Below, in pieces: positions 1 to 64,000 of a stretch of DNA of 64,000 nucleotides. The first letter of the stretch is position 1; each line of letters starts with the position of its first letter. The DNA is from Roseibacillus sp. GTDB lineage: Bacteria > Verrucomicrobiota > Verrucomicrobiia > Verrucomicrobiales > Akkermansiaceae. Position numbers and translations under genes: made by a program. Location of the stretch: assembly GCA_051251855.1 (NCBI GenBank), contig JBPOGI010000002.1, positions 448,001-512,000 of the forward strand, in the 5' to 3' direction. The notes below the pieces were generated by a model that was not told where the DNA came from, ran no database searches, and worked only from the letters and a program-made list of their open reading frames with translations.

Positions 1-294
1 AGGAAGGACGAGACCGGCGGCCCAGATAAGAACTGCAGCAACAATACCGTCGATGAGGCCTGCCAAAATCCGCTGAGGCAGGAGGGTTTCGGAATATTCT
101 ATCGAGGAGATTTTTTCTTCTTCGGCGGGGGCTGGCTTGGTAACGGCAGTCTCCATTGCTCCCGTCTCGACAGCAGAAATAGGGGGGCCGGAACTCGCTC
201 GGTCAAGGTTGGGAGCGGGAATGTTAGGCTTGGGAATACTAGGCTGGGGGATATTGGGTTTAGGAATATCCGGAGTCGGAGTAGAGTCGCTCAT
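1..294 (-). CDS. RDD-family membrane protein, N-terminal part (runs off window start)
   Basis: Not in ORF track. ATG at 294 opens MSDSTPTPDIPKPNIPQPSIPKPNIPAPN...LLPQRILAGLIDGIVAAVLIWAAGLVLP: Pro-rich N-terminus, then the R..A.LID start of an RDD domain. Confidence 0.75.
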   Translation of the reverse strand, partial: MSDSTPTPDIPKPNIPQPSIPKPNIPAPNLDRASSGPPISAVETGAMETAVTKPAPAEEEKISSIEYSETLLPQRILAGLIDGIVAAVLIWAAGLVLP

Positions 295-509
295 TGGCAG
301 TTAGAACAGCGAATTGAGAAGGGCGCGTCTATCTCTTTTATACGAATTGAAGACTTAATTTGAATTTCACCTCCTGATGTATATGCTATGCATTCTCAGG
401 GGATTTAAAAGGTAGATTCTCGCTGGACAAATAGTTCTCGAGAGGTGCTCTTGATTTAGCGGGAAAGAGCCGAACGAGTGGAGTCGAATTTTCTGCGGGA
501 GACTTTTCA

Positions 510-2723
510 CTAAGGGAGCCACTTGGATTTTCGAGGTTGGCTCTCTCTTTCAGGTAGGACCTGGGTCTTTGCCCAATCGTCACCAAGTCGTTTGCCTTTG
601 CTCTCTTCATCTTCGCGAACGTAAAGAATGGCAAACTCGATGGGAGCGACAAGCCATGAGAGATTTCGCAGGAGTCCAGTTTTGTAGTTCCCGGAAAGAC
701 TTCGGTTGTTGCGGTTGACGGTCCGAAGTTTCATGAATTTCTTCCCGATGCTTTGGCCGTTGAGGATTCCTAGGGAATCTTTGGTAAGAAGGTAGAGGGC
801 GGCGAACACAAAGGGCAAGACGCGAGGAGGGTTGGGGAAGAGGAGCAAACCTAAGACAAAAAAGGAACTAGCGACACCAACGTCGATGAGGGCGGCAAAA
901 GAGCGGGAGCGAAAGAGGGAGGAATGTTGCTCGCTTTGTAAATCGGGAGGGTTCTCTTCCTCTGTGGCGAGAGAGTTGTCTTCCGCGAAAGCTGGAGAGG
1001 AGAGTTTTACGACTTGGGTCGATTGTTCTTGGGATAGAGAGCAGGCCGCGAGCGGTTCTTCTGGGAGAGAGGGGGCTTGGTTTTCCTCTGCTGGAGGGGA
1101 GGGCTGGTTGGAAGAAGCTGCGATGTCGCGGTCTCTCGTCTCTAACTGCAGAGAAGGAGGGGTGGCAGGTAAGATGTCCTTCGCGGTGAAGGGGGACTTG
1201 CTTTCGACTGGCGAGGTCTGCGTTTCTAAGTGAGGGGGCTGGCTCTCATCTTCGATGAACCTAAGCGGGTCAGCAGAGACTTCCCTCTTCGTAGGAAGGT
1301 CACAGAAAGGGGGAGTAGTGGGCGCGATGAGAGTGTCGTCGTCTCCTGTAGAATCGTTGGGTGGCTGTGCGTTTTTCAGCTGGAAAGTCGCGGAACCAGT
1401 GGGGGCCTTGCTTTCGGAAGGAGAGGTGTTATTGATGGACTGAAAGAGCGAGTTGCCTCCTTCGGTTTGTAGTCTGGAAGGGGAGGCGTTCTTGTCTTTA
1501 GGTCCCCTCAAGCCCTCTTTGGGAGCAGCTTCCGAGGAAGGAGGATTTTGAGGTGAATGGGAGTGTTTGTTGTTATCTAGAATGACGGGGCGGTCAGCGA
1601 GAGGGGTATCGCCACTTCGTCTTGATTCTTTTGTAGCTGTGTCGGTTGCTTCAAGAGTCCCATTGTGCTCTTCGTTGGTATGGGGGGGGGCAAAAGAGTC
1701 CCCTTGGACTTTGGTTTTTGACCCGAAGGTCTGGCCTTCCTCGGTTGTGGGAAGAGGTTGAACTGAAGGAGTAGGAGAGTTGGTGTCTCTATCGGGGTTG
1801 ATTTCTTCGACGGAAAAAATACTCGAAGCGAGATGAGCGCTCTCTTTGGGGGCCGTTGGTTCCTCTTTTCGGGCAACTAAGCTTTCGTCTGCTGGAGAGG
1901 TTTCACTCTGTATGAGTCGGCTAGAATGAACATCAGCTGGACTTCGGGTGGTAACGAATTCTTTGGAGGAGTTTTGAGGGTGTTCTTGAGCGGCTTTGTT
2001 GAAGAGAGCTGTTGCGATGAGTCCTATCTGATCGGTGGAGGTGCTCCCGCTGGATTGAGGTGATGTCTCGGAAGAAGGCTCTTCCTGAGTGGCGCTTTCG
2101 GGGGCGGAGAGGGGGCCGAGGACAGGGGCTTGCCGGCCTCGTTCAGAGATGTCAGGAGTTGCTTCCGCTGCAACGAGAGTGTTGTTGTCTTCGTTGTAGG
2201 CGCTGAGTTTTTGTTTGGGTGAGGCTTCTTGGGAGTTGGCCTTTGTTGGGAGAGGGCTTGGGTGAGTTGTGGAGAGTAGAAGGGTGTTAGATGGAGAGCG
2301 CTTTTGGCTTTGGATAGGAAGGCTGGCTTTGAAAAGGTGGAGGGCCGAATTAAAGACTCGAGGTCTGGCAGGGGTGTCGAAGGCTGATGGAGCAGAGGGC
2401 TGCTCTTGAGCTGGCTCGTGCGCGTTGAGCGTCGGCGCTACGAGTTCCTTGGGGTAGGTGGTTTCAAGGAGGAGGGGCGGGGTGGTGTCGGTAGCGTTGT
2501 CGCTGTCGTTTTTAGCGACTTCGATGGACCAGCCGAGCTTGAGGCGTTGGACCATTTCTTCGCTGACTTCGACTTCGATTTCGCCGAGGGGTTCACCTGC
2601 AGGGGTGGCTGGTGCGGGGTCGATGGTTTCGAGGTATCGCTCCTCGTTGGTGATCTTCTTTCCTTTGATTCCCAAGGTCGGCACAGAGATGGTCGCTACC
2701 GCCGAGAAGCGGTTGCGATTCAA
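510..2723 (-). CDS. RDD-family membrane protein with long disordered Pro/Ser/Thr/Glu-rich N-terminus
   Basis: C-terminal RSFAALIDV...GQSIGKKFMKLRTV...LLRN...KRLGDDWAKTQV are RDD motifs; TTG start uncertain. Confidence 0.8.
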   Translation of the reverse strand: MNRNRFSAVATISVPTLGIKGKKITNEERYLETIDPAPATPAGEPLGEIEVEVSEEMVQRLKLGWSIEVAKNDSDNATDTTPPLLLETTYPKELVAPTLNAHEPAQEQPSAPSAFDTPARPRVFNSALHLFKASLPIQSQKRSPSNTLLLSTTHPSPLPTKANSQEASPKQKLSAYNEDNNTLVAAEATPDISERGRQAPVLGPLSAPESATQEEPSSETSPQSSGSTSTDQIGLIATALFNKAAQEHPQNSSKEFVTTRSPADVHSSRLIQSETSPADESLVARKEEPTAPKESAHLASSIFSVEEINPDRDTNSPTPSVQPLPTTEEGQTFGSKTKVQGDSFAPPHTNEEHNGTLEATDTATKESRRSGDTPLADRPVILDNNKHSHSPQNPPSSEAAPKEGLRGPKDKNASPSRLQTEGGNSLFQSINNTSPSESKAPTGSATFQLKNAQPPNDSTGDDDTLIAPTTPPFCDLPTKREVSADPLRFIEDESQPPHLETQTSPVESKSPFTAKDILPATPPSLQLETRDRDIAASSNQPSPPAEENQAPSLPEEPLAACSLSQEQSTQVVKLSSPAFAEDNSLATEEENPPDLQSEQHSSLFRSRSFAALIDVGVASSFFVLGLLLFPNPPRVLPFVFAALYLLTKDSLGILNGQSIGKKFMKLRTVNRNNRSLSGNYKTGLLRNLSWLVAPIEFAILYVREDEESKGKRLGDDWAKTQVLPERESQPRKSKWLP

Positions 2724-2780
2724 ACTGGGACCTACCTGCGCCGGACCTGACTCAGGGCTCGCTTGGAGCTTGGTGTCCGG

Positions 2781-5700
2781 TCAAGCGTCGAGGCGTTCGG
2801 CGGCTTTTTGGCCAGCGGTTTTGGCTTCGACCTTGTTCTCCTCGGTGGTGAGACGCATGCCGACGGGCTTGGAGACGCCGAACTCTTCCATGGTGACACC
2901 ATACATGATGTCAGCGCGGTTCATGGTGCGCTTGCTGTGGGTGACGATGATGAACTGGCTCTGGTCGATGAAGGCGTCGAGCACCTTGAGGAAGCGGCCG
3001 ATGTTGGATTCGTCGAGGGGCGCGTCCAGCTCGTCAAGCACACAGAAAGGGCTGGGCTTGACCTTGTAGATGGAGAAGAGGAGGGCGACTGCGGTCATGG
3101 AGCGCTCGCCACCGGAGAGGAGGCTGATGCTCTGAAGCTTTTTGCCGGGAGGTTTGGCGATGACTTCGATGCCGGATTCGAGGGGGTCGCTTTCGTCGAG
3201 CAGGACAAGGTCGGCTTTGCCTTGTTCGCCGAACAAAAGCTTAAACATATCGCGGAAGTTCTTGCGCACGGTGGCGAAGGTTGCAGCGAAGCGTTTGGTG
3301 GTTTCGTCGTTGATTTTAGCAATGACTTCGAGGAGCTCGGTCTTGGAGTTGACGAGGTCTTGGTGCTGGGTGACGACAAAGTTGTGGCGCTCTTCGAGTT
3401 CTTCGAATTCTTCGATGGCGTCGACGTTGACGGGGCCCATGGAATCGAGCTTGCGCTTGAGTTCCGTGACGAGAGTTTCGACGAGCTTCCAATCGGGGCC
3501 TGCGACTTCGAGTTCGGGGATGGAGTCGTCGTCGTTAGCCTCAGTGAGCGCCTCGACTGGCGGGGTGTCGGGAGTGTCTGGTAGTTCAATGCCGCGAGCT
3601 TTTGCCTTTTGCTCATTGATGCAAGTGAGGAGGGCGTGAGCATCGGGGCGGAAGAATTCGAGCTCGATCTGGTGGCGCTCCATGACCGCTTCTTCGAGGT
3701 TCTCGAGTTTGAGGCGAACTTTGGTGTGAGCTACTTCTTCACGTCCTCGGCGTTCGGTCGCTTTGTGGATGCGAGATCGGATGGAGGAGAGTTCGGTTTC
3801 TTTTTCCTCGATGGCGGTGCGGAGCTGCAAGCGACGTTCGTCGAAGCCGGTGAGGTCCTTCTCCAGTTCAGTGGCGGCGTCTTGGTTTTCGAGCATTTCC
3901 ATCTCGAGGGTGCTGTCGTCTTCGCAGTCGTTACCGATGCGGTTTTGGAAATCGACGATTTCAGCCTCACGCTTGACCATGAGGTTGCTCAGCTCGTCGA
4001 TTCGGCTTTGCATCGGGCGCTGTTGGTCCTGCTCGGACTGGTGGGCGCGGCGCTCGACAGCGAGTTCGGTTTGGACTTCGTTGAGTCTTTCGCTTTGTTC
4101 TTGTAAGCGCTGTTCAAGGCCGTCGGAGTCGTTTTGGAGGTCGGCCAGTTCGTTTTCGAAGATACTTACTTGGCCTTGCGCAGTGATGAATTCTGCTTCG
4201 CGGCTGGCGCGGGAATCGGTGGCGCTTTGAACGCGGTTGCCGGTGTTTTCGCGCTCGGATTGGAGTCGCTCAAGCTTACCTTCGAGGTTTTTGATCTCGC
4301 GCTCGGCGAGGGAGGTCTGGCCTTGTGCTTGAGAGACTTCGAGGCGGACTTCGTTGAGTCGGCTCTTGCACTGCTCCACTTCTTCGCGGGCGGCGTAGGA
4401 CTGAGCGTCGAGCTCTTCTACCTTTTCGCGCTCGGCGGCGAGGTCTTCTTCGAGCTGGGTGACTTCTTTAGCGAGGGCTTCGACTTCGTTCTGACGCTTG
4501 AGGACGGAGTTCCCGTCGCCCTCGGATTGGCCGCCACGGAGAATGCCGTTGGGGAAGAAGAGTTCGCCGGCAGCGGTGACGATGGTGATGTCGCCGAAGG
4601 ACTTGCGTAGCTCGGCGGCGACTTTGCGGTCGGGGACGATGAGGGTTTTCTCGAGGAGAGTTGAGACGAGGTCGGTGACGGCGTGGTCGGTTTTCACGGC
4701 ATCGGCGGCCCAGCAGAGGGCGCCTTTGGGGACGGCTTCGATTTGGTGCGCTTTGTCGAGGCCAGCGAAGTCCTTGGGAAGGAGGGCGACTTTACCGAGC
4801 TTTTTGTTGACTAGGCGGTCGATGATTTCTTCTGCAAAGTCGCTGTCTTTGACGAGGACGGCTTGCAGGGTGTCACCGAGGACTGCTTCAATGGCGACGG
4901 CGTATTCGTCGTCCACCTTGAGTCGGCTCGCGAGAACGCCATCGACTCCGGTGCGAAAGAGGTCGGGGTCGTCGAGTCCCTTGAGGACTTCTTTGGTTCC
5001 TTTGAGCAGACCTTCGCCGTTTTCGAGAACTTGCTGGAGGACATCGAGTCGGGACTGCTTTCCTGTGAAAGTGCGGTGAAGTTCGTCGGAGGCTTTCTTG
5101 GCTGCGTCGAGGTCGCCACGATTGTGTTGGTGCGCGCGCTCGGCGGTTTCGAGTGCTTCAGTGAGATCGGCTTGGCGAGTCTGAAGATCACTAAAAGCGC
5201 CGTTGGCGGTGTCTTCGCGTTCTTTCGCCTGGGCGAGTTCGTGCGCAAGGCGTTGTTCTTCTTCTTCAAGCTGCTTGGCACGCTCGCGGCTGGCTTCGGC
5301 TTGGGCGAGATCGGATTCGATTTTTGCCTGAATGGTGGCAGCGAGTGTGCGGGTGGTTTCGGCTTTGCGCCGAGTGTCACGCAACTGGGCGTTGAGTGTG
5401 TCGCGGGCGGCTCGGGCGGAGGTCACCGCCTCTTGTTGCTCGGCGACGGCTTCTTCGCTGGTGGCGATGCGCTGCTGGCGTTCTTCGCTTTGGGTTTGAG
5501 ATTCGGCGAAGTCGAACTGCTGTTGGTTGAGGCGTGCTTTCGTTTCCTCGATTTCGACACGGTGCTGTTCGATGCGCTTGTTAAGTTCGTTGCGGCGCTC
5601 TTCGTTGAAGCCCATGCGGGATTGCGCAGAGTCGGCGGCGGAGCGGTGCGAGGAGATTTGTTGGCGAAGGTCGGAGAGCTCGCTTTCGAGTTCCTGCGAG

Positions 5701-6524
5701 GCGTCGCGAGATTCAGTGACCGCTTTCTCGAAGGCTGGAAGTTCGATCTCGAGACAGTCGACTTCGTTTTCAAGGGACTTGAGATTGGTTTCGAGCTCGG
5801 ACTCGCTCGCTTTGAACTCAGTCCAGTTCTTGTGCGAAAGGTGGGTGTCGAGAATGTGAACCGAACTAGAGAGCTCTTTGTAGCGGCGGGCCTTGGAAAC
5901 TTGGCGCTTGAGAGAGTTCATGCGGCGCTCTTGCTCGGCAATGACGTCGCCGGTGCGGAGGAGGTTGGCCTCGGTGTATTCCAGTTTGCGAAGGGCTTCC
6001 TTCTTGTCCTTCTTGAACTTGGTGATGCCGGCGGCTTCCTCGAAGACGGCGCGGCGTTCTTCGGGCTTGGAGGAGAGGATTTGGTCGATCTGACCCTGGG
6101 CCATGATGGAGTAGGCGGAGCGTCCGATGCCGGTGTCCATGAAGAGCTCGTGCACATCGCGCAGGCGGCAGGCTTTGTCGTTGATGCGATACTCGGATTT
6201 GCCATCGCGGAAGACACGGCGGGTAATGGCGACTTCGTTGAACTCGGTTTTGAGCGCGACTTCGCAATCAGCCATGGTCATGATGACCTCGGCCATGTTG
6301 TGGGGCTTGCGACGGTCGGTGCCGTTGAAGATGACGTCGGCCATTTCGCCACCACGGAGGGCTTTGGCGGAGGTCTCGCCGAGGACCCAACGGATGGCGT
6401 CGACGACGTTAGATTTGCCGCAGCCATTGGGGCCAACGATGCCGGTGACGCCTGTGTCGAATTCGAAATGGGTTTTATCGGCGAACGACTTGAAGCCTTG
6501 GATATCGAGGGATTTAAGGTACAT
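2781..6524 (-). CDS. smc: Chromosome segregation protein SMC
   Basis: MYLKSLDIQGFKSF, Walker A GPNGCGKSN, coiled coils and hinge, LSGGE signature, Walker B VLDELDAPLD; start moved to the ATG at 6524. Confidence 0.97.
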   Translation of the reverse strand: MYLKSLDIQGFKSFADKTHFEFDTGVTGIVGPNGCGKSNVVDAIRWVLGETSAKALRGGEMADVIFNGTDRRKPHNMAEVIMTMADCEVALKTEFNEVAITRRVFRDGKSEYRINDKACRLRDVHELFMDTGIGRSAYSIMAQGQIDQILSSKPEERRAVFEEAAGITKFKKDKKEALRKLEYTEANLLRTGDVIAEQERRMNSLKRQVSKARRYKELSSSVHILDTHLSHKNWTEFKASESELETNLKSLENEVDCLEIELPAFEKAVTESRDASQELESELSDLRQQISSHRSAADSAQSRMGFNEERRNELNKRIEQHRVEIEETKARLNQQQFDFAESQTQSEERQQRIATSEEAVAEQQEAVTSARAARDTLNAQLRDTRRKAETTRTLAATIQAKIESDLAQAEASRERAKQLEEEEQRLAHELAQAKEREDTANGAFSDLQTRQADLTEALETAERAHQHNRGDLDAAKKASDELHRTFTGKQSRLDVLQQVLENGEGLLKGTKEVLKGLDDPDLFRTGVDGVLASRLKVDDEYAVAIEAVLGDTLQAVLVKDSDFAEEIIDRLVNKKLGKVALLPKDFAGLDKAHQIEAVPKGALCWAADAVKTDHAVTDLVSTLLEKTLIVPDRKVAAELRKSFGDITIVTAAGELFFPNGILRGGQSEGDGNSVLKRQNEVEALAKEVTQLEEDLAAEREKVEELDAQSYAAREEVEQCKSRLNEVRLEVSQAQGQTSLAEREIKNLEGKLERLQSERENTGNRVQSATDSRASREAEFITAQGQVSIFENELADLQNDSDGLEQRLQEQSERLNEVQTELAVERRAHQSEQDQQRPMQSRIDELSNLMVKREAEIVDFQNRIGNDCEDDSTLEMEMLENQDAATELEKDLTGFDERRLQLRTAIEEKETELSSIRSRIHKATERRGREEVAHTKVRLKLENLEEAVMERHQIELEFFRPDAHALLTCINEQKAKARGIELPDTPDTPPVEALTEANDDDSIPELEVAGPDWKLVETLVTELKRKLDSMGPVNVDAIEEFEELEERHNFVVTQHQDLVNSKTELLEVIAKINDETTKRFAATFATVRKNFRDMFKLLFGEQGKADLVLLDESDPLESGIEVIAKPPGKKLQSISLLSGGERSMTAVALLFSIYKVKPSPFCVLDELDAPLDESNIGRFLKVLDAFIDQSQFIIVTHSKRTMNRADIMYGVTMEEFGVSKPVGMRLTTEENKVEAKTAGQKAAERLDA

Positions 6525-6585
6525 GAGGAACTTGCCCCCTATCCTGAGGAATTCGCTCTCATTTCGCAAGCAAACGGGCTTTCAT

Positions 6586-6656
6586 GTCCACATTTAGTAG
6601 TGTTTTTTAAAATTTATACCAGATATTGATAAGCGAGGCTTAGGGGTTGTGAATAA
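6586..6656 (-). promoter_or_regulatory. Tandem NrdR-like boxes and a DnaA box upstream of smc
   Basis: Minus strand: TTATTCACA (6648-6656), CAATATCTGGT (starts 6628) and CTAAATGTGGA (starts 6597); the last two are 31 bp apart. Confidence 0.55.
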
Positions 6657-6703
6657 CTTGGATCCTTCTTTGGGGAAGTTTCTCGTCAGATTCCGATTTG
6701 CTC

Positions 6704-8773
6704 TCAATTACCGCTCTCGAGAAGCTCCAGCTGTTCTGTCACCAGCGCATGGATCTCTCGAGTGTATTCTTGGTAGAAATCCTGTTCTTGGCGGGTCGTG
6801 TAGGGGCCGGAGTTTGCTGCGGCAAAAAAGGTGTCTCTTTGGACGGCCCGATTGGTTTGGTGAGTCAGGATTGGGAGTAGGCAGGCGAGAAGAAAGGCGG
6901 CGAAGAGGAGGGAGTGCCCAATGGACTTTGCAACGAAGAAGCGAGCGAGGCGATTTTCAAGTAGGGTGAATGAGCTGCGGAAAATTTTAACCGAGAGGTA
7001 GGTGAGAGCAGGAAACGCGAGAAAGGATGGCCAGAACATTTGATGCTCGGTAGGCCAAAAGGGGAGATAGCGAAGGATGCCGTAGAGGGGCAAAATTAGG
7101 GCGACTGGTAGGATGAAGAGCCAGTCAAGTTTGCGAGCGGGTGTCGAAAGTCCGATGCTGGCGAGGCGGCGATGGAAGATGTGTCGGTTGAACCAAATTA
7201 TGAGGCAGAGCATTAGGAGAACGGCGGCTCCGACTTGAGGGCCTACAGGGAGGGTGTCACGCCAACCAAGGCCGTAATCGCGGCAGCCCAGCGGAGTGAG
7301 GCGGGTGATAAACAAGTACCATAGTGCTGCCAAACCAACGGTGAGGGCTGCGATTCCGAAGTAGTCGCGTGCGGGGTAGAGGCCGCTGAGAGTAGCGGTC
7401 ATTTTACGCTGGTTCTTGGTCCCCGGTGGTCTGAGAAAGAGGAAGAAGGGGGCGAGGAGTAAGCAAAGAAGGGCCGCGCAGGTGAGATAGAATTTTTCAA
7501 GGGTAAGCTGCCAAAGGGTGCGCTCAGGCTCGAGGTCATCGACGGTTGTTAGAGTGATTCCAGGGATAGATATCCAATAGCTTTCTCGGCTGCTGTAGAA
7601 ACCACCATGGTCAGAGCCGAACGCTGCATAGTTGCCATAGCCCTGAAGATCCCGGATCTCTTTGTAGCTGGTATCCAAGGCATCGACCGCAAGAGCATGC
7701 TTCGTACTGAGATGACCGTTGGCCTTGAGTGACTGGTATACTCTGGAAAGCCCGGAAAGAGTGAAAAGGGTAGTCGATAGTTGAGGCTGGAATGCTGGTT
7801 CGGAGCTTTGAAGCTCGGTGATACGGAGAGCGTTTTGGTAAAGTTCCCGCAGCCCCTCTTGATCGCCGTTTTGCGATAGTTCGAAAGTGACAATCTCAAG
7901 AACGCTTCTCAGCCTTAGATAACCTGAGCCGGTGGTCGCAGCCAACTGGCTTTGATAGATGATGTTTTCCTGAAATTCAGTTGTGTTTTGAGGTGACGGA
8001 AAAAGCTCGCTACGGTCATGCGTTCGTTCCACCGAATAGGCGGTGAAATGGGGGAGAGTTGCGGCTTCTTTAAGGAGGCCTACCGCATGGTGAAAATCTT
8101 TGGAATCAGTGACTCGATAGTGAAATGTTCCTGGAGGGGATCGGCTTCCGCGGTAGGTGGGGTCTGCTTCGAGGCTGGATTCGAATAGGAGACTCGCTTC
8201 TACTAGGAAGAACAATGCGTTTTGTGGATCGAGCTCCTGCCCTTTACGTGCTAGCCCGAGCAATTCGTCCATTGAGGGCTTTCGAGGATACGAGTTAGAT
8301 CGGGCCAAGAGGTGATCTGACAACGTTGCTGGATTGGAGGGGTCTTGTTCGTAGGCTTTTTTGAACCTGAGCGTTGGGTCTTGCTCATCGGGATCTCCGA
8401 GTAAAAAGAGCCGTTGCTCATCGCTCAGATGCTGAGTTCTCTTGGTGAGAGACTTGATGACAGCTTGATTGACATCGCCGTCGCCTCTGAGGGCTGCTCG
8501 TAGGTATCGAAAATCCTGGTAGAGGGAAGCTCCCGTCAATGCGACGAGGACAAGGGTGACAAGAACAATGACGAGGGGGCCGAAGAGAAAAAGCTTCTTG
8601 GGTCGAGGAGAAGGGGTTTGATGAAGGCGGATTCGGACGAGTGCTGAATGGACTGCACCTTCATTGGCTTTTCGTATTCTTGGCCCCATGAGATCCTGAG
8701 TCGATAGAGCGGCTTCCGCATTTCCTTCGAGAGGTGCGGTGAGGTGTTCGAGGAGCTCATCGGTTGTATCCAT
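6704..8773 (-). CDS. Hypothetical multi-pass membrane protein with large extracytoplasmic helical domain
   Basis: 689-aa ORF; one N-terminal TM segment, a long soluble region and several C-terminal TM segments. Confidence 0.75.
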   Translation of the reverse strand: MDTTDELLEHLTAPLEGNAEAALSTQDLMGPRIRKANEGAVHSALVRIRLHQTPSPRPKKLFLFGPLVIVLVTLVLVALTGASLYQDFRYLRAALRGDGDVNQAVIKSLTKRTQHLSDEQRLFLLGDPDEQDPTLRFKKAYEQDPSNPATLSDHLLARSNSYPRKPSMDELLGLARKGQELDPQNALFFLVEASLLFESSLEADPTYRGSRSPPGTFHYRVTDSKDFHHAVGLLKEAATLPHFTAYSVERTHDRSELFPSPQNTTEFQENIIYQSQLAATTGSGYLRLRSVLEIVTFELSQNGDQEGLRELYQNALRITELQSSEPAFQPQLSTTLFTLSGLSRVYQSLKANGHLSTKHALAVDALDTSYKEIRDLQGYGNYAAFGSDHGGFYSSRESYWISIPGITLTTVDDLEPERTLWQLTLEKFYLTCAALLCLLLAPFFLFLRPPGTKNQRKMTATLSGLYPARDYFGIAALTVGLAALWYLFITRLTPLGCRDYGLGWRDTLPVGPQVGAAVLLMLCLIIWFNRHIFHRRLASIGLSTPARKLDWLFILPVALILPLYGILRYLPFWPTEHQMFWPSFLAFPALTYLSVKIFRSSFTLLENRLARFFVAKSIGHSLLFAAFLLACLLPILTHQTNRAVQRDTFFAAANSGPYTTRQEQDFYQEYTREIHALVTEQLELLESGN

Positions 8774-8860
8774 GCGTTCGAAGATGGAAATTGTAGCAGG
8801 GATTATTCGAAGCCCTAACCTGTAAATCTATAGGGCTTGATTTTCATGCTCTCGTTCACG

Positions 8861-11800
8861 CTACTTTCCCGATGTCATCGTGACTTCGAGGCGGAGGAAT
8901 TCTCGCTCGCCGAGATCGGTCTCTACTGTCACCCACTCAAAGTCATTATCGATGGCGGTGGTTCCTACTTCAATGAGCCCGAGGGTGTCCCACGAACTGA
9001 GGTCGTTGCAGTTGGTGACAAGGTAGTTGAGGCCGCGTTCCTCAGCATCGAGCCGGCGACGGTAGCTGAACTGAAACTTCCCCTCGTTTTCCAGCAGTTC
9101 GCAGCTGGTTAGAATCGCTACTTCGCTAGGATTTACAGCGTCCCCTCCAAGGGCGTATTCGAGGAGATTTGGAAAGGTGTCGTTGTCGGGATTGCCCGTC
9201 CAGGAGCTATCGAAGGAGGAGAGACCTTGGTCTTCGGCCCAATTGAGATAGGCGAAGGTGGAGCCTTGGTAGAGGTCGTTCGCTTGGGTGAGGGTCAAAG
9301 CCTTGTCGTAAAGCACGATATTATCGAGCGAGCCCTCATAGGTGACGGTGCCGCCATCGCTCCCGAGAAAGACGGTGGCGATTGGGGAAAGGGATTTGGT
9401 CTTGCCGGTGCCGGAGTGCCAGAGGGCGCCATTGAGGTAGATTTCCATGCTGCCAGCGGTTGCGTTCTTGGTGAAGACCCAGTGATTCCACACGCCAGAG
9501 TAATTAGCTGCGGTGGATTGTTTATTGATGCGGTCGTATCCCGAACTGTCTCCTGCATCCCAGTAGATTTGTCCATTTCCCCAAGGGAGATGAATGTTGA
9601 GGAGGCGGTTACCTGTGCTGTTGGTGGCTCGAAGAACGCAGGTGTCATAAGGAAGGCTAGCACCGCCGCGGGCCCAGAAGGAGATCGAGATTTCATCAGA
9701 GATGCCGCTAAAGGCTGAGGCCGCGAGGGTCGTATTGGAGGTGGTGCCATCGAAGGAAAGGCCGGTTCCGCCATCCGCCCCTGTGGACCAGAGAGGGTTG
9801 CTTACAGGTGCGCTTCCAAGGGAACCGTGATGTCCGTTGCCCGAGGCGTCTGTGAGGATGGCGCCAGTGCTATCTTCGAGGAACCAACAGGCGATCGGAG
9901 TGGGAGCGACTTCGACGGGGATGATGGTCTCGCTATTGAGAAAGACCTCGGTGAGGTTGTTCCAATCGTCGACGGTGCTGCCTTGCCCAGTGACGCGAAT
10001 GAAGCGGGCTTCGATGGGAGGGAAGGCGTATTCTTCGAGGTCATTGGTGGTGCCGCTACTCGCTCCGGAATAGACGGTGGCGAAGGGGCCCATGGGATGG
10101 TCGGAGACTCCGATTTCGAAGCCATAAGAGCGGGAGGTTCCGCTGTGCCAGGCAAGTGCGACGCTGTTGACGCGCTCGCTGTTGAGGAGGTCATATTGAA
10201 TCCATTGCCCCGCGCCTTCGGCAGACCAGCGGGTGCTCAGGTCTCCATCGAGAGTGTTTTGGGAGGTGAAGTTAGAGCCTGCTTCTGACTTGGATTTCAC
10301 CATCGCAAAGCGGTCTTTGAGGTCGAGGTCGAAGTCGATAATTTGGATTTTGTTGTCGAAGGAGTTTCCTTGGCCGACCACTCGTAGATAGCGCGAGTTT
10401 TGAGTGTGAAAGTTGTAGTCTTCAAAGTCGAGAGTGCCATAGCTGGTGCCTGCGTAGACTGTGGTCCAGGGGCCGGACGAGTTGTTGGAGACTTGAATCT
10501 CGAAGTCATAGATACGCGAGGTCCCGTCGAGCCATTGGATAGAGGCTTGATAGAGGTTCCGCGAGGTTCCGAGGTCATAGCGAATCCATTCGCCGATCCC
10601 ATCCGCAGACCACGAGGTAGAGGCATTGGCATCGAGGGTGTCGGCGGCCGAGCCTGCGGAGGTAGAAGAGGCTGAGGCGGAGGAGGAGTTCTGGGTGGAA
10701 ACGCTGTTACCCGAGCCCGTGTTGGTGACTGGTCCGAAACTGCTCACGTTATTGCCGCTGGCATTGCTAGAGAGGTTGACGGGTTGGTCGGTCCAGTTGG
10801 TGAGGCTGCTGTTGGTGAGGTTGAAGGTTGTGCTACCATCGAAATAGCGCAGGCCGGTTTTCAGTCCGCCCATCTGGATGGTTTGGCTGATAGGGGTGGG
10901 TTGTAGGGAAGAGTTCCACAAGGTGATGTCGTGGTTGTTTCCTGCGAAGTAGGTTAGGAGGTCGTTTCCGTAGATCGGAGTCTCTTGGAGGAGGGTGATG
11001 GAGAAGTCTTGATTGCTGTCGTTCTGGTAGGGGTTGTCTACCATGGACTGGTTAGGCGCTTCTCCTTGGCTGTGGTCAACGCTGTCGCCATTGCCTGGCC
11101 AAAACCCGGCTTCTACATTGATGGTCGTGCAGCCATAAATTTCGTTGGCTCCATCTGAAAAGCCAATGACGACACCGGTGCGCATGTTTTCAACCGTGCA
11201 ATTGCGGACCGTGGTGTTGGCGGTGGAGAGGCCGTTGGCTCCACTGTTATAGCACCTGATGCCATCTTCTTGTCGGGAAAAGGCGTAGCCAGGTGGCACA
11301 GTCCAACCCCAGACCGTCATAAAGTCTACCAAGTCTGCCTCCGAACCTGTTCCTGCCTCGGCGAGGATGTTGTCGGTGGTGTTGAATTCATCGCCTTTCA
11401 CGTAGCAGCCTTCCACTAGAGTGCCGATGGCCCCTTGCATGAAGATGCCATGCCCGTAGCTAGCGAGTTCGAGATAGCAATTGAGGAGGTGGCAGTTGGC
11501 CCCGTTGACGAGGAGAGCAGCATGCTTGTCGTGCCCGATGACTGAGCCGGACCCTTTTCCGAACAAGTCTCCGTATCCATAAGGGCGAGAGCCTCGGGTG
11601 TAGAGACTGAATTCTTCCACTTTGTTGGCGTCACCGACTACCGCCATGTTGAGCACGCCGACTGAGTTGATGGGCTCGTCTCCGAGGTCCTTCTGGGTCA
11701 TGCCGTAGTAGTGGTTGTTGCTGCCATTAAACTCGAAGACGCGCACTTCTTGGCCAGGCCATTCGTTGTAAAGATTGGTATGAATATTGAAAAGGACTCC

Positions 11801-13507
11801 AGTGAAGTCGTAGCTGGAGTTCGAGCCGCAAAAGTCAAAGAGAGTAGGCAGGGGGAGGAGGCCCGAGTCCTGATCGGTCTCGTCGATATCATAAGTGCCG
11901 GGCGTCATCTTGACGTTGACGTTGTCCTTTCCGATCTGGGCAAGGAGTTCGATGATGGAGCTCACGATGATTTGAGAACCCGCGGTTTCGATATCGATTT
12001 GGTCTTGGATAGCTGCGTTTTGCCCGTTGTTGAAAGTGATGTCGTCGACATCGAGCTGGAGTTTGATGCTGGCGCTGGCTGGGATGGCGAGTCCGTCAAG
12101 AGTGAGGGTGCTGAAGGTGGTCCAGCTTCCTGTGGGAGGAAAGTAGACGGTGCCGACATCGGTATTGTTCTGATAAAGGCTGAGGCGGGTGGTGGATGCT
12201 CCATTGGCGTAGGTGATTTTGAGGGTGTCGCTGGAAGGGAGGTTTGAGTAGGTCACCGAATCGCCGGCAGTGTTGAATCCGTCGAGGGCTTGCCCATTGA
12301 AGGCGGCGGTAGTGCTCGTCGTGGTCACTCCTGAATAGGTGGCGCTCTCGGCTTGATAAGGACTCGCGGCGGGCATGCCCTGAATGATTTGAAAGCCATT
12401 CAGCTTATCATTGGAGTCGATGGCAATGCGCCCAGCGATGTCGGCAGTGGCGGTAAAGGTCTGATAGTTGACCCCGAGGCTGAAGAAGTCGGGATTGCCG
12501 GAGTTCGAGACCGACTTTGTGACGCCGTTAATGGTGATGGTAGAGCCTTGGCCAGACTGGTCGCCGGCAGCGTAGACATAAAGGGTGTAGCTACCTCCGG
12601 GGTTCAGCCCTCTGATGAGCGAGGTGGTATCATTGTAGAAGTAATCGCTGAGGAGATGATTGGTTTTTCCTGAATCGACGAATCCGCTTCCGCCAGCAAT
12701 GTCGACGTTGAGCGGTGTGGTCGTGATACCGTCAGAAGCGATGAGGCCTTTGAGAGCGCGATTGTCGGTGGTGAAGGTGTTGTTCCAATAGTCGTTTCCA
12801 GTATCGGGGTGAGCTCCTTGTCCCGTGTAAGGAGTGGTCGAGCTGTCGCCCCCACCGAGGTCGACATTCACGACATACTCCTGCTGCGAGGCATCCAATT
12901 CGAGCTCGATGATTTGCAGTCCATTGAGGACCGAGAAGCTGCTGCCGTTTCGTGCCATCGTACCCGTGAGGTTTCCACTACTGTCCGCAGTGGCCGCAAT
13001 CGCCACAAAGTTAGCGCCCTCTGCGATGGTGCCATTCAGCAGCCCGCTAGTGGATTTTGATTGCCCGCTGAAGGTGACCGTTGATTTTTGAGAGAGACTG
13101 TCGCCTTGGCCATAGAGATAGATCAGATAGTTGCCGTTTGAAGTGAGTCCCGAGATGTCGACCGTGGTATCGCCGTTTCTCAGATAGGAGTAGTCGCCCA
13201 CGAGTTCGCTATGGGACTGACCCGCAGGCACGTTACCTCCAGTGGCATTGAAGCGACTATTGGCGGATAGAGTCACGTCGATGGTTGTCGCTGTAGTGCC
13301 ATCGGAAGCAACGAGGTCAGTCATCGTCGTTTCTGAGCTGTTCCAAAAGTTATTCCCAGGGTCGGAGTAGCCACCTTGGCCGGAAAAGGTATTGGAGGCA
13401 TCGAGTTCGACATCGAGATTCACCACGAGGGCTTGGATGAAGCTGAGAGACAGGCCAAAAAAGAAGCAGGTAGCCTGAAAAGGAGAGGGGTTTTTGGGTT
13501 TGGGCAT
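8861..13507 (-). CDS. Large secreted modular carbohydrate-active protein (duplicated N-terminal module, CBM6/35-like domain, parallel beta-helix, two F5/8-C discoidin domains, LamG domain, C-terminal module)
   Basis: Signal peptide; YQAESA...PTGSWTTF CBM-like segment; beta-helix region; TLDGDLSTRWSAEG..QWIQYDL discoidin; WNHWVFTKN...YLNG...GSLDNIVLY LamG. Confidence 0.85.
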   Translation of the reverse strand: MPKPKNPSPFQATCFFFGLSLSFIQALVVNLDVELDASNTFSGQGGYSDPGNNFWNSSETTMTDLVASDGTTATTIDVTLSANSRFNATGGNVPAGQSHSELVGDYSYLRNGDTTVDISGLTSNGNYLIYLYGQGDSLSQKSTVTFSGQSKSTSGLLNGTIAEGANFVAIAATADSSGNLTGTMARNGSSFSVLNGLQIIELELDASQQEYVVNVDLGGGDSSTTPYTGQGAHPDTGNDYWNNTFTTDNRALKGLIASDGITTTPLNVDIAGGSGFVDSGKTNHLLSDYFYNDTTSLIRGLNPGGSYTLYVYAAGDQSGQGSTITINGVTKSVSNSGNPDFFSLGVNYQTFTATADIAGRIAIDSNDKLNGFQIIQGMPAASPYQAESATYSGVTTTSTTAAFNGQALDGFNTAGDSVTYSNLPSSDTLKITYANGASTTRLSLYQNNTDVGTVYFPPTGSWTTFSTLTLDGLAIPASASIKLQLDVDDITFNNGQNAAIQDQIDIETAGSQIIVSSIIELLAQIGKDNVNVKMTPGTYDIDETDQDSGLLPLPTLFDFCGSNSSYDFTGVLFNIHTNLYNEWPGQEVRVFEFNGSNNHYYGMTQKDLGDEPINSVGVLNMAVVGDANKVEEFSLYTRGSRPYGYGDLFGKGSGSVIGHDKHAALLVNGANCHLLNCYLELASYGHGIFMQGAIGTLVEGCYVKGDEFNTTDNILAEAGTGSEADLVDFMTVWGWTVPPGYAFSRQEDGIRCYNSGANGLSTANTTVRNCTVENMRTGVVIGFSDGANEIYGCTTINVEAGFWPGNGDSVDHSQGEAPNQSMVDNPYQNDSNQDFSITLLQETPIYGNDLLTYFAGNNHDITLWNSSLQPTPISQTIQMGGLKTGLRYFDGSTTFNLTNSSLTNWTDQPVNLSSNASGNNVSSFGPVTNTGSGNSVSTQNSSSASASSTSAGSAADTLDANASTSWSADGIGEWIRYDLGTSRNLYQASIQWLDGTSRIYDFEIQVSNNSSGPWTTVYAGTSYGTLDFEDYNFHTQNSRYLRVVGQGNSFDNKIQIIDFDLDLKDRFAMVKSKSEAGSNFTSQNTLDGDLSTRWSAEGAGQWIQYDLLNSERVNSVALAWHSGTSRSYGFEIGVSDHPMGPFATVYSGASSGTTNDLEEYAFPPIEARFIRVTGQGSTVDDWNNLTEVFLNSETIIPVEVAPTPIACWFLEDSTGAILTDASGNGHHGSLGSAPVSNPLWSTGADGGTGLSFDGTTSNTTLAASAFSGISDEISISFWARGGASLPYDTCVLRATNSTGNRLLNIHLPWGNGQIYWDAGDSSGYDRINKQSTAANYSGVWNHWVFTKNATAGSMEIYLNGALWHSGTGKTKSLSPIATVFLGSDGGTVTYEGSLDNIVLYDKALTLTQANDLYQGSTFAYLNWAEDQGLSSFDSSWTGNPDNDTFPNLLEYALGGDAVNPSEVAILTSCELLENEGKFQFSYRRRLDAEERGLNYLVTNCNDLSSWDTLGLIEVGTTAIDNDFEWVTVETDLGEREFLRLEVTMTSGK

Positions 13508-13699
13508 CCTTGGGGTTGGAGTGGGTTCAGTAATACTTTGTAAATACTAATTCGTGTTGGCCAAGTCTGCCATCTCAAATTCTTCACCAATTTCGTCGAA
13601 AAGGGGGCTCACTAGTTGGAAAGGAGCTTGGGGTGGTGACTCCTGTTGATGAAATCCGTTCTCTCTGTTATCCAATGGAGAGAGTTTCCCCTCAAAAAT

Positions 13700-14428
13700 A
13701 TGACTAGATTCAGAAGCCTAGGACAGGAATTATTGGAGAAAGAAGACGGAGAAGTTTCAGCTGCGATCTTGCCTTTCGACCAAGTGAATGTAGCTACCGC
13801 CTTCGAGACGGCCACCTTTGGGATGGGATGATTCTGGGGGCCGGATTCCGAGTTCGGAAGCCTTCCTGGAGTTTTACGCACACGCGCTGGTTATTGTGGT
13901 GGCGAGAAAGTGAAGCCGACCTATCGCTCGATGGGGGATCATACCGAAGCAGTTTCGATTGATTACGATCCGATGGTGATGAGCTATCTTGATTTACTGA
14001 AAGAGTTTTGGGCGGGGCATCGCTGTGATTCGCTGAATCGGAGCACGCAATATATGAATGCCGTTTTCTATCGTGATGAATCTCAGAAGCAGGCGGCGTT
14101 GGAGTCGTTGGATCGGGAGGCGCATCGTTTGGGGTTAGCAAGCGCGCGGGTGGCGACCAAGGTGGTGCCGGTGAATCACTTTACCTATGCTGAAGGGTAT
14201 CATCAGAAGTATGCGCTCTCGAGGACGAGCGAGTCGCGGCTTTTTCTGGAGAGTGTTTATTCGACAGCCAAAGAGTTGGCCGACTCCACGGTAGCAACGC
14301 GGCTCAATGCTTACTTGGGAAGTGGGATGGAAAGAGACTGGGGGGCTTTCGCGACTGAGTTGCCTGAGTATGGGTTGCCCGAGGCGCTGGAGAAGAGGCT
14401 TTGTGAGCTGGCAAAAGAGCGGGTGTAA
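13700..14428 (+). CDS. msrA: Peptide-methionine (S)-S-oxide reductase MsrA, predicted selenoprotein (in-frame TGA 13829-13831)
   Basis: ORFs 13646..13831 and 13910..14428 are in one frame: ATFGMG-TGA-FWGPDSEFGSLPGVLRTRAGYCGG..PTY...DHTEAV..DYDP...FTYAEGYHQKY. TGA occupies the catalytic Cys of GCFWG. Confidence 0.9.
13832..13871 (+). promoter_or_regulatory. Bacterial SECIS-like hairpin of msrA
   Basis: TTCCG-AGTT-CGGAA upper stem with GU-containing loop 19 nt after the TGA; lower GGC/GCC and TTCTGGG/CCTGGAG pairing. Confidence 0.7.
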
Positions 14429-14552
14429 GGTGTTTCAGGGAGAGTTTCAATTCTTCATCAATGGTGTTCTTTATTGTTTGCTTATCGCAGCAAGGAAGGA
14501 ATAAGAAGGATTAGTGCCCATCAATTTAGTCTCTTTATTTCAATCGTCTTAC

Positions 14553-16424
14553 ATGCTTCTCTGCGGGGCCTTTGTGCTGGGGCTTTCGTGTTCTTCCGTC
14601 TTCGGTGAAGCGCGGGTTTTTCACAGCAGCGATGGTGTCGAGTTGGAGGCCGTTTTCAAGGGGACAGACGGCAAGGCTGCGACGCTGGAGCGCGCGTCGG
14701 ACGGCAAGGTCTTCGCGGTTCCGCTTGAGCGTCTGAGTAAAGAGGATCAGCGATGGATCCGAGATTGGGAAGAACGGCGGCGACCCGATGAGCCTATGCC
14801 GGCCGTGGTGCATCCCCTTGGCTGGACGCAGCTGACCATTCATGATCTTTCCCGGCAAGCGACCTGTAGCTTCGTCGGTGTCCAGAGCGCGAATGCGTCG
14901 AGTTATGCCTATACTGCAAATTTGTATCTGCCCAAGGGAGTTTGGCTTAGTCTGGGAGGTGACCAGATGAAGGGTGCTTCTGATTCCTTAGTTCTTTTTG
15001 ACGGAGAGAGAGATTGGTTCGTAGAGCAAGGAGAACGGGAACTCCGGCTCAAGACTGCGCCGGAGGGAGTGGCGCGAGTGGTGGGAATCAGTTGGGGAAA
15101 TCGAACGACCCCCGAGCAAAAGGAGCGAGCGGTGGAGGCGATTGAGCTGGGAGCTTGCGTGGAAATCTACAGTGAGGATCTTCCTGAAATGGTGGCCCAG
15201 AAATTGAAGCCGATCGCGATGGTTTTAAATCAACGATCAGAAGCGGTTGATTGGAAATCTCTCCCGAAAAGTCTGCGCGCCTTGCACCTGAATGCTAGCA
15301 ATCCTGAGGTGAGTCTCGCGGGCATCGAGCAGCTTGAAAATCTGGAGTATTTTAAATTCTGGGGTGGATCCCTCAAGGGCTTGCCCACGCTTTCCGAGTT
15401 GCCCGAATTGAGGTCTTTGGCAGTCGGCGGCATCTTGAGCTTGGAAGAAATTAAGAGCTTGGGGACGTTGACGGGTCTGCGGCATCTGGCGGTGAGCGAA
15501 CGAACAAAAGAGAATTTGCCTGCCGATACTTTCAATTGTTTGGGTCAACTCAAGGAGCTGGAAACGTTTTCGATGGGTTCCCACTGGATTCACGATAAAT
15601 ACATCAGTCCCGATAGAACTCTAGAAAATAGTCCTAGGCTGACCACTTTCGAATTTAATACCAAATTTTTTGGGGAGGGGCGGTTCTTAGAACATCTTCC
15701 AAAACTCTTTTCGGTGGAATTGCTCAATCAGCGCATAGACGCCCCTTTCATTGAGAGGTTGATGCAGGAGGGGCACTTCAAGCATTTGCAGAAGTTGGAA
15801 ACGAGGAGCTCGTTACCCGTTGGCGATTTACCGCAACTACAAGAACTAACAATAGCCTGCCTTCCTGGAGCTGATTTTCGCTCGGTGGGAAGTCTTCCTC
15901 AACTGCGAACGCTTCAGCTGCAATTTGCGACCACAGAGCATCTTGCATATTTGTTAGAGCATCCCAATCTCAGTGGGGTGGAGTCACTCTCTCTTCTGGT
16001 TGCGGAGGAGACTCAGCTTGAGGCCTTGGCGGCAATGCCAAATTTAAGAAGGTTACAGCTTGAGCTGGGAAAGAGGGAAAGCCTCGACCTCTCATTATTC
16101 AAAGGGTTGAAAGCGGTCGAGTTGTTCCGGGGAAAGCAACTCAAGAAGTTGACCCTTCCTCCACAGCTGCAAGAATTGGGGGTAAGAAATATGGATGCCC
16201 TTGATTTTTCCGAGGCTACGCCTTTGCCTTATCTGCGTCGTCTAACGGCGGATCGCTGTCAGGGGCTTCTTTCGCTAGACGGATTAGGTGCTTGCCCCGA
16301 ACTTACTGATTTGAGACTGCAATACTGCCCCGAGCTTCGTTCGACTTCGGGGCTGGATGAGGTGAAGAGTTTGGAGCGTTGTTCTATTAGGGGGTGTGGA
16401 GAGGTTGCGAATCAGAACCGCTAA
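14553..16424 (+). CDS. Secreted SHD1-domain leucine-rich-repeat protein
   Basis: Signal peptide; RVFHSSDGVELEAVF...VPLERLSKEDQRWI SHD1 motif; LxxLxxLxL repeats to the C-terminus; start uncertain (14514 or 14553). Confidence 0.8.
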   Translation: MLLCGAFVLGLSCSSVFGEARVFHSSDGVELEAVFKGTDGKAATLERASDGKVFAVPLERLSKEDQRWIRDWEERRRPDEPMPAVVHPLGWTQLTIHDLSRQATCSFVGVQSANASSYAYTANLYLPKGVWLSLGGDQMKGASDSLVLFDGERDWFVEQGERELRLKTAPEGVARVVGISWGNRTTPEQKERAVEAIELGACVEIYSEDLPEMVAQKLKPIAMVLNQRSEAVDWKSLPKSLRALHLNASNPEVSLAGIEQLENLEYFKFWGGSLKGLPTLSELPELRSLAVGGILSLEEIKSLGTLTGLRHLAVSERTKENLPADTFNCLGQLKELETFSMGSHWIHDKYISPDRTLENSPRLTTFEFNTKFFGEGRFLEHLPKLFSVELLNQRIDAPFIERLMQEGHFKHLQKLETRSSLPVGDLPQLQELTIACLPGADFRSVGSLPQLRTLQLQFATTEHLAYLLEHPNLSGVESLSLLVAEETQLEALAAMPNLRRLQLELGKRESLDLSLFKGLKAVELFRGKQLKKLTLPPQLQELGVRNMDALDFSEATPLPYLRRLTADRCQGLLSLDGLGACPELTDLRLQYCPELRSTSGLDEVKSLERCSIRGCGEVANQNR

Positions 16425-16689
16425 ATAGGTTCGCCAACTGGCAAGATTCGCCTTCGGTTTATGAGGTTTTTAGGATGGTTAGAGAAGATTCAGGGAAACG
16501 GTTATGGAGAGTTGAGTTGTTGGAGGAACGGTTGTGAGAGTTATTGTTAAGTGGATCCTCTGTTGGGACAAAAGAACTTCCGCGAGGACTGCTTCCACGC
16601 TCACTGTGCGTAGGTCTATGCTGCCGCTTGCACTCTTTGGTGTGAGGTCTATTCTCTGAGGGAGAGATTGGAGCTCGCGACTATCCTTT

Positions 16690-17337
16690 ATGAAAGACAA
16701 CTCACAAGAACTTGCTAAGCCGGCTGTTTCTCCGGTAACGGTGCATCGACAGAGTTTTCAGACGGGGGTCTTTGAGTTCGTGCCTTTGCCCTTTGTGGAT
16801 GATTGGCTGATTGTTCGGGAGCGGCGTTTGTTGGTGGAGAAGATTTTGAAGGGAAGGGGTGTTTCTTTTGAGAAAGGGGTGCCCAAGTTGCTGGCGGATG
16901 GAGGCAAGAAGACACTCATGGGGAGGATGGGTGGTTTGGTAAAAGCGCTTGTTCTGAAGCCGCTGCGCAAGGTGTTGCGGACGTTTCTGTTTTGGCTCGC
17001 GATTCGGCGGGCGGTTCTCAATGTGATCGAGACCTACTTCCTCGCGCGTTTCGTCAATTTGGCAGAGGTTGATTCTGATTCCGGCCCTATCACGGCAGCT
17101 CAGGCGGCGGCTTGGGGAAAGTTGTTCATGCAAGTCGTTGCTAAGTCAGATCAGCGTTTTGCAAGAGAGGGGACTCGGCGGTTGTGGAAGCTGATGAAGC
17201 AGAAAAAGAAGGCTCAAAGTGAGAGGCTTTCTCGCGAAGAGGTGGAGGCTGAGTTGGAGAAAGAGGCGCCGGGGATTTTGGCGGACTTTGACCAGAGGGC
17301 ACGTGAGGGGCTGAAGGCTGTTTCACTTTTGGCGTGA
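16690..17337 (+). CDS. Hypothetical protein
   Basis: 215-aa ATG ORF with VPLPFVDDW motif; overlaps the 3' end of the convergent regulator. Confidence 0.65.
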   Translation: MKDNSQELAKPAVSPVTVHRQSFQTGVFEFVPLPFVDDWLIVRERRLLVEKILKGRGVSFEKGVPKLLADGGKKTLMGRMGGLVKALVLKPLRKVLRTFLFWLAIRRAVLNVIETYFLARFVNLAEVDSDSGPITAAQAAAWGKLFMQVVAKSDQRFAREGTRRLWKLMKQKKKAQSERLSREEVEAELEKEAPGILADFDQRAREGLKAVSLLA

Positions 17338-18414
17338 GGTGGATTCGCGCACGATGAGTTGGCCTTGAAGGGTGATGCGTTGGATGGGGGTGTCGGGATA
17401 CTTGATGCGGTGCATCATCAGTTCGGCGGCGACACGACCAATGTCGCGGCAGGGTTGTTGATAGGTGGTGAGGGGAACACTGAGGAGGGAGGCGTATTCG
17501 ACGTCATCGAATCCTGAGACTTTCACTTTCCCTGGAATGTCGGCTCCTCGGTCAATAAGGCCGCGCAGGATGGGGCCAGCGGTGACGTCGTTGGCGCAGA
17601 TGATACCGTCGGCTCCGCTTTCGAAGAGTTCGCTGGCCGCCTTTCCTGGTTCGTCGCTGGGGTCGATGACCGTGAGTAGGCTGCTCGCCTGCAAACCGTG
17701 TTGAGTGAGGGCTTCACGACAGCCCATACGGCGAAGCTGCACCGTGACTGCTGGGTTCTCGCGGGTGACGAAGACGAGGCGTTTGCATCCTTGGCTGAGC
17801 AAGTGGCTGGCGATGGTGTAGCCGGCTTCGATGTTGTCGATGCTGACGAGATCGTTATGAGTTTGGCGTGGCCAGCGGTGAATGTCGCGGTCGATGAGGA
17901 CCACTCGGATGTTCTCTTTGGTCAGTCTTTCGATCACTCCATCGTTGAACTCCGAAGGGCTGTCGAGGTGCTCGGTGGGAGCGAAAAAGACGCCGCGCAC
18001 CCGGGCTTCGATCAGTTGGTCGGCGAGCGAGTTGGTTCGCTTTTTGAGATCGGCGCCAAAGTCTAATTCGGAAGGAAGAATGACCCGCATGCCTCCCATT
18101 CCTGAGGTCTCGGCGATGGCGGCGGAGATGGGCTTGAAAATTTCGATTTCGGAAAGCTGTGGAATGAGCAGTCCCGCGAGAAGGGCGGACTTCCGCGGAG
18201 CAAGAACCTGGGTGCCGAACCCTGCCTTTCTCACCACCAGCTTCTCATCGCTTAAGAGCTTGAGCGCTCGCGCGATAGTGGGTCGGGAGGTTTGGTATTT
18301 TTTACACAATTCTGCCTCGGTGGGGAGGAAATCGCCGGGCGAAAAGCTCTGATCATGGATCTGATGCTGGATTTCTTTGTAGATTTGCAAATACCTTGGC
18401 TGAGCTTCGTTCAC
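17323..18414 (-). CDS. GntR-HTH / LacI-type sensor transcriptional regulator (AraR-like)
   Basis: LPTEAELCKKYQTSRPTIARAL wHTH followed by periplasmic-binding-like domain (DNIEAG, CAND, GFDD, PLTT). Confidence 0.9.
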   Translation of the reverse strand: MNEAQPRYLQIYKEIQHQIHDQSFSPGDFLPTEAELCKKYQTSRPTIARALKLLSDEKLVVRKAGFGTQVLAPRKSALLAGLLIPQLSEIEIFKPISAAIAETSGMGGMRVILPSELDFGADLKKRTNSLADQLIEARVRGVFFAPTEHLDSPSEFNDGVIERLTKENIRVVLIDRDIHRWPRQTHNDLVSIDNIEAGYTIASHLLSQGCKRLVFVTRENPAVTVQLRRMGCREALTQHGLQASSLLTVIDPSDEPGKAASELFESGADGIICANDVTAGPILRGLIDRGADIPGKVKVSGFDDVEYASLLSVPLTTYQQPCRDIGRVAAELMMHRIKYPDTPIQRITLQGQLIVRESTSRQK

Positions 18415-18453
18415 GGATGAAATGTAATTAAAATGAAAAGTTTTATCAAGGTG

Positions 18454-18477
18454 TTTGTAACGTCAATTGTTTACAAA
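18454..18477. promoter_or_regulatory. Palindromic candidate operator between regulator and sugar operon
   Basis: TTTGTAA-N10-TTACAAA in the divergent intergenic region. Confidence 0.5.
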
Positions 18478-18564
18478 TGATTCCTGCCTGAGTATCAATT
18501 CTGTGGCGAGCGGCGAATGGGTTGTTGAACCCGAAGTCAGCCGATAGCCGGAAAGTTGAACTAG

Positions 18565-19461
18565 ATGAGCAGAAATCATAAAATTGCGGGAATCGGAGAA
18601 ATTCTGTGGGACTTGTTTCCTGACGGCCGACGTCTTGGAGGGGCTCCGGTCAATTTTGCCGCGCACTGTCATCAGCTGGGTTGCGAAGCCTATCCGGTGA
18701 GTATGGTGGGACCTGACCTCGTGGGGCTGCGGACTCGGGACCGGCTTGCAGAGCTCAAGATGAGCGACCGCTTTATTCAGGAAAGCTCGGATCTCCCCAC
18801 GGGCCGAGTGTTGGTGACTGTTGATGGCGCGGGTAAGCCCACTTATACCATTCTTGAGAACGTGGCATGGGACGGTTTGGTCTTTTCTCCAGAGTTGGGT
18901 GAGCTGGCAGCGTCTTTGGATGCAGCTTGCTTCGGGGTTCTGGCGCAGCGTTCCCCGATAACGCGAAAGACAATTGGGCAGTTTCTCTCCGCCATGCCTC
19001 AGGAGTCGATCCGGATTTGCGATGTCAATTTGCGGGAGCCGTTTTTCTCGAAAGAAATCGTCGAAGGCTCATTGAAGCAGGCGAGTATTCTGAAGCTGAG
19101 CGACGAAGAGCTTCCCGTTCTCGCCGACTACTTTCAATTGGAAGGAAGCGTGGTCGAGCAACTCAAGGCGCTGCACCAACAGTTCGCTCTCACTCATGTC
19201 GCCTATACCCGCGGGGGTGAGGGGAGTCTGATTATTTCCGCTGATGAGGTGAACGAGTGCGCGGGGATTCCGGTCAAGCCCGTCGATACCGTGGGGGCAG
19301 GGGACTCTTTCACGGCAGCCCTTGCTTGCGGCCTCTTGAGGCAATGGCCGCTCGAGAGAGTGAACTCTTTTGCCAACCGGGTGGCCTCCTTTGTCTGCTC
19401 GCAGAAAGGCGCGACCCCGAATCTTCCCGCCGAACTCCTCGATGAGATGAACCAAGACTGA
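18565..19461 (+). CDS. PfkB-family carbohydrate kinase (fructokinase-like)
   Basis: GIGEILWD, GGAPVN, DVNLR, DTVGAGDSF motifs. Confidence 0.92.
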   Translation: MSRNHKIAGIGEILWDLFPDGRRLGGAPVNFAAHCHQLGCEAYPVSMVGPDLVGLRTRDRLAELKMSDRFIQESSDLPTGRVLVTVDGAGKPTYTILENVAWDGLVFSPELGELAASLDAACFGVLAQRSPITRKTIGQFLSAMPQESIRICDVNLREPFFSKEIVEGSLKQASILKLSDEELPVLADYFQLEGSVVEQLKALHQQFALTHVAYTRGGEGSLIISADEVNECAGIPVKPVDTVGAGDSFTAALACGLLRQWPLERVNSFANRVASFVCSQKGATPNLPAELLDEMNQD

Positions 19462-19512
19462 ACCTTTTTCCCAAGTAACAAAAACTAACCTAAGCAACCA
19501 AACGATAGAACA

Positions 19513-20457
19513 ATGAAAAAACACATATCCACCCTCCTAGCCGTCTTTGCCGCATTTGCGATGACCGCCTGTGATCGAAACAAAGATGGCGAAGGCCAGA
19601 TTAAGATCGGGATGACCGTTCAGGATCTGAGCAATCCCACCTGGTCCGGCTATTGCCAGACCATTCAAAAGAAGGCTGAAGCCAATGGCGCTAAGATGAA
19701 CTATGTGGCCTGCGAGAGCAATGTCTCCAAGCAGATTATGCAGATCGAGAACTTTGTTTCACGTGGTATGGACGTGATCATTGTTCATCCGGCTGACCCG
19801 GCGGGAATCGAATCCGCTTGTCGTGAGGCCATGGCCGCAGGGGTGAAAATCATCTCGTGGGATGATGATATCAAGAACGCCGACGTCCGCTGGTTGATTG
19901 ATAACAAGGCGCTGGGGTCTGAAGTGGGTAAAGAGGCTTCGGCCTTTATCAACGAAAAGCATGGCGGCGAGGCTGAAGTGGCGATTCTCAATTACCCGCA
20001 GCTTCCCGTCCTTTTGGCGCGAGGCAACGGAATTCGCGAGGCGATTACCGAACTGGCGCCGAACGCGAAAATCGTCGCCGAGACGAGCGCCATCAATCCT
20101 CAAGAGGGTATCAGCAAGATGGAAACGATTTTTCAATCCAACCCCAATGTGAAGGTCATTTGCTGCATCGGCGGCGGTGGTTCGGTTGGCGCTAACGAAG
20201 CAGCCAAGGCGGCTGGCAAATTGGGTGACGACTTCGGAATCTTCGCGGTCGACGCCACTGAACCTGAGCTGGCGGCCATTAAGAATAACGAGGGAGTTCG
20301 CATGAGCGTGATTGTGACGGGAACCAATGACGATGTTGCCAATGAGGTTTACGGCTTTGTTGAGAAGCTCGCTGCAGGCGAAGAGTTGCCTGCCAAAATC
20401 TACCGCGATGTCATCCCTGTCACCGCTGAAAACGTGGACCAATATTTCCAAAAGTAG
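19513..20457 (+). CDS. Sugar ABC transporter substrate-binding lipoprotein (RbsB-like)
   Basis: Lipobox MTAC; QDLSNPTW; periplasmic binding protein type I features. Confidence 0.9.
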   Translation: MKKHISTLLAVFAAFAMTACDRNKDGEGQIKIGMTVQDLSNPTWSGYCQTIQKKAEANGAKMNYVACESNVSKQIMQIENFVSRGMDVIIVHPADPAGIESACREAMAAGVKIISWDDDIKNADVRWLIDNKALGSEVGKEASAFINEKHGGEAEVAILNYPQLPVLLARGNGIREAITELAPNAKIVAETSAINPQEGISKMETIFQSNPNVKVICCIGGGGSVGANEAAKAAGKLGDDFGIFAVDATEPELAAIKNNEGVRMSVIVTGTNDDVANEVYGFVEKLAAGEELPAKIYRDVIPVTAENVDQYFQK

Positions 20458-20468
20458 AAACCAAGACG

Positions 20469-21944
20469 ATGTTCCTGCAACTGAAAAACATTACCAAGAG
20501 ATATCCCGGAGTTGTCGCTCTGGATGATGTCAGCCTCGATATTATTGAAGGAGAAGTTCATGCCTTGGTCGGTGAAAACGGGGCAGGAAAGTCGACTCTC
20601 ATTAAGACCTGCACTGGAGCGATTTCTCCCGACGAGGGTGTTATCGTGATTCAAGGCCAAGAGTTCACCTCCCTGACCCCCAAGCTCTCCGAGGGCGCGG
20701 GGGTGGGGGTCATCTATCAGGAATTCAACTTGGTGGATGAACTCTCGGTTGCGGAGAATATTTTCCTTGGGCGTGCCCCTCGCAAGGGGCTGGTCATTGA
20801 CCGAAAGAAAATGGAGTCCGAGGCGGCCCAGATTTTTCAGCAGTTTGACATCAAGATCGACCCAGCGGAGTTGGTCGGAAACCTCACCGTGGGCTTTCAG
20901 CAGTTGGTCGAGATTGCGAAGGCTATCTCTCAGAAGGCGAAGATGCTCATCATGGACGAACCCTCGGCACCTTTGACTCAAACGGAAGCGAAAGCGCTAC
21001 ATCTCGTGGTGGAAAAGCTGCGGGATTCGGGCGTGACCATTGTCTACATCTCGCACCGCATGGATGAAATTTTCCGGCTCTCGGATCGCATCACGGTCCT
21101 GAGAGACGGGCAAAAAGTGGAAACGGTGAAGACCGCCGAAACCAACCTCGACGAATTGGTGAAGCTGATGGTGGGGCGTGAGTTGAAGGAGACTTATCCC
21201 GAGCGAAATCACCAGGTCTCCGAGGAGGTGCTTTTGGAGGTGGAGCATGTCTCTGGAACGATTGTCAAAGATGTGAGCCTCAACATCAAAAAGGGGGAAG
21301 TCCTCGGTTTGGCCGGTCTTATTGGTTCGGGACGCACCGAGTTGGCCGAGATTCTCTTCGGCTACAAGAAGAAGTCCGCTGGTCGGGTGACCTTGCAGGG
21401 GCGGGAGGTTGACTCCAAGACTCCCAAGCAAGCCATCGCAGAAGGCATCGCCCTTGTGCCGGAGGACCGGAAGAAATTGGGCGCATTGTTAGAATTCGAT
21501 ATCAAGGAGAACATCAGTGTCTCTGTCCTCGAGCGCATCTCGAAATTCTTTACTGTGAATCGAGGCACCGAAAAGGATGTCGCAGAAGGCTACCGCAAGG
21601 CGATGCGCATTAAGACCCCGAATTTGGAGGAGAAAATCAAGAACCTGAGCGGTGGAAATCAGCAGAAGGTCATCATCGCCAAGTGGCTGGCAACCGAGCC
21701 TACCTTGGTCATTTTCGACGAACCCACCCGAGGCATCGACGTTGGGGCCAAGTCTGAGATTTACGAGTTGGTCAATAGCCTCGTCGAGTCCGGTAAGTCG
21801 GTCCTGATGATTTCCTCCGAGATGGAAGAGGTCATGGGAATGTCCGACCGCATCGTGGTCCTCCACGAAGGGCGCGTAACGGGCGAACTGGCTCGTAAAG
21901 ACTTTTCACAAGAAGCCATCATGGGCTTCGCCTCACATAACTAA
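20469..21944 (+). CDS. Sugar ABC transporter ATP-binding protein (RbsA-like, two NBDs)
   Basis: GENGAGKST, DEPSA, LSGGNQQK, DEPTRGIDVGAK. Confidence 0.95.
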   Translation: MFLQLKNITKRYPGVVALDDVSLDIIEGEVHALVGENGAGKSTLIKTCTGAISPDEGVIVIQGQEFTSLTPKLSEGAGVGVIYQEFNLVDELSVAENIFLGRAPRKGLVIDRKKMESEAAQIFQQFDIKIDPAELVGNLTVGFQQLVEIAKAISQKAKMLIMDEPSAPLTQTEAKALHLVVEKLRDSGVTIVYISHRMDEIFRLSDRITVLRDGQKVETVKTAETNLDELVKLMVGRELKETYPERNHQVSEEVLLEVEHVSGTIVKDVSLNIKKGEVLGLAGLIGSGRTELAEILFGYKKKSAGRVTLQGREVDSKTPKQAIAEGIALVPEDRKKLGALLEFDIKENISVSVLERISKFFTVNRGTEKDVAEGYRKAMRIKTPNLEEKIKNLSGGNQQKVIIAKWLATEPTLVIFDEPTRGIDVGAKSEIYELVNSLVESGKSVLMISSEMEEVMGMSDRIVVLHEGRVTGELARKDFSQEAIMGFASHN

Positions 21945-21966
21945 CCTCAACACAGCAACAAAAACT

Positions 21967-22938
21967 ATGAACAAAATCACAACATTCAAGGGGGCCGGGA
22001 GCGGTTTTTCCGCCTTTGCCAAGCAGTTCGGGATCTGGCTGGTCCTGCTGGTGCTTCTTATCTTTTTCGCCATCGCTTCTGAGAATTTTCTCAATAGCCA
22101 CAACCTCCTCAATGTCGCGCGACAGGTTTCCATGCTGGGAATCGTGGCGGTTGGGTTTGCCTTTGTCCTTTTGTTAGGAGGAATCGACCTCTCGGTGGGG
22201 TCGGTGGTCACGCTGGTGAACATCGTCTGTGCCTGGCTGATGGTGAATGCTGGGTGGCCGCCAGCGGTCGCGGTTGTGGCGGCGCTCGCGCTTTCCGCCG
22301 CGATTGGTTTTATGAATGGTTGGATTATCGCCAATATTCAGATGCCTCCCATCATTGTGACCTTGGCGATGCTCATCATTATTGAAGGAGTCGCTTACCT
22401 CATTTGTGGCGGCCTCCCTATCTACGGTTTCCCTGAGTCCTTTGCGGTCATTGGTCAGGGTTACGTGGGGCCCATTCCGATTCCAGTGATTATCATGGCG
22501 GTTGTGATGGCCTTGGGTGGCTTCATTCTCAGTAAGACTTTCTTTGGGCGCTATTTCTATGCCGTGGGTGGTAACGAGGAGGCGGCTAAGCTCTCTGGTA
22601 TCGATGTCAATCGGGTGAAGTATCTCGTCTACACTTTGTCAGGATTCTTTGCCGGGGTGGCGGGAGTGGTCATTCTTTCTCGCACCAATTCCGGGCAAGT
22701 CCTTTCGGGCAAAGGCTTCGAGTTCGACGTTCTCACTGCTTGCGTGCTGGGTGGCGTCAGTGTCAGCGGGGGATTTGGAAAGATTTCTAACGTTTTGGCG
22801 GGAGTGCTGATTCTCGGGGTTCTGAGCAACGGGCTCGTCTTGCTGGACGTGAGCCAGTTTGTGCAAATGGTGATTAAGGGTGTCGTTTTGTTAGTCGCGG
22901 TTGCTCTCGATAGCCTCCAACACCGCAAAGCTGCTTAA
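21967..22938 (+). CDS. Sugar ABC transporter permease (RbsC-like)
   Basis: GGIDLSVGS, YAVGGNEEAAKLSGI, ACVLGGVS. Confidence 0.95.
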   Translation: MNKITTFKGAGSGFSAFAKQFGIWLVLLVLLIFFAIASENFLNSHNLLNVARQVSMLGIVAVGFAFVLLLGGIDLSVGSVVTLVNIVCAWLMVNAGWPPAVAVVAALALSAAIGFMNGWIIANIQMPPIIVTLAMLIIIEGVAYLICGGLPIYGFPESFAVIGQGYVGPIPIPVIIMAVVMALGGFILSKTFFGRYFYAVGGNEEAAKLSGIDVNRVKYLVYTLSGFFAGVAGVVILSRTNSGQVLSGKGFEFDVLTACVLGGVSVSGGFGKISNVLAGVLILGVLSNGLVLLDVSQFVQMVIKGVVLLVAVALDSLQHRKAA

Positions 22939-22941
22939 ATC

Positions 22942-24492
22942 ATGCCTGCTTTCAAAAAATCAAAATCTAGTGCATCCAAGATGAAAGCTCTGATTCCTCT
23001 CACTCAAAGTAACCTCGTTGAACTCCCCGAGGAGGTTGCTCGGCCGAGTTACGATCGCAGCAAACTCACCGCCGGCATCATGCATATCGGGGTCGGGGGC
23101 TTTCATCGTTCGCACCAAGCCTACTACACTGATCAGCTGCTTGCGGAGCCGGGCAATCAGGAGTGGGGGATTTGCGGAGTCGGTCTGCGCGATGCCGACC
23201 GCAAGATTGGTGATGTGCTGAAGCAACAGGACTATCTCTACACCCTGATCGTGAAGCACCCGGATGGTAGTATTGAGAACCGCGTCATTGGTTCCATCAT
23301 CGACTTCATGCTTGCCAGCGATGACCCCGCGTCGGTGATTGAGCGCATGGCGAGTGAGGAGACCAAGATTGTTTCCCTGACCATCACCGAGGGCGGCTAC
23401 CTTGTGAGGCCCGCTGATGGTGAGTTCGTTGATAGCGAGTTTGATGTCGATCACCCCGACGTTCAGCACGACCTTGCGAACCCCGAAAGTCCGCGCATGG
23501 TCTTTGGCTATTTGGCAGCGGCTTTGCGTAAACGACGTGAGAATGGTCTCCCTGCCTTCACGGTGCAATCATGCGACAACATCCAGCACAATGGCGCGGT
23601 CACCCGCAAAATGTTGTTGGCTTTTGCGCGGGAGCAGGACCCTGAGTTGGCGGCTTGGATCGAGGAGGAGGTGGCGTTCCCGAACGCGATGGTGGACCGC
23701 ATCACCCCGGTCACCACTCCGGCGGATATGAAGTATTTGGTCAGTGAGTTTGGCCTGCAAGACGAGTGGCCGGTCACTTGCGAGCCCTTTTGCCAATGGG
23801 TGATCGAAGATGAATTTTCCAATGGCCGCCCAGCGTGGGAGGCGGTCGGTGCCCAGTTCGTCCCCGACGTCACTCCCTATGAGAAGATGAAGATTCGTCT
23901 TCTCAATGCCGGTCACTCAGTGCTGGGAATTTTGGGTTCTATCGATGGCCATAGCACCATCGACGACTGCCTTGCAGACCCGCTTTTCGCAACCTACCTG
24001 CGGCGCTTCATGGATGTGGAAGTCACTCCAGTTCTCGACTGCGTGGATGGCATCGATTTGGAAGACTACAAAGCTTCTCTCATCGAGCGTTTTGGCAATG
24101 CCAACATCAAGGACAACCTCGCCCGCATTTGTTTGGAGAGCTCATCCAAAATGCCCAAGTTTCTCATTCCGACCATCAACGAGAATCTCGCGAGGGGAGG
24201 AAGCATCGAATACGCCGCTCTCGTGATTGCGGCCTGGTGCTACTACTCCGATAAGCACGCCAGCAAAGATGGGATGGCGCTGGAAGTCGTCGACGAGATG
24301 AAAGCCGAGCTCCGCGCCGCTGCGGTGGGAACCCGCAAAGACAAGCTCTCCTTCCTCAGAGTAGAGGCTGTCTTTGGCAATCTCTCCGAAAACCAAACCT
24401 TCACCGATGAATACGTTCGCATAATCGATTCCCTCTATGAAAACCCTAACATCGCTCGCCTGATGCAGGCCCTCCTCTTCGGGTGGGAATAG
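22942..24492 (+). CDS. Mannitol dehydrogenase family protein (mannitol 2-dehydrogenase-like)
   Basis: HIGVGGFHRSHQA, SLTITEGGY, SCDN, FPNAMVDRITP, YEKMKIRLLNAGH. Confidence 0.92.
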   Translation: MPAFKKSKSSASKMKALIPLTQSNLVELPEEVARPSYDRSKLTAGIMHIGVGGFHRSHQAYYTDQLLAEPGNQEWGICGVGLRDADRKIGDVLKQQDYLYTLIVKHPDGSIENRVIGSIIDFMLASDDPASVIERMASEETKIVSLTITEGGYLVRPADGEFVDSEFDVDHPDVQHDLANPESPRMVFGYLAAALRKRRENGLPAFTVQSCDNIQHNGAVTRKMLLAFAREQDPELAAWIEEEVAFPNAMVDRITPVTTPADMKYLVSEFGLQDEWPVTCEPFCQWVIEDEFSNGRPAWEAVGAQFVPDVTPYEKMKIRLLNAGHSVLGILGSIDGHSTIDDCLADPLFATYLRRFMDVEVTPVLDCVDGIDLEDYKASLIERFGNANIKDNLARICLESSSKMPKFLIPTINENLARGGSIEYAALVIAAWCYYSDKHASKDGMALEVVDEMKAELRAAAVGTRKDKLSFLRVEAVFGNLSENQTFTDEYVRIIDSLYENPNIARLMQALLFGWE

Positions 24493-24575
24493 ACCGTCCA
24501 TTTTAACGGCCTGAACCACAGGCTCTAGCTACCGCTTTACCTAAAAATCTAGAGTAACTCTCACTTAACAACACT

Positions 24576-25865
24576 ATGAAAACCAAAAAAACTAAGAAAC
24601 AAGAACTCGTCCCAGTAGTATTCTTCGCTGCTACGGCACTTACGCTGCAGGGCGACGTGGAGCTGAACGATGCAACCGAACCCATCATTGCAGACCAACC
24701 TACGCCCTTTGTATCGGACCCTGATTCACTCCCTTGGTATGAAAGCGACCGTCTCTTTGGACGAAATCAGAGTATGTTGGACAGCGGAATTTCGCCCTTT
24801 CTTTTTTGGGATTCCATCACTGCTGCTAACGTTTCTGGAGGCCGTGATTCCGCAAGTAACTTCACGGCCCAGACATACGGCGGAGTCGATCTCGACCTCG
24901 GCAAGCTTTTTGGATTTCAGGATACCATCGCAAAGGTCTCCTTTGTTGATCGGACCGGAGGGGGTATTTCAGGAGACGTTGGGGGCATCTTTGATCCGAT
25001 GACTATCAACGGGGGAGCCGACGGTCAAATCACCTGGCTCTATCAGGCTTGGATTGAGAAAACCTTTTCTGAGAACTGGGCGCTCAAGGTTGGACGGACT
25101 TCGATGGACGAGGATTTTGCAGAAAGTGGTCTGAATCGCTACTCACTCAGCACCTCTATCAACGGCCCAATTCGCTCGATGATGTTACAGAATCCTCAGA
25201 TTTATTCCTTTCCCTTAGGTAACTGGGGTGCTCGTCTGAAATACACTCCCAACGACGAACACAAATTCCAATTAGGGGCCTATCAGATCAATGACAATCC
25301 GTTTGGAAACAACCTTGGCGGAGACAACTTTGACATCAATAGCGGTGATGGAGTAACCGTTATGGGACAGTATGATTGGAGCCCACAGGTCTTTGGTCGG
25401 AAGGCTCTTTTCTATGCTGGATTTTCGGCATCCTTCTATGATTTTACCAACTTTGACGGCACGGAAGATGATAGCATGTTCAGCTTCTATGGTCGCGCTG
25501 AAGCGGAAGTTCTCGACGGCCTCAAGCTTTTCGGCTTTGCCTCCTATAATACGCAAGAAGAGTCTGCCATTGTGCCATTGCAAGTCAGCGCTGGAGCCAA
25601 CTGGAAGGGGCTCTTCCCAGGCCGCGAAAATGATCACACGGTCGCCTTCGCCACCTATGGAAAAATCAGTGACGACTACGGCCAGTTCGTGAGCAATACT
25701 GACGTCGATGCTGAGTTGGTCTTTGAGTTAGGTCATCGCTTTCAAATCACTCCCGCAACCTACATTCAGCCGTCCGTGCAATACATCGTGAACCCAGGTG
25801 GTGGCACCAATGGTGATATCGACGATGCCGTGGTGCTAGGCGCATGGGTGGGAGCCTCTTTCTAA
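24576..25865 (+). CDS. Carbohydrate-selective porin (OprB family)
   Basis: Signal peptide, DLDLGKLFG, IQPSVQYIVNPGG, C-terminal Phe. Confidence 0.85.
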   Translation: MKTKKTKKQELVPVVFFAATALTLQGDVELNDATEPIIADQPTPFVSDPDSLPWYESDRLFGRNQSMLDSGISPFLFWDSITAANVSGGRDSASNFTAQTYGGVDLDLGKLFGFQDTIAKVSFVDRTGGGISGDVGGIFDPMTINGGADGQITWLYQAWIEKTFSENWALKVGRTSMDEDFAESGLNRYSLSTSINGPIRSMMLQNPQIYSFPLGNWGARLKYTPNDEHKFQLGAYQINDNPFGNNLGGDNFDINSGDGVTVMGQYDWSPQVFGRKALFYAGFSASFYDFTNFDGTEDDSMFSFYGRAEAEVLDGLKLFGFASYNTQEESAIVPLQVSAGANWKGLFPGRENDHTVAFATYGKISDDYGQFVSNTDVDAELVFELGHRFQITPATYIQPSVQYIVNPGGGTNGDIDDAVVLGAWVGASF

Positions 25866-25884
25866 GAAACGTCACCCCCCCAAC

Positions 25885-25924
25885 CGGCGTCTCCCGTTTC
25901 AGAGCGAGGGGGCGCCGTTTTTTT
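25885..25924 (+). terminator. Rho-independent terminator of the polyol operon
   Basis: CGGCGTCTCC/GGGGGCGCCG stem followed by T7. Confidence 0.75.
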
Positions 25925-26212
25925 CTGATTAGCTTTCTAGGCCGGATTTTTCACGGAACGCGAGAAATCCGCCTGCAGGGCCGACTCTGGCGGGACGCGC
26001 CCTTAATCTTCATCCTCTTGGTCTGAAAATTGGGAGATTTCAGCACTTTCCCATATCAGAGATAGGCTCTGCTGGCGTGTTTTGGTCGCTCTGCGGTGTT
26101 TTCGATGAATCAAACTACTGGAAAACCGCTGAAACGACTCATTGTGGGCTTCATTCCACGCTTGCGGCCTTTGGTTGGGGGGCTTATAGCGCGCGGGTAG
26201 CAAACACACGTT

Positions 26213-27715
26213 ATGGCAGATAAAAAATCGGACATCGGATTGATCGGCTTGGCCGTGATGGGGCAAAACCTCGCCCTCAACATCGCGGACCATGGGTTCC
26301 AAATTTCAGTTTACAACCGCACCACGTCCAAGACGGACGCTTTCGTGGCGGAGAACCCCGACACTCCGGGTGGGGTGGTGGGGACTCAGACTCTTGAAGA
26401 ATTCGTTGAATCTCTCGAGCGCCCTCGCAAAGTCATCATTCTGGTTCAGGCCGGTCGCGCCACTGACGCGGTTATCGATGGCTTGACGGAGCTTCTCGAT
26501 AAGGACGACATCATTATCGACGGCGGTAACGCTCTTTGGACCGACACCATTCGTCGTGAGAAAGACCTCAACGAAAAAGGATTCCGCTTCGTCGGTTCCG
26601 GTGTTTCTGGTGGAGAAGAAGGGGCCCGTTTCGGCCCATCTCTCATGCCCGGCGGCAAGGAGTCTGCCTGGAACGAATTGAAGCCCATTTGGGAAGCAAT
26701 CGCTGCCAAAGTGGATGCCGATACTGGCAAGCCCATCGACGGCGCGACTCCCGGCAAGCCCGTCACAGGCGGTGTCACTTGCACCACTTACATCGGCGAG
26801 AACGGTGCTGGTCACTATGTAAAGATGGTTCACAACGGCATCGAGTATGGCGACATGCAGATGATTTGTGAGGCTTATCAACTCATGGGCAACCTCCTCG
26901 GGATGGAGCCCAAGGCGATGAGCGAGACCTTCGGCACTTGGAACGAGGGCGTCCTTGATTCCTTCCTCATCGAAATCACCACTGACATTCTTCAGCAGAC
27001 TGACCCTGAGACCGGCGCGCCATTCGTCGACATCGTTCTCGATACCGCTGGTCAAAAAGGCACTGGCAAGTGGACCGCCGTCAACGCCCTCGACATGGGC
27101 ATCTCAGCACCTCTCATTGCGGAGGCCGTATTTGCTCGCTGTATTTCTGCAGTGAAAGATGAGCGCGTGGCAGCTTCCGAAGTTCTCGGAGCGAACGTTC
27201 CTGGATTCGAAGGTGATAAAGAAGAGTTCGTGCAAGCGATTCACGACGCTCTCTACTGCTCCAAGATTTGTTCTTACGCCCAAGGCTTCCAGCTCATGCG
27301 TGAGGCGCAGAAGGAGTATGACTGGAACCTCAACTTCGGTGAGATTTCCATGATTTGGCGTGGCGGTTGTATTATCCGTGCCGCCTTCCTTCAGAAAATT
27401 TTCGAAGCCTATCAGCGTGACGAGAACCTCGCCAACCTCCTCCTCGACCCGTTCTTCAAGAGCGAGATTGAGCGTTGCGAGGCCAACTGGCGTAAGGTGG
27501 TTGCAGCAGGTGCCATCCACGGCGTGCCGATTCCAGCCTTCTCATCAGCACTCGCTTACTACGACAGCTACCGCAGCGCGCGTCTTCCCGCGAACTTGTT
27601 GCAGGCTCAGAGGGATTACTTCGGTGCTCACACTTACGAGCGCACTGATAAGCCACGCGGCGAGTTCTTCCACATCGACTGGCCCGAGGCTGACCGTCCT
27701 CAACTCAAGATGTGA
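26213..27715 (+). CDS. gnd: NADP-dependent 6-phosphogluconate dehydrogenase (decarboxylating)
   Basis: [46 protein letters not shown]. Confidence 0.97.
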
Positions 27716-27739
27716 GTCGTTGTTAGAAACTGATTTCTT

Positions 27740-27773
27740 AAAAGGGTCGCTTCGTTTCGAGGCGGCCCTTTTT
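27740..27773 (+). terminator. Rho-independent terminator (A tract upstream, possibly bidirectional)
   Basis: AAAAGGGTCGCTTCG-TTT-CGAGGCGGCCCTTTTT. Confidence 0.85.
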
Positions 27774-27911
27774 GCTTTCTAAATTCATCAGTTCTGGCTC
27801 GATTGTGAGATGGAATTTTTTAACTTTCCTCTCTTGGGTGACTTGTTCGTCCTTCCGCGGCAAAGATATGTGATACAGATCGTCTTTGGAGTGGGGGCCT
27901 TCGCGTCTGCA

Positions 27912-28076
27912 ATGAATTCTGAGAATACCTGGGGGCGTATCACCGGTCTCGCTTTCCTAATTATTATCGGGGTCGTTTTTGGTCTGGCAGGATTGACTGG
28001 GGCGATTGGAGACTTGTTGTTAGGTCTCGTTGCCATCGGTGGCGCGGTTTACGCTTGGTGGTATCATCAGATGTGA
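27912..28076 (+). CDS. Small two-TM membrane protein
   Basis: MNSENTWGRITGLAFLIIIGVVFGLAG...GGAVYAWWYHQM, 54 aa, two hydrophobic segments. Confidence 0.5.
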   Translation: MNSENTWGRITGLAFLIIIGVVFGLAGLTGAIGDLLLGLVAIGGAVYAWWYHQM

Positions 28077-28140
28077 AATGCGAAGGTCGCTCCCCGAAAC
28101 CCTTTCGATAGCAGGGAGAAGATTCTCGTCTCAAAAAGAG

Positions 28141-30690
28141 TTATCGCCAGACATGACCGGGGAACTTCTTGGCGACGGTGGGGCGATACTTGCGCCACTC
28201 GCGGGCGAGGAAGTGCGGCCAGTCGGTGGTGGTGGCCACCTTCTTTCCTTTCGGATCACAGAGCTTGAGCAGGACGGGGAGGCGGCCTTCACAGAGGCTC
28301 GGGTGTTCTTCCAAGGCCCAGCAGTCTTGTAATTTGACTTGAGCTTCTGGCGAACCGGTGAGGTAAGAGACTTTGGTGGAGCCCTTTTCTAGCCAAGGGA
28401 TGGAGGCGGGGAGCAATTCATTGAGCCAACTGATTTGGCCATCTTCCAAATGGCGGTGGAAGGCGTTGAGGAGGGGAGTCGCTTGCGCTTCTTTGGCGAG
28501 CGAAAGTCCTTTGAAGGCGCGGGTGAGGCAGGTGGTGATGGCCGCTTCATCGAAGGGGGCGAACTCGAGCTCGGGCATGGTCTCGTGGAGGAGGTTGACC
28601 CGGGCCATGAATTGTTTGAGTCGGTGATCCATCAGCGGAAGATCGAAGGATCCCTTGCGTTGAGCTTCAGCAAGACAGCGTCCGCTGGCGACGGGGTCGA
28701 GGTCGTTTTGCTGCGCCTTCTGCTCAATCACGAGGTCGTGATAGCGCACTTGTTTCATAGCGGACACGCGCTTGTTCTTGGCATCGAAGAGGTGCTCCAA
28801 AGTGGTGCTGAGGTGCTGGGGAAACATTTCCGCGATCCAAGAAGGCTTCACCGCAGTCGCGATGCTGAGAAGAGTCAGTGGAATCGGGCCGCGCGAGGGA
28901 ACTTGATGCATGTTCGCGGCCACGAAGTAGGGGGCGTCCTGGACCACGCTTTCGCGCACGAGTTGGCCTTCTCTCTGCTCGGTGAGGTCGCAAGCAGGCT
29001 TGCCGGATTCGCGCCGTTTGGCGAGCTGATCGACGAAGCCGGACATCAGGCAACGAAGGAGCGCTTCTTCGTTCTTTTCCGGGGTTGTTAGACTGGCGTC
29101 GCGGTCGTAGAGGCGTTGTTGTTGGGCGGTGTGGAGAATCTGTTTGTAGGTTTCCTCCACTTGGCGAGCGACTTGGGGGTTGATGCCGTGGCTCCGGCAG
29201 CGGTCAAAGCTGAAGCGGTTCTCTTTTGCAAAGTCGAAAGCGCGCATCAGGGTGATGAAATCGGAGTCGTCGCTGTCCTCGAACATCTCCCGCGCGGTCT
29301 GGCTTTTGACATCATTCGGGTCGAGGCGAGTGAGCAAGTCGCGACCACTGACGAGGGCGGAGCACAAGGCGGCATCGGGGACGCAGTTGCGCTCGCTCGC
29401 TTCGATCAACATGCGTGAGTAGCGGGGGTGCATCGGGAGGCGCAGCATCTGGCGGCCGATGTCGGTGAGCTCGGTATCGAGGAGAGCTCCCAGCATGGTG
29501 AGGAGGCGTTCGGCGCGTTCGACTGCTTGAGTGTCGGGCTTGTCCAACCAGTCAAAGAGGGCCGCTTCCCTGATTCCGAGCGAGTGCAGTAGCAGCACCA
29601 CCTCCGCGAGGTCGCTGCGCTGAATTTCCGGGGTGTTCCGTTCTTCCCGACTCTTGTGCCCAATCTCAGTCCACAAGCGATGGCAGGTGCCGGAAGCGGT
29701 GCGGCCAGCGCGGCCTTTACGTTGGTCGGCGCTGGCGCGACTGATAGGTTCTAACAGAAGGGTGCCAATTCCGCGTTCGGCATCGTAACGGGCCACGCGC
29801 GCGACGCCACCGTCCACGACGTGGCGGATGCCGTCGATGGTGATGCTGGTCTCGGCGACGTTGGTGGCGACGATGATTTTGCGCAGCGCGTTCGGGGCGA
29901 AGGCGCGGTCTTGCTCTTGGGGTTCGAGCGCACCGTGCAAGGGGATACAAGTCACGCGCTCCTCGGTTCTCAGTCCGCGCAAGGCGTCGAGGGTGCCGTT
30001 GATTTCGCCGCGCCCTGGCATGAAGACAAGGATGTCGCCTGAGTCGCCGTCGTTGATAATGCCTTCAACCGCATCAGCTGCCTGCACCGTGATAGGGCGC
30101 TGATCGGGGAGGGGGAGATAGCCCACTTCCACGGGATAGCTCTGCCCTTCCGAAATGAGAATGGGGCACGGTTCCAAATAGGTGGCGACAGGCTCGGCAT
30201 CGAGGGTGGCAGACATCACTAACATCGCCAAATCAGGGCGCTCGTTCTGCTGCAAATTTTTCACCAAAGCGAGGGCGACATCACTGAGCAGGTTGCGCTC
30301 GTGGAACTCATCGAAGAGCACCGCCCCGACCTTGGACAGGGTGCGGTCGTCCTGCAGCCAGCGTAGGAGAATGCCCTCGGTGACAAAACAGATCCGAGTC
30401 TTCGCGCTGGTGCGATCGTCGAAGCGGATTTGATACCCAATCTCAGCCCCGAGCTGACCCTTCCGCTCCGAGGCCACGCGGGTGGCGACGGTGCGGGCGG
30501 CAACGCGTCGGGGTTGCAGCACCACGATCATCTTGTCTCCCGCTATTCCGGCATCGAGCAGCATCTGCGGAACCTGCGTCGTCTTACCCGAGCCCGTCGG
30601 CGCAACGAGCACCAGCCGATTGCCGCCTTGCAAGGTGCGCACGATCTCGTGGTGGATCTTCCAAATGGGGAGGGAGTGAGGGTCAGGCAT
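28141..30690 (-). CDS. hrpB: ATP-dependent DEAH-box helicase HrpB
   Basis: APTGSGKTT, QPRRVAA, DEFHER, MSAT, ATNVAETSITI, QRKGRAGR, HrpB-like C-terminus. Confidence 0.93.
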   Translation of the reverse strand: MPDPHSLPIWKIHHEIVRTLQGGNRLVLVAPTGSGKTTQVPQMLLDAGIAGDKMIVVLQPRRVAARTVATRVASERKGQLGAEIGYQIRFDDRTSAKTRICFVTEGILLRWLQDDRTLSKVGAVLFDEFHERNLLSDVALALVKNLQQNERPDLAMLVMSATLDAEPVATYLEPCPILISEGQSYPVEVGYLPLPDQRPITVQAADAVEGIINDGDSGDILVFMPGRGEINGTLDALRGLRTEERVTCIPLHGALEPQEQDRAFAPNALRKIIVATNVAETSITIDGIRHVVDGGVARVARYDAERGIGTLLLEPISRASADQRKGRAGRTASGTCHRLWTEIGHKSREERNTPEIQRSDLAEVVLLLHSLGIREAALFDWLDKPDTQAVERAERLLTMLGALLDTELTDIGRQMLRLPMHPRYSRMLIEASERNCVPDAALCSALVSGRDLLTRLDPNDVKSQTAREMFEDSDDSDFITLMRAFDFAKENRFSFDRCRSHGINPQVARQVEETYKQILHTAQQQRLYDRDASLTTPEKNEEALLRCLMSGFVDQLAKRRESGKPACDLTEQREGQLVRESVVQDAPYFVAANMHQVPSRGPIPLTLLSIATAVKPSWIAEMFPQHLSTTLEHLFDAKNKRVSAMKQVRYHDLVIEQKAQQNDLDPVASGRCLAEAQRKGSFDLPLMDHRLKQFMARVNLLHETMPELEFAPFDEAAITTCLTRAFKGLSLAKEAQATPLLNAFHRHLEDGQISWLNELLPASIPWLEKGSTKVSYLTGSPEAQVKLQDCWALEEHPSLCEGRLPVLLKLCDPKGKKVATTTDWPHFLAREWRKYRPTVAKKFPGHVWR

Positions 30691-31002
30691 GGAGCAAGAC
30701 GCACAGACTACGGCTCTGCGGGGACGATGGAAATGAGATTGCGCTCAGAAGAGCAGATGACGACTGGGAGCGTTGAGGGACGAAGCGGTCGAAAGGGGGG
30801 AGGGGACAATTCGTTCGAGCTCGCTTGCTGGGTAATCATTTGCCTGTCCAACTACGACGACGGGATGAAAATGTTCCGATGCGCGGACTGACCCGAATGG
30901 CTGCTCGTCCAACGGTTTGCGGTTCTTCAAGCTGCGCTTTGCCGCAGTCGATTCGAGGTGACCTGTTTCACACCGTTTTTCAACGTAGTTTCGGACCAGC
31001 GA

Positions 31003-31096
31003 GACGCAACACCTTTGGTGTTGAAGAAACGATGTGGGGAGATCTCAGGGTATGCTACGCCAATCCTGGGCTGAGAAACGGAACACCTTTGGTGTA
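31003..31096. repeat. Composite REP-like palindromic element
   Basis: AACACC-TTT-GGTGT at 31008 and 31082 flanking a CTCAGGGT...ATCCTGGG hairpin. Confidence 0.6.
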
Positions 31097-31187
31097 TTTG
31101 AGGTGGGAGTCCGATGGACTTCAGAGAGAATGGACAAGTCTCGATAATCAGTGGCTGACTGAACGGGAGATGGGCATAGTCGCTTCG

Positions 31188-31222
31188 TGATTCGGCTGAT
31201 TCGGCTGATTCGGCTGATTCGG
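31188..31222 (+). repeat. 9-bp tandem repeat (TGATTCGGC) x ~4
   Basis: Three full units and one 8-nt unit just upstream of rlmF. Confidence 0.9.
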
Positions 31223-31256
31223 AAGCGAAGAAGTGGAAGAGGAAGTGAGAAGAACT

Positions 31257-32162
31257 GTGAAAACGCAAGAATTGACCGGAAGTGGTGATGGGGGCGGGGC
31301 TTTGCATCCGCGGAATCCTCATCGCGGGCGCTACCGCTTTGATGGGCTGTGTGAGGCTCTTCCGAGCTTGCAGGGGTTCTTGAGGTTGAATCCGAGGGGA
31401 GAGCAGACGATTGACTTTGCGGATCCGGCAGCGGTGGTGGCTTTGAATCAGGCGCTTTTGTCCCAGTTCTATGGCGTGAAGCATTGGATGATTCCGAAGG
31501 GGTATCTTTGCCCGCCGATTCCGGGGCGGGCGGATTACATCCATTATCTGGCCGACCTCATCGGCGAGAAAGATGGAGTGACGGTGTTGGATATTGGGAC
31601 GGGGGCGAACTGCGTCTACCCGATCATTGGGAGTCAGGCTTATGGCTGGAAATTCGTTGGCACAGACATCGATCCAGTGTCGGTGAAGACTGCGCGCACG
31701 ATTGTGGAGGTGAATCCGTGTCTGAGAAAGAAGGTGAAAATCGTTCTACAGAAGTCCTCGCAATCTTATTTTGAAGGAGTGATTCGAGAGGGCGACTGCT
31801 ATGAACTCACGATGTGCAATCCTCCCTTCCACTCCTCGATGGAGGATGCGCAGGCGGGAAGCCGGAGGAAGGTTCGCAATCTTCAGAAGAGTCAATCAGC
31901 GAAGGGGAAGCTGGCCTTGAACTTTGGAGGTCAAGGGGGAGAGCTCTGGTGTCCGGGAGGCGAGCTGGCTTTTTTGAAGGGGATGATTCGAGAGAGTCAG
32001 AAGTATTCCCAGCAGGTGGGTTGGTTCACCAGTCTGGTCTCCAAAGCGGATACATTGAAGCCTCTTCAGAAATTGTTAGAACGCCACTCCGCGAAAGAGG
32101 TGAGAGTGGTATCGATGAGCCAGGGCCAGAAGCAAAGTCGTTTTATTGCTTGGCGATTCTGA
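31257..32162 (+). CDS. rlmF: 23S rRNA (adenine1618-N6)-methyltransferase
   Basis: LHPRNPHRGRY, YLCPPIPGRADYIH, LDIGTGANCVYP, CNPPFH, NFGGQ..ELWCPGGE; start 31233 or 31257. Confidence 0.93.
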   Translation: MKTQELTGSGDGGGALHPRNPHRGRYRFDGLCEALPSLQGFLRLNPRGEQTIDFADPAAVVALNQALLSQFYGVKHWMIPKGYLCPPIPGRADYIHYLADLIGEKDGVTVLDIGTGANCVYPIIGSQAYGWKFVGTDIDPVSVKTARTIVEVNPCLRKKVKIVLQKSSQSYFEGVIREGDCYELTMCNPPFHSSMEDAQAGSRRKVRNLQKSQSAKGKLALNFGGQGGELWCPGGELAFLKGMIRESQKYSQQVGWFTSLVSKADTLKPLQKLLERHSAKEVRVVSMSQGQKQSRFIAWRF

Positions 32163-32212
32163 GGTGAGCTGAATGTTTGTGCTTCTGCCTGATTTCCGCT
32201 AATAAATCGGAA

Positions 32213-33496
32213 ATGCATAATTCCGAACATACGGTCTCGCGCCGCAATGCCATTAAGAGTCTGGCCGCGATGGCAACGGTCTCCTTTACCCCTCGTCACA
32301 TTCTTGCAGCGCCGACGGCGCCGAGCAATCAGTTGACCCGAGCCATTATTGGCTGCGGAGGGATTAGCAAGGCCCATCTCGGAATGCCCGGTAAGTTGCT
32401 CGCGCTCTGCGATGTGGACTCCAATCACTTAGCTGACCGAATGAAGCAGGTTCAGGATGGCGGTAACAGGGATGTAAAAGGCTATCATGATTTTCGGGAG
32501 ATCATTGCTCGCGATGACATCGACATCATTCATGTTGCCACGCCACCGCATTGGCACGCCGAGATGGCTATCGAAGCAGCCAAGGCTGGCAAAGCGATTT
32601 GGGGTGAAAAGCCGATGAGCCGAACTATTGGGGAAGGGATTGCGATGAAGAAGGCCATCGCCGACGCGGGCGTCGCCTTTCGGGTCAATACTTGGTTCCG
32701 CTTCCAGAGAAACTTCTACGGTATGGGCACCTCTGCCCGCCGGGTGCGCAAGGCGGTGATGGGGGGTCTGTTAGGTGATGGTCCCTACAAGGTGACTCTC
32801 AGTGGCGTGACTGGCTTTGATTGGAAATTCCAATGGTCGGGTCGGACTGACCTCACCGAGAAAAAAATTCCAGCGCACTTCGATTATGATTTCTGGCTGG
32901 GACCGGCTCCTCACAAGCCCTATCACCCTCACCGTACTCACAGTACTTTCCGCGGTTATTGGGACTATGATGGCGGTGGTTTGGGCGACATGGGCCAGCA
33001 CTATTTGGATCCGGTTCAATACATCTTGGGCAAGGATGATGAGCTCCCAATCTCAGTGGAAATTGATGCCGATAAGCAAGACGACGATGCCGTCGGTAGC
33101 TGGCGTCGTATTACTTTCACCTATGCCGATGGCACCCAAATCGTTCTCGATGGAGAGAACAAGGACAAGGAGGCAGCCTTTATAGAAGGGCCCGAGGGGA
33201 AAATCTTTAAGGACTTTGAATCGGATATCACGGGCTTTGCTGAGAAGGTTGATGCATTGCCCGAACCGCCGGACCAAGTGACGGATTTTCATGTAGCTAT
33301 CAAGGAGAAGAAGAAGTTCGCGCTCAATGAAGAGAACGGCTTCAACTCTTGCTGCCTGGTGAACCTGGGTAAGATAGCCCACCGCGTTAATGGCAACTTG
33401 GAGTTCGATCCCAAGGCCATGAGAATCACGAACAATGAGGAGGCCCAAGCGCTCATTCATCAGGCCGCGCGTGAAGAGTGGAAACTGAAGGGGTAG
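32213..33496 (+). CDS. Tat-exported Gfo/Idh/MocA oxidoreductase
   Basis: SRRNAIK Tat signal, IIGCGG, ATPPHWH, EKP, DMGQHYLD. Confidence 0.9.
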   Translation: MHNSEHTVSRRNAIKSLAAMATVSFTPRHILAAPTAPSNQLTRAIIGCGGISKAHLGMPGKLLALCDVDSNHLADRMKQVQDGGNRDVKGYHDFREIIARDDIDIIHVATPPHWHAEMAIEAAKAGKAIWGEKPMSRTIGEGIAMKKAIADAGVAFRVNTWFRFQRNFYGMGTSARRVRKAVMGGLLGDGPYKVTLSGVTGFDWKFQWSGRTDLTEKKIPAHFDYDFWLGPAPHKPYHPHRTHSTFRGYWDYDGGGLGDMGQHYLDPVQYILGKDDELPISVEIDADKQDDDAVGSWRRITFTYADGTQIVLDGENKDKEAAFIEGPEGKIFKDFESDITGFAEKVDALPEPPDQVTDFHVAIKEKKKFALNEENGFNSCCLVNLGKIAHRVNGNLEFDPKAMRITNNEEAQALIHQAAREEWKLKG

Positions 33497-33664
33497 CTCG
33501 TCCTGTAGTTTTTACAAGGCTCTGGCCCACGGTGGTCTGGTCTGAGAAGGGCCCCAGCGGTTGCGGTAAAAGGCTGGGAGTTGCGCGGAGGGAGAGTCGC
33601 AGAGGAAATGGGTTGAAATCGAGATTGCGAATTTGAGGAGTTATTCGGGCAGCAACGATTTGCC

Positions 33665-35857
33665 TTACTCGAGGGGTATTCCGACAAGGTCTGCTTGGAA
33701 GCGGTAGAAGATTTTAGGAGTGGCGGGGGATGGGCTGATGTTGTTGTCGAAGATGACGATGCTGGTCCCCGCGTTGATAAAGGTGTCGACTCCGGGAGCG
33801 ATGAAGTCGGGCCCGTCGTCAGGGTTGGCAGAGCGGAAGATTTCGACCCAGACTTCGAGGTTGGTTGAGCGCTCGATGATTGAGATTGCTTCCCCAGCGG
33901 CTTCGAAGTTGTAGCCGAATTCGAGGGTGGGGTGGTCGTTGTTGGCGAATTCGAATTGGAGATTTCGAAAGTGATCAGGGTCGGCAACTGCGGGGTCGGT
34001 GCCGAGGGTGAACTCAATGCCGAAGGGGCTGCCGTCATTGTCCAAGTCGGTGAGCCAGATGGAGGGGTAGTCCACGTCGCTAGGATTATTCCAGTTCGGG
34101 GCTTCAGTGGCTCCGATGTCCGGGGTGGAGGTGCCGTCATTGTCTCCGTCGAGCGAGCGAGCAAAGCCACGCTGGTCAGTTGCATTGTTAGGGGTGTTAT
34201 CCGCCACATCAATGGCAGGGGAGCCGGGGAGTGGGATCATGGTCTGGGTGGAGCCGCCATAGTCGCCGAGGGGGGAGAGGTTTGGGTTTGCTAAAATAAG
34301 CCCGGGCGTGCCAGTTGTGATTGAGTCTTGGCCCGAGAGACTGGAGAGGATGCTGTTTCCTGTAATGGAGGCCGCAGATCCACTCCCCAATTGGCTTAGG
34401 TCGACCCAACCCAGTCCAGTGTTTTCGGCCAGGATGGAATGATTCAAAGTCACGAGCGCAAGGCCCCCATTGGAGAGGCTGGAAATGCCGCCGCCAGTCG
34501 AAGTGGCCGAATTTTCAGCAATGGTGCAGGCATCCAAATTGAGGGTGACGCCGCCATTGCTGCCCAGAATGTAAATCCCGCCGCCAAAAGTTGAGGAGTT
34601 TTTGGAAAGGGTGCAAGAGTCGAGGTTGATAGTCGCATCTCCATCGTCGCTGCCGTTGATGTAGATGCCACCCGCGCGAGATTCGGAGTGGTTCTTTGAG
34701 AGCGTGCAGGAATTGAGGTTGAGGGAAGCGTTTCCTCCATTGGGGCTGTCAATAAAGATCCCCCCTCCGGTAAAGTTGGCCCTGTTCCCCGAGAGGGTGC
34801 AGGAGTCGAGGCTAATGGAAGAGTTAGCGAGAGGTCCGCCAGAGTAGATTGCCCCTCCATGGTTGGAAGAGTTGTCAGAGAGAACACAAGCGTTCACCTC
34901 GAAACTTGCAGGGCTGCCGGGTTCTGAGCCTCCGCCGTTGTTGTAGATTCCGCCTCCGCTGGATTCTGCAAAGTTGCTCGAGAGAAAACAGTCATTGAGG
35001 ACGATGTTCGAACTCCGATCGTTGAAATCCAGGGTGTAGATTCCTCCCCCGCGCAGAGCATTATTGGAGGTGAGGATGCACGAGTCCAGAGTGAGGCTGG
35101 CGTTGGCATTTCTGATGGCACCCCCATTGTCTGCGGAATTGTCGGAAAGGGTGCAGGACCTCAGGTGAAAGGTCGCGTTGCCGGTAGTAGAGCCCTGGTT
35201 ACTAATGCCGCCTCCCGAGTGGAAAAAGTCTCCAAGGAATGAATTTTCAGACAGGACACACGATTGTAGATTGGCGGTAGAGTTACCGTTCGAAAAGCTG
35301 AGGTTATAAATGCCGCCACCATCGACCCGTGCAAAATTTTCGGAAATTGCGCAGTCATTCAAACTGAGGGAGGCAATGCCATCAATGCCAGAACCTTGGT
35401 TACAAATGCCTCCGCCGCTGCCCCCAGTGGAATTGCTTGATATCGTGCAATGACTCAGGCTGAGAGTTGCATTTTCATTAAAGATGGCGCCACCGTTGTC
35501 CTCGTCCCCGGGCGACAAGAAAACTGTGTTTCCACCTGTGAAAGTGAGGTGGGAGATTGAGGCGTTGGCTCCTTCTTCAATCTTTAGAACTCGCGAATTC
35601 CCTCCCGCATCGAGTGTGATCCCGAGACTGTTAGCAGTGATTTCGATCTCAACACCGGCGGGGACGGTGAGCTGGCTTTCAAGGTCAATGGTTCCTCCGT
35701 CGAGAGTGGCGTCAAAGGTGATTTCAGTGGGTGCGGCTATGGTGGCAGATGCCAGAGCTTCTCGTAAAGTGCCGGCCCCATCATCGGCCAGGGAACTGAC
35801 GATAACTTGAGAATGAAGAATTGAGGTTGAGAACGCGATGAGAAGCAAGGTCTTCAT
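33665..35857 (-). CDS. Secreted GGAI/GGGI-repeat beta-helix surface protein (choice-of-anchor Q-like)
   Basis: Signal peptide; GTLREAL; repeated N.A..GGGIY; LSPLGDYGGSTQTMIPLPGSPAID..DQRG...PDIGATE. Confidence 0.85.
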   Translation of the reverse strand: MKTLLLIAFSTSILHSQVIVSSLADDGAGTLREALASATIAAPTEITFDATLDGGTIDLESQLTVPAGVEIEITANSLGITLDAGGNSRVLKIEEGANASISHLTFTGGNTVFLSPGDEDNGGAIFNENATLSLSHCTISSNSTGGSGGGICNQGSGIDGIASLSLNDCAISENFARVDGGGIYNLSFSNGNSTANLQSCVLSENSFLGDFFHSGGGISNQGSTTGNATFHLRSCTLSDNSADNGGAIRNANASLTLDSCILTSNNALRGGGIYTLDFNDRSSNIVLNDCFLSSNFAESSGGGIYNNGGGSEPGSPASFEVNACVLSDNSSNHGGAIYSGGPLANSSISLDSCTLSGNRANFTGGGIFIDSPNGGNASLNLNSCTLSKNHSESRAGGIYINGSDDGDATINLDSCTLSKNSSTFGGGIYILGSNGGVTLNLDACTIAENSATSTGGGISSLSNGGLALVTLNHSILAENTGLGWVDLSQLGSGSAASITGNSILSSLSGQDSITTGTPGLILANPNLSPLGDYGGSTQTMIPLPGSPAIDVADNTPNNATDQRGFARSLDGDNDGTSTPDIGATEAPNWNNPSDVDYPSIWLTDLDNDGSPFGIEFTLGTDPAVADPDHFRNLQFEFANNDHPTLEFGYNFEAAGEAISIIERSTNLEVWVEIFRSANPDDGPDFIAPGVDTFINAGTSIVIFDNNISPSPATPKIFYRFQADLVGIPLE

Positions 35858-35983
35858 GATTGAGAAAAGAAGGGTTTAATTATTGGAATATTCTATCTGA
35901 TTCATTGTTTCTGAACCTTAGGTTGGAGCGAGGAAAAAATGCCTCGAACCAAAACTTGAAAGTCTCGCTGCAGTTTCTTGCCC

Positions 35984-36018
35984 AAAAAAACGGCCTTCGG
36001 GGTCTCCCGAAAGCCGTT
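35984..36018 (-). terminator. Rho-independent terminator
   Basis: Minus strand AACGGCTTTCGGG-AGA-CCCCGAAGGCCG-TTTTTTT after the gene ending at 36043. Confidence 0.8.
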
Positions 36019-36042
36019 ACTAGTTGAAAATGCGGTTGCTAT

Positions 36043-36744
36043 CTACTCGGTCATTTCTTTGAGGAGAGCTTGGCTGTGGTCAGACAAGTTCTCGAGGGGA
36101 TAGGTGGTGTTCTTTCCATTGGCGAGTTGAAAGACGACGTTGAGATCATCAACGGAAACGACAGCGGCGGTGATGGTCTTGCCTTGGACGTTGGTCCAGG
36201 CGCGGCTCTCGATGAGGAGGCTGTTCTCTGAATTTTCAGAATACCTTTCATCGGTCTCTACCGCGGTAACTTCACCATGGAGGAGGGAAGGGTCGTCTTT
36301 AATCTGCTTTCTCACTTCGCGAACCAGCTTTTTGATAGAGTCGCTGGTGGCGTTGTCTGCACTGAATCCTGCGATGGGCTTGGTGCCGTCCGTATTGGTG
36401 ATGACCACAAAGGGAAGCAATTTTTTTGGTCCCTGAATGACCTTGGTAAGTTCGCTGGGGATGCGCCCGTGACGAGCTGTGTCTTTCGACTTTCTATCGA
36501 TAAGGACAAAGACACCTGTGGACTTAAATGCATCGAAAGTCGCCGAACCGACGACAAAGGATTTTCCTCATGCAAGATCCAGTCATGTATCGACGAAGAT
36601 GAGGGGCTTTTCTTGTTCCGTGGCGTAGGCTTTGGCTTCTTCGAGCTCGGCAAGAGGATAGGATCTACGCGGAATATCTAGTTCTGCAAAGGCAGAGATA
36701 GAAGCCGCGGCCGAGATGAATAGCAGTGTGGCTAATGATTTCAT
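36043..36744 (-). CDS. Secreted thioredoxin-like plus SHD1 protein with two in-frame TGA codons (candidate selenoprotein; pseudogene not excluded)
   Basis: One frame: MKSLATLLFISAAASISAFA...AKAYATEQEKPLIFVDT-TGA-LDLA-TGA-GKSFVVG...LLPFVVITNTDG...RAWTNVQGKTITAAV...YPLENLSDHSQ; no other stops. Confidence 0.75.
36539..36555 (-). promoter_or_regulatory. SECIS-like hairpin after second TGA
   Basis: GTCGTCG-GTT-CGGCGAC; loop starts with GU 19 nt after TGA2 and 34 nt after TGA1. Confidence 0.6.
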
Positions 36745-36847
36745 CTCTTTCGTTATGAAATCATTTTTGATTTCAGCAAGAAAAAAGAAGAGGCTGACTG
36801 AGGGGTGGTCAGTGAGTTGCAGCACCTAGAAAAAGGAAAGAGGAGGG

Positions 36848-37741
36848 TTAGCGGCTAAAGAAGGCGAGCATTTGCCAGCCGAGGGCGAAGATGAGGAGGT
36901 GGGCGCCGGCGAGGGCGAGTTGACCGTTGAGGGCGGGGGAGGGGCCGTTTTCTTTTACGGAGCTGACCACGCGGATGGCGGGGAAGGCGAGAATGAGGAC
37001 CGCGAAGAAGATGTCGGTGAGAGGAGGTTCTCCTAGTTGAACTTTTCGCGCGATGTAGAAGGAGACGATGGCGATAAGGTATTCGATGCGGAGAAGGTTG
37101 GAGGCTTTTTCGAAGCCCCACTGCACGGCGAGGGTGCGTTTGTTAGATTTTTCGTCTTCTTCGATATCGCGCAGGTTGTTGATGGTGATGAGGACGGCGG
37201 AGAGGCAGCCGACGGTGAGGCCGAGCCAGGCGGCTGCAGGGAGGAAGAGTCCGGTTTGCACGAAAACGGTTCCAGTGACCGCGATGAGGCCGAAGAAGAG
37301 GACGACAAAGATTTCGCCAAGGCCGAGATAGGCGAGGGGGAAGGGGCCGCCGGTGTAACCGTAGGCAAGGAAGAGACTGGGAATGCCGATGGCGAGAATG
37401 ACCCAGCCTCGGGCGGCAATGAGGGGCCAGGCGCAGAGGGCGGCAGCTACGAGAAAGAGAGTAGCAAGGAGGTAGACGTTCTTTCGCGAGAGGAGGCCGT
37501 TGGCGGTGACGCGGGTGGGCCCGAGGCGGTCTTCGGTGTCAGCTCCTTTGGCGTCGTCGATGGCGTCATTGAAGAAGTTGGTAGCGATTTGAATGCAGAT
37601 GGCGCTGCCAAGAGTGGCGAGAGCGAGGATCCAACTGAAGGAGTCGGTCGCTTGCCAAGCGAGGACACAACCGACCCAGACGGGAACGATAGCAGCAGGA
37701 AGGGTCTTGGGGCGGGCGGCGAGGAGAAGAGGCTTGAGCAT
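36848..37741 (-). CDS. menA: 1,4-dihydroxy-2-naphthoate octaprenyltransferase
   Basis: ARPKTL, NFFNDAIDDAKGAD, YTGGPFPLAYLGLGE, NNLRDIEED..KRTLAV; start moved to the ATG at 37741. Confidence 0.93.
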   Translation of the reverse strand: MLKPLLLAARPKTLPAAIVPVWVGCVLAWQATDSFSWILALATLGSAICIQIATNFFNDAIDDAKGADTEDRLGPTRVTANGLLSRKNVYLLATLFLVAAALCAWPLIAARGWVILAIGIPSLFLAYGYTGGPFPLAYLGLGEIFVVLFFGLIAVTGTVFVQTGLFLPAAAWLGLTVGCLSAVLITINNLRDIEEDEKSNKRTLAVQWGFEKASNLLRIEYLIAIVSFYIARKVQLGEPPLTDIFFAVLILAFPAIRVVSSVKENGPSPALNGQLALAGAHLLIFALGWQMLAFFSR

Positions 37742-37753
37742 GGGTGCGTGCAA

Positions 37754-37887
37754 GGAGCATGGACATTCTTGTCCATGAATCAATAGAATCACGCTGGAGC
37801 AGCGGCGTTTATTGCCGCCGAACCTTTTGGACGATTGCAGCGCTGGGCGGCAGTAAAGGCCGCCCCTCCGTAGGTTGTCCCTGCTCC
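37754..37887. repeat. REP doublet type A, interrupted by a type B element
   Basis: GGAGCATGGACATTCTTGTCCATG (37754-37777) and remnant AGGTTGTCCCTGCTCC (37872-37887); matches the intact copy at 42412-42476. Confidence 0.65.
37796..37870. repeat. REP doublet type B, copy 1
   Basis: GGAGCAGCGGCGTTTATTGCCGC...TTTTGGACGATTGCAG...GCGGCAGTAAAGGCCGCCCCTCCG. Confidence 0.85.
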
Positions 37888-37909
37888 ATTCCTGAGCGGC
37901 GAGGACTGA

Positions 37910-39271
37910 CTATTGAATGAGGCGGGTCTTGGGGTATTGGGCCTGCCAACCGAACCAGAAGGATTGGTGGGAGGGGTAACGAGGGAGGGTTTGGTCTGAT
38001 TTTTCGAGCTTTAGGGAGTTTTCGGTGAGGGTCCAGTTTTGACCGTCTTGGTCCTGCAACGTTTCCCAGCCATCCCATTTTTTGAAGACTTGGCCTGAAG
38101 TTTGATAGACTCTGCTCTCACCTTGAGGGGTTGTGATGATGACGATTTCGTCGCTTCCAACTTTGGTCGAGAAGAGAGGGGTCTTCTTGAGGAATTCGGT
38201 GTCGATGGCGACTGCGGAGTTGGGTTTATTGTTTCTCAGTGCAACAATTTCGCGCTTGTTGGGGAGTCTCTTATCAAGCTGAGGCACTTGGAACATCAGT
38301 CGGTCGGTTTCGAAGTAGCTTTCATAGGCCGCGCCTTCGTCGTAGTCTCTTTGGTGGCCAGTTTCTAAGGAAAGAGTAGTTGTTTTGGGGTGTCGCTTCT
38401 TCCAATCGCCCCAAGTGGTGGTGACCACGCTTCTTCGCTCGAGGGCGATGTCTTTGTCAACGAGGGGTCCGATAACGGGCTTGCCATGCAAGGTGCTCCA
38501 AAGTGAGGAGGTTGCTTTATCATACATGAGCTTGTTCGAACGATAGAGAAAGCCACTGGTCCCGAGTTGATGGAGGGTGCCTTTGTGTTGTGTTTCATAC
38601 AGAACCACAGTGCCACAAAGCGTTCAGTAGACGCCGGCGAGGGGGATGCCTTGGATGGTGTCGACGAACATCTCGTGCCAGGCGAGAATGCGCTTGGGGT
38701 AGGCGCGCGCTTCGCCTTCAACCTCAATGCCAAAGACGACGTCGCTGTCAGCTAGGTAGTCGGCGGAAGCTACTGAAATCATTCTGGGGTTTCGAAGGGG
38801 AGGAATTCCGTCTTGGAGAACTCCTCCCCAGACAACTTCGTCAAGCCGGATGATGGCTTTGTGTTTGTTGTCGAAGTAGTTTGCGAATTTTGGGTCTATC
38901 CGTTGATAGAGTTCTGATTTGAAAGAGGAATAGTTTGGTGAGGTTTGGTAGTCTTGAGACCAAAGCCAGTTTTTCCAGGCATCGCGGTCGTCGCCGAAGC
39001 TTTCGTCAGTTTGGGCGTGGAGGAAATCAAAGAGCTTTCGTGCGAGGAGTCGATCGCGGTTGAGACGCTGTGTTTCAAGAATCATGGGGACCTGAGCGGT
39101 ACTCCAACGGGCGGCGAGAGACTTTTTTGCCTTGTCCCACTGGTAGGGATCATCAGCGAGGCCTAGATAAAGGTCTGCGATGGGAGCGTTGGTGGTTTTG
39201 GCGTCTTGAGAGGGCGAGCAACTGACCAACAGCAGTAAGGTCGCGCTCACAAGAGGGGGAATCGGTCTCAT
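37910..39271 (-). CDS. DUF3179-domain lipoprotein, predicted selenoprotein (in-frame TGA 38624-38626)
   Basis: ORFs 38624..39271 and 37910..38608 join in frame: DGIPPL..P...ARAYP.RIL.WHE...GVY-TGA-TLCGT...GTSGFLYRSNKLMYD..T.SLW...FWFGW; lipobox LVSC. Confidence 0.88.
38581..38620 (-). promoter_or_regulatory. SECIS-like hairpin of the DUF3179 gene
   Basis: CTTTGTG/CACAAAG, TGTG/CACA and TTC/GAA stems; loop TGTAT begins 22 nt after the TGA. Confidence 0.65.
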
Positions 39272-39394
39272 AGTTTATAGGACGCTCTGGAGTTTGTTTT
39301 CATTCCCCGAAAAGATGAAGGCGAGAAGGGCGGAAGCGGGAGGGGTTGACATTGCGGGCTTGGGCCTCAGGTTGCGATCGGCGCAGGCCATTTA

Positions 39395-39844
39395 ATGAGT
39401 AATTTTGACTTGCGGGGGAATCCTGCCTTTCCCTGGCACAATGACGACAACAATCCGTGCACTTCTTGTGGAGCCTGTTGTGCCCACTTTCGAGTTTCTT
39501 TCTATCAGGGAGAGAGTGCGGAGTCTCCTTGGGGGACGGTGCCGGCGAAGTTGACTGAGTCGCTGACTCACCATCGTCTATTTATGAAGGGGACGAATCA
39601 GAAGAAGCCGCGTTGTGTGGCGTTGCACGGTGAGATCGGAAAGTGTGTGGGGTGTTCGATTCATGCGGAGCGGGCTTCGGTGTGCCGGGAGTTTCCGCCG
39701 TCGTGGGAGAATGGTGTGCATAATCCGGACTGTGATCGAGCAAGAGCAGCGCATGGGATGTTGCCGTTAGAGAATCCGGAGATTGTTCCCTTCGAGCCTG
39801 ATGATCTACCGACGGGGCCGGTGTTGCCGAAGAGAGCGGCGTAG
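39395..39844 (+). CDS. YkgJ-family cysteine-cluster (Zn/Fe-chelating) protein
   Basis: CTSCGACC, RCVAL.G.IG..V.CSIH..R.SVCREF, CDRAR. Confidence 0.9.
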   Translation: MSNFDLRGNPAFPWHNDDNNPCTSCGACCAHFRVSFYQGESAESPWGTVPAKLTESLTHHRLFMKGTNQKKPRCVALHGEIGKCVGCSIHAERASVCREFPPSWENGVHNPDCDRARAAHGMLPLENPEIVPFEPDDLPTGPVLPKRAA

Positions 39845-39848
39845 AGGT

Positions 39849-39923
39849 GGAGCGGCGGCCTTTATTGCCGCTGGAGGTTTTGGACGATTGCAGTGGTGGG
39901 CGACAGTAAAGGTCGCCCCTCCG
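39849..39923. repeat. REP doublet type B, copy 2
   Basis: GGAGCGGCGGCCTTTATTGCCGC...TTTTGGACGATTGCAG...GCGACAGTAAAGGTCGCCCCTCCG; same length and orientation as copy 1. Confidence 0.85.
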
Positions 39924-40619
39924 TCAATGGTAGCGGTAGCCGGCTCCGTGGACGGTTTTGATGACTTCGGGGTCGGCGGGGTCGGGTTCGATCTTTTTGC
40001 GCAGCTGGGAGATGTGTTGATCGAGAGAGCGGCTGTTAGGGAAGTAGTCCATACCCCAGGCGTGATTATAGAGCTCGTCGCGGGTGATGACTTGTGAGGG
40101 ACGGTCGTGGAAGAGCTGCAGGATTTTTAGGTCGCGGAGAGAGAGTTGGATTTCTTCTTCGCCGCGAAAGGCGCGGAGTTCGGCGGGGAAGACTTGAAGG
40201 GGGCCGAGGAGGAAGTTGGTGCCGAGAGAGGGTTTCTTTTCTAAGAGACGAGTACGGCGCAGGATGGCGCGGATGCGGGCGAGGATCTCGCGGACACCGA
40301 AGGGTTTGGCGACGTAGTCGTCGGCACCGAGTTCGAGTCCGACGACGGTGTCGATTTCTTCGGACTTGGCGGTGAGGAAAAGGAGGGGGACTTGGGCGTC
40401 TTCGCGGCGGATGCGCTTACAGACTTCGTAGCCATCGAGCTCGGGCATCATGACGTCGAGGCAGACGAGGTCGGGTTTTTCGGCTTGGAAATGTTCGAGG
40501 GCTTCGCGTCCGTTAGAGGCGGCGATGACTTGGAAGCCTTCTTGGGTGAGAATACGCACAAGGGCTTCACGGGTGTGGTGGTCGTCTTCGGCGACGAGGA
40601 TTTTGACGGAATCAGGCAT
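39924..40619 (-). CDS. OmpR/PhoB-family response regulator
   Basis: AEDD, LDVMMP, LTAK, GADDYVAKPF, wHTH ending KTVHGAGYRY. Confidence 0.95.
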   Translation of the reverse strand: MPDSVKILVAEDDHHTREALVRILTQEGFQVIAASNGREALEHFQAEKPDLVCLDVMMPELDGYEVCKRIRREDAQVPLLFLTAKSEEIDTVVGLELGADDYVAKPFGVREILARIRAILRRTRLLEKKPSLGTNFLLGPLQVFPAELRAFRGEEEIQLSLRDLKILQLFHDRPSQVITRDELYNHAWGMDYFPNSRSLDQHISQLRKKIEPDPADPEVIKTVHGAGYRYH

Positions 40620-42216
40620 CGAGAGAATTGGTTTGCAGTGGAAGAAGGAGTCGGAAGTGAGCGCCGGTGTCGGAGGGAAGGAGGGTGAGGTCTCCGTTCA
40701 TTTCCTGAGCAAGGGCGCGGGCGATGGAGAGGCCGATACCGGTGCCGGAGACTCCTTCGGTGAGTGAGGAGTTGAGGCGGGTGAAGGGCGTGAAGATCTT
40801 GCTGTGGGCTGAACGAGGAACGCCAGGGCCTTGGTCGGTGATGTCGATGGCAAGTTGGTTGCCTATCGGTTGGGTGGAGAGATGTGCGCTTTTGCCGTCG
40901 GCGGCGTATTTTTCGACGTTTGAGAGAAGGTTGCCGATGACTTGTTCAACGGCGTCGGGGTCGGCGAGGATAGTTAGGTTAGGGGAGAGCTCGGTAGTGA
41001 TGGTGATGCCGGCGAGGTCGAGGGATGGCTGCCAGTGCTTGAGACAGGAAGTGAGGAGGTTTTGGGAGTCGAGGGCTTGGGGATGGAGTTGGAGCTCGCT
41101 GCGGTCGGCTCGGGCAAAGGAGAGGACGTTGTTGATGAGGCGGGAAAGGCGGCTGGTTTCCTCGTTGACGACTTGGAGGGATTGCGCGGCAGGGTGATCG
41201 TTGTCGTCGAGGTCGTGGGTGGCCATCTCGGCGTAGAGGCGGATGTTGGTGAGGGGCGTTTTGAGTTCGTGACTGACTTGGTTGACGAAGGAGACGCGGC
41301 GAGAGGCTTCGCGCAGGGAGCGATTATTTTCGCGATAGAACCAAAAGGCGATGACGAGGAAGGCGGCGGCGAGGCCGAGGAGGTTGAGTAGGACTGAGTG
41401 GGGGAGTTTGTTGGGACTTTGAGAAATACTAGGGGAGTAGTATTCGAGGTTCCAGGTTTCCAAGGGTGGAGAAAGGATCAGGGCGAGGATGGGCGCTTCG
41501 TCTTCGGCAGGCGTGTGTTCGCCCCACTGATAGAGGGTCTGGCGGGTGGCGCTGCTCAAGATGATGCGGGCGTCAGGGAGGGAGGTGCTGGTGGGGAGGG
41601 AACCGATGAGACGGGCGAGGAAGGCCGGGCGGTTGATTTCAGAGCCGAGGACTTGGCCGTTGGAGAGGCGCATCCAGTGAAGGAGGTGGACGTCGTTGTC
41701 GTGGAACCAAGCGTGCCAACCAGTCTCCCGGGTGGTGGCGTCAGGGCGAACGATGTTGGTACTGCGACTGGCCTTTTGTCCTAGGACGGCCTTTTGGAGG
41801 CTGGGTGGAGGGCTGGGATAGGATGACTCCGAGACGCCGGTGAGCTGGATTCCTGATTCCCAGATGCTCTTTGTGCGGGCGAGGAAGGCCTGTGCGCTGG
41901 GGTTAGGTGAGTTGGCGGCGGGGAAGATGAGTTGGTTAGCGGGGTCGAGCAGAAAGGAATGAGCGACGAGGGGAGAGGAGATGTTAGCGGGCTGGCTAAG
42001 CGAGAGGTCGTAGGCTTGGAGCAGTTCTTGTTCGAGAGTGAGAAGTTGGTCTTGGAAGCTGCTATCGATGTCGTTGAGTTGTTGGGTGAGAAGGGTGTCG
42101 AGTTGTTGGTTGGTCTTGGTTTGTTCGCTCTGAGACATTTGGAAGCCCAAGTAGGCAATCAACCCTAAAGTGAGGATGATGAGCAGGAGAAAGGCGATGA
42201 GAGGGCGGGTCTTCAA
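40612..42216 (-). CDS. Membrane sensor histidine kinase
   Basis: Two TM segments, SHELKTPLT, NLLSNVEKY, DQGPG, GTGIGL; overlaps the regulator start. Confidence 0.93.
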   Translation of the reverse strand: MKTRPLIAFLLLIILTLGLIAYLGFQMSQSEQTKTNQQLDTLLTQQLNDIDSSFQDQLLTLEQELLQAYDLSLSQPANISSPLVAHSFLLDPANQLIFPAANSPNPSAQAFLARTKSIWESGIQLTGVSESSYPSPPPSLQKAVLGQKASRSTNIVRPDATTRETGWHAWFHDNDVHLLHWMRLSNGQVLGSEINRPAFLARLIGSLPTSTSLPDARIILSSATRQTLYQWGEHTPAEDEAPILALILSPPLETWNLEYYSPSISQSPNKLPHSVLLNLLGLAAAFLVIAFWFYRENNRSLREASRRVSFVNQVSHELKTPLTNIRLYAEMATHDLDDNDHPAAQSLQVVNEETSRLSRLINNVLSFARADRSELQLHPQALDSQNLLTSCLKHWQPSLDLAGITITTELSPNLTILADPDAVEQVIGNLLSNVEKYAADGKSAHLSTQPIGNQLAIDITDQGPGVPRSAHSKIFTPFTRLNSSLTEGVSGTGIGLSIARALAQEMNGDLTLLPSDTGAHFRLLLPLQTNSLDA

Positions 42217-42289
42217 GTGGGTGGGAGTTTAGGGGAAAAGAGGAGAGGTGGAAAGATTTGGTTGGATTGGCGTGGTTGGGTTTTTTCGA

Positions 42290-42346
42290 CGCAGAGCCGC
42301 AGAGAGCGCAGAGTGAACACAGAGGACGGACCGATGTGGTTTTGAG
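42290..42346 (+). repeat. Purine-rich CGCAGAG intergenic repeat, copy 1
   Basis: CGCAGAGCCGCAGAGAGCGCAGAG...CAGAGGACGGACCGATG; similar to 46694-46750. Confidence 0.65.
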
Positions 42347-42380
42347 TTTTCTTATTCTGCGAGGAAACGAAGTTAAGGTG

Positions 42381-42408
42381 AAAAGCCTGCTCGGGGGAGC
42401 AGGCTTTT
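42381..42408. terminator. Bidirectional intrinsic terminator
   Basis: AAAAGCCTGCTC-GGGG-GAGCAGGCTTTT. Confidence 0.85.
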
Positions 42409-42411
42409 GAT

Positions 42412-42476
42412 GGAGCAAAGACATTCTTGCCCTTGGGTTTCGATTCTTTGCTCAGGGACAGGAATGTCCCTGCTCC
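42412..42476. repeat. REP doublet type A, intact
   Basis: GGAGCAAAGACATTCTTGCCCTTG...CAGGGACAGGAATGTCCCTGCTCC. Confidence 0.75.
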
Positions 42477-42477
42477 C

Positions 42478-43812
42478 TTAGTCTTTCGAGCGGTAGCCGG
42501 AGTTTCCGCTGACTTTTTCGTTTTGGCGCTGGGTCATGGCTTTGCGTTTTTCTCCCCAAGCGGCGGTGTCCACTTTTGCGTAGTCATCAATATTGCGAGT
42601 GGCTTCTTTGGCAAGCTCTTCAGAGGACCATTTTGTGGCGTTTTCTTTAAGATAGAGAGAATTGCCCATAAGGACATCTTTAGCTTCCTGGACTTTTCCT
42701 TCGTCTCGAAGCTTCACGGCGGCGAGGTTCTTTTCGTTGGCGATGAAGTCAACGACCGCGACCATCACGTCGCGATTGGCGGACTTCTCCACAAGGGCTT
42801 TGTCGTTGGTGATGCGAGCGACAGATTGAGTAGCCGCCTTTGCGGTCTCGTTCTTACTGAGGTCGAAGTAGCTCACCTCGGTATTGGCGATGAGTTGGTC
42901 TTGTTCGCCTTCCAAGGATGGGGTCTCCACTTCGAGGAGGAGGAACTTGTCTTGCTCGGCATAGAGCTGGTTGAAGGTCACGGTGACGGTTTGGCCCACG
43001 ATGTTGGATGTGCGTCCCAAGGAGCGCACGGGGCGAACGCCTTCGGCGAGTTCGACTTTGAGGGTGATATTCTGAGCCACCACGGAGAGCATGCCGCCGA
43101 GTTCTTGGTCGAAGACTTGGGCGAGTTCGCCAGGGGTCTGTACGAAGGAGTGATTGCCGTCGGAATTGAGGGCGAGCTTGTTCATGAGGTCTTCGTTGTA
43201 GCCGTTACCGAGACCGATGGTGGTCACTGAAATGCCTTCCTTGGCGAGAGAGGTTCCGAGTTCACCGAGTTCCTGTGGGGATTGAGGTCCGATGTTGGCT
43301 TGGCCGTCGGAGAGAAGGATGACGCGATTGATGGCTTCTTCGTTTTTGAACTTACGCAGTTCTTCTGCTCCTTTGGCGACGCCTGCGAACAAGGCGGTAG
43401 AACCACGAGAGGTGATTTTGTCGATGGCGTCGTAGACGAATTTCTTGTCGGTGAGCTTGGTGGCAGGGACAAGGACTTCGACGACGTTGTCATAGGAGAT
43501 AACGGAGACGGTATCATTGCTCTGGAGTCGGGCGATGGCGATTTTGGCAGCGTCGCGAGCGCGGGCGATTTTTTCGCCGCTCATCGAGCTGGAGCGGTCG
43601 AGGACGATGGCGACGTTGATGGGGGCGCGTTCCTCAAGGGTGGGTGCTTCTCCGCCGGTGACGCTGACTTTGAGGTAGGAGGTTTGCTTTTCACCGGAAG
43701 GAAGGAGGGGGTGGCTAAGCTCGCTTTGGAGGCCCAGAGGGGCTTGTCCTTTTGCGAAGCTGAGGGCGGGTGCGGTAAGAACCGCGAGGGTAGTTAGAAG
43801 TTGTTTTTTCAT
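42478..43812 (-). CDS. Secreted von Willebrand factor A domain protein (YfbK-like)
   Basis: Signal peptide; MIDAS VLDRSSSM, GSTAL, LLSDGQAN, IGLGNGYNEDLM. Confidence 0.9.
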   Translation of the reverse strand: MKKQLLTTLAVLTAPALSFAKGQAPLGLQSELSHPLLPSGEKQTSYLKVSVTGGEAPTLEERAPINVAIVLDRSSSMSGEKIARARDAAKIAIARLQSNDTVSVISYDNVVEVLVPATKLTDKKFVYDAIDKITSRGSTALFAGVAKGAEELRKFKNEEAINRVILLSDGQANIGPQSPQELGELGTSLAKEGISVTTIGLGNGYNEDLMNKLALNSDGNHSFVQTPGELAQVFDQELGGMLSVVAQNITLKVELAEGVRPVRSLGRTSNIVGQTVTVTFNQLYAEQDKFLLLEVETPSLEGEQDQLIANTEVSYFDLSKNETAKAATQSVARITNDKALVEKSANRDVMVAVVDFIANEKNLAAVKLRDEGKVQEAKDVLMGNSLYLKENATKWSSEELAKEATRNIDDYAKVDTAAWGEKRKAMTQRQNEKVSGNSGYRSKD

Positions 43813-43864
43813 AAGTTGGCAATTTCGATTGCGCTCTTAAGGAAGCAGACTTTGACAGGGAAAG

Positions 43865-43903
43865 GGTCAGGGGTCAGTCAGGAGTGTGTAAGAGTTTTGT
43901 CAG
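43865..43903 (-). promoter_or_regulatory. Four direct repeats at 11-bp period (OmpR-family-type binding site)
   Basis: Minus strand CTGACA-N5-CTTACA-N5-CTGACT-N5-CTGACC upstream of the vWA gene. Confidence 0.65.
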
Positions 43904-43955
43904 AAACTGTGCAATTGTCTTTGAGCTTCAGACAGGGTAGCCTCCTCGGCTAGCT

Positions 43956-44633
43956 ATGAAAATTCTGATAATCCTCTTCGTTTTGGCCTCTGCTGTGGAG
44001 GGAGTGACCATTTTTAGGGACCGCGTTCTTGTCGGGGGAGGGCTCTTTGGTGATTTGGGAACGCTCGGTTTGACCGTGCAACATTCATCGAATGGTGACG
44101 AGGGATACGATTCCACTACCTTCCGGATGGCAAATCCGTTTTCGGAAATACCCACCCTTTTCGGGCCTGATGATCCTTTTCCCGTGAGCTCAAGGACGAG
44201 CTTATCAGCAGTCGAAGATGGTTGGACCATTGGGTTGGGGATTGATTGGGTGCAACCTTCGTCAGGAGCTTTATTGACGAAGGACAATTTCTTCGATCAT
44301 CCGGTTGTGCTGCGAACTGATTTTTTTCCTGCCACCATCAATAAGATTAATCTCCTTGGCCGAGATTCGTTGACCCTCGGGTTTCTGACAGCTGGAGGAG
44401 ATGTTTCCTTTGGTTCTCCTGGGGGAATTGGTTGGGTGACGTTTGATGTAGAGCCATCGATGGGTGATGCGGCCCTCAGTGGTCCGCTGCAACTGAGCTA
44501 TGTTGACTCGGCTTGGATTCCTGCAAACTATGGTATTTTTGCGGGGACTCTGGTTGTGGTTCCTGAGCCTAGCGGATTGATTTTGACGGGAGTGGGTTTG
44601 ATTGTTGCAGCATATAGGAGAAATAGAAGTTAG
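43956..44633 (+). CDS. PEP-CTERM sorting-domain protein
   Basis: Signal peptide; VPEPS plus TM segment plus RRNRS. Confidence 0.88.
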   Translation: MKILIILFVLASAVEGVTIFRDRVLVGGGLFGDLGTLGLTVQHSSNGDEGYDSTTFRMANPFSEIPTLFGPDDPFPVSSRTSLSAVEDGWTIGLGIDWVQPSSGALLTKDNFFDHPVVLRTDFFPATINKINLLGRDSLTLGFLTAGGDVSFGSPGGIGWVTFDVEPSMGDAALSGPLQLSYVDSAWIPANYGIFAGTLVVVPEPSGLILTGVGLIVAAYRRNRS

Positions 44634-44697
44634 CTGGTTTTCTGGGGAATTGAACGATTGTTTGCAACTTGGGGAGGGGCAGGAGGTTTGAGCCTAA

Positions 44698-45765
44698 ATG
44701 AAATGGATTGTATTGGCGCTAGTGGGGACTGGATTTTCGAGCGGTCAGGTTCCTTTCGAGAGATTGGACAAGAATGGTGATGGCTTGATTCAGAAGGAGG
44801 AGTTGCCTGCAGGATTGCGGAAGAACTTCGAGCGGGTGGACAGCGATGGGAGCGGGGGGATTTCCAAGGAGGAGCATGAAGCGGTGACTCGGAGGCGGGG
44901 AGGGCCTCATGAGATTGAGGGGGTAACGGTGATTCGTGATGTCGATTATGTGGGGGAGGGCAATCAAAGACAGATGATGGATTTCTATCTCCCTGAGAAC
45001 GAGGAAGATTTGCCGGTGATTTTGTGGGTGCATGGCGGGGCTTGGAAATCAGGAAACCGCGGCGGAATCAATCGCGTAAAATCATTCTTGGAGGATGGGC
45101 GCTATGCGGTGGTTTCGATTGGGTATCGACTGACTGATGAGGCGCAGTGGCCAGCACAGATTCATGATTGTAAGGCGGCGGTTCGCTTCGTGCGCGCAAA
45201 TGGTTGGAAGTATGGGCTAGACCCTGAGCGCATCGCTGTGGTGGGAAGTTCCGCGGGAGGACATTTGGTGGCGATGCTGGGGCTGACCGGAGGGGATGCT
45301 GAATTGGAGGGGGAACTGGGGCTTCATGTCGGGACATCCTCGAAGGTGAGTTGCGTGGTCGATTTCTTTGGTTCGAAGGATCACACGGTGATGGATGAGC
45401 AAGGGAGTCGAATGGACCATGGGTCGGCGTCTTCTCCGGAGGGTCTGTTAGTGGGTGGCGCAATTGCCGAGAATTTAGAGAAGGCGCGAGAGTCTTCGCC
45501 GATCTATCATGTTTCGAAAGGTGATGCTCCAATGCTGATTTTTCACGGGACAAAGGATCCGCTGGTGCCTTACCAGCAGTCGGTGGACTTTGAAAAGGCG
45601 TTTGAAGCAGAGGGTGGGGACGTGACTTTAGTGACGATAGAAGGTGGCGGCCACGGAAAGGGTTTTCCGGCGGAGGTGGAGAAACTCTTTGGGGATTTCC
45701 TAGAGAATGCGTGCTATGGGGGCGAGCACGAAATCATAGACCATACGCTGAAAGCGATTAGGTAG
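44698..45765 (+). CDS. Secreted alpha/beta-hydrolase (HSL/BD-FAE-like esterase) with N-terminal EF-hand pair
   Basis: DKNGDGLI, DSDGSGGI; HGGAW, GSSAGG, HGTKDPLVP, GGHG. Confidence 0.88.
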   Translation: MKWIVLALVGTGFSSGQVPFERLDKNGDGLIQKEELPAGLRKNFERVDSDGSGGISKEEHEAVTRRRGGPHEIEGVTVIRDVDYVGEGNQRQMMDFYLPENEEDLPVILWVHGGAWKSGNRGGINRVKSFLEDGRYAVVSIGYRLTDEAQWPAQIHDCKAAVRFVRANGWKYGLDPERIAVVGSSAGGHLVAMLGLTGGDAELEGELGLHVGTSSKVSCVVDFFGSKDHTVMDEQGSRMDHGSASSPEGLLVGGAIAENLEKARESSPIYHVSKGDAPMLIFHGTKDPLVPYQQSVDFEKAFEAEGGDVTLVTIEGGGHGKGFPAEVEKLFGDFLENACYGGEHEIIDHTLKAIR

Positions 45766-45798
45766 GCTCTCCTTTCTGAATGCCGCAAGATGCGTCAG

Positions 45799-46617
45799 CT
45801 ACGGGACGCGGGGAAATTGGGTAAAGTCGGGAGCGCGTTTTTCGATGAAGGCGTTTTTGCCTTCTTTGCCTTCTTCAGACATATAGTAGAGGAGGGTGGC
45901 GTTGCCGGCGAGGTCTAACAGGCCCATCTGACCGTCGCAGTCAGCATTGAGAGCGGACTTGAGGCAGCGGAGAGCGAGGGGAGAATGGGCGAGCATTTCG
46001 CGACACCATTTGATGGTTTCTGCTTCGAGCTCGGGGTAGGGAACAACGGTATTGACGAGGCCCATGTCGAGGGCTTCTTGAGCGTCGTATTGGCGGCAGA
46101 GGAACCAGATTTCGCGTGCTTTCTTTTGGCCGACGATGCGGGCGAGGTAGCTGGAGCCGAGACCGCCGTCGAAGGATCCGACTTTGGGGCCGGTTTGGCC
46201 AAAGCGGGCGTTGTCGGCGGCGATGGTGAGGTCGCAGACGATGTGGAGGACGTGGCCGCCGCCGATAGCGTAACCGGCGACCATGGCGACGACGGGTTTG
46301 GGGAGGGAGCGGATTTTTTTCTGAAGGTCGAGGACGTTGAGGCGGGGGACGCCGTCTTCGCCGATGTAGCCGGCGTGGCCGCGCACTTTTTGGTCACCGC
46401 CAGAACAGAAGGCTTTTTCGCCCTCGCCAGTGAGAATGATGACTCCGACGGAGGGGTCTTCGTGGGCCATGTCGAAGGCGGAGAGCAGCTCGCGCACGGT
46501 TTGGGGGCGAAAGGCATTGCGAACTTCGGGGCGGTTGATTGTGATTTTGGCAATCGCGCCTTCGTCGGTGGTTTCGTAACGGATGTCTTCGAATTCGGCT
46601 TTGGTGGTCCAGCTCAT
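45799..46617 (-). CDS. menB: 1,4-dihydroxy-2-naphthoyl-CoA synthase
   Basis: [51 protein letters not shown]. Confidence 0.97.
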
Positions 46618-46693
46618 TGGTAGGGAGACTATAGCGGGAATTTTGGTGCTGTCTAAGGGGTTTTGAGGACGTGACGGGGTTGGATGAATTCAC

Positions 46694-46750
46694 CGCAGAG
46701 TCGCGGAGGACGCTGAGAGTCGCAGAGGGATGGACCGATGGGTTTTTAAG
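46694..46750 (+). repeat. Purine-rich CGCAGAG intergenic repeat, copy 2
   Basis: CGCAGAGTCGCGGAGGACGCTGAGAGTCGCAGAGGGATGGACCGATG. Confidence 0.65.
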
Positions 46751-46935
46751 AGGAGAAAGGGAGGGAAAAGAGGCCGGACCGGGATGATTTTTTTTGAACC
46801 ACCGCGGGAGCGGGGCGCGCAGAAGGAAGCGAAGGTAACGAAGGACGGGGTTGGTGGTCTTCGTGGAAAGAGCTGAGGCTTGATGGACTTTTGTTTTTGA
46901 GTTTTTGAATGGGGTGAGTCCGGTTAGTTAAGGGG

Positions 46936-47556
46936 GTGGCTTTGACTGGATTTCCTTTGCTTGAGAGTGACCTAGCGCGGACGGTGCGGGAGGCGGCTTT
47001 GGATTATGAGAGTTTTGGGGCGCTGATTCGGGCGTGTGATTTGCGGCGTTGTCGGGGGATGTGTTGTCATGATGGGGTGTTTGTGGGGGCTGAGGAGCGG
47101 GAGGTGATGTCGGAGGTTTTGCCGGGGCCGCACTTTGAGCAGCGTGGAGGGCGTTGGAAGACGCGGACTGTTGCGGCGGGAAAAGAGGCGTTGGGAGAGG
47201 GCTTTCCGGGACATTTTCCGAAGACACGGTGCGTGTTTCTTGACGGGAACGACTATTGCGGGTTGCAGAGTCGAGCGATGGCGGAGGGAAAGCATCCCTG
47301 GTTCTGGAAGCCGTTTCCATGTTGGCTGCATCCGCTGGGATTTCGGAGGGGAGAGGCGTCTGATAGGCCGATTCTGTCTTTGCCTACTTTGGGAGAGGAC
47401 CCGGCGGCAGGAGAGGACTATCCGGGATTTGCGTCGTGCACGACTTGTGGGAAGGCTGATTCAGAAGGGGAGCCGGCTTGGAAGGTGTTAGAGCCGGAGC
47501 TGAGGTTCCTCTCGGATATCAGTGGGCGGGATTTGGTGGCCGAGTTGAGGGGGTGA
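46936..47556 (+). CDS. Cys-rich protein (DUF3109-like)
   Basis: CDLRRCRGMCCHDG, CVFL...CGLQ, KPFPCWLHP. Confidence 0.75.
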   Translation: MALTGFPLLESDLARTVREAALDYESFGALIRACDLRRCRGMCCHDGVFVGAEEREVMSEVLPGPHFEQRGGRWKTRTVAAGKEALGEGFPGHFPKTRCVFLDGNDYCGLQSRAMAEGKHPWFWKPFPCWLHPLGFRRGEASDRPILSLPTLGEDPAAGEDYPGFASCTTCGKADSEGEPAWKVLEPELRFLSDISGRDLVAELRG

Positions 47557-47851
47557 GCTGAGGAGATGTAATACCACTCCGAGTTTCAAAAGAGACAAAT
47601 GATACTTTTTCGGCTTTTGGAATTTGCGCTTTGCAACAGCTGGAAAAGGCCGGGCGCTTTTCCGAAATAGCAGCGTTTTTCCTCGGTCATGGTGCTTGCA
47701 CCATTCCCTCGTCATGCCTTGCTTTTTCAAAAAATCGCACCGGCATTTATCTCTTTTGAAACTCTACTTGGTATAAGTTGTTTGGTTTTTACGGACTCGG
47801 ACTTTTGGGTGGACTGAAGATCCGCGCTCCTGTTGTGCGAGCCTGGTCCTA

Positions 47852-50191
47852 CTACTGGGTGAGCTCTTTGATGGTCTTGAGCTTTTCCTTGGGCTCTTCT
47901 TCGGCTTCGATAACTTTGATGGTGTCTTCGAGCAATTTACGCCATCTGGTGTCGCCCCCACCTTTGAGGGTGGCGGCTGCTTCTTTGACCGGTTGAAGAT
48001 GCTCTTTGGCGTGTCCTTTGTATTTGAGGACCAGTCTAGCAGCGAAGGGCAGGCGGCTGTTTTTGCCCCAGCCCATATCAGATAAGATGGCGGTGGAGGC
48101 GATGACTCCTTCTTCGAGGTTGAGAGCGGTGAGGGTTTCGGCACAGGAGACTCTGAGCTTGTTGGCGAACATGATGTTACCCTCGGGTAGCTGGAAGGCT
48201 TGCTCATAGATTCCGGGGAGGAGAGGGTAGAGTTCTTTCTCGGGTAGGTATTGGAGCCCCATTGCGATGCGGGATGAAACAAGGGCGTCTTCGTCCGCGA
48301 GAAGGATGTTAACGGCGGCGATGGTTGCTTTGCGGTCTTTAGGGGCATTGAGTAGTTTTCCTACTGCTTGAGAAGAAACGCCCAGGGGGAAGAAGGTGTT
48401 ACCGATGGCTTGGGTGAAGATGGGGGCTTCGGCTTTGTTTTTAGCGAGGTGCTTGAAGACTTCTTCCAAGGCGCGGGGCTTGTTTTGTCCGGCGAGTTTG
48501 CTGATGGCCACGACTTGGACGGTGATGTCTTTGTCGGCCAGCAGAGGGACGACTTGCTCAAACTTTTTACTTGAGCGAATGGCGGCAATGCGGTCGAGGG
48601 GATTGGTTGAGCTGAGGGTGGCATCTGTTTTCAGTTCGACCTTCCGACGTCGCAATTCGCGGGCGCTCGCGTTGCGCACGATGGGCGACCAAGAGGAGAG
48701 GCATTGGCGCAGATATTCCACGGAGGCATAGCGGTAGTTGATTTTTCCAGCTTCGATGGATTCCGAAATTTCGTTGGCGGTGAGTTGGGGCACGTTGCCA
48801 ACGTCGCGTCCGGTGATGCGGAGTTTTTTGAGAGGGAGGGCGAAGTGGAGGAGGTAGGCTCCGGGAGTTTTCCATGAATGATGAGGACTGTTGCCGCGCT
48901 GGCGGGGATAGCCTTGGTAGGGGAAGCGGTATTCGGAGTCGCGAGCGAGGTCGTAGTACCAGCCGAATTCTTGCAGCCAAGAACCGGTAGCGGCGGGTCC
49001 GGCTAGAGAGACGGCAGGAAGGGACCAGAGCATGTTGAAGAAGTTGCCTGTATGGCCTTGTTCGCGATCGGCGCCGTAGGCTGCGATGGCGGTGCGGGTG
49101 TAGTAGCGGCAAGCAGCTTTGTCGTTAAGCAGACTGTAGAAGATAGCTGCGGCAGAGTTTTTGCCGTTGTCGTCGTGGCCATATTGCAGGTTGGGAGGGC
49201 CGTCTCCATAGGGGATGGCACCCATGCCGATATGTCGGCGAAAGAAGTTGGCGGCGAGCTCGATGCTTTCGTCGAGTCCGGTGAAGGAGATTCCGCATTC
49301 GCGGGCAAGAACGAGGGAGGTGGCGACGGGGACACCCACGGCATTGACGGCGCCGTATCCGTTCAAGCGGTCGGTGTCGGGGTTGACGAAAGTGTGACCC
49401 CAAGTGCCGATGGGGCCTTGTCCTTCGACGAGGCGGCCGGTGAGACGGCGGATTTCGGGGAGGACGTCAGGGTCTTTGGTGAGGAGGTAGTATTCGCAAA
49501 GGAAGATGTTGGCGAAGGAGTAGTGCCAGCAGGCGAGAGAGATGTTGGGGCCCAGCGGATTGGCGAAGGTTTTGTGGGCGTGTTCCGCGATGGCTTCTTC
49601 GTAGGAGCGGTCACCGGTGGCGAGAAGAGCGAGGGCGTTTATGTGGCTGTCGATGGAGGGGCGGCCGAGGCCTCGTGCCACAAGAGCGTCGCATCCCTCT
49701 TGGAGAATTTTTTCGGATTTGGGACAGTCGAACGGAGCGGTGGGTGAGAAGGCGGGAAGGTGCTCTAGTTTAATAGCGATTGTTTCGGTCTCTCCTCCTC
49801 GAAATCGGAGTAGCTTCAGCTCGCCAGAAGGAGAAGCTTCCGCAGGGGAAATGGCTTTGGCAAAGGCGATGCGGGCATCACTTTCGAAAGGAGTTTCGCC
49901 CAAACCGACAATGACATCTCCTTTTTGCAGAAGGCCTTTGGAGGGACCGTCAGGGGAGACTTTGGTGATGAGAATCTGGCGACTCTGTCGAGTCGTGCCC
50001 GGGGCTCCGTCGGCGCTGACTTGGACCCAGCCTCGTGCTCCAGTGGGGCCGAGAGTCCAGTCGTGGGAGGTGTTTTGAGGGAGAGAGGCGCCCTGGGTAA
50101 AGTCGAGAAGCTTGGAGGATACTTCAGGGTCCTTGGCGTTAGCAAGGAAGGTGAGGCTGAGAGAGAAGGCGAGAAGGAGTGAGTGGTTCAT
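47852..50191 (-). CDS. Secreted DUF6288-type protein (PDZ-like, alpha/alpha toroid and HEAT-like regions)
   Basis: Signal peptide; HDWTLGPTGARGW, GPSKGLLQKGDVIVG, HDDNGKN, GHTGNFF. Confidence 0.75.
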   Translation of the reverse strand: MNHSLLLAFSLSLTFLANAKDPEVSSKLLDFTQGASLPQNTSHDWTLGPTGARGWVQVSADGAPGTTRQSRQILITKVSPDGPSKGLLQKGDVIVGLGETPFESDARIAFAKAISPAEASPSGELKLLRFRGGETETIAIKLEHLPAFSPTAPFDCPKSEKILQEGCDALVARGLGRPSIDSHINALALLATGDRSYEEAIAEHAHKTFANPLGPNISLACWHYSFANIFLCEYYLLTKDPDVLPEIRRLTGRLVEGQGPIGTWGHTFVNPDTDRLNGYGAVNAVGVPVATSLVLARECGISFTGLDESIELAANFFRRHIGMGAIPYGDGPPNLQYGHDDNGKNSAAAIFYSLLNDKAACRYYTRTAIAAYGADREQGHTGNFFNMLWSLPAVSLAGPAATGSWLQEFGWYYDLARDSEYRFPYQGYPRQRGNSPHHSWKTPGAYLLHFALPLKKLRITGRDVGNVPQLTANEISESIEAGKINYRYASVEYLRQCLSSWSPIVRNASARELRRRKVELKTDATLSSTNPLDRIAAIRSSKKFEQVVPLLADKDITVQVVAISKLAGQNKPRALEEVFKHLAKNKAEAPIFTQAIGNTFFPLGVSSQAVGKLLNAPKDRKATIAAVNILLADEDALVSSRIAMGLQYLPEKELYPLLPGIYEQAFQLPEGNIMFANKLRVSCAETLTALNLEEGVIASTAILSDMGWGKNSRLPFAARLVLKYKGHAKEHLQPVKEAAATLKGGGDTRWRKLLEDTIKVIEAEEEPKEKLKTIKELTQ

Positions 50192-50207
50192 GAGAAAGAT
50201 TAAAGAG

Positions 50208-50243
50208 AAAGAGCCCAAGAAGCAGATACTTCTTGGGCTCTTT
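50208..50243. terminator. Intrinsic terminator hairpin
   Basis: AAAGAGCCCAAGAAG-CAGATA-CTTCTTGGGCTCTTT. Confidence 0.8.
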
Positions 50244-50271
50244 GTATTGGGTTTCCTAAAATATGTCGATA

Positions 50272-52623
50272 CTAAGGCATGCTAACGGAGAGTCTCACGA
50301 AGACTTTCTCAAGGGTCGCGGGGACGCTTGAGGTCGTTACGGTGACGGTTTCGTAGCCAGTAGCAGCGGCAACTGGTGTGCCAGGAGTAATTGTGACGGT
50401 GTTGGCTCCATTGGCAACTCCACTGGCGGTCCAATCGCCATCGAGGGTGGTGGACCATTCGTAGGTTGCGGTGATGTCCGAGTCGTCGACAGGACGGTCG
50501 TGGGTAAAGACGATTTCGCCAGCTCCTGCGGCGCTCTCGACGCACAATGGCGAAGTCGAACTGTTGGCTACGGTAGGGTCGCTATTGAAGAAGTAATACT
50601 CTAAGCCATTAGCAATGCCGTCGCTGTCGTCGTCATCGTTAAATCCGCCCGTGAGACGAGCAAAACCTGCGGACCAAGCTGCATAGGGGCCACTGGCAGC
50701 GCCTGCGGTGTAATCGAGAACGACGTCGGTTCCCACCACATTCAAAGCCCAAGTTCCGGTTCCGGAAGTGAAGCCGGAAGAGTCGAGGGTGATTTGGGAC
50801 GGAACGAGGGTAGGGGTGCCACCAATAGTGGCGACGATGAAGCTGGCATTGCTTTCTGTGAAGTTGGCAAGAGCGGCTTCTTCGATGACGATGTTGAGGC
50901 TGCTGGTAGTGTCGAGAGTGACGTCTCCGGTGACTGCCAGTTGCGTGAAGCCTGTTCCTGCAGCACCGGTCCAGTCGGAGACTTCCCAGTTGAAGGTGGT
51001 GTCGCTGCCTGCACCTGCGGTGAAGGAGGCGGCGGTGGTGGCTTCGTCAATGGTGAGGGAGGCGTCGTTGGTGACGTCTCCCACAATGCAGGCTCCTAGC
51101 GAATTACCGATGCGAAGAGTTCCCGCGTTGATGTCTACCGAGCCAGTGATTGCGACGGTTCCAAGACCGATGGCTCCGTCTCCGTTTTTGACAACATCCA
51201 GGTTACCTCGATCATCAGCTACGGTGACTCCAAAGGCGGAACCGAAGTTGAACTCCTCGTCAACTGCGGGGTCATCGGCAATATCAAGAATCACGGTGCC
51301 GGTCTCGGTCGGGATACCAGGGGAAGTCGCGGTATCATAGTTGATGACTTGGCGGATATTGTTCGCTGCTGTGCTGAGACCGGTGAGAGTTTGGGTGAAG
51401 CCGTTGAGCACGAAGAGAGAGCTGCCGCCGCCTCCAATCGTTAAGATGGTGTCGTCAGGAAGGGCTTCATCGATTCCCAAGCCGATGCGTCCACGAAAAA
51501 TTTGGGTATTGCCAGTGTAGTCGTGAGTATCGCTTGTTAAAATAAGGCCATTGGCATCAGCTCCTTGAGCGCGGCCGAGTTGTAAACCGCCGGTTCCGGT
51601 GATCGTGCCTCCGTAGCTACATGGCGCTCCCGACATCACAATAATGCCTACTTTGTCTTCATCAACACCACCATCCAAGGTGATGCCTCGATTGGATTCG
51701 AGGGAGGGAACATTGACGAGCTTCAATTCACCTCCTTCGCGCAGTATGATGTTGTCGGGATCGACGGTGGCAGGGACTGCCCCGAGTGCCGCATCTGCTG
51801 ATAAAATTTGAAGTTCGCTTCGGTTGGTGGAGCTATCGACGATGACGCCTCCCGAGAAGGTGTTGGCGGCATTGTTGAGACGAACAAAAAATCCGTTGTG
51901 GGAGATGACATGGAGGGTTCCGTCGCCGCTGACGATTCCGTTCAAGTTTGAAAAACGATTAAACCGGTTGCCGAATCGAACGATCCCAGCTCCCAGTTCC
52001 CAGTTATTGAAGTATCCTTGGCTTGAATTACGCTCATGGACATAGGTGCTATTACCAGCGAGCTTGACAGTCCCAAATTGACCGATGGTGGCCGCGTTGC
52101 CTCTCACTGTTGTGGCTTCGGTGACATCGAGAGTGGCTCCTGCTGCGATCCAAGGTGCGTCATTGGGCTTCTCACCCGTGTCGAAGACGCCTGCGCCCAC
52201 GATGGTCAAGGTGTCTCCGGTGGCAATGGAAAGAGGAGTGTCGTTGGTTTGATTGTTCACGAACTCGATCTCGGTCCCGCCCGTGTTCCAAGTGGCGCCA
52301 CCGGCCTTGATTGTGATGAGTCCAAGATTGTCGGTGACTGATTGGAGGGAGAGGAGCCCTGCGGTGGAAAGGTCGCCCACGGTGACTCCGCCATCAGCGA
52401 CATCGACAAAGGCTCCAAATGCGTCGGGGAAAATGGCTTCTTGGGCCCCGGTGTTGTCCCAAGCGACCTCGGGAGCGCTGCCGTCGTCGTCCCAGTTGAG
52501 GGAGGTGAGATCCCAGAGGATATCGGCATCTGGGAGCCAAGTGAGTTGGGCGGAGGAAGAAACGGTCACAGCTGCCAAAATGGCACCTGTCTTCAGGAGA
52601 AGAAAAGGACGGGTAATTTTCAT
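50272..52623 (-). CDS. Secreted passenger-associated beta-strand-repeat protein (no beta-barrel seen)
   Basis: Signal peptide from MKITRP; ANTFSGGV, HDYTGNTQI..G, VKNGDG...GTL repeats; C-terminal module. Confidence 0.82.
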   Translation of the reverse strand: MKITRPFLLLKTGAILAAVTVSSSAQLTWLPDADILWDLTSLNWDDDGSAPEVAWDNTGAQEAIFPDAFGAFVDVADGGVTVGDLSTAGLLSLQSVTDNLGLITIKAGGATWNTGGTEIEFVNNQTNDTPLSIATGDTLTIVGAGVFDTGEKPNDAPWIAAGATLDVTEATTVRGNAATIGQFGTVKLAGNSTYVHERNSSQGYFNNWELGAGIVRFGNRFNRFSNLNGIVSGDGTLHVISHNGFFVRLNNAANTFSGGVIVDSSTNRSELQILSADAALGAVPATVDPDNIILREGGELKLVNVPSLESNRGITLDGGVDEDKVGIIVMSGAPCSYGGTITGTGGLQLGRAQGADANGLILTSDTHDYTGNTQIFRGRIGLGIDEALPDDTILTIGGGGSSLFVLNGFTQTLTGLSTAANNIRQVINYDTATSPGIPTETGTVILDIADDPAVDEEFNFGSAFGVTVADDRGNLDVVKNGDGAIGLGTVAITGSVDINAGTLRIGNSLGACIVGDVTNDASLTIDEATTAASFTAGAGSDTTFNWEVSDWTGAAGTGFTQLAVTGDVTLDTTSSLNIVIEEAALANFTESNASFIVATIGGTPTLVPSQITLDSSGFTSGTGTWALNVVGTDVVLDYTAGAASGPYAAWSAGFARLTGGFNDDDDSDGIANGLEYYFFNSDPTVANSSTSPLCVESAAGAGEIVFTHDRPVDDSDITATYEWSTTLDGDWTASGVANGANTVTITPGTPVAAATGYETVTVTTSSVPATLEKVFVRLSVSMP

Positions 52624-52785
52624 GGTTTGATTGGTTTGAGAGCTGATTTTGGCTGGAAATCGTTGCGTCCGGACAAACATTCTCAAATGTTCAACCCTAT
52701 TAAAGCACTGTTTCTTTACAGCTGAAAAAGATTCTTTTCCGCCCTTGTTATTTCTCGTCTTCGCCAATGAGGCGATACTCCTACT

Positions 52786-54852
52786 TTAGGGAGTTCTAAC
52801 GACGTTTTCGATTTCTATAATTTTGAGATGTTTGGGGAGTTGGGTGAGCTGCTCTATCGAGAACTGGTCTTTGAATACAATGAGCTCTTCGAGGTTCTCC
52901 AATTCGGCAAGAGGGGTTAAGGTTGCTTTGGGACCTTCTCTAATATCAAGCCGTCTGACGGTGATGCCGTGGAGTTGCTCGTAGTTCCGTAGATTAGGGG
53001 CGCGGAGGGTGAGCTCGTTCAAATCAAGCAATCGAAGAATGCAATGGCTGGGGTAGGCTGAGTTGAGGTGGGGCACTCTCGGGCGATAGAGGGTGAGAAT
53101 CATTCCGCCTGCGATGCTGAGCGAGCGGGTGTCGGCATCAAATACCCATTTGCCCTGAGTCCATCGGGTATTCGCGATGCGGAGAAGACGCTCAATGATG
53201 CGAGCTGTTTGTCGGGGAGACTCTCGCTTGAGACTGTCATAGATGACGATCTTTTCCATAAAGGGGGAGCGATCCTGCTTCGAGGGAGAGTCATCTGGTA
53301 AAACGGCTAACTCGTCGAGCAGGTTGATGAGGTCATCGGGAGATAAAAGCCCATTGGGTTGGAGGAGCGGGGCGTATTTGGAAGCCAAGGCACGGAGGTC
53401 TCCCTGTTCTCCTTCTCGAACCTTGTAGAAGGCTTCCACGTCATGGAATTTTTGCTGTAGGAATAAGGTGTAGCCTTTGACGGTCCAAAGGCGATTGGTC
53501 GGGCGGGGGTCCTCGAGGAGGGCGCGGTCCATCGTGGCCATGGCATTCTCTAAAGCAGTGAGGCTGATAGCTTCGTCCATGATGAGGTTGTCGAGGATCA
53601 GGAGGGTGCCATCCAAGACGCTTTCGCTCTGGCGCTCGATGAGGGCGGAGGAGAACTGCCGTTCGTTTCGAAACTTGGTGAGAGAATCAACGGCTTCGTG
53701 GCGAGCGATATCAGCTTGCGCTTTTTCTTGGCGAGCAATAAGGAGCGCTTCCTTGGACTTTTCCAGGGCAACGGCCTTTTCTTGATAGCTCACCCCCAGT
53801 TTTTGGGTGAACCAAATGGCGAAACCAAACAGGATGAGGAGTGAACCTGCTGAGATGAGCGAAATGACTCGATTGCGTTGATAGAATAAGCGCGCTTCTC
53901 GGATGAGACCTGCTTCCTCGACTTTAGGGCTGCGTCCCATGAGGTGTAATAAGACGTCGTTGAGCAGTTCTTGGGTGCTTTCGTAGCGGTCTTCGGGCAG
54001 GGGTGCACAGGCTTTGCTAATAATGGCGGCAAGGGCAGGGGACTCGGGAGGATTTTTCTCGCGTTTGCTAGGAAAAGAGAGGGTGGTGAGCTCGTAGAGG
54101 AGGCACCCGAGGGAGAAGATATCGTTTTGAACTTTCTTGGGTGCTCGGTGGTGTTCTTGTTCGGGGGCCATGTAGCCGGGAGTCCCTTTGATAGGGGGAT
54201 CAACTTGGCCTCCATAGAGGTCGGGGTCGAGGAGCGCCTCGGAGAGATGTTCTTCGCTGTCCCCTTGAGCGATTTCTCCCATGCCCCAGTCGCAGACTTG
54301 CACTTCCCCGAAGAGACCGATTTGAATGTTTTCGGGTTTGAGGTCGAGGTGCAAGACGTGTCTTGAATGGGCGTAGGAGAGGGCTTCGCAGATTCTTGTG
54401 AAAATGGTCAGCCTTGTGGGGAGAGGGTAATCGCTTCGGCTCTTTTCTTTTTTAAGGGAAGAGAGAATCTTACGGAGGGATTGTCCGCGCTTGAACTCCA
54501 TGGTGAAGTAAGGGCGGTCGACCTCATCGATTCCCATATCAAAGAGCTTGATGATATTGGGGTGGTCAAGTCGTGCCGTAATGTGCGCTTCGCGAAGAAA
54601 GGCATCGTAGCGTTCGTGTCGGAACCCTTCTTTGGGACGGGCAAGGGCGACGGTGCGCTCCATCTGCTGGTCTTGGACGCGGAAGACTTCCTTCATGCCT
54701 CCAATGCCGATAGAATCCCAGCCCGTGTAGCGGACTTTGCTGTCTTTGAGAGATTGGTAGAGGGGGCTGAGGTCAAGAGCGGGCTCCTTGGCAGGGACCT
54801 CTTGGTCGGCGAGGTTATAAAGGTCGCGAAATTGTGAGGATTGTGTGGGCAT
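52786..54852 (-). CDS. Membrane Hanks-type Ser/Thr kinase with extracytoplasmic LRR-like tail
   Basis: GIGGMK, LREA, LDHPNII, HLDLKPENI, DWG, GTPGYMAPEQ, DIFSLG; TM segment. Confidence 0.9.
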   Translation of the reverse strand: MPTQSSQFRDLYNLADQEVPAKEPALDLSPLYQSLKDSKVRYTGWDSIGIGGMKEVFRVQDQQMERTVALARPKEGFRHERYDAFLREAHITARLDHPNIIKLFDMGIDEVDRPYFTMEFKRGQSLRKILSSLKKEKSRSDYPLPTRLTIFTRICEALSYAHSRHVLHLDLKPENIQIGLFGEVQVCDWGMGEIAQGDSEEHLSEALLDPDLYGGQVDPPIKGTPGYMAPEQEHHRAPKKVQNDIFSLGCLLYELTTLSFPSKREKNPPESPALAAIISKACAPLPEDRYESTQELLNDVLLHLMGRSPKVEEAGLIREARLFYQRNRVISLISAGSLLILFGFAIWFTQKLGVSYQEKAVALEKSKEALLIARQEKAQADIARHEAVDSLTKFRNERQFSSALIERQSESVLDGTLLILDNLIMDEAISLTALENAMATMDRALLEDPRPTNRLWTVKGYTLFLQQKFHDVEAFYKVREGEQGDLRALASKYAPLLQPNGLLSPDDLINLLDELAVLPDDSPSKQDRSPFMEKIVIYDSLKRESPRQTARIIERLLRIANTRWTQGKWVFDADTRSLSIAGGMILTLYRPRVPHLNSAYPSHCILRLLDLNELTLRAPNLRNYEQLHGITVRRLDIREGPKATLTPLAELENLEELIVFKDQFSIEQLTQLPKHLKIIEIENVVRTP

Positions 54853-55499
54853 CAGTCGGTGGAGTTCTCCCCAAGTTCCTCGAGGTCTTTCTTTAACTGT
54901 TGGATTTCGCGTAAGAGGACGGTTTTGACTCGGTGCTTGAGAATGTAGACCGTGTTGGTCTTGATGCCGAGGGTTTCGGCGATGTGCTCTACGGTCTGCC
55001 CGTCCAAGGACATTGTGAAAACCTCGATAGCGTGCCCAGAGAAGACGAGGCGGGCTCTGTCCATCGCAAGTTCAACCACGTATTGCTGCCACTCTTCTTC
55101 GACCCTCTTTTCCAGCCCGGAGTCATCGGAAAGCATGTTCGCTTGCTGGGATTGCTCGTCATCAAAACTGGGCCCCGTTGGTTGGCGGTTACGAGAGCGG
55201 ATAATGTTGAGAGCGGTATTGCGAATGAGACGCGCGAACCAAGTTCGGAAGAGGGCGCGCTCGGGGTCACGCTCGTAGGTGTGGAGCCCTCGCCAAAGTT
55301 TGAGGAAGACTTGTTGCTTGGCGTCCTCCAAGTCAGCACCGCGAAAGCTCATGGAGAGAAGGACCTTTGATACGAAGGGCTCATAGTAGCTGAGTAGCTC
55401 CTCCCAAGCGGGGTGGTTCTCGTCTTCGCGTGCACGCTGGAGGAGGCTGACCCGAGTCAGCAGGCCTTCGTTGGCCGATTGTTGGGAAGCTTGAGACAT
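54852..55499 (-). CDS. ECF RNA polymerase sigma factor, translationally coupled to the kinase
   Basis: TRVSLLQR..AWEE, FRTWFARLIRN, region 4 IAETLGIKTNTVY; TGATG overlap with the kinase start. Confidence 0.92.
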   Translation of the reverse strand: MSQASQQSANEGLLTRVSLLQRAREDENHPAWEELLSYYEPFVSKVLLSMSFRGADLEDAKQQVFLKLWRGLHTYERDPERALFRTWFARLIRNTALNIIRSRNRQPTGPSFDDEQSQQANMLSDDSGLEKRVEEEWQQYVVELAMDRARLVFSGHAIEVFTMSLDGQTVEHIAETLGIKTNTVYILKHRVKTVLLREIQQLKKDLEELGENSTD

Positions 55500-55729
55500 G
55501 GGTTGTGAAAACCACGATACTTGCTAGGGAAGTATTTTGTGGCTTTGCTAATCCATATTCTATGCCGCTCAGGAGGGAGGGAAAGCGAAAAGCTTGGAGC
55601 TCTCTCTAGTGCCGTGAGGTTTCGGAACAGGTTGGTCCCATCATTCTTCAGCTCTTGCCAGATGCGTTTTTCTTGGGATTCAGAAGATGAGGATCCTCAA
55701 GATCTTGTTGAGCGTGGAGTCACCACTTC

Positions 55730-55864
55730 TTAGGGGGAGCGCTCTTCAACCTCCGAGATTACGGAGTCAGGAGTGCTTAAATGTTCCATTTTCTCGTCAG
55801 ACTTGGTGGCAAGCGAAAGCGAACAGAAAAAGCCGCTGATAGCGAAGAGGCTGAAGAATTTCAT
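55730..55864 (-). CDS. Possible small secreted peptide or gene remnant
   Basis: MKFFSLFAISGFFCSLSLATKSDEKME...EERSP (44 aa) with a signal-peptide-like start. Confidence 0.3.
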   Translation of the reverse strand: MKFFSLFAISGFFCSLSLATKSDEKMEHLSTPDSVISEVEERSP

Positions 55865-56061
55865 AGTGGGTGCGTTGTTAAGGCAGAAAAGGGGAGTTTC
55901 GCGGGATGCCTGTTGAAGGTATTCTTGCTGTGTGTGAACTACTCCCCACTTCTATCACCAATTGAGCAGCTCGTGGGCCAGAGTGAGGTGTTTGAACTAT
56001 GAGAAATCTGATGAAACCGAGTGAGTTTCGTGAGCGGATTTCATTTCAGGGATGGGGTGTT

Positions 56062-56391
56062 TTACCCTTCGTCTTTGAGGAGTTCGGCGACCGCTTGTGA
56101 GATGCGGAGGCGATGCATTTTATAAAGTCCGAAGGCAAGAATCGTGATGGCAAGAATCCAAGAGGCAACGTGGTAAGCGGCTCCACTGGGGACCTCACTC
56201 ATTGAGGGTGGCTGCGCTTTGAGTTGGGAAAGTTGTGCTGCGATTCGCAAATTGATCACGGTGATTGTCGCTCCTATGAAGGTCAGGAACGCGAGAGGCC
56301 AAAAAGCTTTGGCACGATGAATTCCGATTAAGATTCCCAAGGGGAGCCCTGCGAGAAGAAGGACTTTGAAGGATAGTTCGAGCAGAGCCAC
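56062..56391 (-). CDS. Small membrane protein (three TM segments)
   Basis: Hydrophobic 109-aa ORF 6 nt downstream of the next gene. Confidence 0.6.
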   Translation of the reverse strand: MALLELSFKVLLLAGLPLGILIGIHRAKAFWPLAFLTFIGATITVINLRIAAQLSQLKAQPPSMSEVPSGAAYHVASWILAITILAFGLYKMHRLRISQAVAELLKDEG

Positions 56392-56397
56392 TGAATA

Positions 56398-56793
56398 CTA
56401 CAGGCGGACAAGTTCGAGGGTCTCGGGGATGCCGCCTTTTTTGATTTCGACTTTAAAGGCATATTTCTGCTCCCGCTCAATATTGACCGTGTTCAAGGTG
56501 TTGGGAACGACCACAAAGATGTGTTGGTCGCTGCCACGATCATCGACGCGGAGATGGACAAACTTGCCGCTGTCTTGAGGCCGGATGGCGTGGACTTGGC
56601 CTTCGACGGAGTAAACGTTGCCTCGCAATGAGTTGGCGTTGTTACGAAAGGCGTCGACGGGGAGAGGGGGAGCGGTGAAGCCGGCGGGCTTTTTATTGAG
56701 AAAAAAGAAGCCTCCACCGAGGAGAATGACCACGGCGGCAATGATACCGATGGTGGTGGCGGGACTTGATTTAGAAGATGCGCGGCGAGCCAT
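56398..56793 (-). CDS. Membrane-anchored hypothetical protein (OB-fold-like)
   Basis: N-terminal TM segment; NANSLRGNVYSVEGQV beta-rich domain. Confidence 0.75.
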   Translation of the reverse strand: MARRASSKSSPATTIGIIAAVVILLGGGFFFLNKKPAGFTAPPLPVDAFRNNANSLRGNVYSVEGQVHAIRPQDSGKFVHLRVDDRGSDQHIFVVVPNTLNTVNIEREQKYAFKVEIKKGGIPETLELVRL

Positions 56794-56959
56794 GAGCTGA
56801 GTATGGGGACTGAATGAGAATTAATGAACAGAAATCTTAAGGCGTGTTCGAAAAGCTGATGCTACTGAAGAGGATATTTGGAAGGCTCGGTTCAGACAAT
56901 TGCTCCATCGACCAAAAAAAGAGAGTGACCAATGTAACTACATTAAATATACTTTCGTG

Positions 56960-57667
56960 ATGGGGGAGAAAATTGCCGCTTTTTTGTTTGTCGTTGCGCT
57001 TGCGAAAGTGCAGGCAGCCACATTCGTTTTAGATTCATTTGATTCAGGTTCTTTTTCTTTGTCGGAAAGTGGTCAACATTTCGACAGTGATCGTATTGGA
57101 AGTCCTCTTGGATTCAATCGAGACGTGAGAATTAGAAGTGGGCTGGCAACACCAGGGACTTCCATGATGAGCGTCCTCAATTCCAGCACCGACACCTTGT
57201 CATTGAATTTTAATGGTGAAAGCGAGTCTTCAATTCGACCTTTAGACTTTCGGGTTTCTTATAAGATAGGAGAGCCTTTTAGCCTATTAGGTTCAACGGC
57301 ATTCGAATTGGATTTGAGTGCTTTTTCTGGTGCAGGGTTTCTTGTTGTTGAGCTTGGTGGTGGGGACACTGGTTTCTACGGACCGAATGCAAATCGCATT
57401 GCATTGAATGGCCCGGGAACTCTAACAGTGCCTTTTAGTGAATTGAACTTTTCACCCGGAAGCACGATTGATTCTTTTTCATCGACGCGTTTTGTTTTTG
57501 AAGCAGAGAGCGAACAATTTTCTCTTACCCTCGATGAAATTCGAGTGGTTCCCGAGCCATCGAGCTTTCTATTTCTGAGTCTTGCTGGGCTCTTTGGTGT
57601 CACCAAACGTTTACGTTGTTCATCGTCCTCCGAGAAGAAAGATAGTGAAGCGGCCGCGCCAAACTGA
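56960..57667 (+). CDS. PEP-CTERM sorting-domain protein
   Basis: Signal peptide ending VQAA; VPEPSS plus TM segment plus KRLR. Confidence 0.85.
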   Translation: MGEKIAAFLFVVALAKVQAATFVLDSFDSGSFSLSESGQHFDSDRIGSPLGFNRDVRIRSGLATPGTSMMSVLNSSTDTLSLNFNGESESSIRPLDFRVSYKIGEPFSLLGSTAFELDLSAFSGAGFLVVELGGGDTGFYGPNANRIALNGPGTLTVPFSELNFSPGSTIDSFSSTRFVFEAESEQFSLTLDEIRVVPEPSSFLFLSLAGLFGVTKRLRCSSSSEKKDSEAAAPN

Positions 57668-57680
57668 ACCAAATTCATTC

Positions 57681-59396
57681 TTAGTCCCAACGAGGTTTCT
57701 GGAGTCCGATAAGAGCGGCAGCGAGGCCGATGACGAGGTGAGCGATGAGGAGGAATTGGCAGGTGTTGGCTGGAGAGAGGGTGGTCTCGGTGACGGCTTT
57801 GATGGCGTTGAATTTGTCTTGGTCCAAGGAATCGACGGCTCCCGACCAAGCCCAATAGGCGGCAATGAAGGGGCGGGTGAAGGGCTCGATGGCGACTGGG
57901 AGGGCAAGCACAGCGCCGGAGAGAGGGAGCTGGAAGCCGACGAGGTAAATCGATAGTAGGGAGGCTTGCTCGGCGTTCTTGGCCAAAGATGAAATGCCGA
58001 GGCAAACGGCGGTCATGGCGGCATTGACGAGAACGAGGAAGGAGAGGTGAGCCATAAAGTCGCCCTTGAACTCCCAGAAGAGCTCGACGAAAAAGCCCAT
58101 CCAGAGTGATTGGATGAGAACGATAATGCTGAGGAAAATGAGTTTGGAGGCCAAATAGGCGGGAGGGGAGAGGCCGCCGAATTTTTCTTTTTCGAAGATG
58201 TTACGCTCGGAGGCTACTTCGCGGGCGGCGTTGTTAGAGCCCATGAGGCAGAGGAGGACCACTTGGAACATGATGATGCCCGAGTTGGCGGAACCGACCT
58301 TGAGGCGAGACTCGCGAACTTCGGCGCGGTTGATGAGCTCCTCGATTTTGTTTTCCTCCATGCTGTTAGAGAGGCGCTGGGTTTGTTCGTTGGCGCGGGG
58401 GGAGAAGAGGGAGACGAGGAGGGGGAAGCCAATGATGAGGGCGAGTTGGAGAATGATTTGGCCTCGGTCGCGGAAGAAGATTTTGGCGCGGCGGGAGAGC
58501 AAGGTGCTGGTTTGGGTGAAGAAACCGGGAGTTCGGACTTTGGGAGTTTCGTCGGCTTCCTCTTCTTCGCTTTCCTCTTCCTTGGCGGGATCCAAGTGAG
58601 CCAGCATCTTGTTCTCGTATTGCTCGCGATGCTTACTCCAGGAAGACTGCCATTTTTCAGAGGGCTGCTTGGAGAGGGCGGGGTAGATTTCTTCGGTGTC
58701 TTCGACCGAGAAGTAGTGGGTCACTCCGGAGGGCGGGCCGTGATAGGCGACGCGGCCTTCATGCAGCACGAGGAGGGAGTCGTAGAGCTCCAAGTGGGCC
58801 AAGGAATGAGTCACCGAGATGACGGTGCGGTCGTCTTTGCGGGAAAGAGCATGCAGAAGGTGAACGATTTCGCGTTCGGAACGCGGATCGAGTCCGGAGG
58901 TGACTTCGTCACAGAGGAGGAGCTTGGGGGAGGAGACCAGTTCCATGGCGAGGCCGAGTCGTCGCTTTTGTCCGCCAGAAAGAACTTTGACGGGGCGGTC
59001 GGCGATTTCGGAAAGACCGGTTTCGGCAAGAATGCGGTCGAGGCGCTGGTCGAGTTCGCCGGTGGACCGTGAGTTGATGCGCAGGCGAGAGGCGGCTTCA
59101 ACGGATTCGTCGACGGTGAGTTCGTCGTAGGCGACGGAAAATTGGGGGACGTAGCCGATTTCGTGGGCTTCGAAGTCTTGCTCCTCCGCCAAATCGCGTC
59201 CCTGATAGGCTAGGGAGCCGCCGGTCTCGGGGTTGATGCCGGCGATGGTCTTGAGGAGGGTGGTCTTTCCGCAGCCCGATGGTCCCACGATGGCCATGAA
59301 GTGACCGGACGGGATTTTGAGGGAGATTTTGTCGAGCAGGGGATGCTCCTCACCATCTTTGGTGATGTGGAAAGAGAGGTCTGAAAGTTCGAGCAT
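57681..59396 (-). CDS. Fused ABC transporter (NBD plus ABC-2-type permease; ABCG-like)
   Basis: GPSGCGKTT, YVPQF, LSGGQKRR, DEVTSGLDP, REVASERNIFEKE; start moved to the ATG at 59396. Confidence 0.92.
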   Translation of the reverse strand: MLELSDLSFHITKDGEEHPLLDKISLKIPSGHFMAIVGPSGCGKTTLLKTIAGINPETGGSLAYQGRDLAEEQDFEAHEIGYVPQFSVAYDELTVDESVEAASRLRINSRSTGELDQRLDRILAETGLSEIADRPVKVLSGGQKRRLGLAMELVSSPKLLLCDEVTSGLDPRSEREIVHLLHALSRKDDRTVISVTHSLAHLELYDSLLVLHEGRVAYHGPPSGVTHYFSVEDTEEIYPALSKQPSEKWQSSWSKHREQYENKMLAHLDPAKEEESEEEEADETPKVRTPGFFTQTSTLLSRRAKIFFRDRGQIILQLALIIGFPLLVSLFSPRANEQTQRLSNSMEENKIEELINRAEVRESRLKVGSANSGIIMFQVVLLCLMGSNNAAREVASERNIFEKEKFGGLSPPAYLASKLIFLSIIVLIQSLWMGFFVELFWEFKGDFMAHLSFLVLVNAAMTAVCLGISSLAKNAEQASLLSIYLVGFQLPLSGAVLALPVAIEPFTRPFIAAYWAWSGAVDSLDQDKFNAIKAVTETTLSPANTCQFLLIAHLVIGLAAALIGLQKPRWD

Positions 59397-59547
59397 GATG
59401 TCTGTTCTGGAGGAACGATGACTGAGGGAGAGTTCTTTGAGAACAGTTTTTGTTCGCAAAATGGACAATCGCTTACTTTTGCGATTGCGAAGTTATGAAG
59501 GTCCCGAACTACGTGGGATTTGGAGTGACGCTCGTTCTCTTTTTTAA

Positions 59548-59766
59548 GGGCACCTCCGGTAACCTGCGTTTTCACGACGCGAGCATTTTTTCTCAAGGCA
59601 AGGCGCGAATCGGACGTGGATGAACATCCTCGTTCGATAAGCAACGAAGCCTTGAGGAAAAAGGCGAAGCGGCCCAACGGGCGGACCTGCTGAGTCATCC
59701 GGTGCAACCGCAAGTTTTCAACTCAAACTTCAGTCCGCGTGGAAACTCGGGTTGCCGGAGGTGCCC
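59548..59766. mobile_element. Non-autonomous MITE-like element with 29-bp imperfect terminal inverted repeats, flanked by TTAA
   Basis: GGGCACCTCCGGTAACCTGCGTTTTCACG ... CGTGGAAACTCGGGTTGCCGGAGGTGCCC; TTAA at 59544-59547 and 59767-59770; internal hairpin. Confidence 0.8.
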
Positions 59767-59906
59767 TTAAGAATGCGTGATTATTTGGAGGGTCCTTGCC
59801 GCGTTAGTTTTCTCTCTTGAAGGCAGTCTTAAGTACCGGCCTCATTACTCTCTAGGGTGATGGGGTGAACGACTGAGCGAATAAAGAACCCAAAATTGCA
59901 GCGAAA

Positions 59907-62582
59907 ATGACAAAAAACCTACTCATCGCGGGCTTCACGGCCCTCACGATCGGTGCCGCGAATGCACAGACCAACATTATCGGGGACGATCCCGGCACAG
60001 GTGCCGCCCTTACTGAGACGGCCGGGACAACCGGAATTGGAAACGGAGACTTTCAGGCTTTGGTTTCAGGCACGGCCGCAACCTTCGATAACTCGGTCGA
60101 TTGGTTTAATGCGAGCGGTGATGAAACGGCGACTTTTACTTCGACCTCTTTATTGGGAGGGGCTCGTCCCCCCAATGGCACCCGAGGCGCGATAACAAGT
60201 CGAGATGTCAAGCAGGTCAATAGCACCGGCTATACCGTGACGGCGGTGGGAGAAATTTTTTCCTTAACGTATGACTTTGGTGCGGGTGGGAACTCCTCAA
60301 ATTGGGATGCGTCTACGATTCACCGCACCTTTCTCTTTACCTCAACTGCAGCAGTCGATGGCGCTTTCGATTGGGCGACTCAAGGGACTTTGGTAACGGA
60401 GAATTTGTTTGAAGCGAATCGGACCTCACCTGTGCACGGGCAGTGGTGGACGCCGGTGGTCTTCGATGGCTTTTACGTGACGACTGCAGCAGATGTGGGG
60501 AACACCCTCTACTTTGGAATGGAGTTTGTAGATGCCGATAATGCCAATAACGGAGGGAGTGGCCGGGTGGACTTGATTCATCTGTCGGTGGCGGCACCCA
60601 TCTCGGCTCCCACGCTCACGGTTGTTACTCAGCCTGCTGATATTGTCCTGCTGAATTCGGAGACCTCGGGGACGAGTGACTTTACGATTCGGAATGATTC
60701 CGCAGCGAGCACTTTGACGGTAAACTCTTATAGCGGGCTCACGGGTGGATTCAGTGTCACCAGTCCGGCTGTTCCCTTCAGTGTAGCGCCTGGTGCGACT
60801 CAGGTGATCACGGTTCAGTGGGATAGCGCGGTGGCTGCACCTGAGGTTTCTGAGACCTCGACATTAACCCTGAATAGCAACGATACCGCGAACCCTGCCG
60901 TCGATGTTTCGGTGAGTGGAAGTTTTGAGAGTTTGATGAATGTCATCGTCCAGCCTGCAGACATTGTGGTGGCCAGTCCGGATACGACGGGAACTTCTAT
61001 CTTCGAGATTGAGAATAACTCCGACACGACGACTCTCACCTTGAGTTCGATTGGGATCACCGGAGGAACGGGATTTAGTATTACCTTTCCAACCATCCCG
61101 TTTGATCTTCTACCCGGAGAAACTCAGGAAATTGATGTCACTTGGGATAGTGCTGCCGCTGGAGCAGGCGCAGTGGAGAGCGCGACTTTGACTCTCAATA
61201 GCAATGATAAGTTGGTTCCTGCCACTGAGTTGCTCGTCAATGCGCAGATTGAAAATGTGATTAGTATTCTTTCTGAACCTGAAGCCATTCCGGTTGTGAG
61301 TCCGGCGACCACGGGGACTCGTGACTTTACGATTCACAATCAATCGGACAGTTCGACTTTGACGGTCAATTCCTTCTCTGGTCTCACTGGAACGGGTTTT
61401 TCGGTCACCCCTACAGCGCCCTTCAATGTGGCTGCGGGTGCAGATCAGATCATCACTGTAGAGTGGGATAGCGCCTCGGCTGCGACGACGAATTTGGAGT
61501 CAGCAGTCCTGACGATCAACAGCAGTGATGCCGCCAGCCCTGCGGTTGATGTCCCTGTCGATGCCGGTTTTGCTGACTTTTATAGTTCTGCTCTTTCGAA
61601 CGGAGACTTCGAGACTGCCGGAACGGACCTCGCTCCTACTTGGACTGATGCGTTTGCCGATTGGGTAGAAGTGACGAATGGATTCGGAGACCCGATGGAT
61701 GTGCAGGCCGGTGGTCCACTCGTGACTGGGGTGGGAACGACTTCGGCTTATCTCTTGGGAGTGGTCAAGGGAGTTACCGCACGGGGTTCCATCATCGAAA
61801 ATGATGTGGTCAGTTCGCTCTCGAACTTCGAGATAGCTGCTGACTTTGCCATTAGCGGAACGGGAAATTTTAATCGTCGTCTCAATGTCATCATCAGTTC
61901 TCTGGGGGGAGGTGAGAACGTCAACATTCGGTACCAGAATGGCATCTTTCAGGTGCGTGACCTTTCGCCCTCGGGTTGGAGCACAATTATTGAGCAATCC
62001 GAAATCTTTGGAGGTGCAGGTCTTGAGTCGTCAGTTGATGACGATGAAGATGGCAGTCTGGATGGAGTGAACGACCTTAAGGTGATCTACAAGCTCAAGC
62101 TGACCGGGAGCGGATGGGGGACATCCAATCCTTACATGGTCTTGGATATTCTGGATGATACTGGAACACTCATTGCAAGCTCTGGGCAGTTTAAGCATTG
62201 GTTCCAAGATAATGCTCCTGCCGAGATTGATGACAAGTTGGACCGAGTTCAGTTGAGTGCAGCGTTTAGTAGTGCTCCTTCTTCTTGGTACGACAATGTG
62301 GTGGTCAGTGGATTTGAGATCAATCCTCCTGTCGCGCCAGCGGGCGATATCGAAATCACTGCCTGCTCCTTCGATCCTGTTACTGGTGCAGGTTCTATTA
62401 CCTTCACTTCGGTGGACGCGGTGAACTATGAGGTGCGTGCCTCGAGTGACTTAGAGGCAGATTTGTTCAGCTCCAACTTGGTGACCTCTGGACCTGGCAC
62501 TGGCACCTCGACGACGTTGACCTTCACCGATGTCCCACCAAACGGACAGACCCAGCGCTTCTACCGTGTTGAGCAACCCTAG
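59907..62582 (+). CDS. Secreted protein with three Ig-like (ASH/choice-of-anchor D-like) repeats and NGDF carbohydrate-binding-like modules
   Basis: Signal peptide; three repeats of F.I.N.S...TLT.....GFS....PF.V..G..Q.I.V.WDS...L.INSND; C-terminal RFYRV. Confidence 0.85.
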   Translation: MTKNLLIAGFTALTIGAANAQTNIIGDDPGTGAALTETAGTTGIGNGDFQALVSGTAATFDNSVDWFNASGDETATFTSTSLLGGARPPNGTRGAITSRDVKQVNSTGYTVTAVGEIFSLTYDFGAGGNSSNWDASTIHRTFLFTSTAAVDGAFDWATQGTLVTENLFEANRTSPVHGQWWTPVVFDGFYVTTAADVGNTLYFGMEFVDADNANNGGSGRVDLIHLSVAAPISAPTLTVVTQPADIVLLNSETSGTSDFTIRNDSAASTLTVNSYSGLTGGFSVTSPAVPFSVAPGATQVITVQWDSAVAAPEVSETSTLTLNSNDTANPAVDVSVSGSFESLMNVIVQPADIVVASPDTTGTSIFEIENNSDTTTLTLSSIGITGGTGFSITFPTIPFDLLPGETQEIDVTWDSAAAGAGAVESATLTLNSNDKLVPATELLVNAQIENVISILSEPEAIPVVSPATTGTRDFTIHNQSDSSTLTVNSFSGLTGTGFSVTPTAPFNVAAGADQIITVEWDSASAATTNLESAVLTINSSDAASPAVDVPVDAGFADFYSSALSNGDFETAGTDLAPTWTDAFADWVEVTNGFGDPMDVQAGGPLVTGVGTTSAYLLGVVKGVTARGSIIENDVVSSLSNFEIAADFAISGTGNFNRRLNVIISSLGGGENVNIRYQNGIFQVRDLSPSGWSTIIEQSEIFGGAGLESSVDDDEDGSLDGVNDLKVIYKLKLTGSGWGTSNPYMVLDILDDTGTLIASSGQFKHWFQDNAPAEIDDKLDRVQLSAAFSSAPSSWYDNVVVSGFEINPPVAPAGDIEITACSFDPVTGAGSITFTSVDAVNYEVRASSDLEADLFSSNLVTSGPGTGTSTTLTFTDVPPNGQTQRFYRVEQP

Positions 62583-62715
62583 ACGATGAGATGCTCGATT
62601 CTTGAGTAGCGGTCATCTTTGTGAAAGAGCCCGCTATTCTTTTTTCGATTTTCCCCCTAACCTTACTTATTCGATTGTTAACATCCAGTAGCTCTTAGGA
62701 GCTTCTTCATTACCC

Positions 62716-64000
62716 ATGAGTTTTAAAAATATGACCTTGCTGATGGCTGCCATTGGCCTCTTTTCAGCACCTCTGCACGCCACGACCTTTTATGAAGATA
62801 GCTTCGCTGGGGCGACGATTTCTCCGGTTTGGAATACCATCACCGGGAGCCCTGTGACGCTTGATGACCCTAACGACCAGTTGGATTATGCGCACACAGC
62901 GGGAACCGTGAGGAGGTTTCTCAATTATAATTCAGGTTTCACGAACAAGACGGGATACCTGAAGGTTGCGATTTCGAACTTCTCTGGCTCGCCCTCAATT
63001 TGGGTGGGGTTTGTGGGGCCAAGTCCTGGTAATAATGCGAACTATGTCAGCACTATCATTACGGGGGCAGGGACCTATGAGCTCTTTTTCAATAATACCA
63101 CGGGAGCTTTGGCTTTTGACAACGGAGCGGGTTGGACAGGGACGCTTGCCTCAGGGACGGGTCTATGGAGCACTGATGGTGGAAGTTCGTCGTCAGCGCT
63201 GACTATCGGGGCAAATATCGCTCTGGACGGCAATGTCTTTGGATTCGGTTTTGCGAACTTCGGCAATGGTTCGGTCTTTCCCTCTTCTTCCTTTAGTGTC
63301 GATTCCATTCTCGTCGATGACTCCTTAGTGATTACGGCGCCCGGCAACACTGCGCCGACAGTTTCCATCAGCGCTCCCGCTGATGCCACCACTGTATCCT
63401 CTGGAACGAACGTGACCTTTAACGCCTCGGCGAATGATGCGGAAGAGGGAGAACTGAGTGCGAATATCACTTGGAATTCCAGTCTCGATGGAAGCTTGGG
63501 CAGTGGAGCGAGTGTGAGCTCCGCCAGCTTGTCTAACGGGGTGCATACGATTTCTGCAAGCGTCACCGATAGTGGTGCATTGAGTGGCTCAGATTCGATT
63601 ACGTTGACGATCTCGATCGCAGGGGATTCCCCAGTGGTGAACATTACCGCTCCTTCGAGTGGAACGACGGTAGGAGCGGGCAGCGCCATTAATTTCTCGG
63701 CGACGGCGACCGATACCGAAGATGGGAATCTAGGTGCGAGCGTGACCTGGAGCTCAAGTCTCGATGGGAGTTTGGGAACGGGGGCCAGCATTAGTACCAG
63801 CTCCTTGTCTGTGGGGACGCATACCATTACTGCGGCGGTGGCTGATAGTGATACGCTGACGGGGAGTGACGCCATTGCGGTGACGATTTCGGTCTCTGGC
63901 GCTCCTCCCGTGGTCACGATTACTGGTCCGGCGGATGCGACCACTTCATTGAAGGGAGCGAGCATTACCTTCACCGGAACAGCTGTTGATCCTGAGGAGG
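62716..64000 (+). CDS. Secreted protein with tandem bacterial Ig-like repeats (runs off window end)
   Basis: Not in ORF track. MSFKNMTLLMAAIGLFSAPLHA...; repeats PTVSISAP...ASANDAEEG.LSA.I.W.SSLDGSLG.G...LS.G.HTI.A.V.DS. Confidence 0.88.
   Translation, partial: MSFKNMTLLMAAIGLFSAPLHATTFYEDSFAGATISPVWNTITGSPVTLDDPNDQLDYAHTAGTVRRFLNYNSGFTNKTGYLKVAISNFSGSPSIWVGFVGPSPGNNANYVSTIITGAGTYELFFNNTTGALAFDNGAGWTGTLASGTGLWSTDGGSSSSALTIGANIALDGNVFGFGFANFGNGSVFPSSSFSVDSILVDDSLVITAPGNTAPTVSISAPADATTVSSGTNVTFNASANDAEEGELSANITWNSSLDGSLGSGASVSSASLSNGVHTISASVTDSGALSGSDSITLTISIAGDSPVVNITAPSSGTTVGAGSAINFSATATDTEDGNLGASVTWSSSLDGSLGTGASISTSSLSVGTHTITAAVADSDTLTGSDAIAVTISVSGAPPVVTITGPADATTSLKGASITFTGTAVDPEE

Follow-up and report, generated by a model that had tools for sequence, protein, structure and literature searches.

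A 64,000-nt stretch of a Roseibacillus sp. genome of the Akkermansiaceae (contig JBPOGI010000002.1, positions 448,001 to 512,000; the window) contains three genes that are interrupted by in-frame TGA codons, which raises the question of how these codons are read. An earlier note, made from the letters of the window, had proposed context-dependent recoding as selenocysteine (Sec, U). The geometry it described is correct: in msrA, in a gene referred to here as gene 2 and in a gene for a DUF3179 lipoprotein the TGA is found where it was placed, the G of the downstream hairpin loop is followed by U at the distances listed in Table 1, and read-through of all three genes requires neither suppression of TAA or TAG nor a frameshift. 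TGA is moreover the ordinary terminator of window genes that we take, from their motifs, to be smc, gnd, rlmF and a sugar kinase. Absent from the earlier note was a second in-frame TGA in gene 2, 15 nt upstream of the first one recognized. The description of the sites as "UGA at Cys" holds in part: the codons of msrA and DUF3179 and U59 of gene 2 face Cys or UGA, but U54 of gene 2 faces Asp in the wider family, and the U of the FG-GAP/UnbV proteins found elsewhere in the genome faces Cys in none of 74 homologs.

Table 1. Features of the three TGA-containing genes, in window coordinates.
Feature	Position	Strand	Support
msrA, predicted Sec-MsrA, 242 aa, GUFW, cytoplasmic	13700..14428	+	PF01625 E 2.7e-35 across TGA
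In-frame TGA (U44) of msrA, GMG-U-FW	13829..13831	+	faces Cys of in-genome MsrA paralog
msrA SECIS-like hairpin, loop AGUU, G at +21	13846..13859	+	AGUU loop also in 3 TGA orthologs, not in 7 Cys forms
Gene 2: predicted signal peptide, thioredoxin-fold domain and SHD1-like domain, 233 aa, U54-x4-U59	36043..36744	-	AlphaFold2 model, Foldseek
Gene 2 first TGA (U54), Asp position of family motif, hairpin G at +35	36583..36585	-	right after strand beta2 in model
Gene 2 second TGA (U59), invariant Sec/Cys column	36568..36570	-	column C39 of alignment A1
Gene 2 single SECIS-like hairpin GUCGUCG-GUU-CGGCGAC, G at +20 from second TGA	36539..36555	-	core GTCrGTTCGGCrAC common to G045 and G131
DUF3179 lipoprotein, 453 aa, UxxC (U216)	37910..39271	-	PF11376 E 2.7e-74, full model, across TGA
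In-frame TGA (U216) of DUF3179 gene, VY-U-TLC	38624..38626	-	sequence
DUF3179 SECIS-like hairpin, loop UGUAU, G at +24	38589..38609	-	sequence; related contig

The earlier note had asked for selA, selB, selD and tRNA-Sec to be located in the genome. All of them were found, plus selU, and the profile scores (selA 455.6 bits, selB 331.1, selD 375.9, selU 336.5) each exceed the curated cut-off. The sel genes are free of internal stops, except that selD has its own in-frame TGA. ARAGORN and Rfam detected a single tRNA with a UCA anticodon in the genome, which is 95% complete; it scores 63.9 bits as tRNA-Sec, above the cut-off, matches RF01852 end to end (positions 1-91) and carries G73-CCA. G73 is a discriminator of the serylation type, while Cys tRNAs carry U73. 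Since this one tRNA-Sec(UCA) coexists with selA, selB, selD and selU, Sec is far likelier than Cys, and the UGAs of the window very probably encode Sec. The whole resembles the bacterial SelA/SelB/SelC/SelD system with in-ORF SECIS elements reviewed in PMC13188914: all four genes are present and intact, along with selU, and a hairpin whose apical loop opens with G(U) lies in the coding region right after the UGA. It differs from that system in that the genes are scattered (selA and selC on C1, selB and selD on C7), in that the loop G is found anywhere from +18 to +35, and in the one hairpin for two UGAs in gene 2.

When all in-frame stops of the genome that are flanked upstream and downstream by coding-like sequence are considered, such a hairpin is enriched only at TGA: it is found downstream of 21 of 53 TGA codons, compared to 3 of 171 TAA and 5 of 106 TAG codons. 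Alignments of in-genome paralogs place 4 of 10 internal TGAs opposite Cys, compared to none of 11 TAA/TAG codons. When set against shuffled sequences the three window hairpins are individually not more stable (energy z-scores -0.58, -1.02 and -0.12). The evidence for them lies in position, GU loop and conservation, not in folding energy.

Two of the window genes belong to catalogued families. The msrA product combines PF01625 with Sec in the G[C/U]FW motif and scores 102.5 bits with TIGR00401, slightly below the cut-off of 108.1. Ten matches were found in five genomes: three close orthologs (63-76% identity) have TGA, and seven distant MsrAs have Cys. The DUF3179 protein matches PF11376 over its full length and contains UTLC, a UxxC/T motif; its in-genome paralog has Cys, as has the homolog in G045, a genome of the same family, and the homolog in another, G070, has TGA. 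A related DUF3179 contig shows, over 228 nt, 29 differences (5 of which are not listed); none of the listed changes falls within +16 to +34, and the terminal U15-A35 pair of the hairpin is swapped to C-G. Sec-MsrA and the DUF3179 selenoprotein are both entries in Table 1 of PMC13188914 and agree with the window genes in their domains and in the catalytic Cys that Sec replaces, so the window adds new members only; "Verruco" does not occur in the main text of that review.

Gene 2 is different. Its AlphaFold2 model (mean pLDDT 84) matches thioredoxins (top Foldseek hits, E 1e-4 to 1e-3) and Sla1 homology domain 1, and shows strand beta2 (28-33), the two U (34 and 39 in the model) and helix alpha2 (41-53) in the order expected of a thioredoxin fold, whose redox residue lies between these two elements. 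The family is present in 49 of 151 genomes of the Akkermansiaceae and has the motif TDPxxT[U/C]xxC. TGA occurs in 39 of 55 matches, TAA or TAG in 1 of 55, and 13 of the 16 matches that lack TGA come from genomes without detected selA. U59 is an invariant column of alignment A1, in which TGA was read as U and displayed as C, and U54 occupies the Asp position of the motif, which is UGA in two relatives. Only the genome under study (G000), G045 and G131 have the two-TGA form, and both halves of the gene, both TGAs and the hairpin are retained in the latter two at 46-57% identity. This form has lost the resolving Cys that the family usually has at +3: the segment reads UGKS, a CxxC-type i,i+3 redox pair is missing, and another Sec codon lies at -5. 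This loss is expected if U54 substitutes for the resolving Cys. The two UGAs are probably served by the one predicted hairpin. For the first TGA the distance to the hairpin G is close to the far end of the range seen in this genome.

Double-Sec thioredoxin-fold proteins are listed in Table 1 of PMC13188914, namely Prx-like UxxU and TsoB (NF045694, motif UxxxxU). Gene 2 shares with them two Sec in one active-site segment, and its U-x4-U spacing is that listed for TsoB. An assignment to TsoB, a rhodanese/DsbD fusion, was rejected: a comparison with NCBIfam at E<=0.1 gave no match of gene 2 to NF045694 or another seleno model, and its architecture differs, the product being a predicted exported thioredoxin-fold plus SHD1 protein of 233 aa that derives from the TDPxxT[U/C]xxC family and has its additional Sec where that family has Asp.

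A scan of the genome yielded 34 in-frame TGAs in a total of 30 genes; some 22 of the genes have signal-like N-termini as judged by eye. This supports the expectation of many unannotated, partly exported selenoproteins. Eleven of the 30 are candidates on the strength of family, motif and hairpin. The scan yields false positives, since two candidates with good hairpins failed comparison and were rejected: C1:1073302, for which none of four orthologs has TGA or Cys, and C9:356861, whose only homolog has Ser. With one candidate per ~165 kb, and not per ~9 kb as in the 26-kb cluster, the local density cannot be extrapolated to the genome, as the earlier note had conditionally done. Nor is it remarkable that three genes fall within 26 kb when ~30 are spread over 4.96 Mb: with 28-33 genes placed at random 5000 times, 20-31% of the placements contained such a cluster. 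Dozens of genes, many of them for thioredoxin-fold proteins, are a trait shared with the top 10 of BSepDB (BSepDB Table 2, PMC13326102 section 11: Desulfobacterota, UBA8248, Dehalococcoidia), and the set is large, yet under the 46-63 selenoprotein genes of those organisms.

Across the family, selA was detected in 74 of 151 genomes. The single miaB of the genome has TGA as the codon of the first ligand of the auxiliary cluster (U11). Its product scores 448.9 bits with TIGR01574 (cut-off 355.3), has UPF0004, radical SAM and TRAM domains and all six cluster-ligand positions, and its U11-x35-C47-x33-C81 agrees with the auxiliary-cluster motif CX35-36CX32-33C given in PMC5352715. Domains and spacing are those of Cys-type MiaB (TIGR01574; PDB 7MJV), with TGA instead at the first ligand. 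Among genomes with a match, TGA occupies this Fe-S-ligand Cys in 56 of 148, that is in 55 of 73 selA-positive and 1 of 75 selA-negative genomes, the exception being G135, which is 89% complete; such co-occurrence counts overstate the evidence because genomes of one family are not independent. At the level of sequence, the miaB hairpin is under synonymous constraint: its codons are near-fixed (GAG 101/101, CAG 101/101, GTT 92/101), and the Gln codon right after the TGA varies (CAG 67, CAA 34). In the TPR-like family, the 12 matches from 45 genomes divide into 7 selA-positive genomes with TGA and 5 selA-negative genomes with Cys. All 16 matches of the tandem HMA-like family have two TGAs, and the CxxxxxxxU protein has TGA in 17 of 17.

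The FG-GAP/UnbV proteins have one TGA in 102 of 109 matches; these come from 21 of 60 genomes, and each of the 21 is selA-positive. This genome has three such genes, and a single relative can have as many as 13 matches. Neither here nor in the miaB, TPR-like, tandem HMA-like and CxxxxxxxU matches is TAA or TAG found. In the 74 full-length database homologs that span the site, the U corresponds to 27 S, 13 M, 8 D, 6 N, 5 E, 5 Q, 3 A, 1 L, 6 gaps and 0 C. Two in-genome FG-GAP paralogs, in contrast, have Cys. ASPIC-UnbV / FG-GAP selenoprotein candidates of the planctomycetes P1 and P2 were given in a 2016 supplement (PMC4807772 S9 Table) and have the same domain type, the UGA split and a non-Cys homologous residue (Gly in planctomycetes). 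Their family is found only in that supplement and is still missing from the 2026 Table 1 of PMC13188914 (119 families), from which MiaB, TPR-like, YlbF, tandem HMA-like and others are absent too. Several of the putative Sec families described here, among them the tRNA-modifying methylthiotransferase MiaB, thus lie outside the current catalogue.

Could the TGAs have arisen otherwise? Decay or assembly error is hardly credible. Genes that have decayed, with TAA, TAG and TGA, do occur in the genome (C11:281670-281927, C10:340011-340155), but the TGAs discussed here keep their alignment columns across many genomes, where TAA/TAG is almost never seen, and for the window genes decay is refuted by their conservation in other genera. 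Nor are the window TGAs assembly errors, since the codons are retained in contigs from another study, one of which covers both gene-2 TGAs and has a single difference, located elsewhere. We regard a genome-wide reassignment of UGA, e.g. to Trp, as having practically no chance of being correct, even though it has been reported for some Verrucomicrobiota (PMC13462651) and TGA is the rarest stop here (830 of 3738 predicted genes, 54% GC). Those 830 genes, smc, gnd and rlmF as well as hundreds more, stop normally at TGA, just 53 TGAs have coding-like flanks on both sides, the only tRNA-Trp anticodon is CCA, and the read-through sites lie opposite Cys, not Trp. SECIS-dependent insertion of Cys through a variant tRNA(UCA), the alternative raised in the earlier note, is very improbable. 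It would account for the many UGAs opposite Cys in homologs, and Mukai and colleagues reportedly described tRNA-Cys(UCA) variants in some bacteria; the only UCA tRNA found in this 95% complete genome, however, scores as tRNA-Sec and has G73 in place of U73, both selA and selD are undamaged, and the TGA variants of the genes follow selA.

A more serious rival, if still an unlikely one, accepts most of the selenoproteins as real and holds that UGAs at non-Cys sites (U54 of gene 2, FG-GAP/UnbV) act mainly as a stop or a selenium-dependent switch, the inserted residue being of minor importance. The Asp opposite U54, the 35 nt between this TGA and the hairpin and the lack of Cys in the FG-GAP homologs would fit. 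A stop at U54, on the other hand, would remove the entire thioredoxin domain, yet halves, TGAs and hairpin are retained in G045 and G131; the two-TGA form lacks the +3 Cys, and Cys does occur at the FG-GAP site in the two in-genome paralogs. With sel machinery above cut-offs and TGAs that follow selA across the family, context-dependent recoding remains the preferred reading: we are confident, from sequence comparison, that SelB/SECIS recoding inserts Sec at the UGAs and that this aerobic marine member of the Akkermansiaceae (Verrucomicrobiota), Roseibacillus-like in its MiaB sequence, would have a selenoproteome of ~30 genes, most of them unannotated.

If standard bacterial SelB/SECIS decoding places Sec at the window UGAs, about two thirds of the selenoproteome would be secreted or membrane-anchored, chiefly as thioredoxin-fold redox proteins. 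Sec-MsrA would repair oxidised methionine, and the DUF3179 lipoprotein would work through its UxxC redox pair. Gene 2 would be an exported thioredoxin-fold oxidoreductase in which the family's UxxC pair has been remodelled to U-x4-U, probably a diselenide, with one hairpin decoding both UGAs. The trait would extend to a housekeeping enzyme, MiaB, in whose auxiliary [4Fe-4S] cluster Sec would be the first ligand. The broader proposal, that the oxygen-respiring Akkermansiaceae of the sea form a selenium-rich lineage that has gone unrecognised and that uses Sec beyond Cys-to-Sec swaps, at non-Cys sites (gene 2, the expanded FG-GAP/UnbV) and as a MiaB cluster ligand, seems to us evenly poised between right and wrong.

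According to section 10 of PMC13188914, bacteria rich in selenoproteins are for the most part anaerobes, and retention of selenoproteins by aerobes is rare. The genome under study has four matches to heme-copper oxidase subunit I in addition to its ~30 Sec genes with mostly exported predicted products, which is contrary to that view, and the frequency of selA in the sampled family bears on the same question. Standard annotation breaks up these genes; among the FG-GAP matches listed, 46 of 120 are fragments that begin just past the UGA. Methods based on Sec/Cys pairs overlook sites opposite Asp or Ser. Formation of ms2i6A37, a core tRNA modification, would, if Sec-MiaB is real, hinge on selenium supply, and the enzyme would offer a natural test of selenium ligation in an Fe-S cluster bearing a methylthio group. 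The miaB TGA is present in the isolates Rubritalea marina DSM 17716, R. tangerina KCTC 12907 and R. profundi SAORIC-165.

The Roseibacillus genome under study (G000, 95% complete) encodes the machinery for selenocysteine (Sec) insertion. Besides a tRNA-Sec(UCA), we found selB (331 bits), selA (456 bits), selD (376 bits, with a TGA of its own) and selU (337 bits). The gene of a VPGU thioredoxin-like selenoprotein directly adjoins selA on its 3' side (C1:1810543-1812785; C numbers denote contigs of G000).

Other readings of the in-frame TGAs were weighed against Sec recoding. The earlier note had offered insertion of Cys through a variant tRNA as an alternative. However, the tRNA-Sec has a G73-CCA end, which we read by the discriminator rule of tRNA identity, and a search of the 95% complete genome for another UCA tRNA was negative, which together argue against Cys insertion. 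The code as a whole has not been reassigned either, since 830 of the 3738 genes in the gene model end in TGA (TAA, 1456; TAG, 1452; 54% GC). TGA is the rarest of the three stops, possibly through an avoidance tied to Sec use. Finally, gene decay does occur, as paralog alignments reveal a few decayed genes in G000. In these alignments Cys stands opposite 4 of 10 internal TGAs, versus none of 11 TAA or TAG codons. When only in-frame stops flanked by coding-like sequence on either side are considered, a hairpin with a GU loop comes after 21 of 53 TGA, 3 of 171 TAA and 5 of 106 TAG codons. The codons, hairpins, machinery, conservation and co-occurrence described here are direct observations, and overall Sec recoding in G000 is very probable; functional claims on the predicted selenoproteins are made with less confidence.

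Two further observations concern tRNA genes. ARAGORN predicts a tRNA-Leu(AAG) (C11:167618-167705) and no tRNA-Leu(GAG); bacterial Leu tRNAs seldom have A34. Moreover, 10 tRNA genes lie within 1.5 kb at C10:114076-115599, a kind of array often seen on mobile elements.

The three window genes that prompted the analysis are msrA, a gene for a putatively exported protein combining a thioredoxin fold with an SHD1-like domain (termed gene 2), and a DUF3179 gene. The GU-loop hairpins which the earlier note had described after their TGAs were recovered with the loop G at +21, +20 and +24, although the stability of the three hairpins, taken alone, is not unusual (z -0.58, -1.02 and -0.12). Its statement that TGA remains an ordinary stop in four other window genes, which from their motifs we take to be smc, gnd, rlmF and a kinase, also held. 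The smc stop (2781-2783; region 2741-2783, minus strand) was considered as a Sec site and taken as a normal stop; it shares its reading frame with the 737-aa ORF that comes next, and a hairpin (z -1.67) lies behind it. In msrA, the TGA and the AGUU loop are kept in three close orthologs, and seven distant MsrAs have Cys. The DUF3179 gene has a Cys paralog within G000 and homologs with TGA in one related genome (G070) and with Cys in another (G045); in a related contig the terminal U-A pair of its hairpin stem is replaced by C-G. Both families are among the 119 in the table of a 2026 review (PMC13188914), so that for two of the three genes the family, like the recoding mechanism, is already known. 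As to their surroundings, gene 2 is separated from the DUF3179 gene by menA (36848-37792, minus strand), and a CxxCxxCC protein (PF03692; 39395-39844, plus strand) is divergent from the DUF3179 gene. Between menA and the DUF3179 gene lies a short repeated element (37795-37875) with many loose ends and a depth spike, a second copy of which is present on the same contig.

Gene 2 shows no significant family in Pfam and domain profile searches, and a homologous-protein search returned six proteins only, each covering 19-33% of the query. Its predicted structure (pLDDT 84) comprises a thioredoxin fold and a Sla1-homology-like domain, with both U residues (TGA read as Sec), U54 and U59, between strand beta2 and helix alpha2. 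The wider family, with the motif TDPxxT[U/C]xxC, is present in 49 of 151 family genomes; 39 of 55 matches carry TGA, and 13 of the 16 that do not come from genomes in which selA was not detected. The two-TGA form, T-U-LxxA/G-U-G, occurs in three genomes (G000, G045 and G131; 46-57% identity), which have lost the +3 Cys and have one hairpin in common. A contig from another study covers both TGAs unchanged. When metagenomes were scanned for the pattern of two TGAs, one locus came up, which is not independent because it is nearly identical to the G045 protein. A putative U54-U59 diselenide would take the place of UxxC, and the protein might cycle through it; confidence that U54 is fully decoded as Sec is lower than that in recoding overall.

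The genome-wide scan for in-frame TGAs proposed in the earlier note was carried out on G000 by scanning dicodons, filtering for hairpins and searching for motifs and paralogs. It yields 30 genes with 34 in-frame TGAs, 19 with comparative support and 11 called on family, motif and hairpin only.

Sec tRNA and predicted selenoprotein genes of G000; coordinates without a contig prefix refer to the window
Feature	Location	Strand	Evidence
tRNA-Sec(UCA)	C1:329166		63.9 bits, cut-off 47
msrA	13700-14428	+	comparative; joined when TGA read as U; PF01625 E 2.7e-35 across TGA
Gene 2	36043-36744	-	comparative; joined when TGA read as U; TGAs at 36585 and 36570
DUF3179 gene	37910-39271	-	comparative; joined when TGA read as U; PF11376 E 2.7e-74, whole model, across TGA
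Trx-SHD1	C7:209447		comparative
UxxU	C6:141145		11 matches: two TGAs in 5, one in 5, none in 1
Tandem HMA-like	C6:711764		two TGAs in 16/16 matches
MiaB	C11:190578		comparative
Three FG-GAP/UnbV genes	C6:415306-426860		comparative
TPR-like	C1:1055323		matches: 7 TGA, 5 Cys
YlbF	C1:1159557		matches: 2 TGA, 3 Cys
SHD1-GGGUGG	C11:155741		TGA in 2/8 matches
Small membrane protein	C6:322640		two TGAs in 4/4 matches
GETUNN	C8:391943		TGA in 6/6 matches
CxxxxxxxU	C1:1391801		TGA in 17/17 matches
Prx			Cys paralog
Two nucleoredoxin-like paralogs			TGA common to both
SelD, FdhA, SelW, ArsC, deiodinase-like			family, motif, hairpin
VPGU			family (NF041383 above cut-off), motif, hairpin
Three TlpA-like, one Trx, second Trx-SHD1			family, motif, hairpin

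This corresponds to one Sec gene per ~165 kb, at which a three-gene cluster like that of the window arises in 20-31% of random-placement trials. About 22 of the 30 N-termini, judged by eye, are signal-like or an anchor (7 without, 1 ambiguous), and the predicted exported thioredoxin-fold selenoproteins may provide redox homeostasis in the cell envelope. With 30 genes G000 falls below the top 10 of BSepDB (46-63 genes). Two candidates with good GU hairpins were dropped: GPG-TGA-QG at C1:1073302-1074693 (minus strand), with TGA or Cys in none of four orthologs, and PP-TGA-DC at C9:356861 (plus strand), with a single homolog in 30 genomes, which has Ser. Their TGAs are recent gains or chance. Wrong-frame and tail read-throughs, C12:85001 among them, were discarded by eye.

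We also compared G000 with 2.0 Mb, about 46%, of a related genome (G147). Off-frame matches predominated in the unfiltered TBLASTN between the two genomes; restricted to coding frames, the comparison revealed no additional G000 Sec gene in these 2.0 Mb. A de novo scan of the same sequence, noisier than that of G000, found a hairpin after 50 of 323 TGA, 14 of 394 TAA and 18 of 261 TAG codons, and by eye we estimate 16-17 likely Sec genes. Extra candidates there (G147:C2:686691, 1104863, 1614983 and 1815791) are a DsbD C-terminal Trx, MoeB and another two UxxU proteins; the first two have Cys in G000.

MiaB of G000 scores 448.9 bits on TIGR01574, and its only relative in G000 spanning the TGA site, a RimO-like gene, has Cys. 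Its peptide agrees with records named Roseibacillus, on which the taxon assignment is based. U11 aligns to Cys27 of PDB 7MJV, which we take to be a cluster ligand. It also fits the CX35-36CX32-33C motif, described as binding the auxiliary cluster (PMC5352715). The miaB TGA is found in 56 of the 148 family genomes with a match, 55 of which have selA. A GTDB-wide pattern search returned 107 loci. Of these, 101 belong to the Akkermansiaceae type and have the same hairpin; most come from genomes named Akkermansiaceae, Roseibacillus, Rubritalea or Oceaniferula, and one from a bin named Vicinamibacteria. The six others (L154, L167, L180, L181, L197 and L225) are unrelated non-Akkermansiaceae loci without the hairpin: two decayed, one chance match and three singletons. 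In the 101 loci, to which the codon counts are confined, hairpin codons are fixed (GAG 101/101, CAG 101/101, GTT 92/101), and the Gln codon beside the TGA varies (67/34). MiaB may use a Se-ligated cluster, in which case ms2i6A37, a modification reported on UNN-reading tRNAs (PMC5699536), would depend on selenium.

FG-GAP/UnbV matches number 109 in 21 of 60 genomes, all 21 selA-positive, and 102 of them carry one TGA; in the 30 loci examined, a GU-type loop lies around +18 to +19. Cys occupies the site in two G000 paralogs and in none of 74 spanning full-length database homologs among the matches listed; 46 of the 120 proteins listed are fragments that begin immediately downstream of the UGA, and some of these are planctomycete. 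The family is absent from the PMC13188914 table, but it is not new to print, because S9 Table of PMC4807772 contains four candidates of this type from planctomycetes. Four related genomes (G040, G070, G060 and G065) have 11-13 matches each, nearly all with TGA, and may have larger selenoproteomes than G000.

The titles and abstracts listed in literature searches gave no report of a Sec-MiaB or a verrucomicrobial selenoproteome (Haft and Tolstoy 2025 being covered through the PMC13188914 table), and MiaB and Verruco have 0 occurrences in the main texts on deep-Sep, SelCysML and BSepDB; known families from Akkermansiaceae may be entered in the BSepDB supplement. As far as these searches reach, the U-x4-U Trx-SHD1 variant, the Sec-MiaB, several small families and the scale of the selenoproteome in an oxygen-respiring verrucomicrobial lineage are new. 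At each site the GU loop would be bound by SelB-GTP-Sec-tRNA, which would decode the UGA.

We detected selA in 74 of 151 family genomes and 8 of 18 genera; of 200 other genomes sampled across the phylum, only 12 had a detected selB. These genera are generally regarded as strictly aerobic, and G000 has four matches to heme-copper oxidase subunit I. According to section 10 of PMC13188914, organisms with the largest selenoproteomes are for the most part anaerobes, and aerobes seldom retain selenoproteins. The DNA was found in seawater runs, a possible source, and as short near-identical contigs in a macroalgae study. Among the 16 genomes of genus g6, selA was detected in G130 alone; G130 has FG-GAP genes with TGA, yet its miaB lacks an internal stop, and a separate acquisition of the Sec trait is possible.

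Follow-up and report, generated by a model that had tools for sequence, protein, structure and literature searches.

Selenocysteine (Sec) codons are normally recognised by cysteine at the same place in homologs. Proteins with two Sec residues have precedents in UxxU families and in one UxxxxU family, an unrelated rhodanese/DsbD fusion, so the double-Sec principle is not new; the SelL diselenide is reportedly a further UxxU example, and the UxxxxU protein, TsoB, is said to have its source in a 2025 paper by Haft and Tolstoy. PMC13188914 catalogues 119 families from prokaryotes, with UxxU families and TsoB among them. Its Table 1 gives as UxxU examples a Prx-like thiol:disulfide oxidoreductase along with a putative mercuric reductase and the FmdB family, and has TsoB (NF045694) as rhodanese/DsbD fusion-like with the motif UxxxxU. 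For UXXU Group 4 hydrogenases, the accessible text of PMC13582414 proposes a single SECIS for both UGAs. Among single-Sec proteins, comparison was made with the UxxC thioredoxin-fold selenoproteins of the Trx, thiol-disulfide isomerase-like and TlpA/redoxin rows of PMC13188914 Table 1 and of the GOS 'Trx-like' groups (accessible text of PMC2398784). The PMC13188914 list has no thioredoxin-fold UxxxxU entry, and neither Verrucomicrob- nor SHD1 occurs in its main text.

The locus compared here with these systems lies in a 64,000-nucleotide stretch of Roseibacillus sp. DNA (the window). The stretch belongs to contig C6 of a genome of 4.96 Mb that is 95% complete. The first-pass annotation had joined two open reading frames into one gene for a secreted thioredoxin-like protein with two in-frame UGAs. 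The joined frame (36043..36744, minus strand) does translate from 36744 to 36043 as 233 codons plus TAG, with TGA at codon 54 (TGA1, 36583..36585, minus strand) and codon 59 (TGA2, 36568..36570, minus strand); the two listed open reading frames are its parts to either side of these codons. Its orthologs, 43-52% identical, align over the full length when read through both TGAs. No Cys codon occurs anywhere in the 233-codon frame. The terminator proposed downstream is present as an intrinsic terminator-like hairpin of 13 pairs followed by a T run (35989..36018, minus strand).

The bases at both TGAs were checked in assembled contigs, not raw reads, from 4 of the 10 listed runs. In run X3, another sample of the same study as the possible source runs, one 724-nt contig covered 36126-36849 at depth 1833 and agreed at both codons, with 0 differences overall. 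Run X5, from another study and at depth 2.4, matched 36561-36828 with 0 differences; its contig ends a few bases beyond TGA2, short of the 31-base rule for bridging, and was not counted as spanning that codon. Runs X7 and X8 had no coverage of the TGA codons. Assembly error as the source of the TGAs is excluded. Across all six frames of the genome, in-frame TGA-x4-TGA sites number 4055, and an RGTYY hairpin follows 18 nt on at just one of them, the present gene. This is a real, conserved double-TGA gene. Low-depth variant contigs in X3 fell in the SHD1-like coding part (window 36065-36155), with none listed over the TGA codons.

Two genes upstream, with a UbiA-family (menA-like) gene between, a pair of DUF3179 ORFs (Pfam positions 1-61 and 73-292) form a single frame (window 37910-39271, minus strand) with a TGA at 38624-38626 in the context G-V-Y-U-T-L-C. 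DUF3179 is a listed UxxC/T selenoprotein family; the hairpin scan gave only a weak candidate for this TGA. Divergent from the DUF3179 gene is one for a cysteine-rich CxxCxxCC (PF03692) protein (window 39395-39844, plus strand).

The Sec reading in the first-pass annotation had been made to depend on the selenocysteine machinery, and selA, selB, selC (tRNA-Sec) and selD were all found in the genome over cut-off, selD having an in-frame TGA of its own. Among the four ortholog genomes, selA, selB and selC each occur in 4/4 and selD in 3/4, the exception being the 77%-complete one. TGA terminates 451 of 2090 long ORFs of the genome, and RF2 (prfB) was detected over cut-off by a family-model search, a simple pattern search having missed the release factors. 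The ordinary use of TGA as a stop, together with the presence of RF2, excludes a genome-wide code with UGA as Trp. Many other genes of the genome combine a TGA with a hairpin. Candidates at G000:C11:42440, C1:1584111, C8:303832, C1:1812084, C10:234380, C9:31937, C6:711917, C6:712145 and C1:1403243 include an S-W-U-P-P-C thioredoxin-like pair, a peroxiredoxin-like T-P-G-U gene, V-P-G-U-G-P-C, G-G-U-G-G-C and D-T-U-P-P-C genes, an HMA-like gene with two distant TGAs, and fdhA.

A profile search reading through stops detected the parent family in 177 of 401 genomes (a family-level sample plus this genome). It consists of thioredoxin-fold/SHD1-like proteins of Verrucomicrobiales with UxxC or CxxC, predicted to be exported (e.g. 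L009-L014, L046-L075 and L106-L127). Of 77 non-redundant loci, 59 have one TGA, 11 have none and 7 have two. In some family members (L020, L123:1-462, P0023, P0031) neither active-site Cys/Sec residue is left. For nine family proteins, matches to Pfam and NCBIfam models all stayed below cut-off, and no Pfam family exceeded its cut-off for the double-TGA protein either. A word-indexed protein search with the read-through protein returned 6 matches of 692 candidates, all short (19-33% of the query) and mostly redoxin-type.

Alignment with a paralog from the same genome (G000:C7:209453-210106, minus strand; 38% identical) indicated which of the two TGAs belongs to the ancestral active site. The paralog reads Y-T-D-P-G-T-T-U-G-P-C and aligns without gaps, with TGA1 opposite Asp and Ser62 opposite the second Cys; TGA2 is thus the counterpart of the family's catalytic Sec, the predicted residue standing at the N-terminal catalytic Cys/Sec position, where the active-site helix starts. 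Compared with this UxxC paralog, the protein has changed most in its active-site segment, while the flanks stay similar. The C7 paralog, with its single TGA in U-G-P-C, lies about 6.8 kb from selB, and a second single-TGA paralog (G000:C10:209622-210275, plus strand) has U-E-D-C. Residues were tallied by column for 73 representatives (75 aligned rows) selected out of 1.84 billion proteins: Cys occupied the TGA2 column in 47 of 57 ungapped rows and the +3 column in 37 of 56. The assignment of TGA2 as Sec, proposed from the window alone, is supported by this tally and by the single TGA at the same place in 59/77 family loci.

At the TGA1 position, D (23), N (11) and E (9) together account for 43 of 57 rows; one row has C, in a shifted alignment, and none has W. 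TGA1 fails the usual Cys/Sec-pair test, its one Cys counterpart being that misaligned row. Three options had been left for this codon: a second Sec served by the same hairpin, Trp readthrough, or a recent TGG>TGA nonsense mutation. Trp readthrough finds no support in the acidic and amide residues of the column, which lacks W, or in the ordinary use of TGA as a stop in the presence of RF2. A related possibility is that TGA2 encodes Sec and TGA1 a different residue, either Cys delivered by SelC*/tRNA-ReC or Trp through near-cognate read-through. In its favour, tRNA-ReC is enriched in genomes with UXXU hydrogenases, where either UGA could be Cys (accessible text of PMC13582414), and a relaxed tRNA scan of the present genome yielded one extra low-score GCA candidate on contig C6. 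The genome has, however, one UCA-anticodon tRNA and one standard-score tRNA-Cys, no W appears at the position, and selection would be expected to favour TGG/TGY over a TGA that has been kept across a tree length of about 2 changes per column. We consider this explanation highly improbable. Ten tRNA genes, several of them with anticodons duplicated elsewhere in the genome, lie within 1.5 kb at G000:C10:114076-115599.

The double-TGA subfamily comprises 8 loci, representing 7 distinct sequences from two genera. The first-pass annotation had called for inspection of orthologs at both positions, and TGA is kept at both in 8/8 loci. Besides the window's gene, members come from genomes G077, G190, G256 and G159, of another Akkermansiaceae genus, and from metagenome contigs L101, L102 and L103, of which L101 is nearly identical to the gene of G077 and L103 is cut by its contig end; 4 of the 7 distinct sequences are thereby from one genus. 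The four genome orthologs were among the matches listed by a profile search reading through stops, and the three metagenome loci were found by peptide patterns omitting the TGA columns. As these searches were blind to the TGA columns, the members were not picked for having TGA. A genus-wide repeat of the search matched 4 of 42 genomes of the orthologs' genus, all with 2 TGA. A pattern scan of genome contigs that required both TGAs returned the same four genomes and was not counted as evidence; its one cyanobacterial match was taken as chance.

Distribution of the subfamily is patchy, with 4/42 genomes in the orthologs' genus and 1/9 in the window's genus. No close ortholog turned up among 60 relatives, nor among the 8 remaining genomes of the window's genus. 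This absence in near relatives had suggested lineage-specific decay, an idea overturned by the orthologs that the profile search found in the other genus. An order sample of 400 contained no new double-TGA member, returning only G077 again, and a phylum sample of 400 and sampled viral contigs contained no further one. In a first metagenome scan with a single protein query, 0 of 244 candidate stretches were confirmed.

The other members share the motif T-U-L-x-x-x-U-G-S-T; with the present gene included, the pattern is T-U54-L-x-x-x-U59-G-x-S/T. The +3 Cys is absent from 7/7 distinct members, with UxxT in 6/7 and UxxS only in the present gene. The UxxS motif assigned by the first-pass annotation therefore stands as regards Sec at TGA2, whereas the subfamily's usual motif is UxxT, itself probably derived from UxxC. 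In a tree of 90 rows (midpoint root; active-site columns kept; L101 standing for G077 and L103 left out), six members formed one clade with support of 100/100 and a stem of 1.12 changes per column, placed among UxxC/CxxC relatives without resolution of the exact sister. The small size of this clade among UxxC/CxxC rows suggests derivation of the subfamily from a UxxC ancestor.

Conservation within the subfamily was concentrated at few codons. Over 199 ungapped codon columns in six sequences, the residue was kept in 59 and the codon in 8; the eight comprise the two TGAs, a single TGG, two codons within the hairpin and three more. Agreement at fourfold third positions ranged from 10/43 to 27/62 across the six sequences, and protein identity downstream of TGA2 was 43-73%. 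Judged from the alignment, TGA1 is under strong selection. A recent TGG>TGA nonsense mutation is refuted by the retention of TGA1 in 8/8 loci across two genera, and a second Sec using the same hairpin emerges as the best reading of the three options.

The subfamily is represented in databases by pieces. Among 1.84 billion representatives it occurs as fragments ending at TGA1 (4) or starting past TGA2 (4), with a piece of the window's own protein in each set, and the whole protein was never found there. Fragments P0063, P0009 and P0013 suggest further members. An alternative is that TGA1 is a true stop, whether in a pseudogene, through assembly error, or at the end of a gene for a 53-residue peptide, the downstream protein then having its own start. 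GenBank lists the N-terminal piece as a hypothetical protein of 49-53 residues, gene callers split the frame, and the 50 codons after TGA2 have a low dicodon coding score (3.0). Yet the contig at depth 1833 showed no difference, and in 8 loci TGA never drifts to TAA or TAG at either site; the true stops of the genes vary (TAG, TAG, TAA, TAA, TAA). Moreover, the downstream part is conserved with no start codon 3' of TGA1 common to all members, and a break at TGA1 would cut the domain after its first core strand. A true stop is accordingly a very remote prospect. A local double frameshift behind the changed loop was also considered and dropped, as the orthologs show the same register.

The hairpin previously noted as GTCGTCG-GTT-CGGCGAC was found at 36555-36539 (36539..36555, minus strand). 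It had been described with a 3-nt loop starting 19 nt past TGA2 and 34 nt past TGA1. That start holds for a 3-nt loop, but 18 and 33 nt are the better count, because most distinct members (5 of 7) carry a 5-nt RGTTC loop that begins with A; in the present gene the loop is GGTTC on a 6-bp stem. Bacterial SECIS criteria, as given in the accessible text of PMC13188914, are a 3-9 nt loop with G in its first two positions, a 4-16 bp stem, a spacing of 16-37 nt and an energy of at most -7.5 kcal/mol. Applied directly, they agree with the hairpin in loop (GGTTC), stem (6 bp), spacing (18 and 33 nt) and energy (-9.2 kcal/mol). Folding energy alone was not significant (z -0.37 to -1.66).

Across the family, the SECIS hairpin was present in 7/7 double-TGA loci, 48/59 single-TGA loci and 0/10 Cys-type loci, and its position in the double-TGA loci is the family's usual place. 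All but one of the 42 cells in the subfamily stem pair, and at one pair C-G (3) alternates with U-A (4) at synonymous positions. The covariation score was reached by 36/500 shuffles, so covariation lends weak support; the stem also codes for conserved residues. Elsewhere in the genome, fdhA and the UxxC paralog have the loop 18 nt from the TGA; the distance is 32 nt for selD and 33 nt for a TlpA-like gene with UxxC. Both spacings seen for TGA2 and TGA1, about 18 and 33 nt, thus also occur in single-UGA genes here. A G-loop hairpin nearer to TGA1 was not found in 6 of 7 members.

A second, tentative hairpin of 3-5 bp that holds most of TGA2 was predicted just 5' of the SECIS (36557..36569, minus strand) in 7/7 members. 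At least 2.5 expected pairs were obtained in 5/7 members, compared with 3/40 single-Sec relatives. Against synonymous shuffles no single member was significant (fractions 0.06-0.33). This small hairpin may perhaps shorten the spacer for decoding of TGA1.

Decoding of two UGAs from one bacterial SECIS had been expected to be very unusual. The arrangement is less unusual than expected, since UxxU families and one UxxxxU family are already listed in Table 1 of PMC13188914, and the same genome contains a second double-TGA gene with one hairpin. That gene, G000:C6:141969 on the minus strand (L138:1646-2665), encodes an exported protein of 339 residues with W-U-P-S-U, and its single hairpin lies 25 and 16 nt from the two TGAs. 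Relatives occur in 22 of 151 genomes. Where the motif pattern matched (9 loci of 15 fetched, this genome's locus included), the motif was UxxU in 7/9, UxxC in 1/9 and CxxC in 1/9. Because this family, too, has two UGAs ahead of one hairpin, shared-hairpin decoding is probably routine in the lineage.

It is very likely that both TGA codons of the present gene are Sec and are decoded with one SECIS. SelB bound to the single hairpin would deliver Sec-tRNA at TGA1, 33 nt away, and five codons later at TGA2, 18 nt away; in the first of these decodings the spacer may be shortened by the small hairpin holding TGA2. Decoding UGA twice while RF2 competes should lower the yield, which was counted against this reading. 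Alternatively, TGA1 may act mainly as a regulatory gate: Sec would be decoded there so that full-length protein depends steeply on selenium supply, and residue 54 would have no chemistry. The lack of Cys in the TGA1 column is compatible with a gate, and two serial UGA decodings would be expected to sharpen selenium dependence. A gate does not account, however, for why the +3 Cys was lost in step, why the T-U-L context is invariant or why the residue sits on the active-site loop, and it appears improbable.

The architecture of the protein was examined by structure prediction. The N-terminus is hydrophobic, ends AFA-E and is the highest hydropathy window of the chain in 5/5 members examined; a cleavable signal peptide ending in AFA, with no lipobox Cys, is predicted for residues 1-20 (36685..36744, minus strand). 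An AlphaFold2 model, built with Cys substituted for Sec on a 113-row alignment dominated by UxxC parents, had a mean pLDDT of 88; in it a disordered linker joins a thioredoxin domain to a small beta domain. The thioredoxin-fold domain (residues 21 to about 155; 36280..36684, minus strand) matched 3ira (Z 11.2, rmsd 3.4 A over 128 residues), DsbH 2ju5 (Z 10.3) and many thioredoxins (Foldseek E 1.4e-4). Pro111 (36412..36414, minus strand), the only invariant column of the 113-sequence alignment, occupies the thioredoxin cis-Pro position, and its region aligns weakly with the glutaredoxin TVP (E 0.064-0.14).

After a flexible acidic linker, residues 178-233 (36046..36213, minus strand) form a predicted SHD1-like domain. 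These C-terminal 56 residues superpose on Sla1 homology domain 1 (2hbp) at 1.6 A rmsd with Z 8.8, and a profile match was obtained at E 0.0008, but the PF03983 cut-off was not reached, the best family member scoring 22.0 bits against 23.7. The Trx-like strand, cis-Pro-like region and SHD1 domain of the first-pass annotation are thus recovered as a predicted thioredoxin fold, an invariant Pro and an SHD1 fold match, both folds by structure and not by Pfam. It is likely, with good confidence, that the chain is exported with its thioredoxin domain tethered to the SHD1-like domain.

In the model, where pLDDT is 85 in the block with residues 54-59, Sec54 directly follows the first core strand and Sec59 caps the active-site helix. 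From these strand-end and helix-cap positions, residues 54 and 59 would mark the two ends of a single six-residue loop. None of the four orthologs examined has more than one Cys, and no Cys is common to all. The genes around the subfamily members vary between loci and do not point to any pathway. In L098 (G077; 37-6612), cysH-like and cysK-like genes of a sulfate-assimilation cluster flank the ortholog, which is on the opposite strand; two other orthologs have a serine carboxypeptidase gene on one side and a release-factor gene on the other.

For the chemistry, we favour a redox pair, chiefly because the gain of Sec54 and the loss of the +3 Cys coincide in all members. Once exported and folded as a thioredoxin domain tethered to its SHD1-like domain, the enzyme would use Sec59 for attack, as in the UxxC parents, and Sec54 would take over the resolving role of the lost Cys62. 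It would alternate between diselenol and Sec54-Sec59 diselenide forms, its targets being small oxidants or oxidised proteins of the envelope, and the SHD1-like domain would serve for docking. This step carries moderate confidence, and the full account including the Sec54-Sec59 pair is held to be reasonably likely. For the most detailed version, the balance is about even: that the active site was rebuilt by a new Sec codon where no Cys stood, that Sec54, lying upstream, forms a diselenide with Sec59 across the six-residue loop and so resolves it, and that one SECIS serves both codons while the small hairpin hides the second UGA as the first is decoded.

Other chemistry could follow from two Sec residues. 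The pair may bind a soft metal or carry selenium or sulfur in the periplasm, or Sec59 alone may act as a UxxS/T peroxidase-like residue tuned by Sec54. The extensive change of the active-site segment between similar flanks and the long stem branch of the clade are consistent with either. U-G-S-T resembles the monothiol UxxT/S motifs of GPx-like and OsmC-like selenoproteins (PMC13188914 Table 1), and one ortholog is embedded, in opposite orientation, in a cluster for sulfate assimilation and cysteine synthesis. That sulfur-gene context is confined to one species, though, and no GSHPx or AhpC-TSA match was obtained for nine family proteins in Pfam at E up to 5. Both versions also have to accommodate the retained invariant Pro and thioredoxin frame, and a gain of Sec54 that exactly matches loss of the resolving Cys in 7/7 members. 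On balance these roles are unlikely, and the Sec54-Sec59 redox pair is preferred.

The locus was then set against the described systems. It shares with the UxxC thioredoxin-fold selenoproteins (PMC13188914 Table 1; GOS 'Trx-like' groups, accessible text of PMC2398784) the fold, the predicted N-terminal catalytic Sec, the Pro and an in-frame SECIS within 16-37 nt. Unlike them, it has Ser/Thr in place of the +3 Cys (7/7) and a second predicted Sec five residues upstream at a D/N/E site. The UxxU proteins likewise have two nearby UGAs ahead of one hairpin; their Secs, however, replace both Cys of CxxC, whereas here the extra Sec lies upstream of the catalytic residue at a non-Cys position. The gene is likened to both of these thioredoxin-fold groups, yet it failed the motif test of each. 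TsoB, also bacterial, has the same five-codon spacing of two predicted Secs but a different architecture, with a 572-position model. That model gave 8 matches in the genome, none of them this gene, and no match in nine family proteins. With the GPx-like and Prx-like UxxT/S selenoproteins the likeness is in the short motif only. Literature searches, mostly of open-access main texts, found no description of the subfamily; supplements and BSepDB, which lay outside those searches, may list members.

TGA1 lacks a Cys counterpart yet appears to be under strong selection, and pipelines relying on Cys pairs would miss it. The gene is short and has no other Cys, and a single-Sec UxxC paralog with the same hairpin position resides in the same genome, so the locus offers a natural test of whether, and how efficiently, one bacterial SECIS can decode two UGAs 15 nt apart. 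The diselenide, if real, would be a thioredoxin active-site geometry not found in the selenoprotein catalogues compared. If the account is true, a Sec was gained without a Cys precursor and, standing on the opposite side of the catalytic residue, took the place of the resolving Cys, which would surprise specialists.
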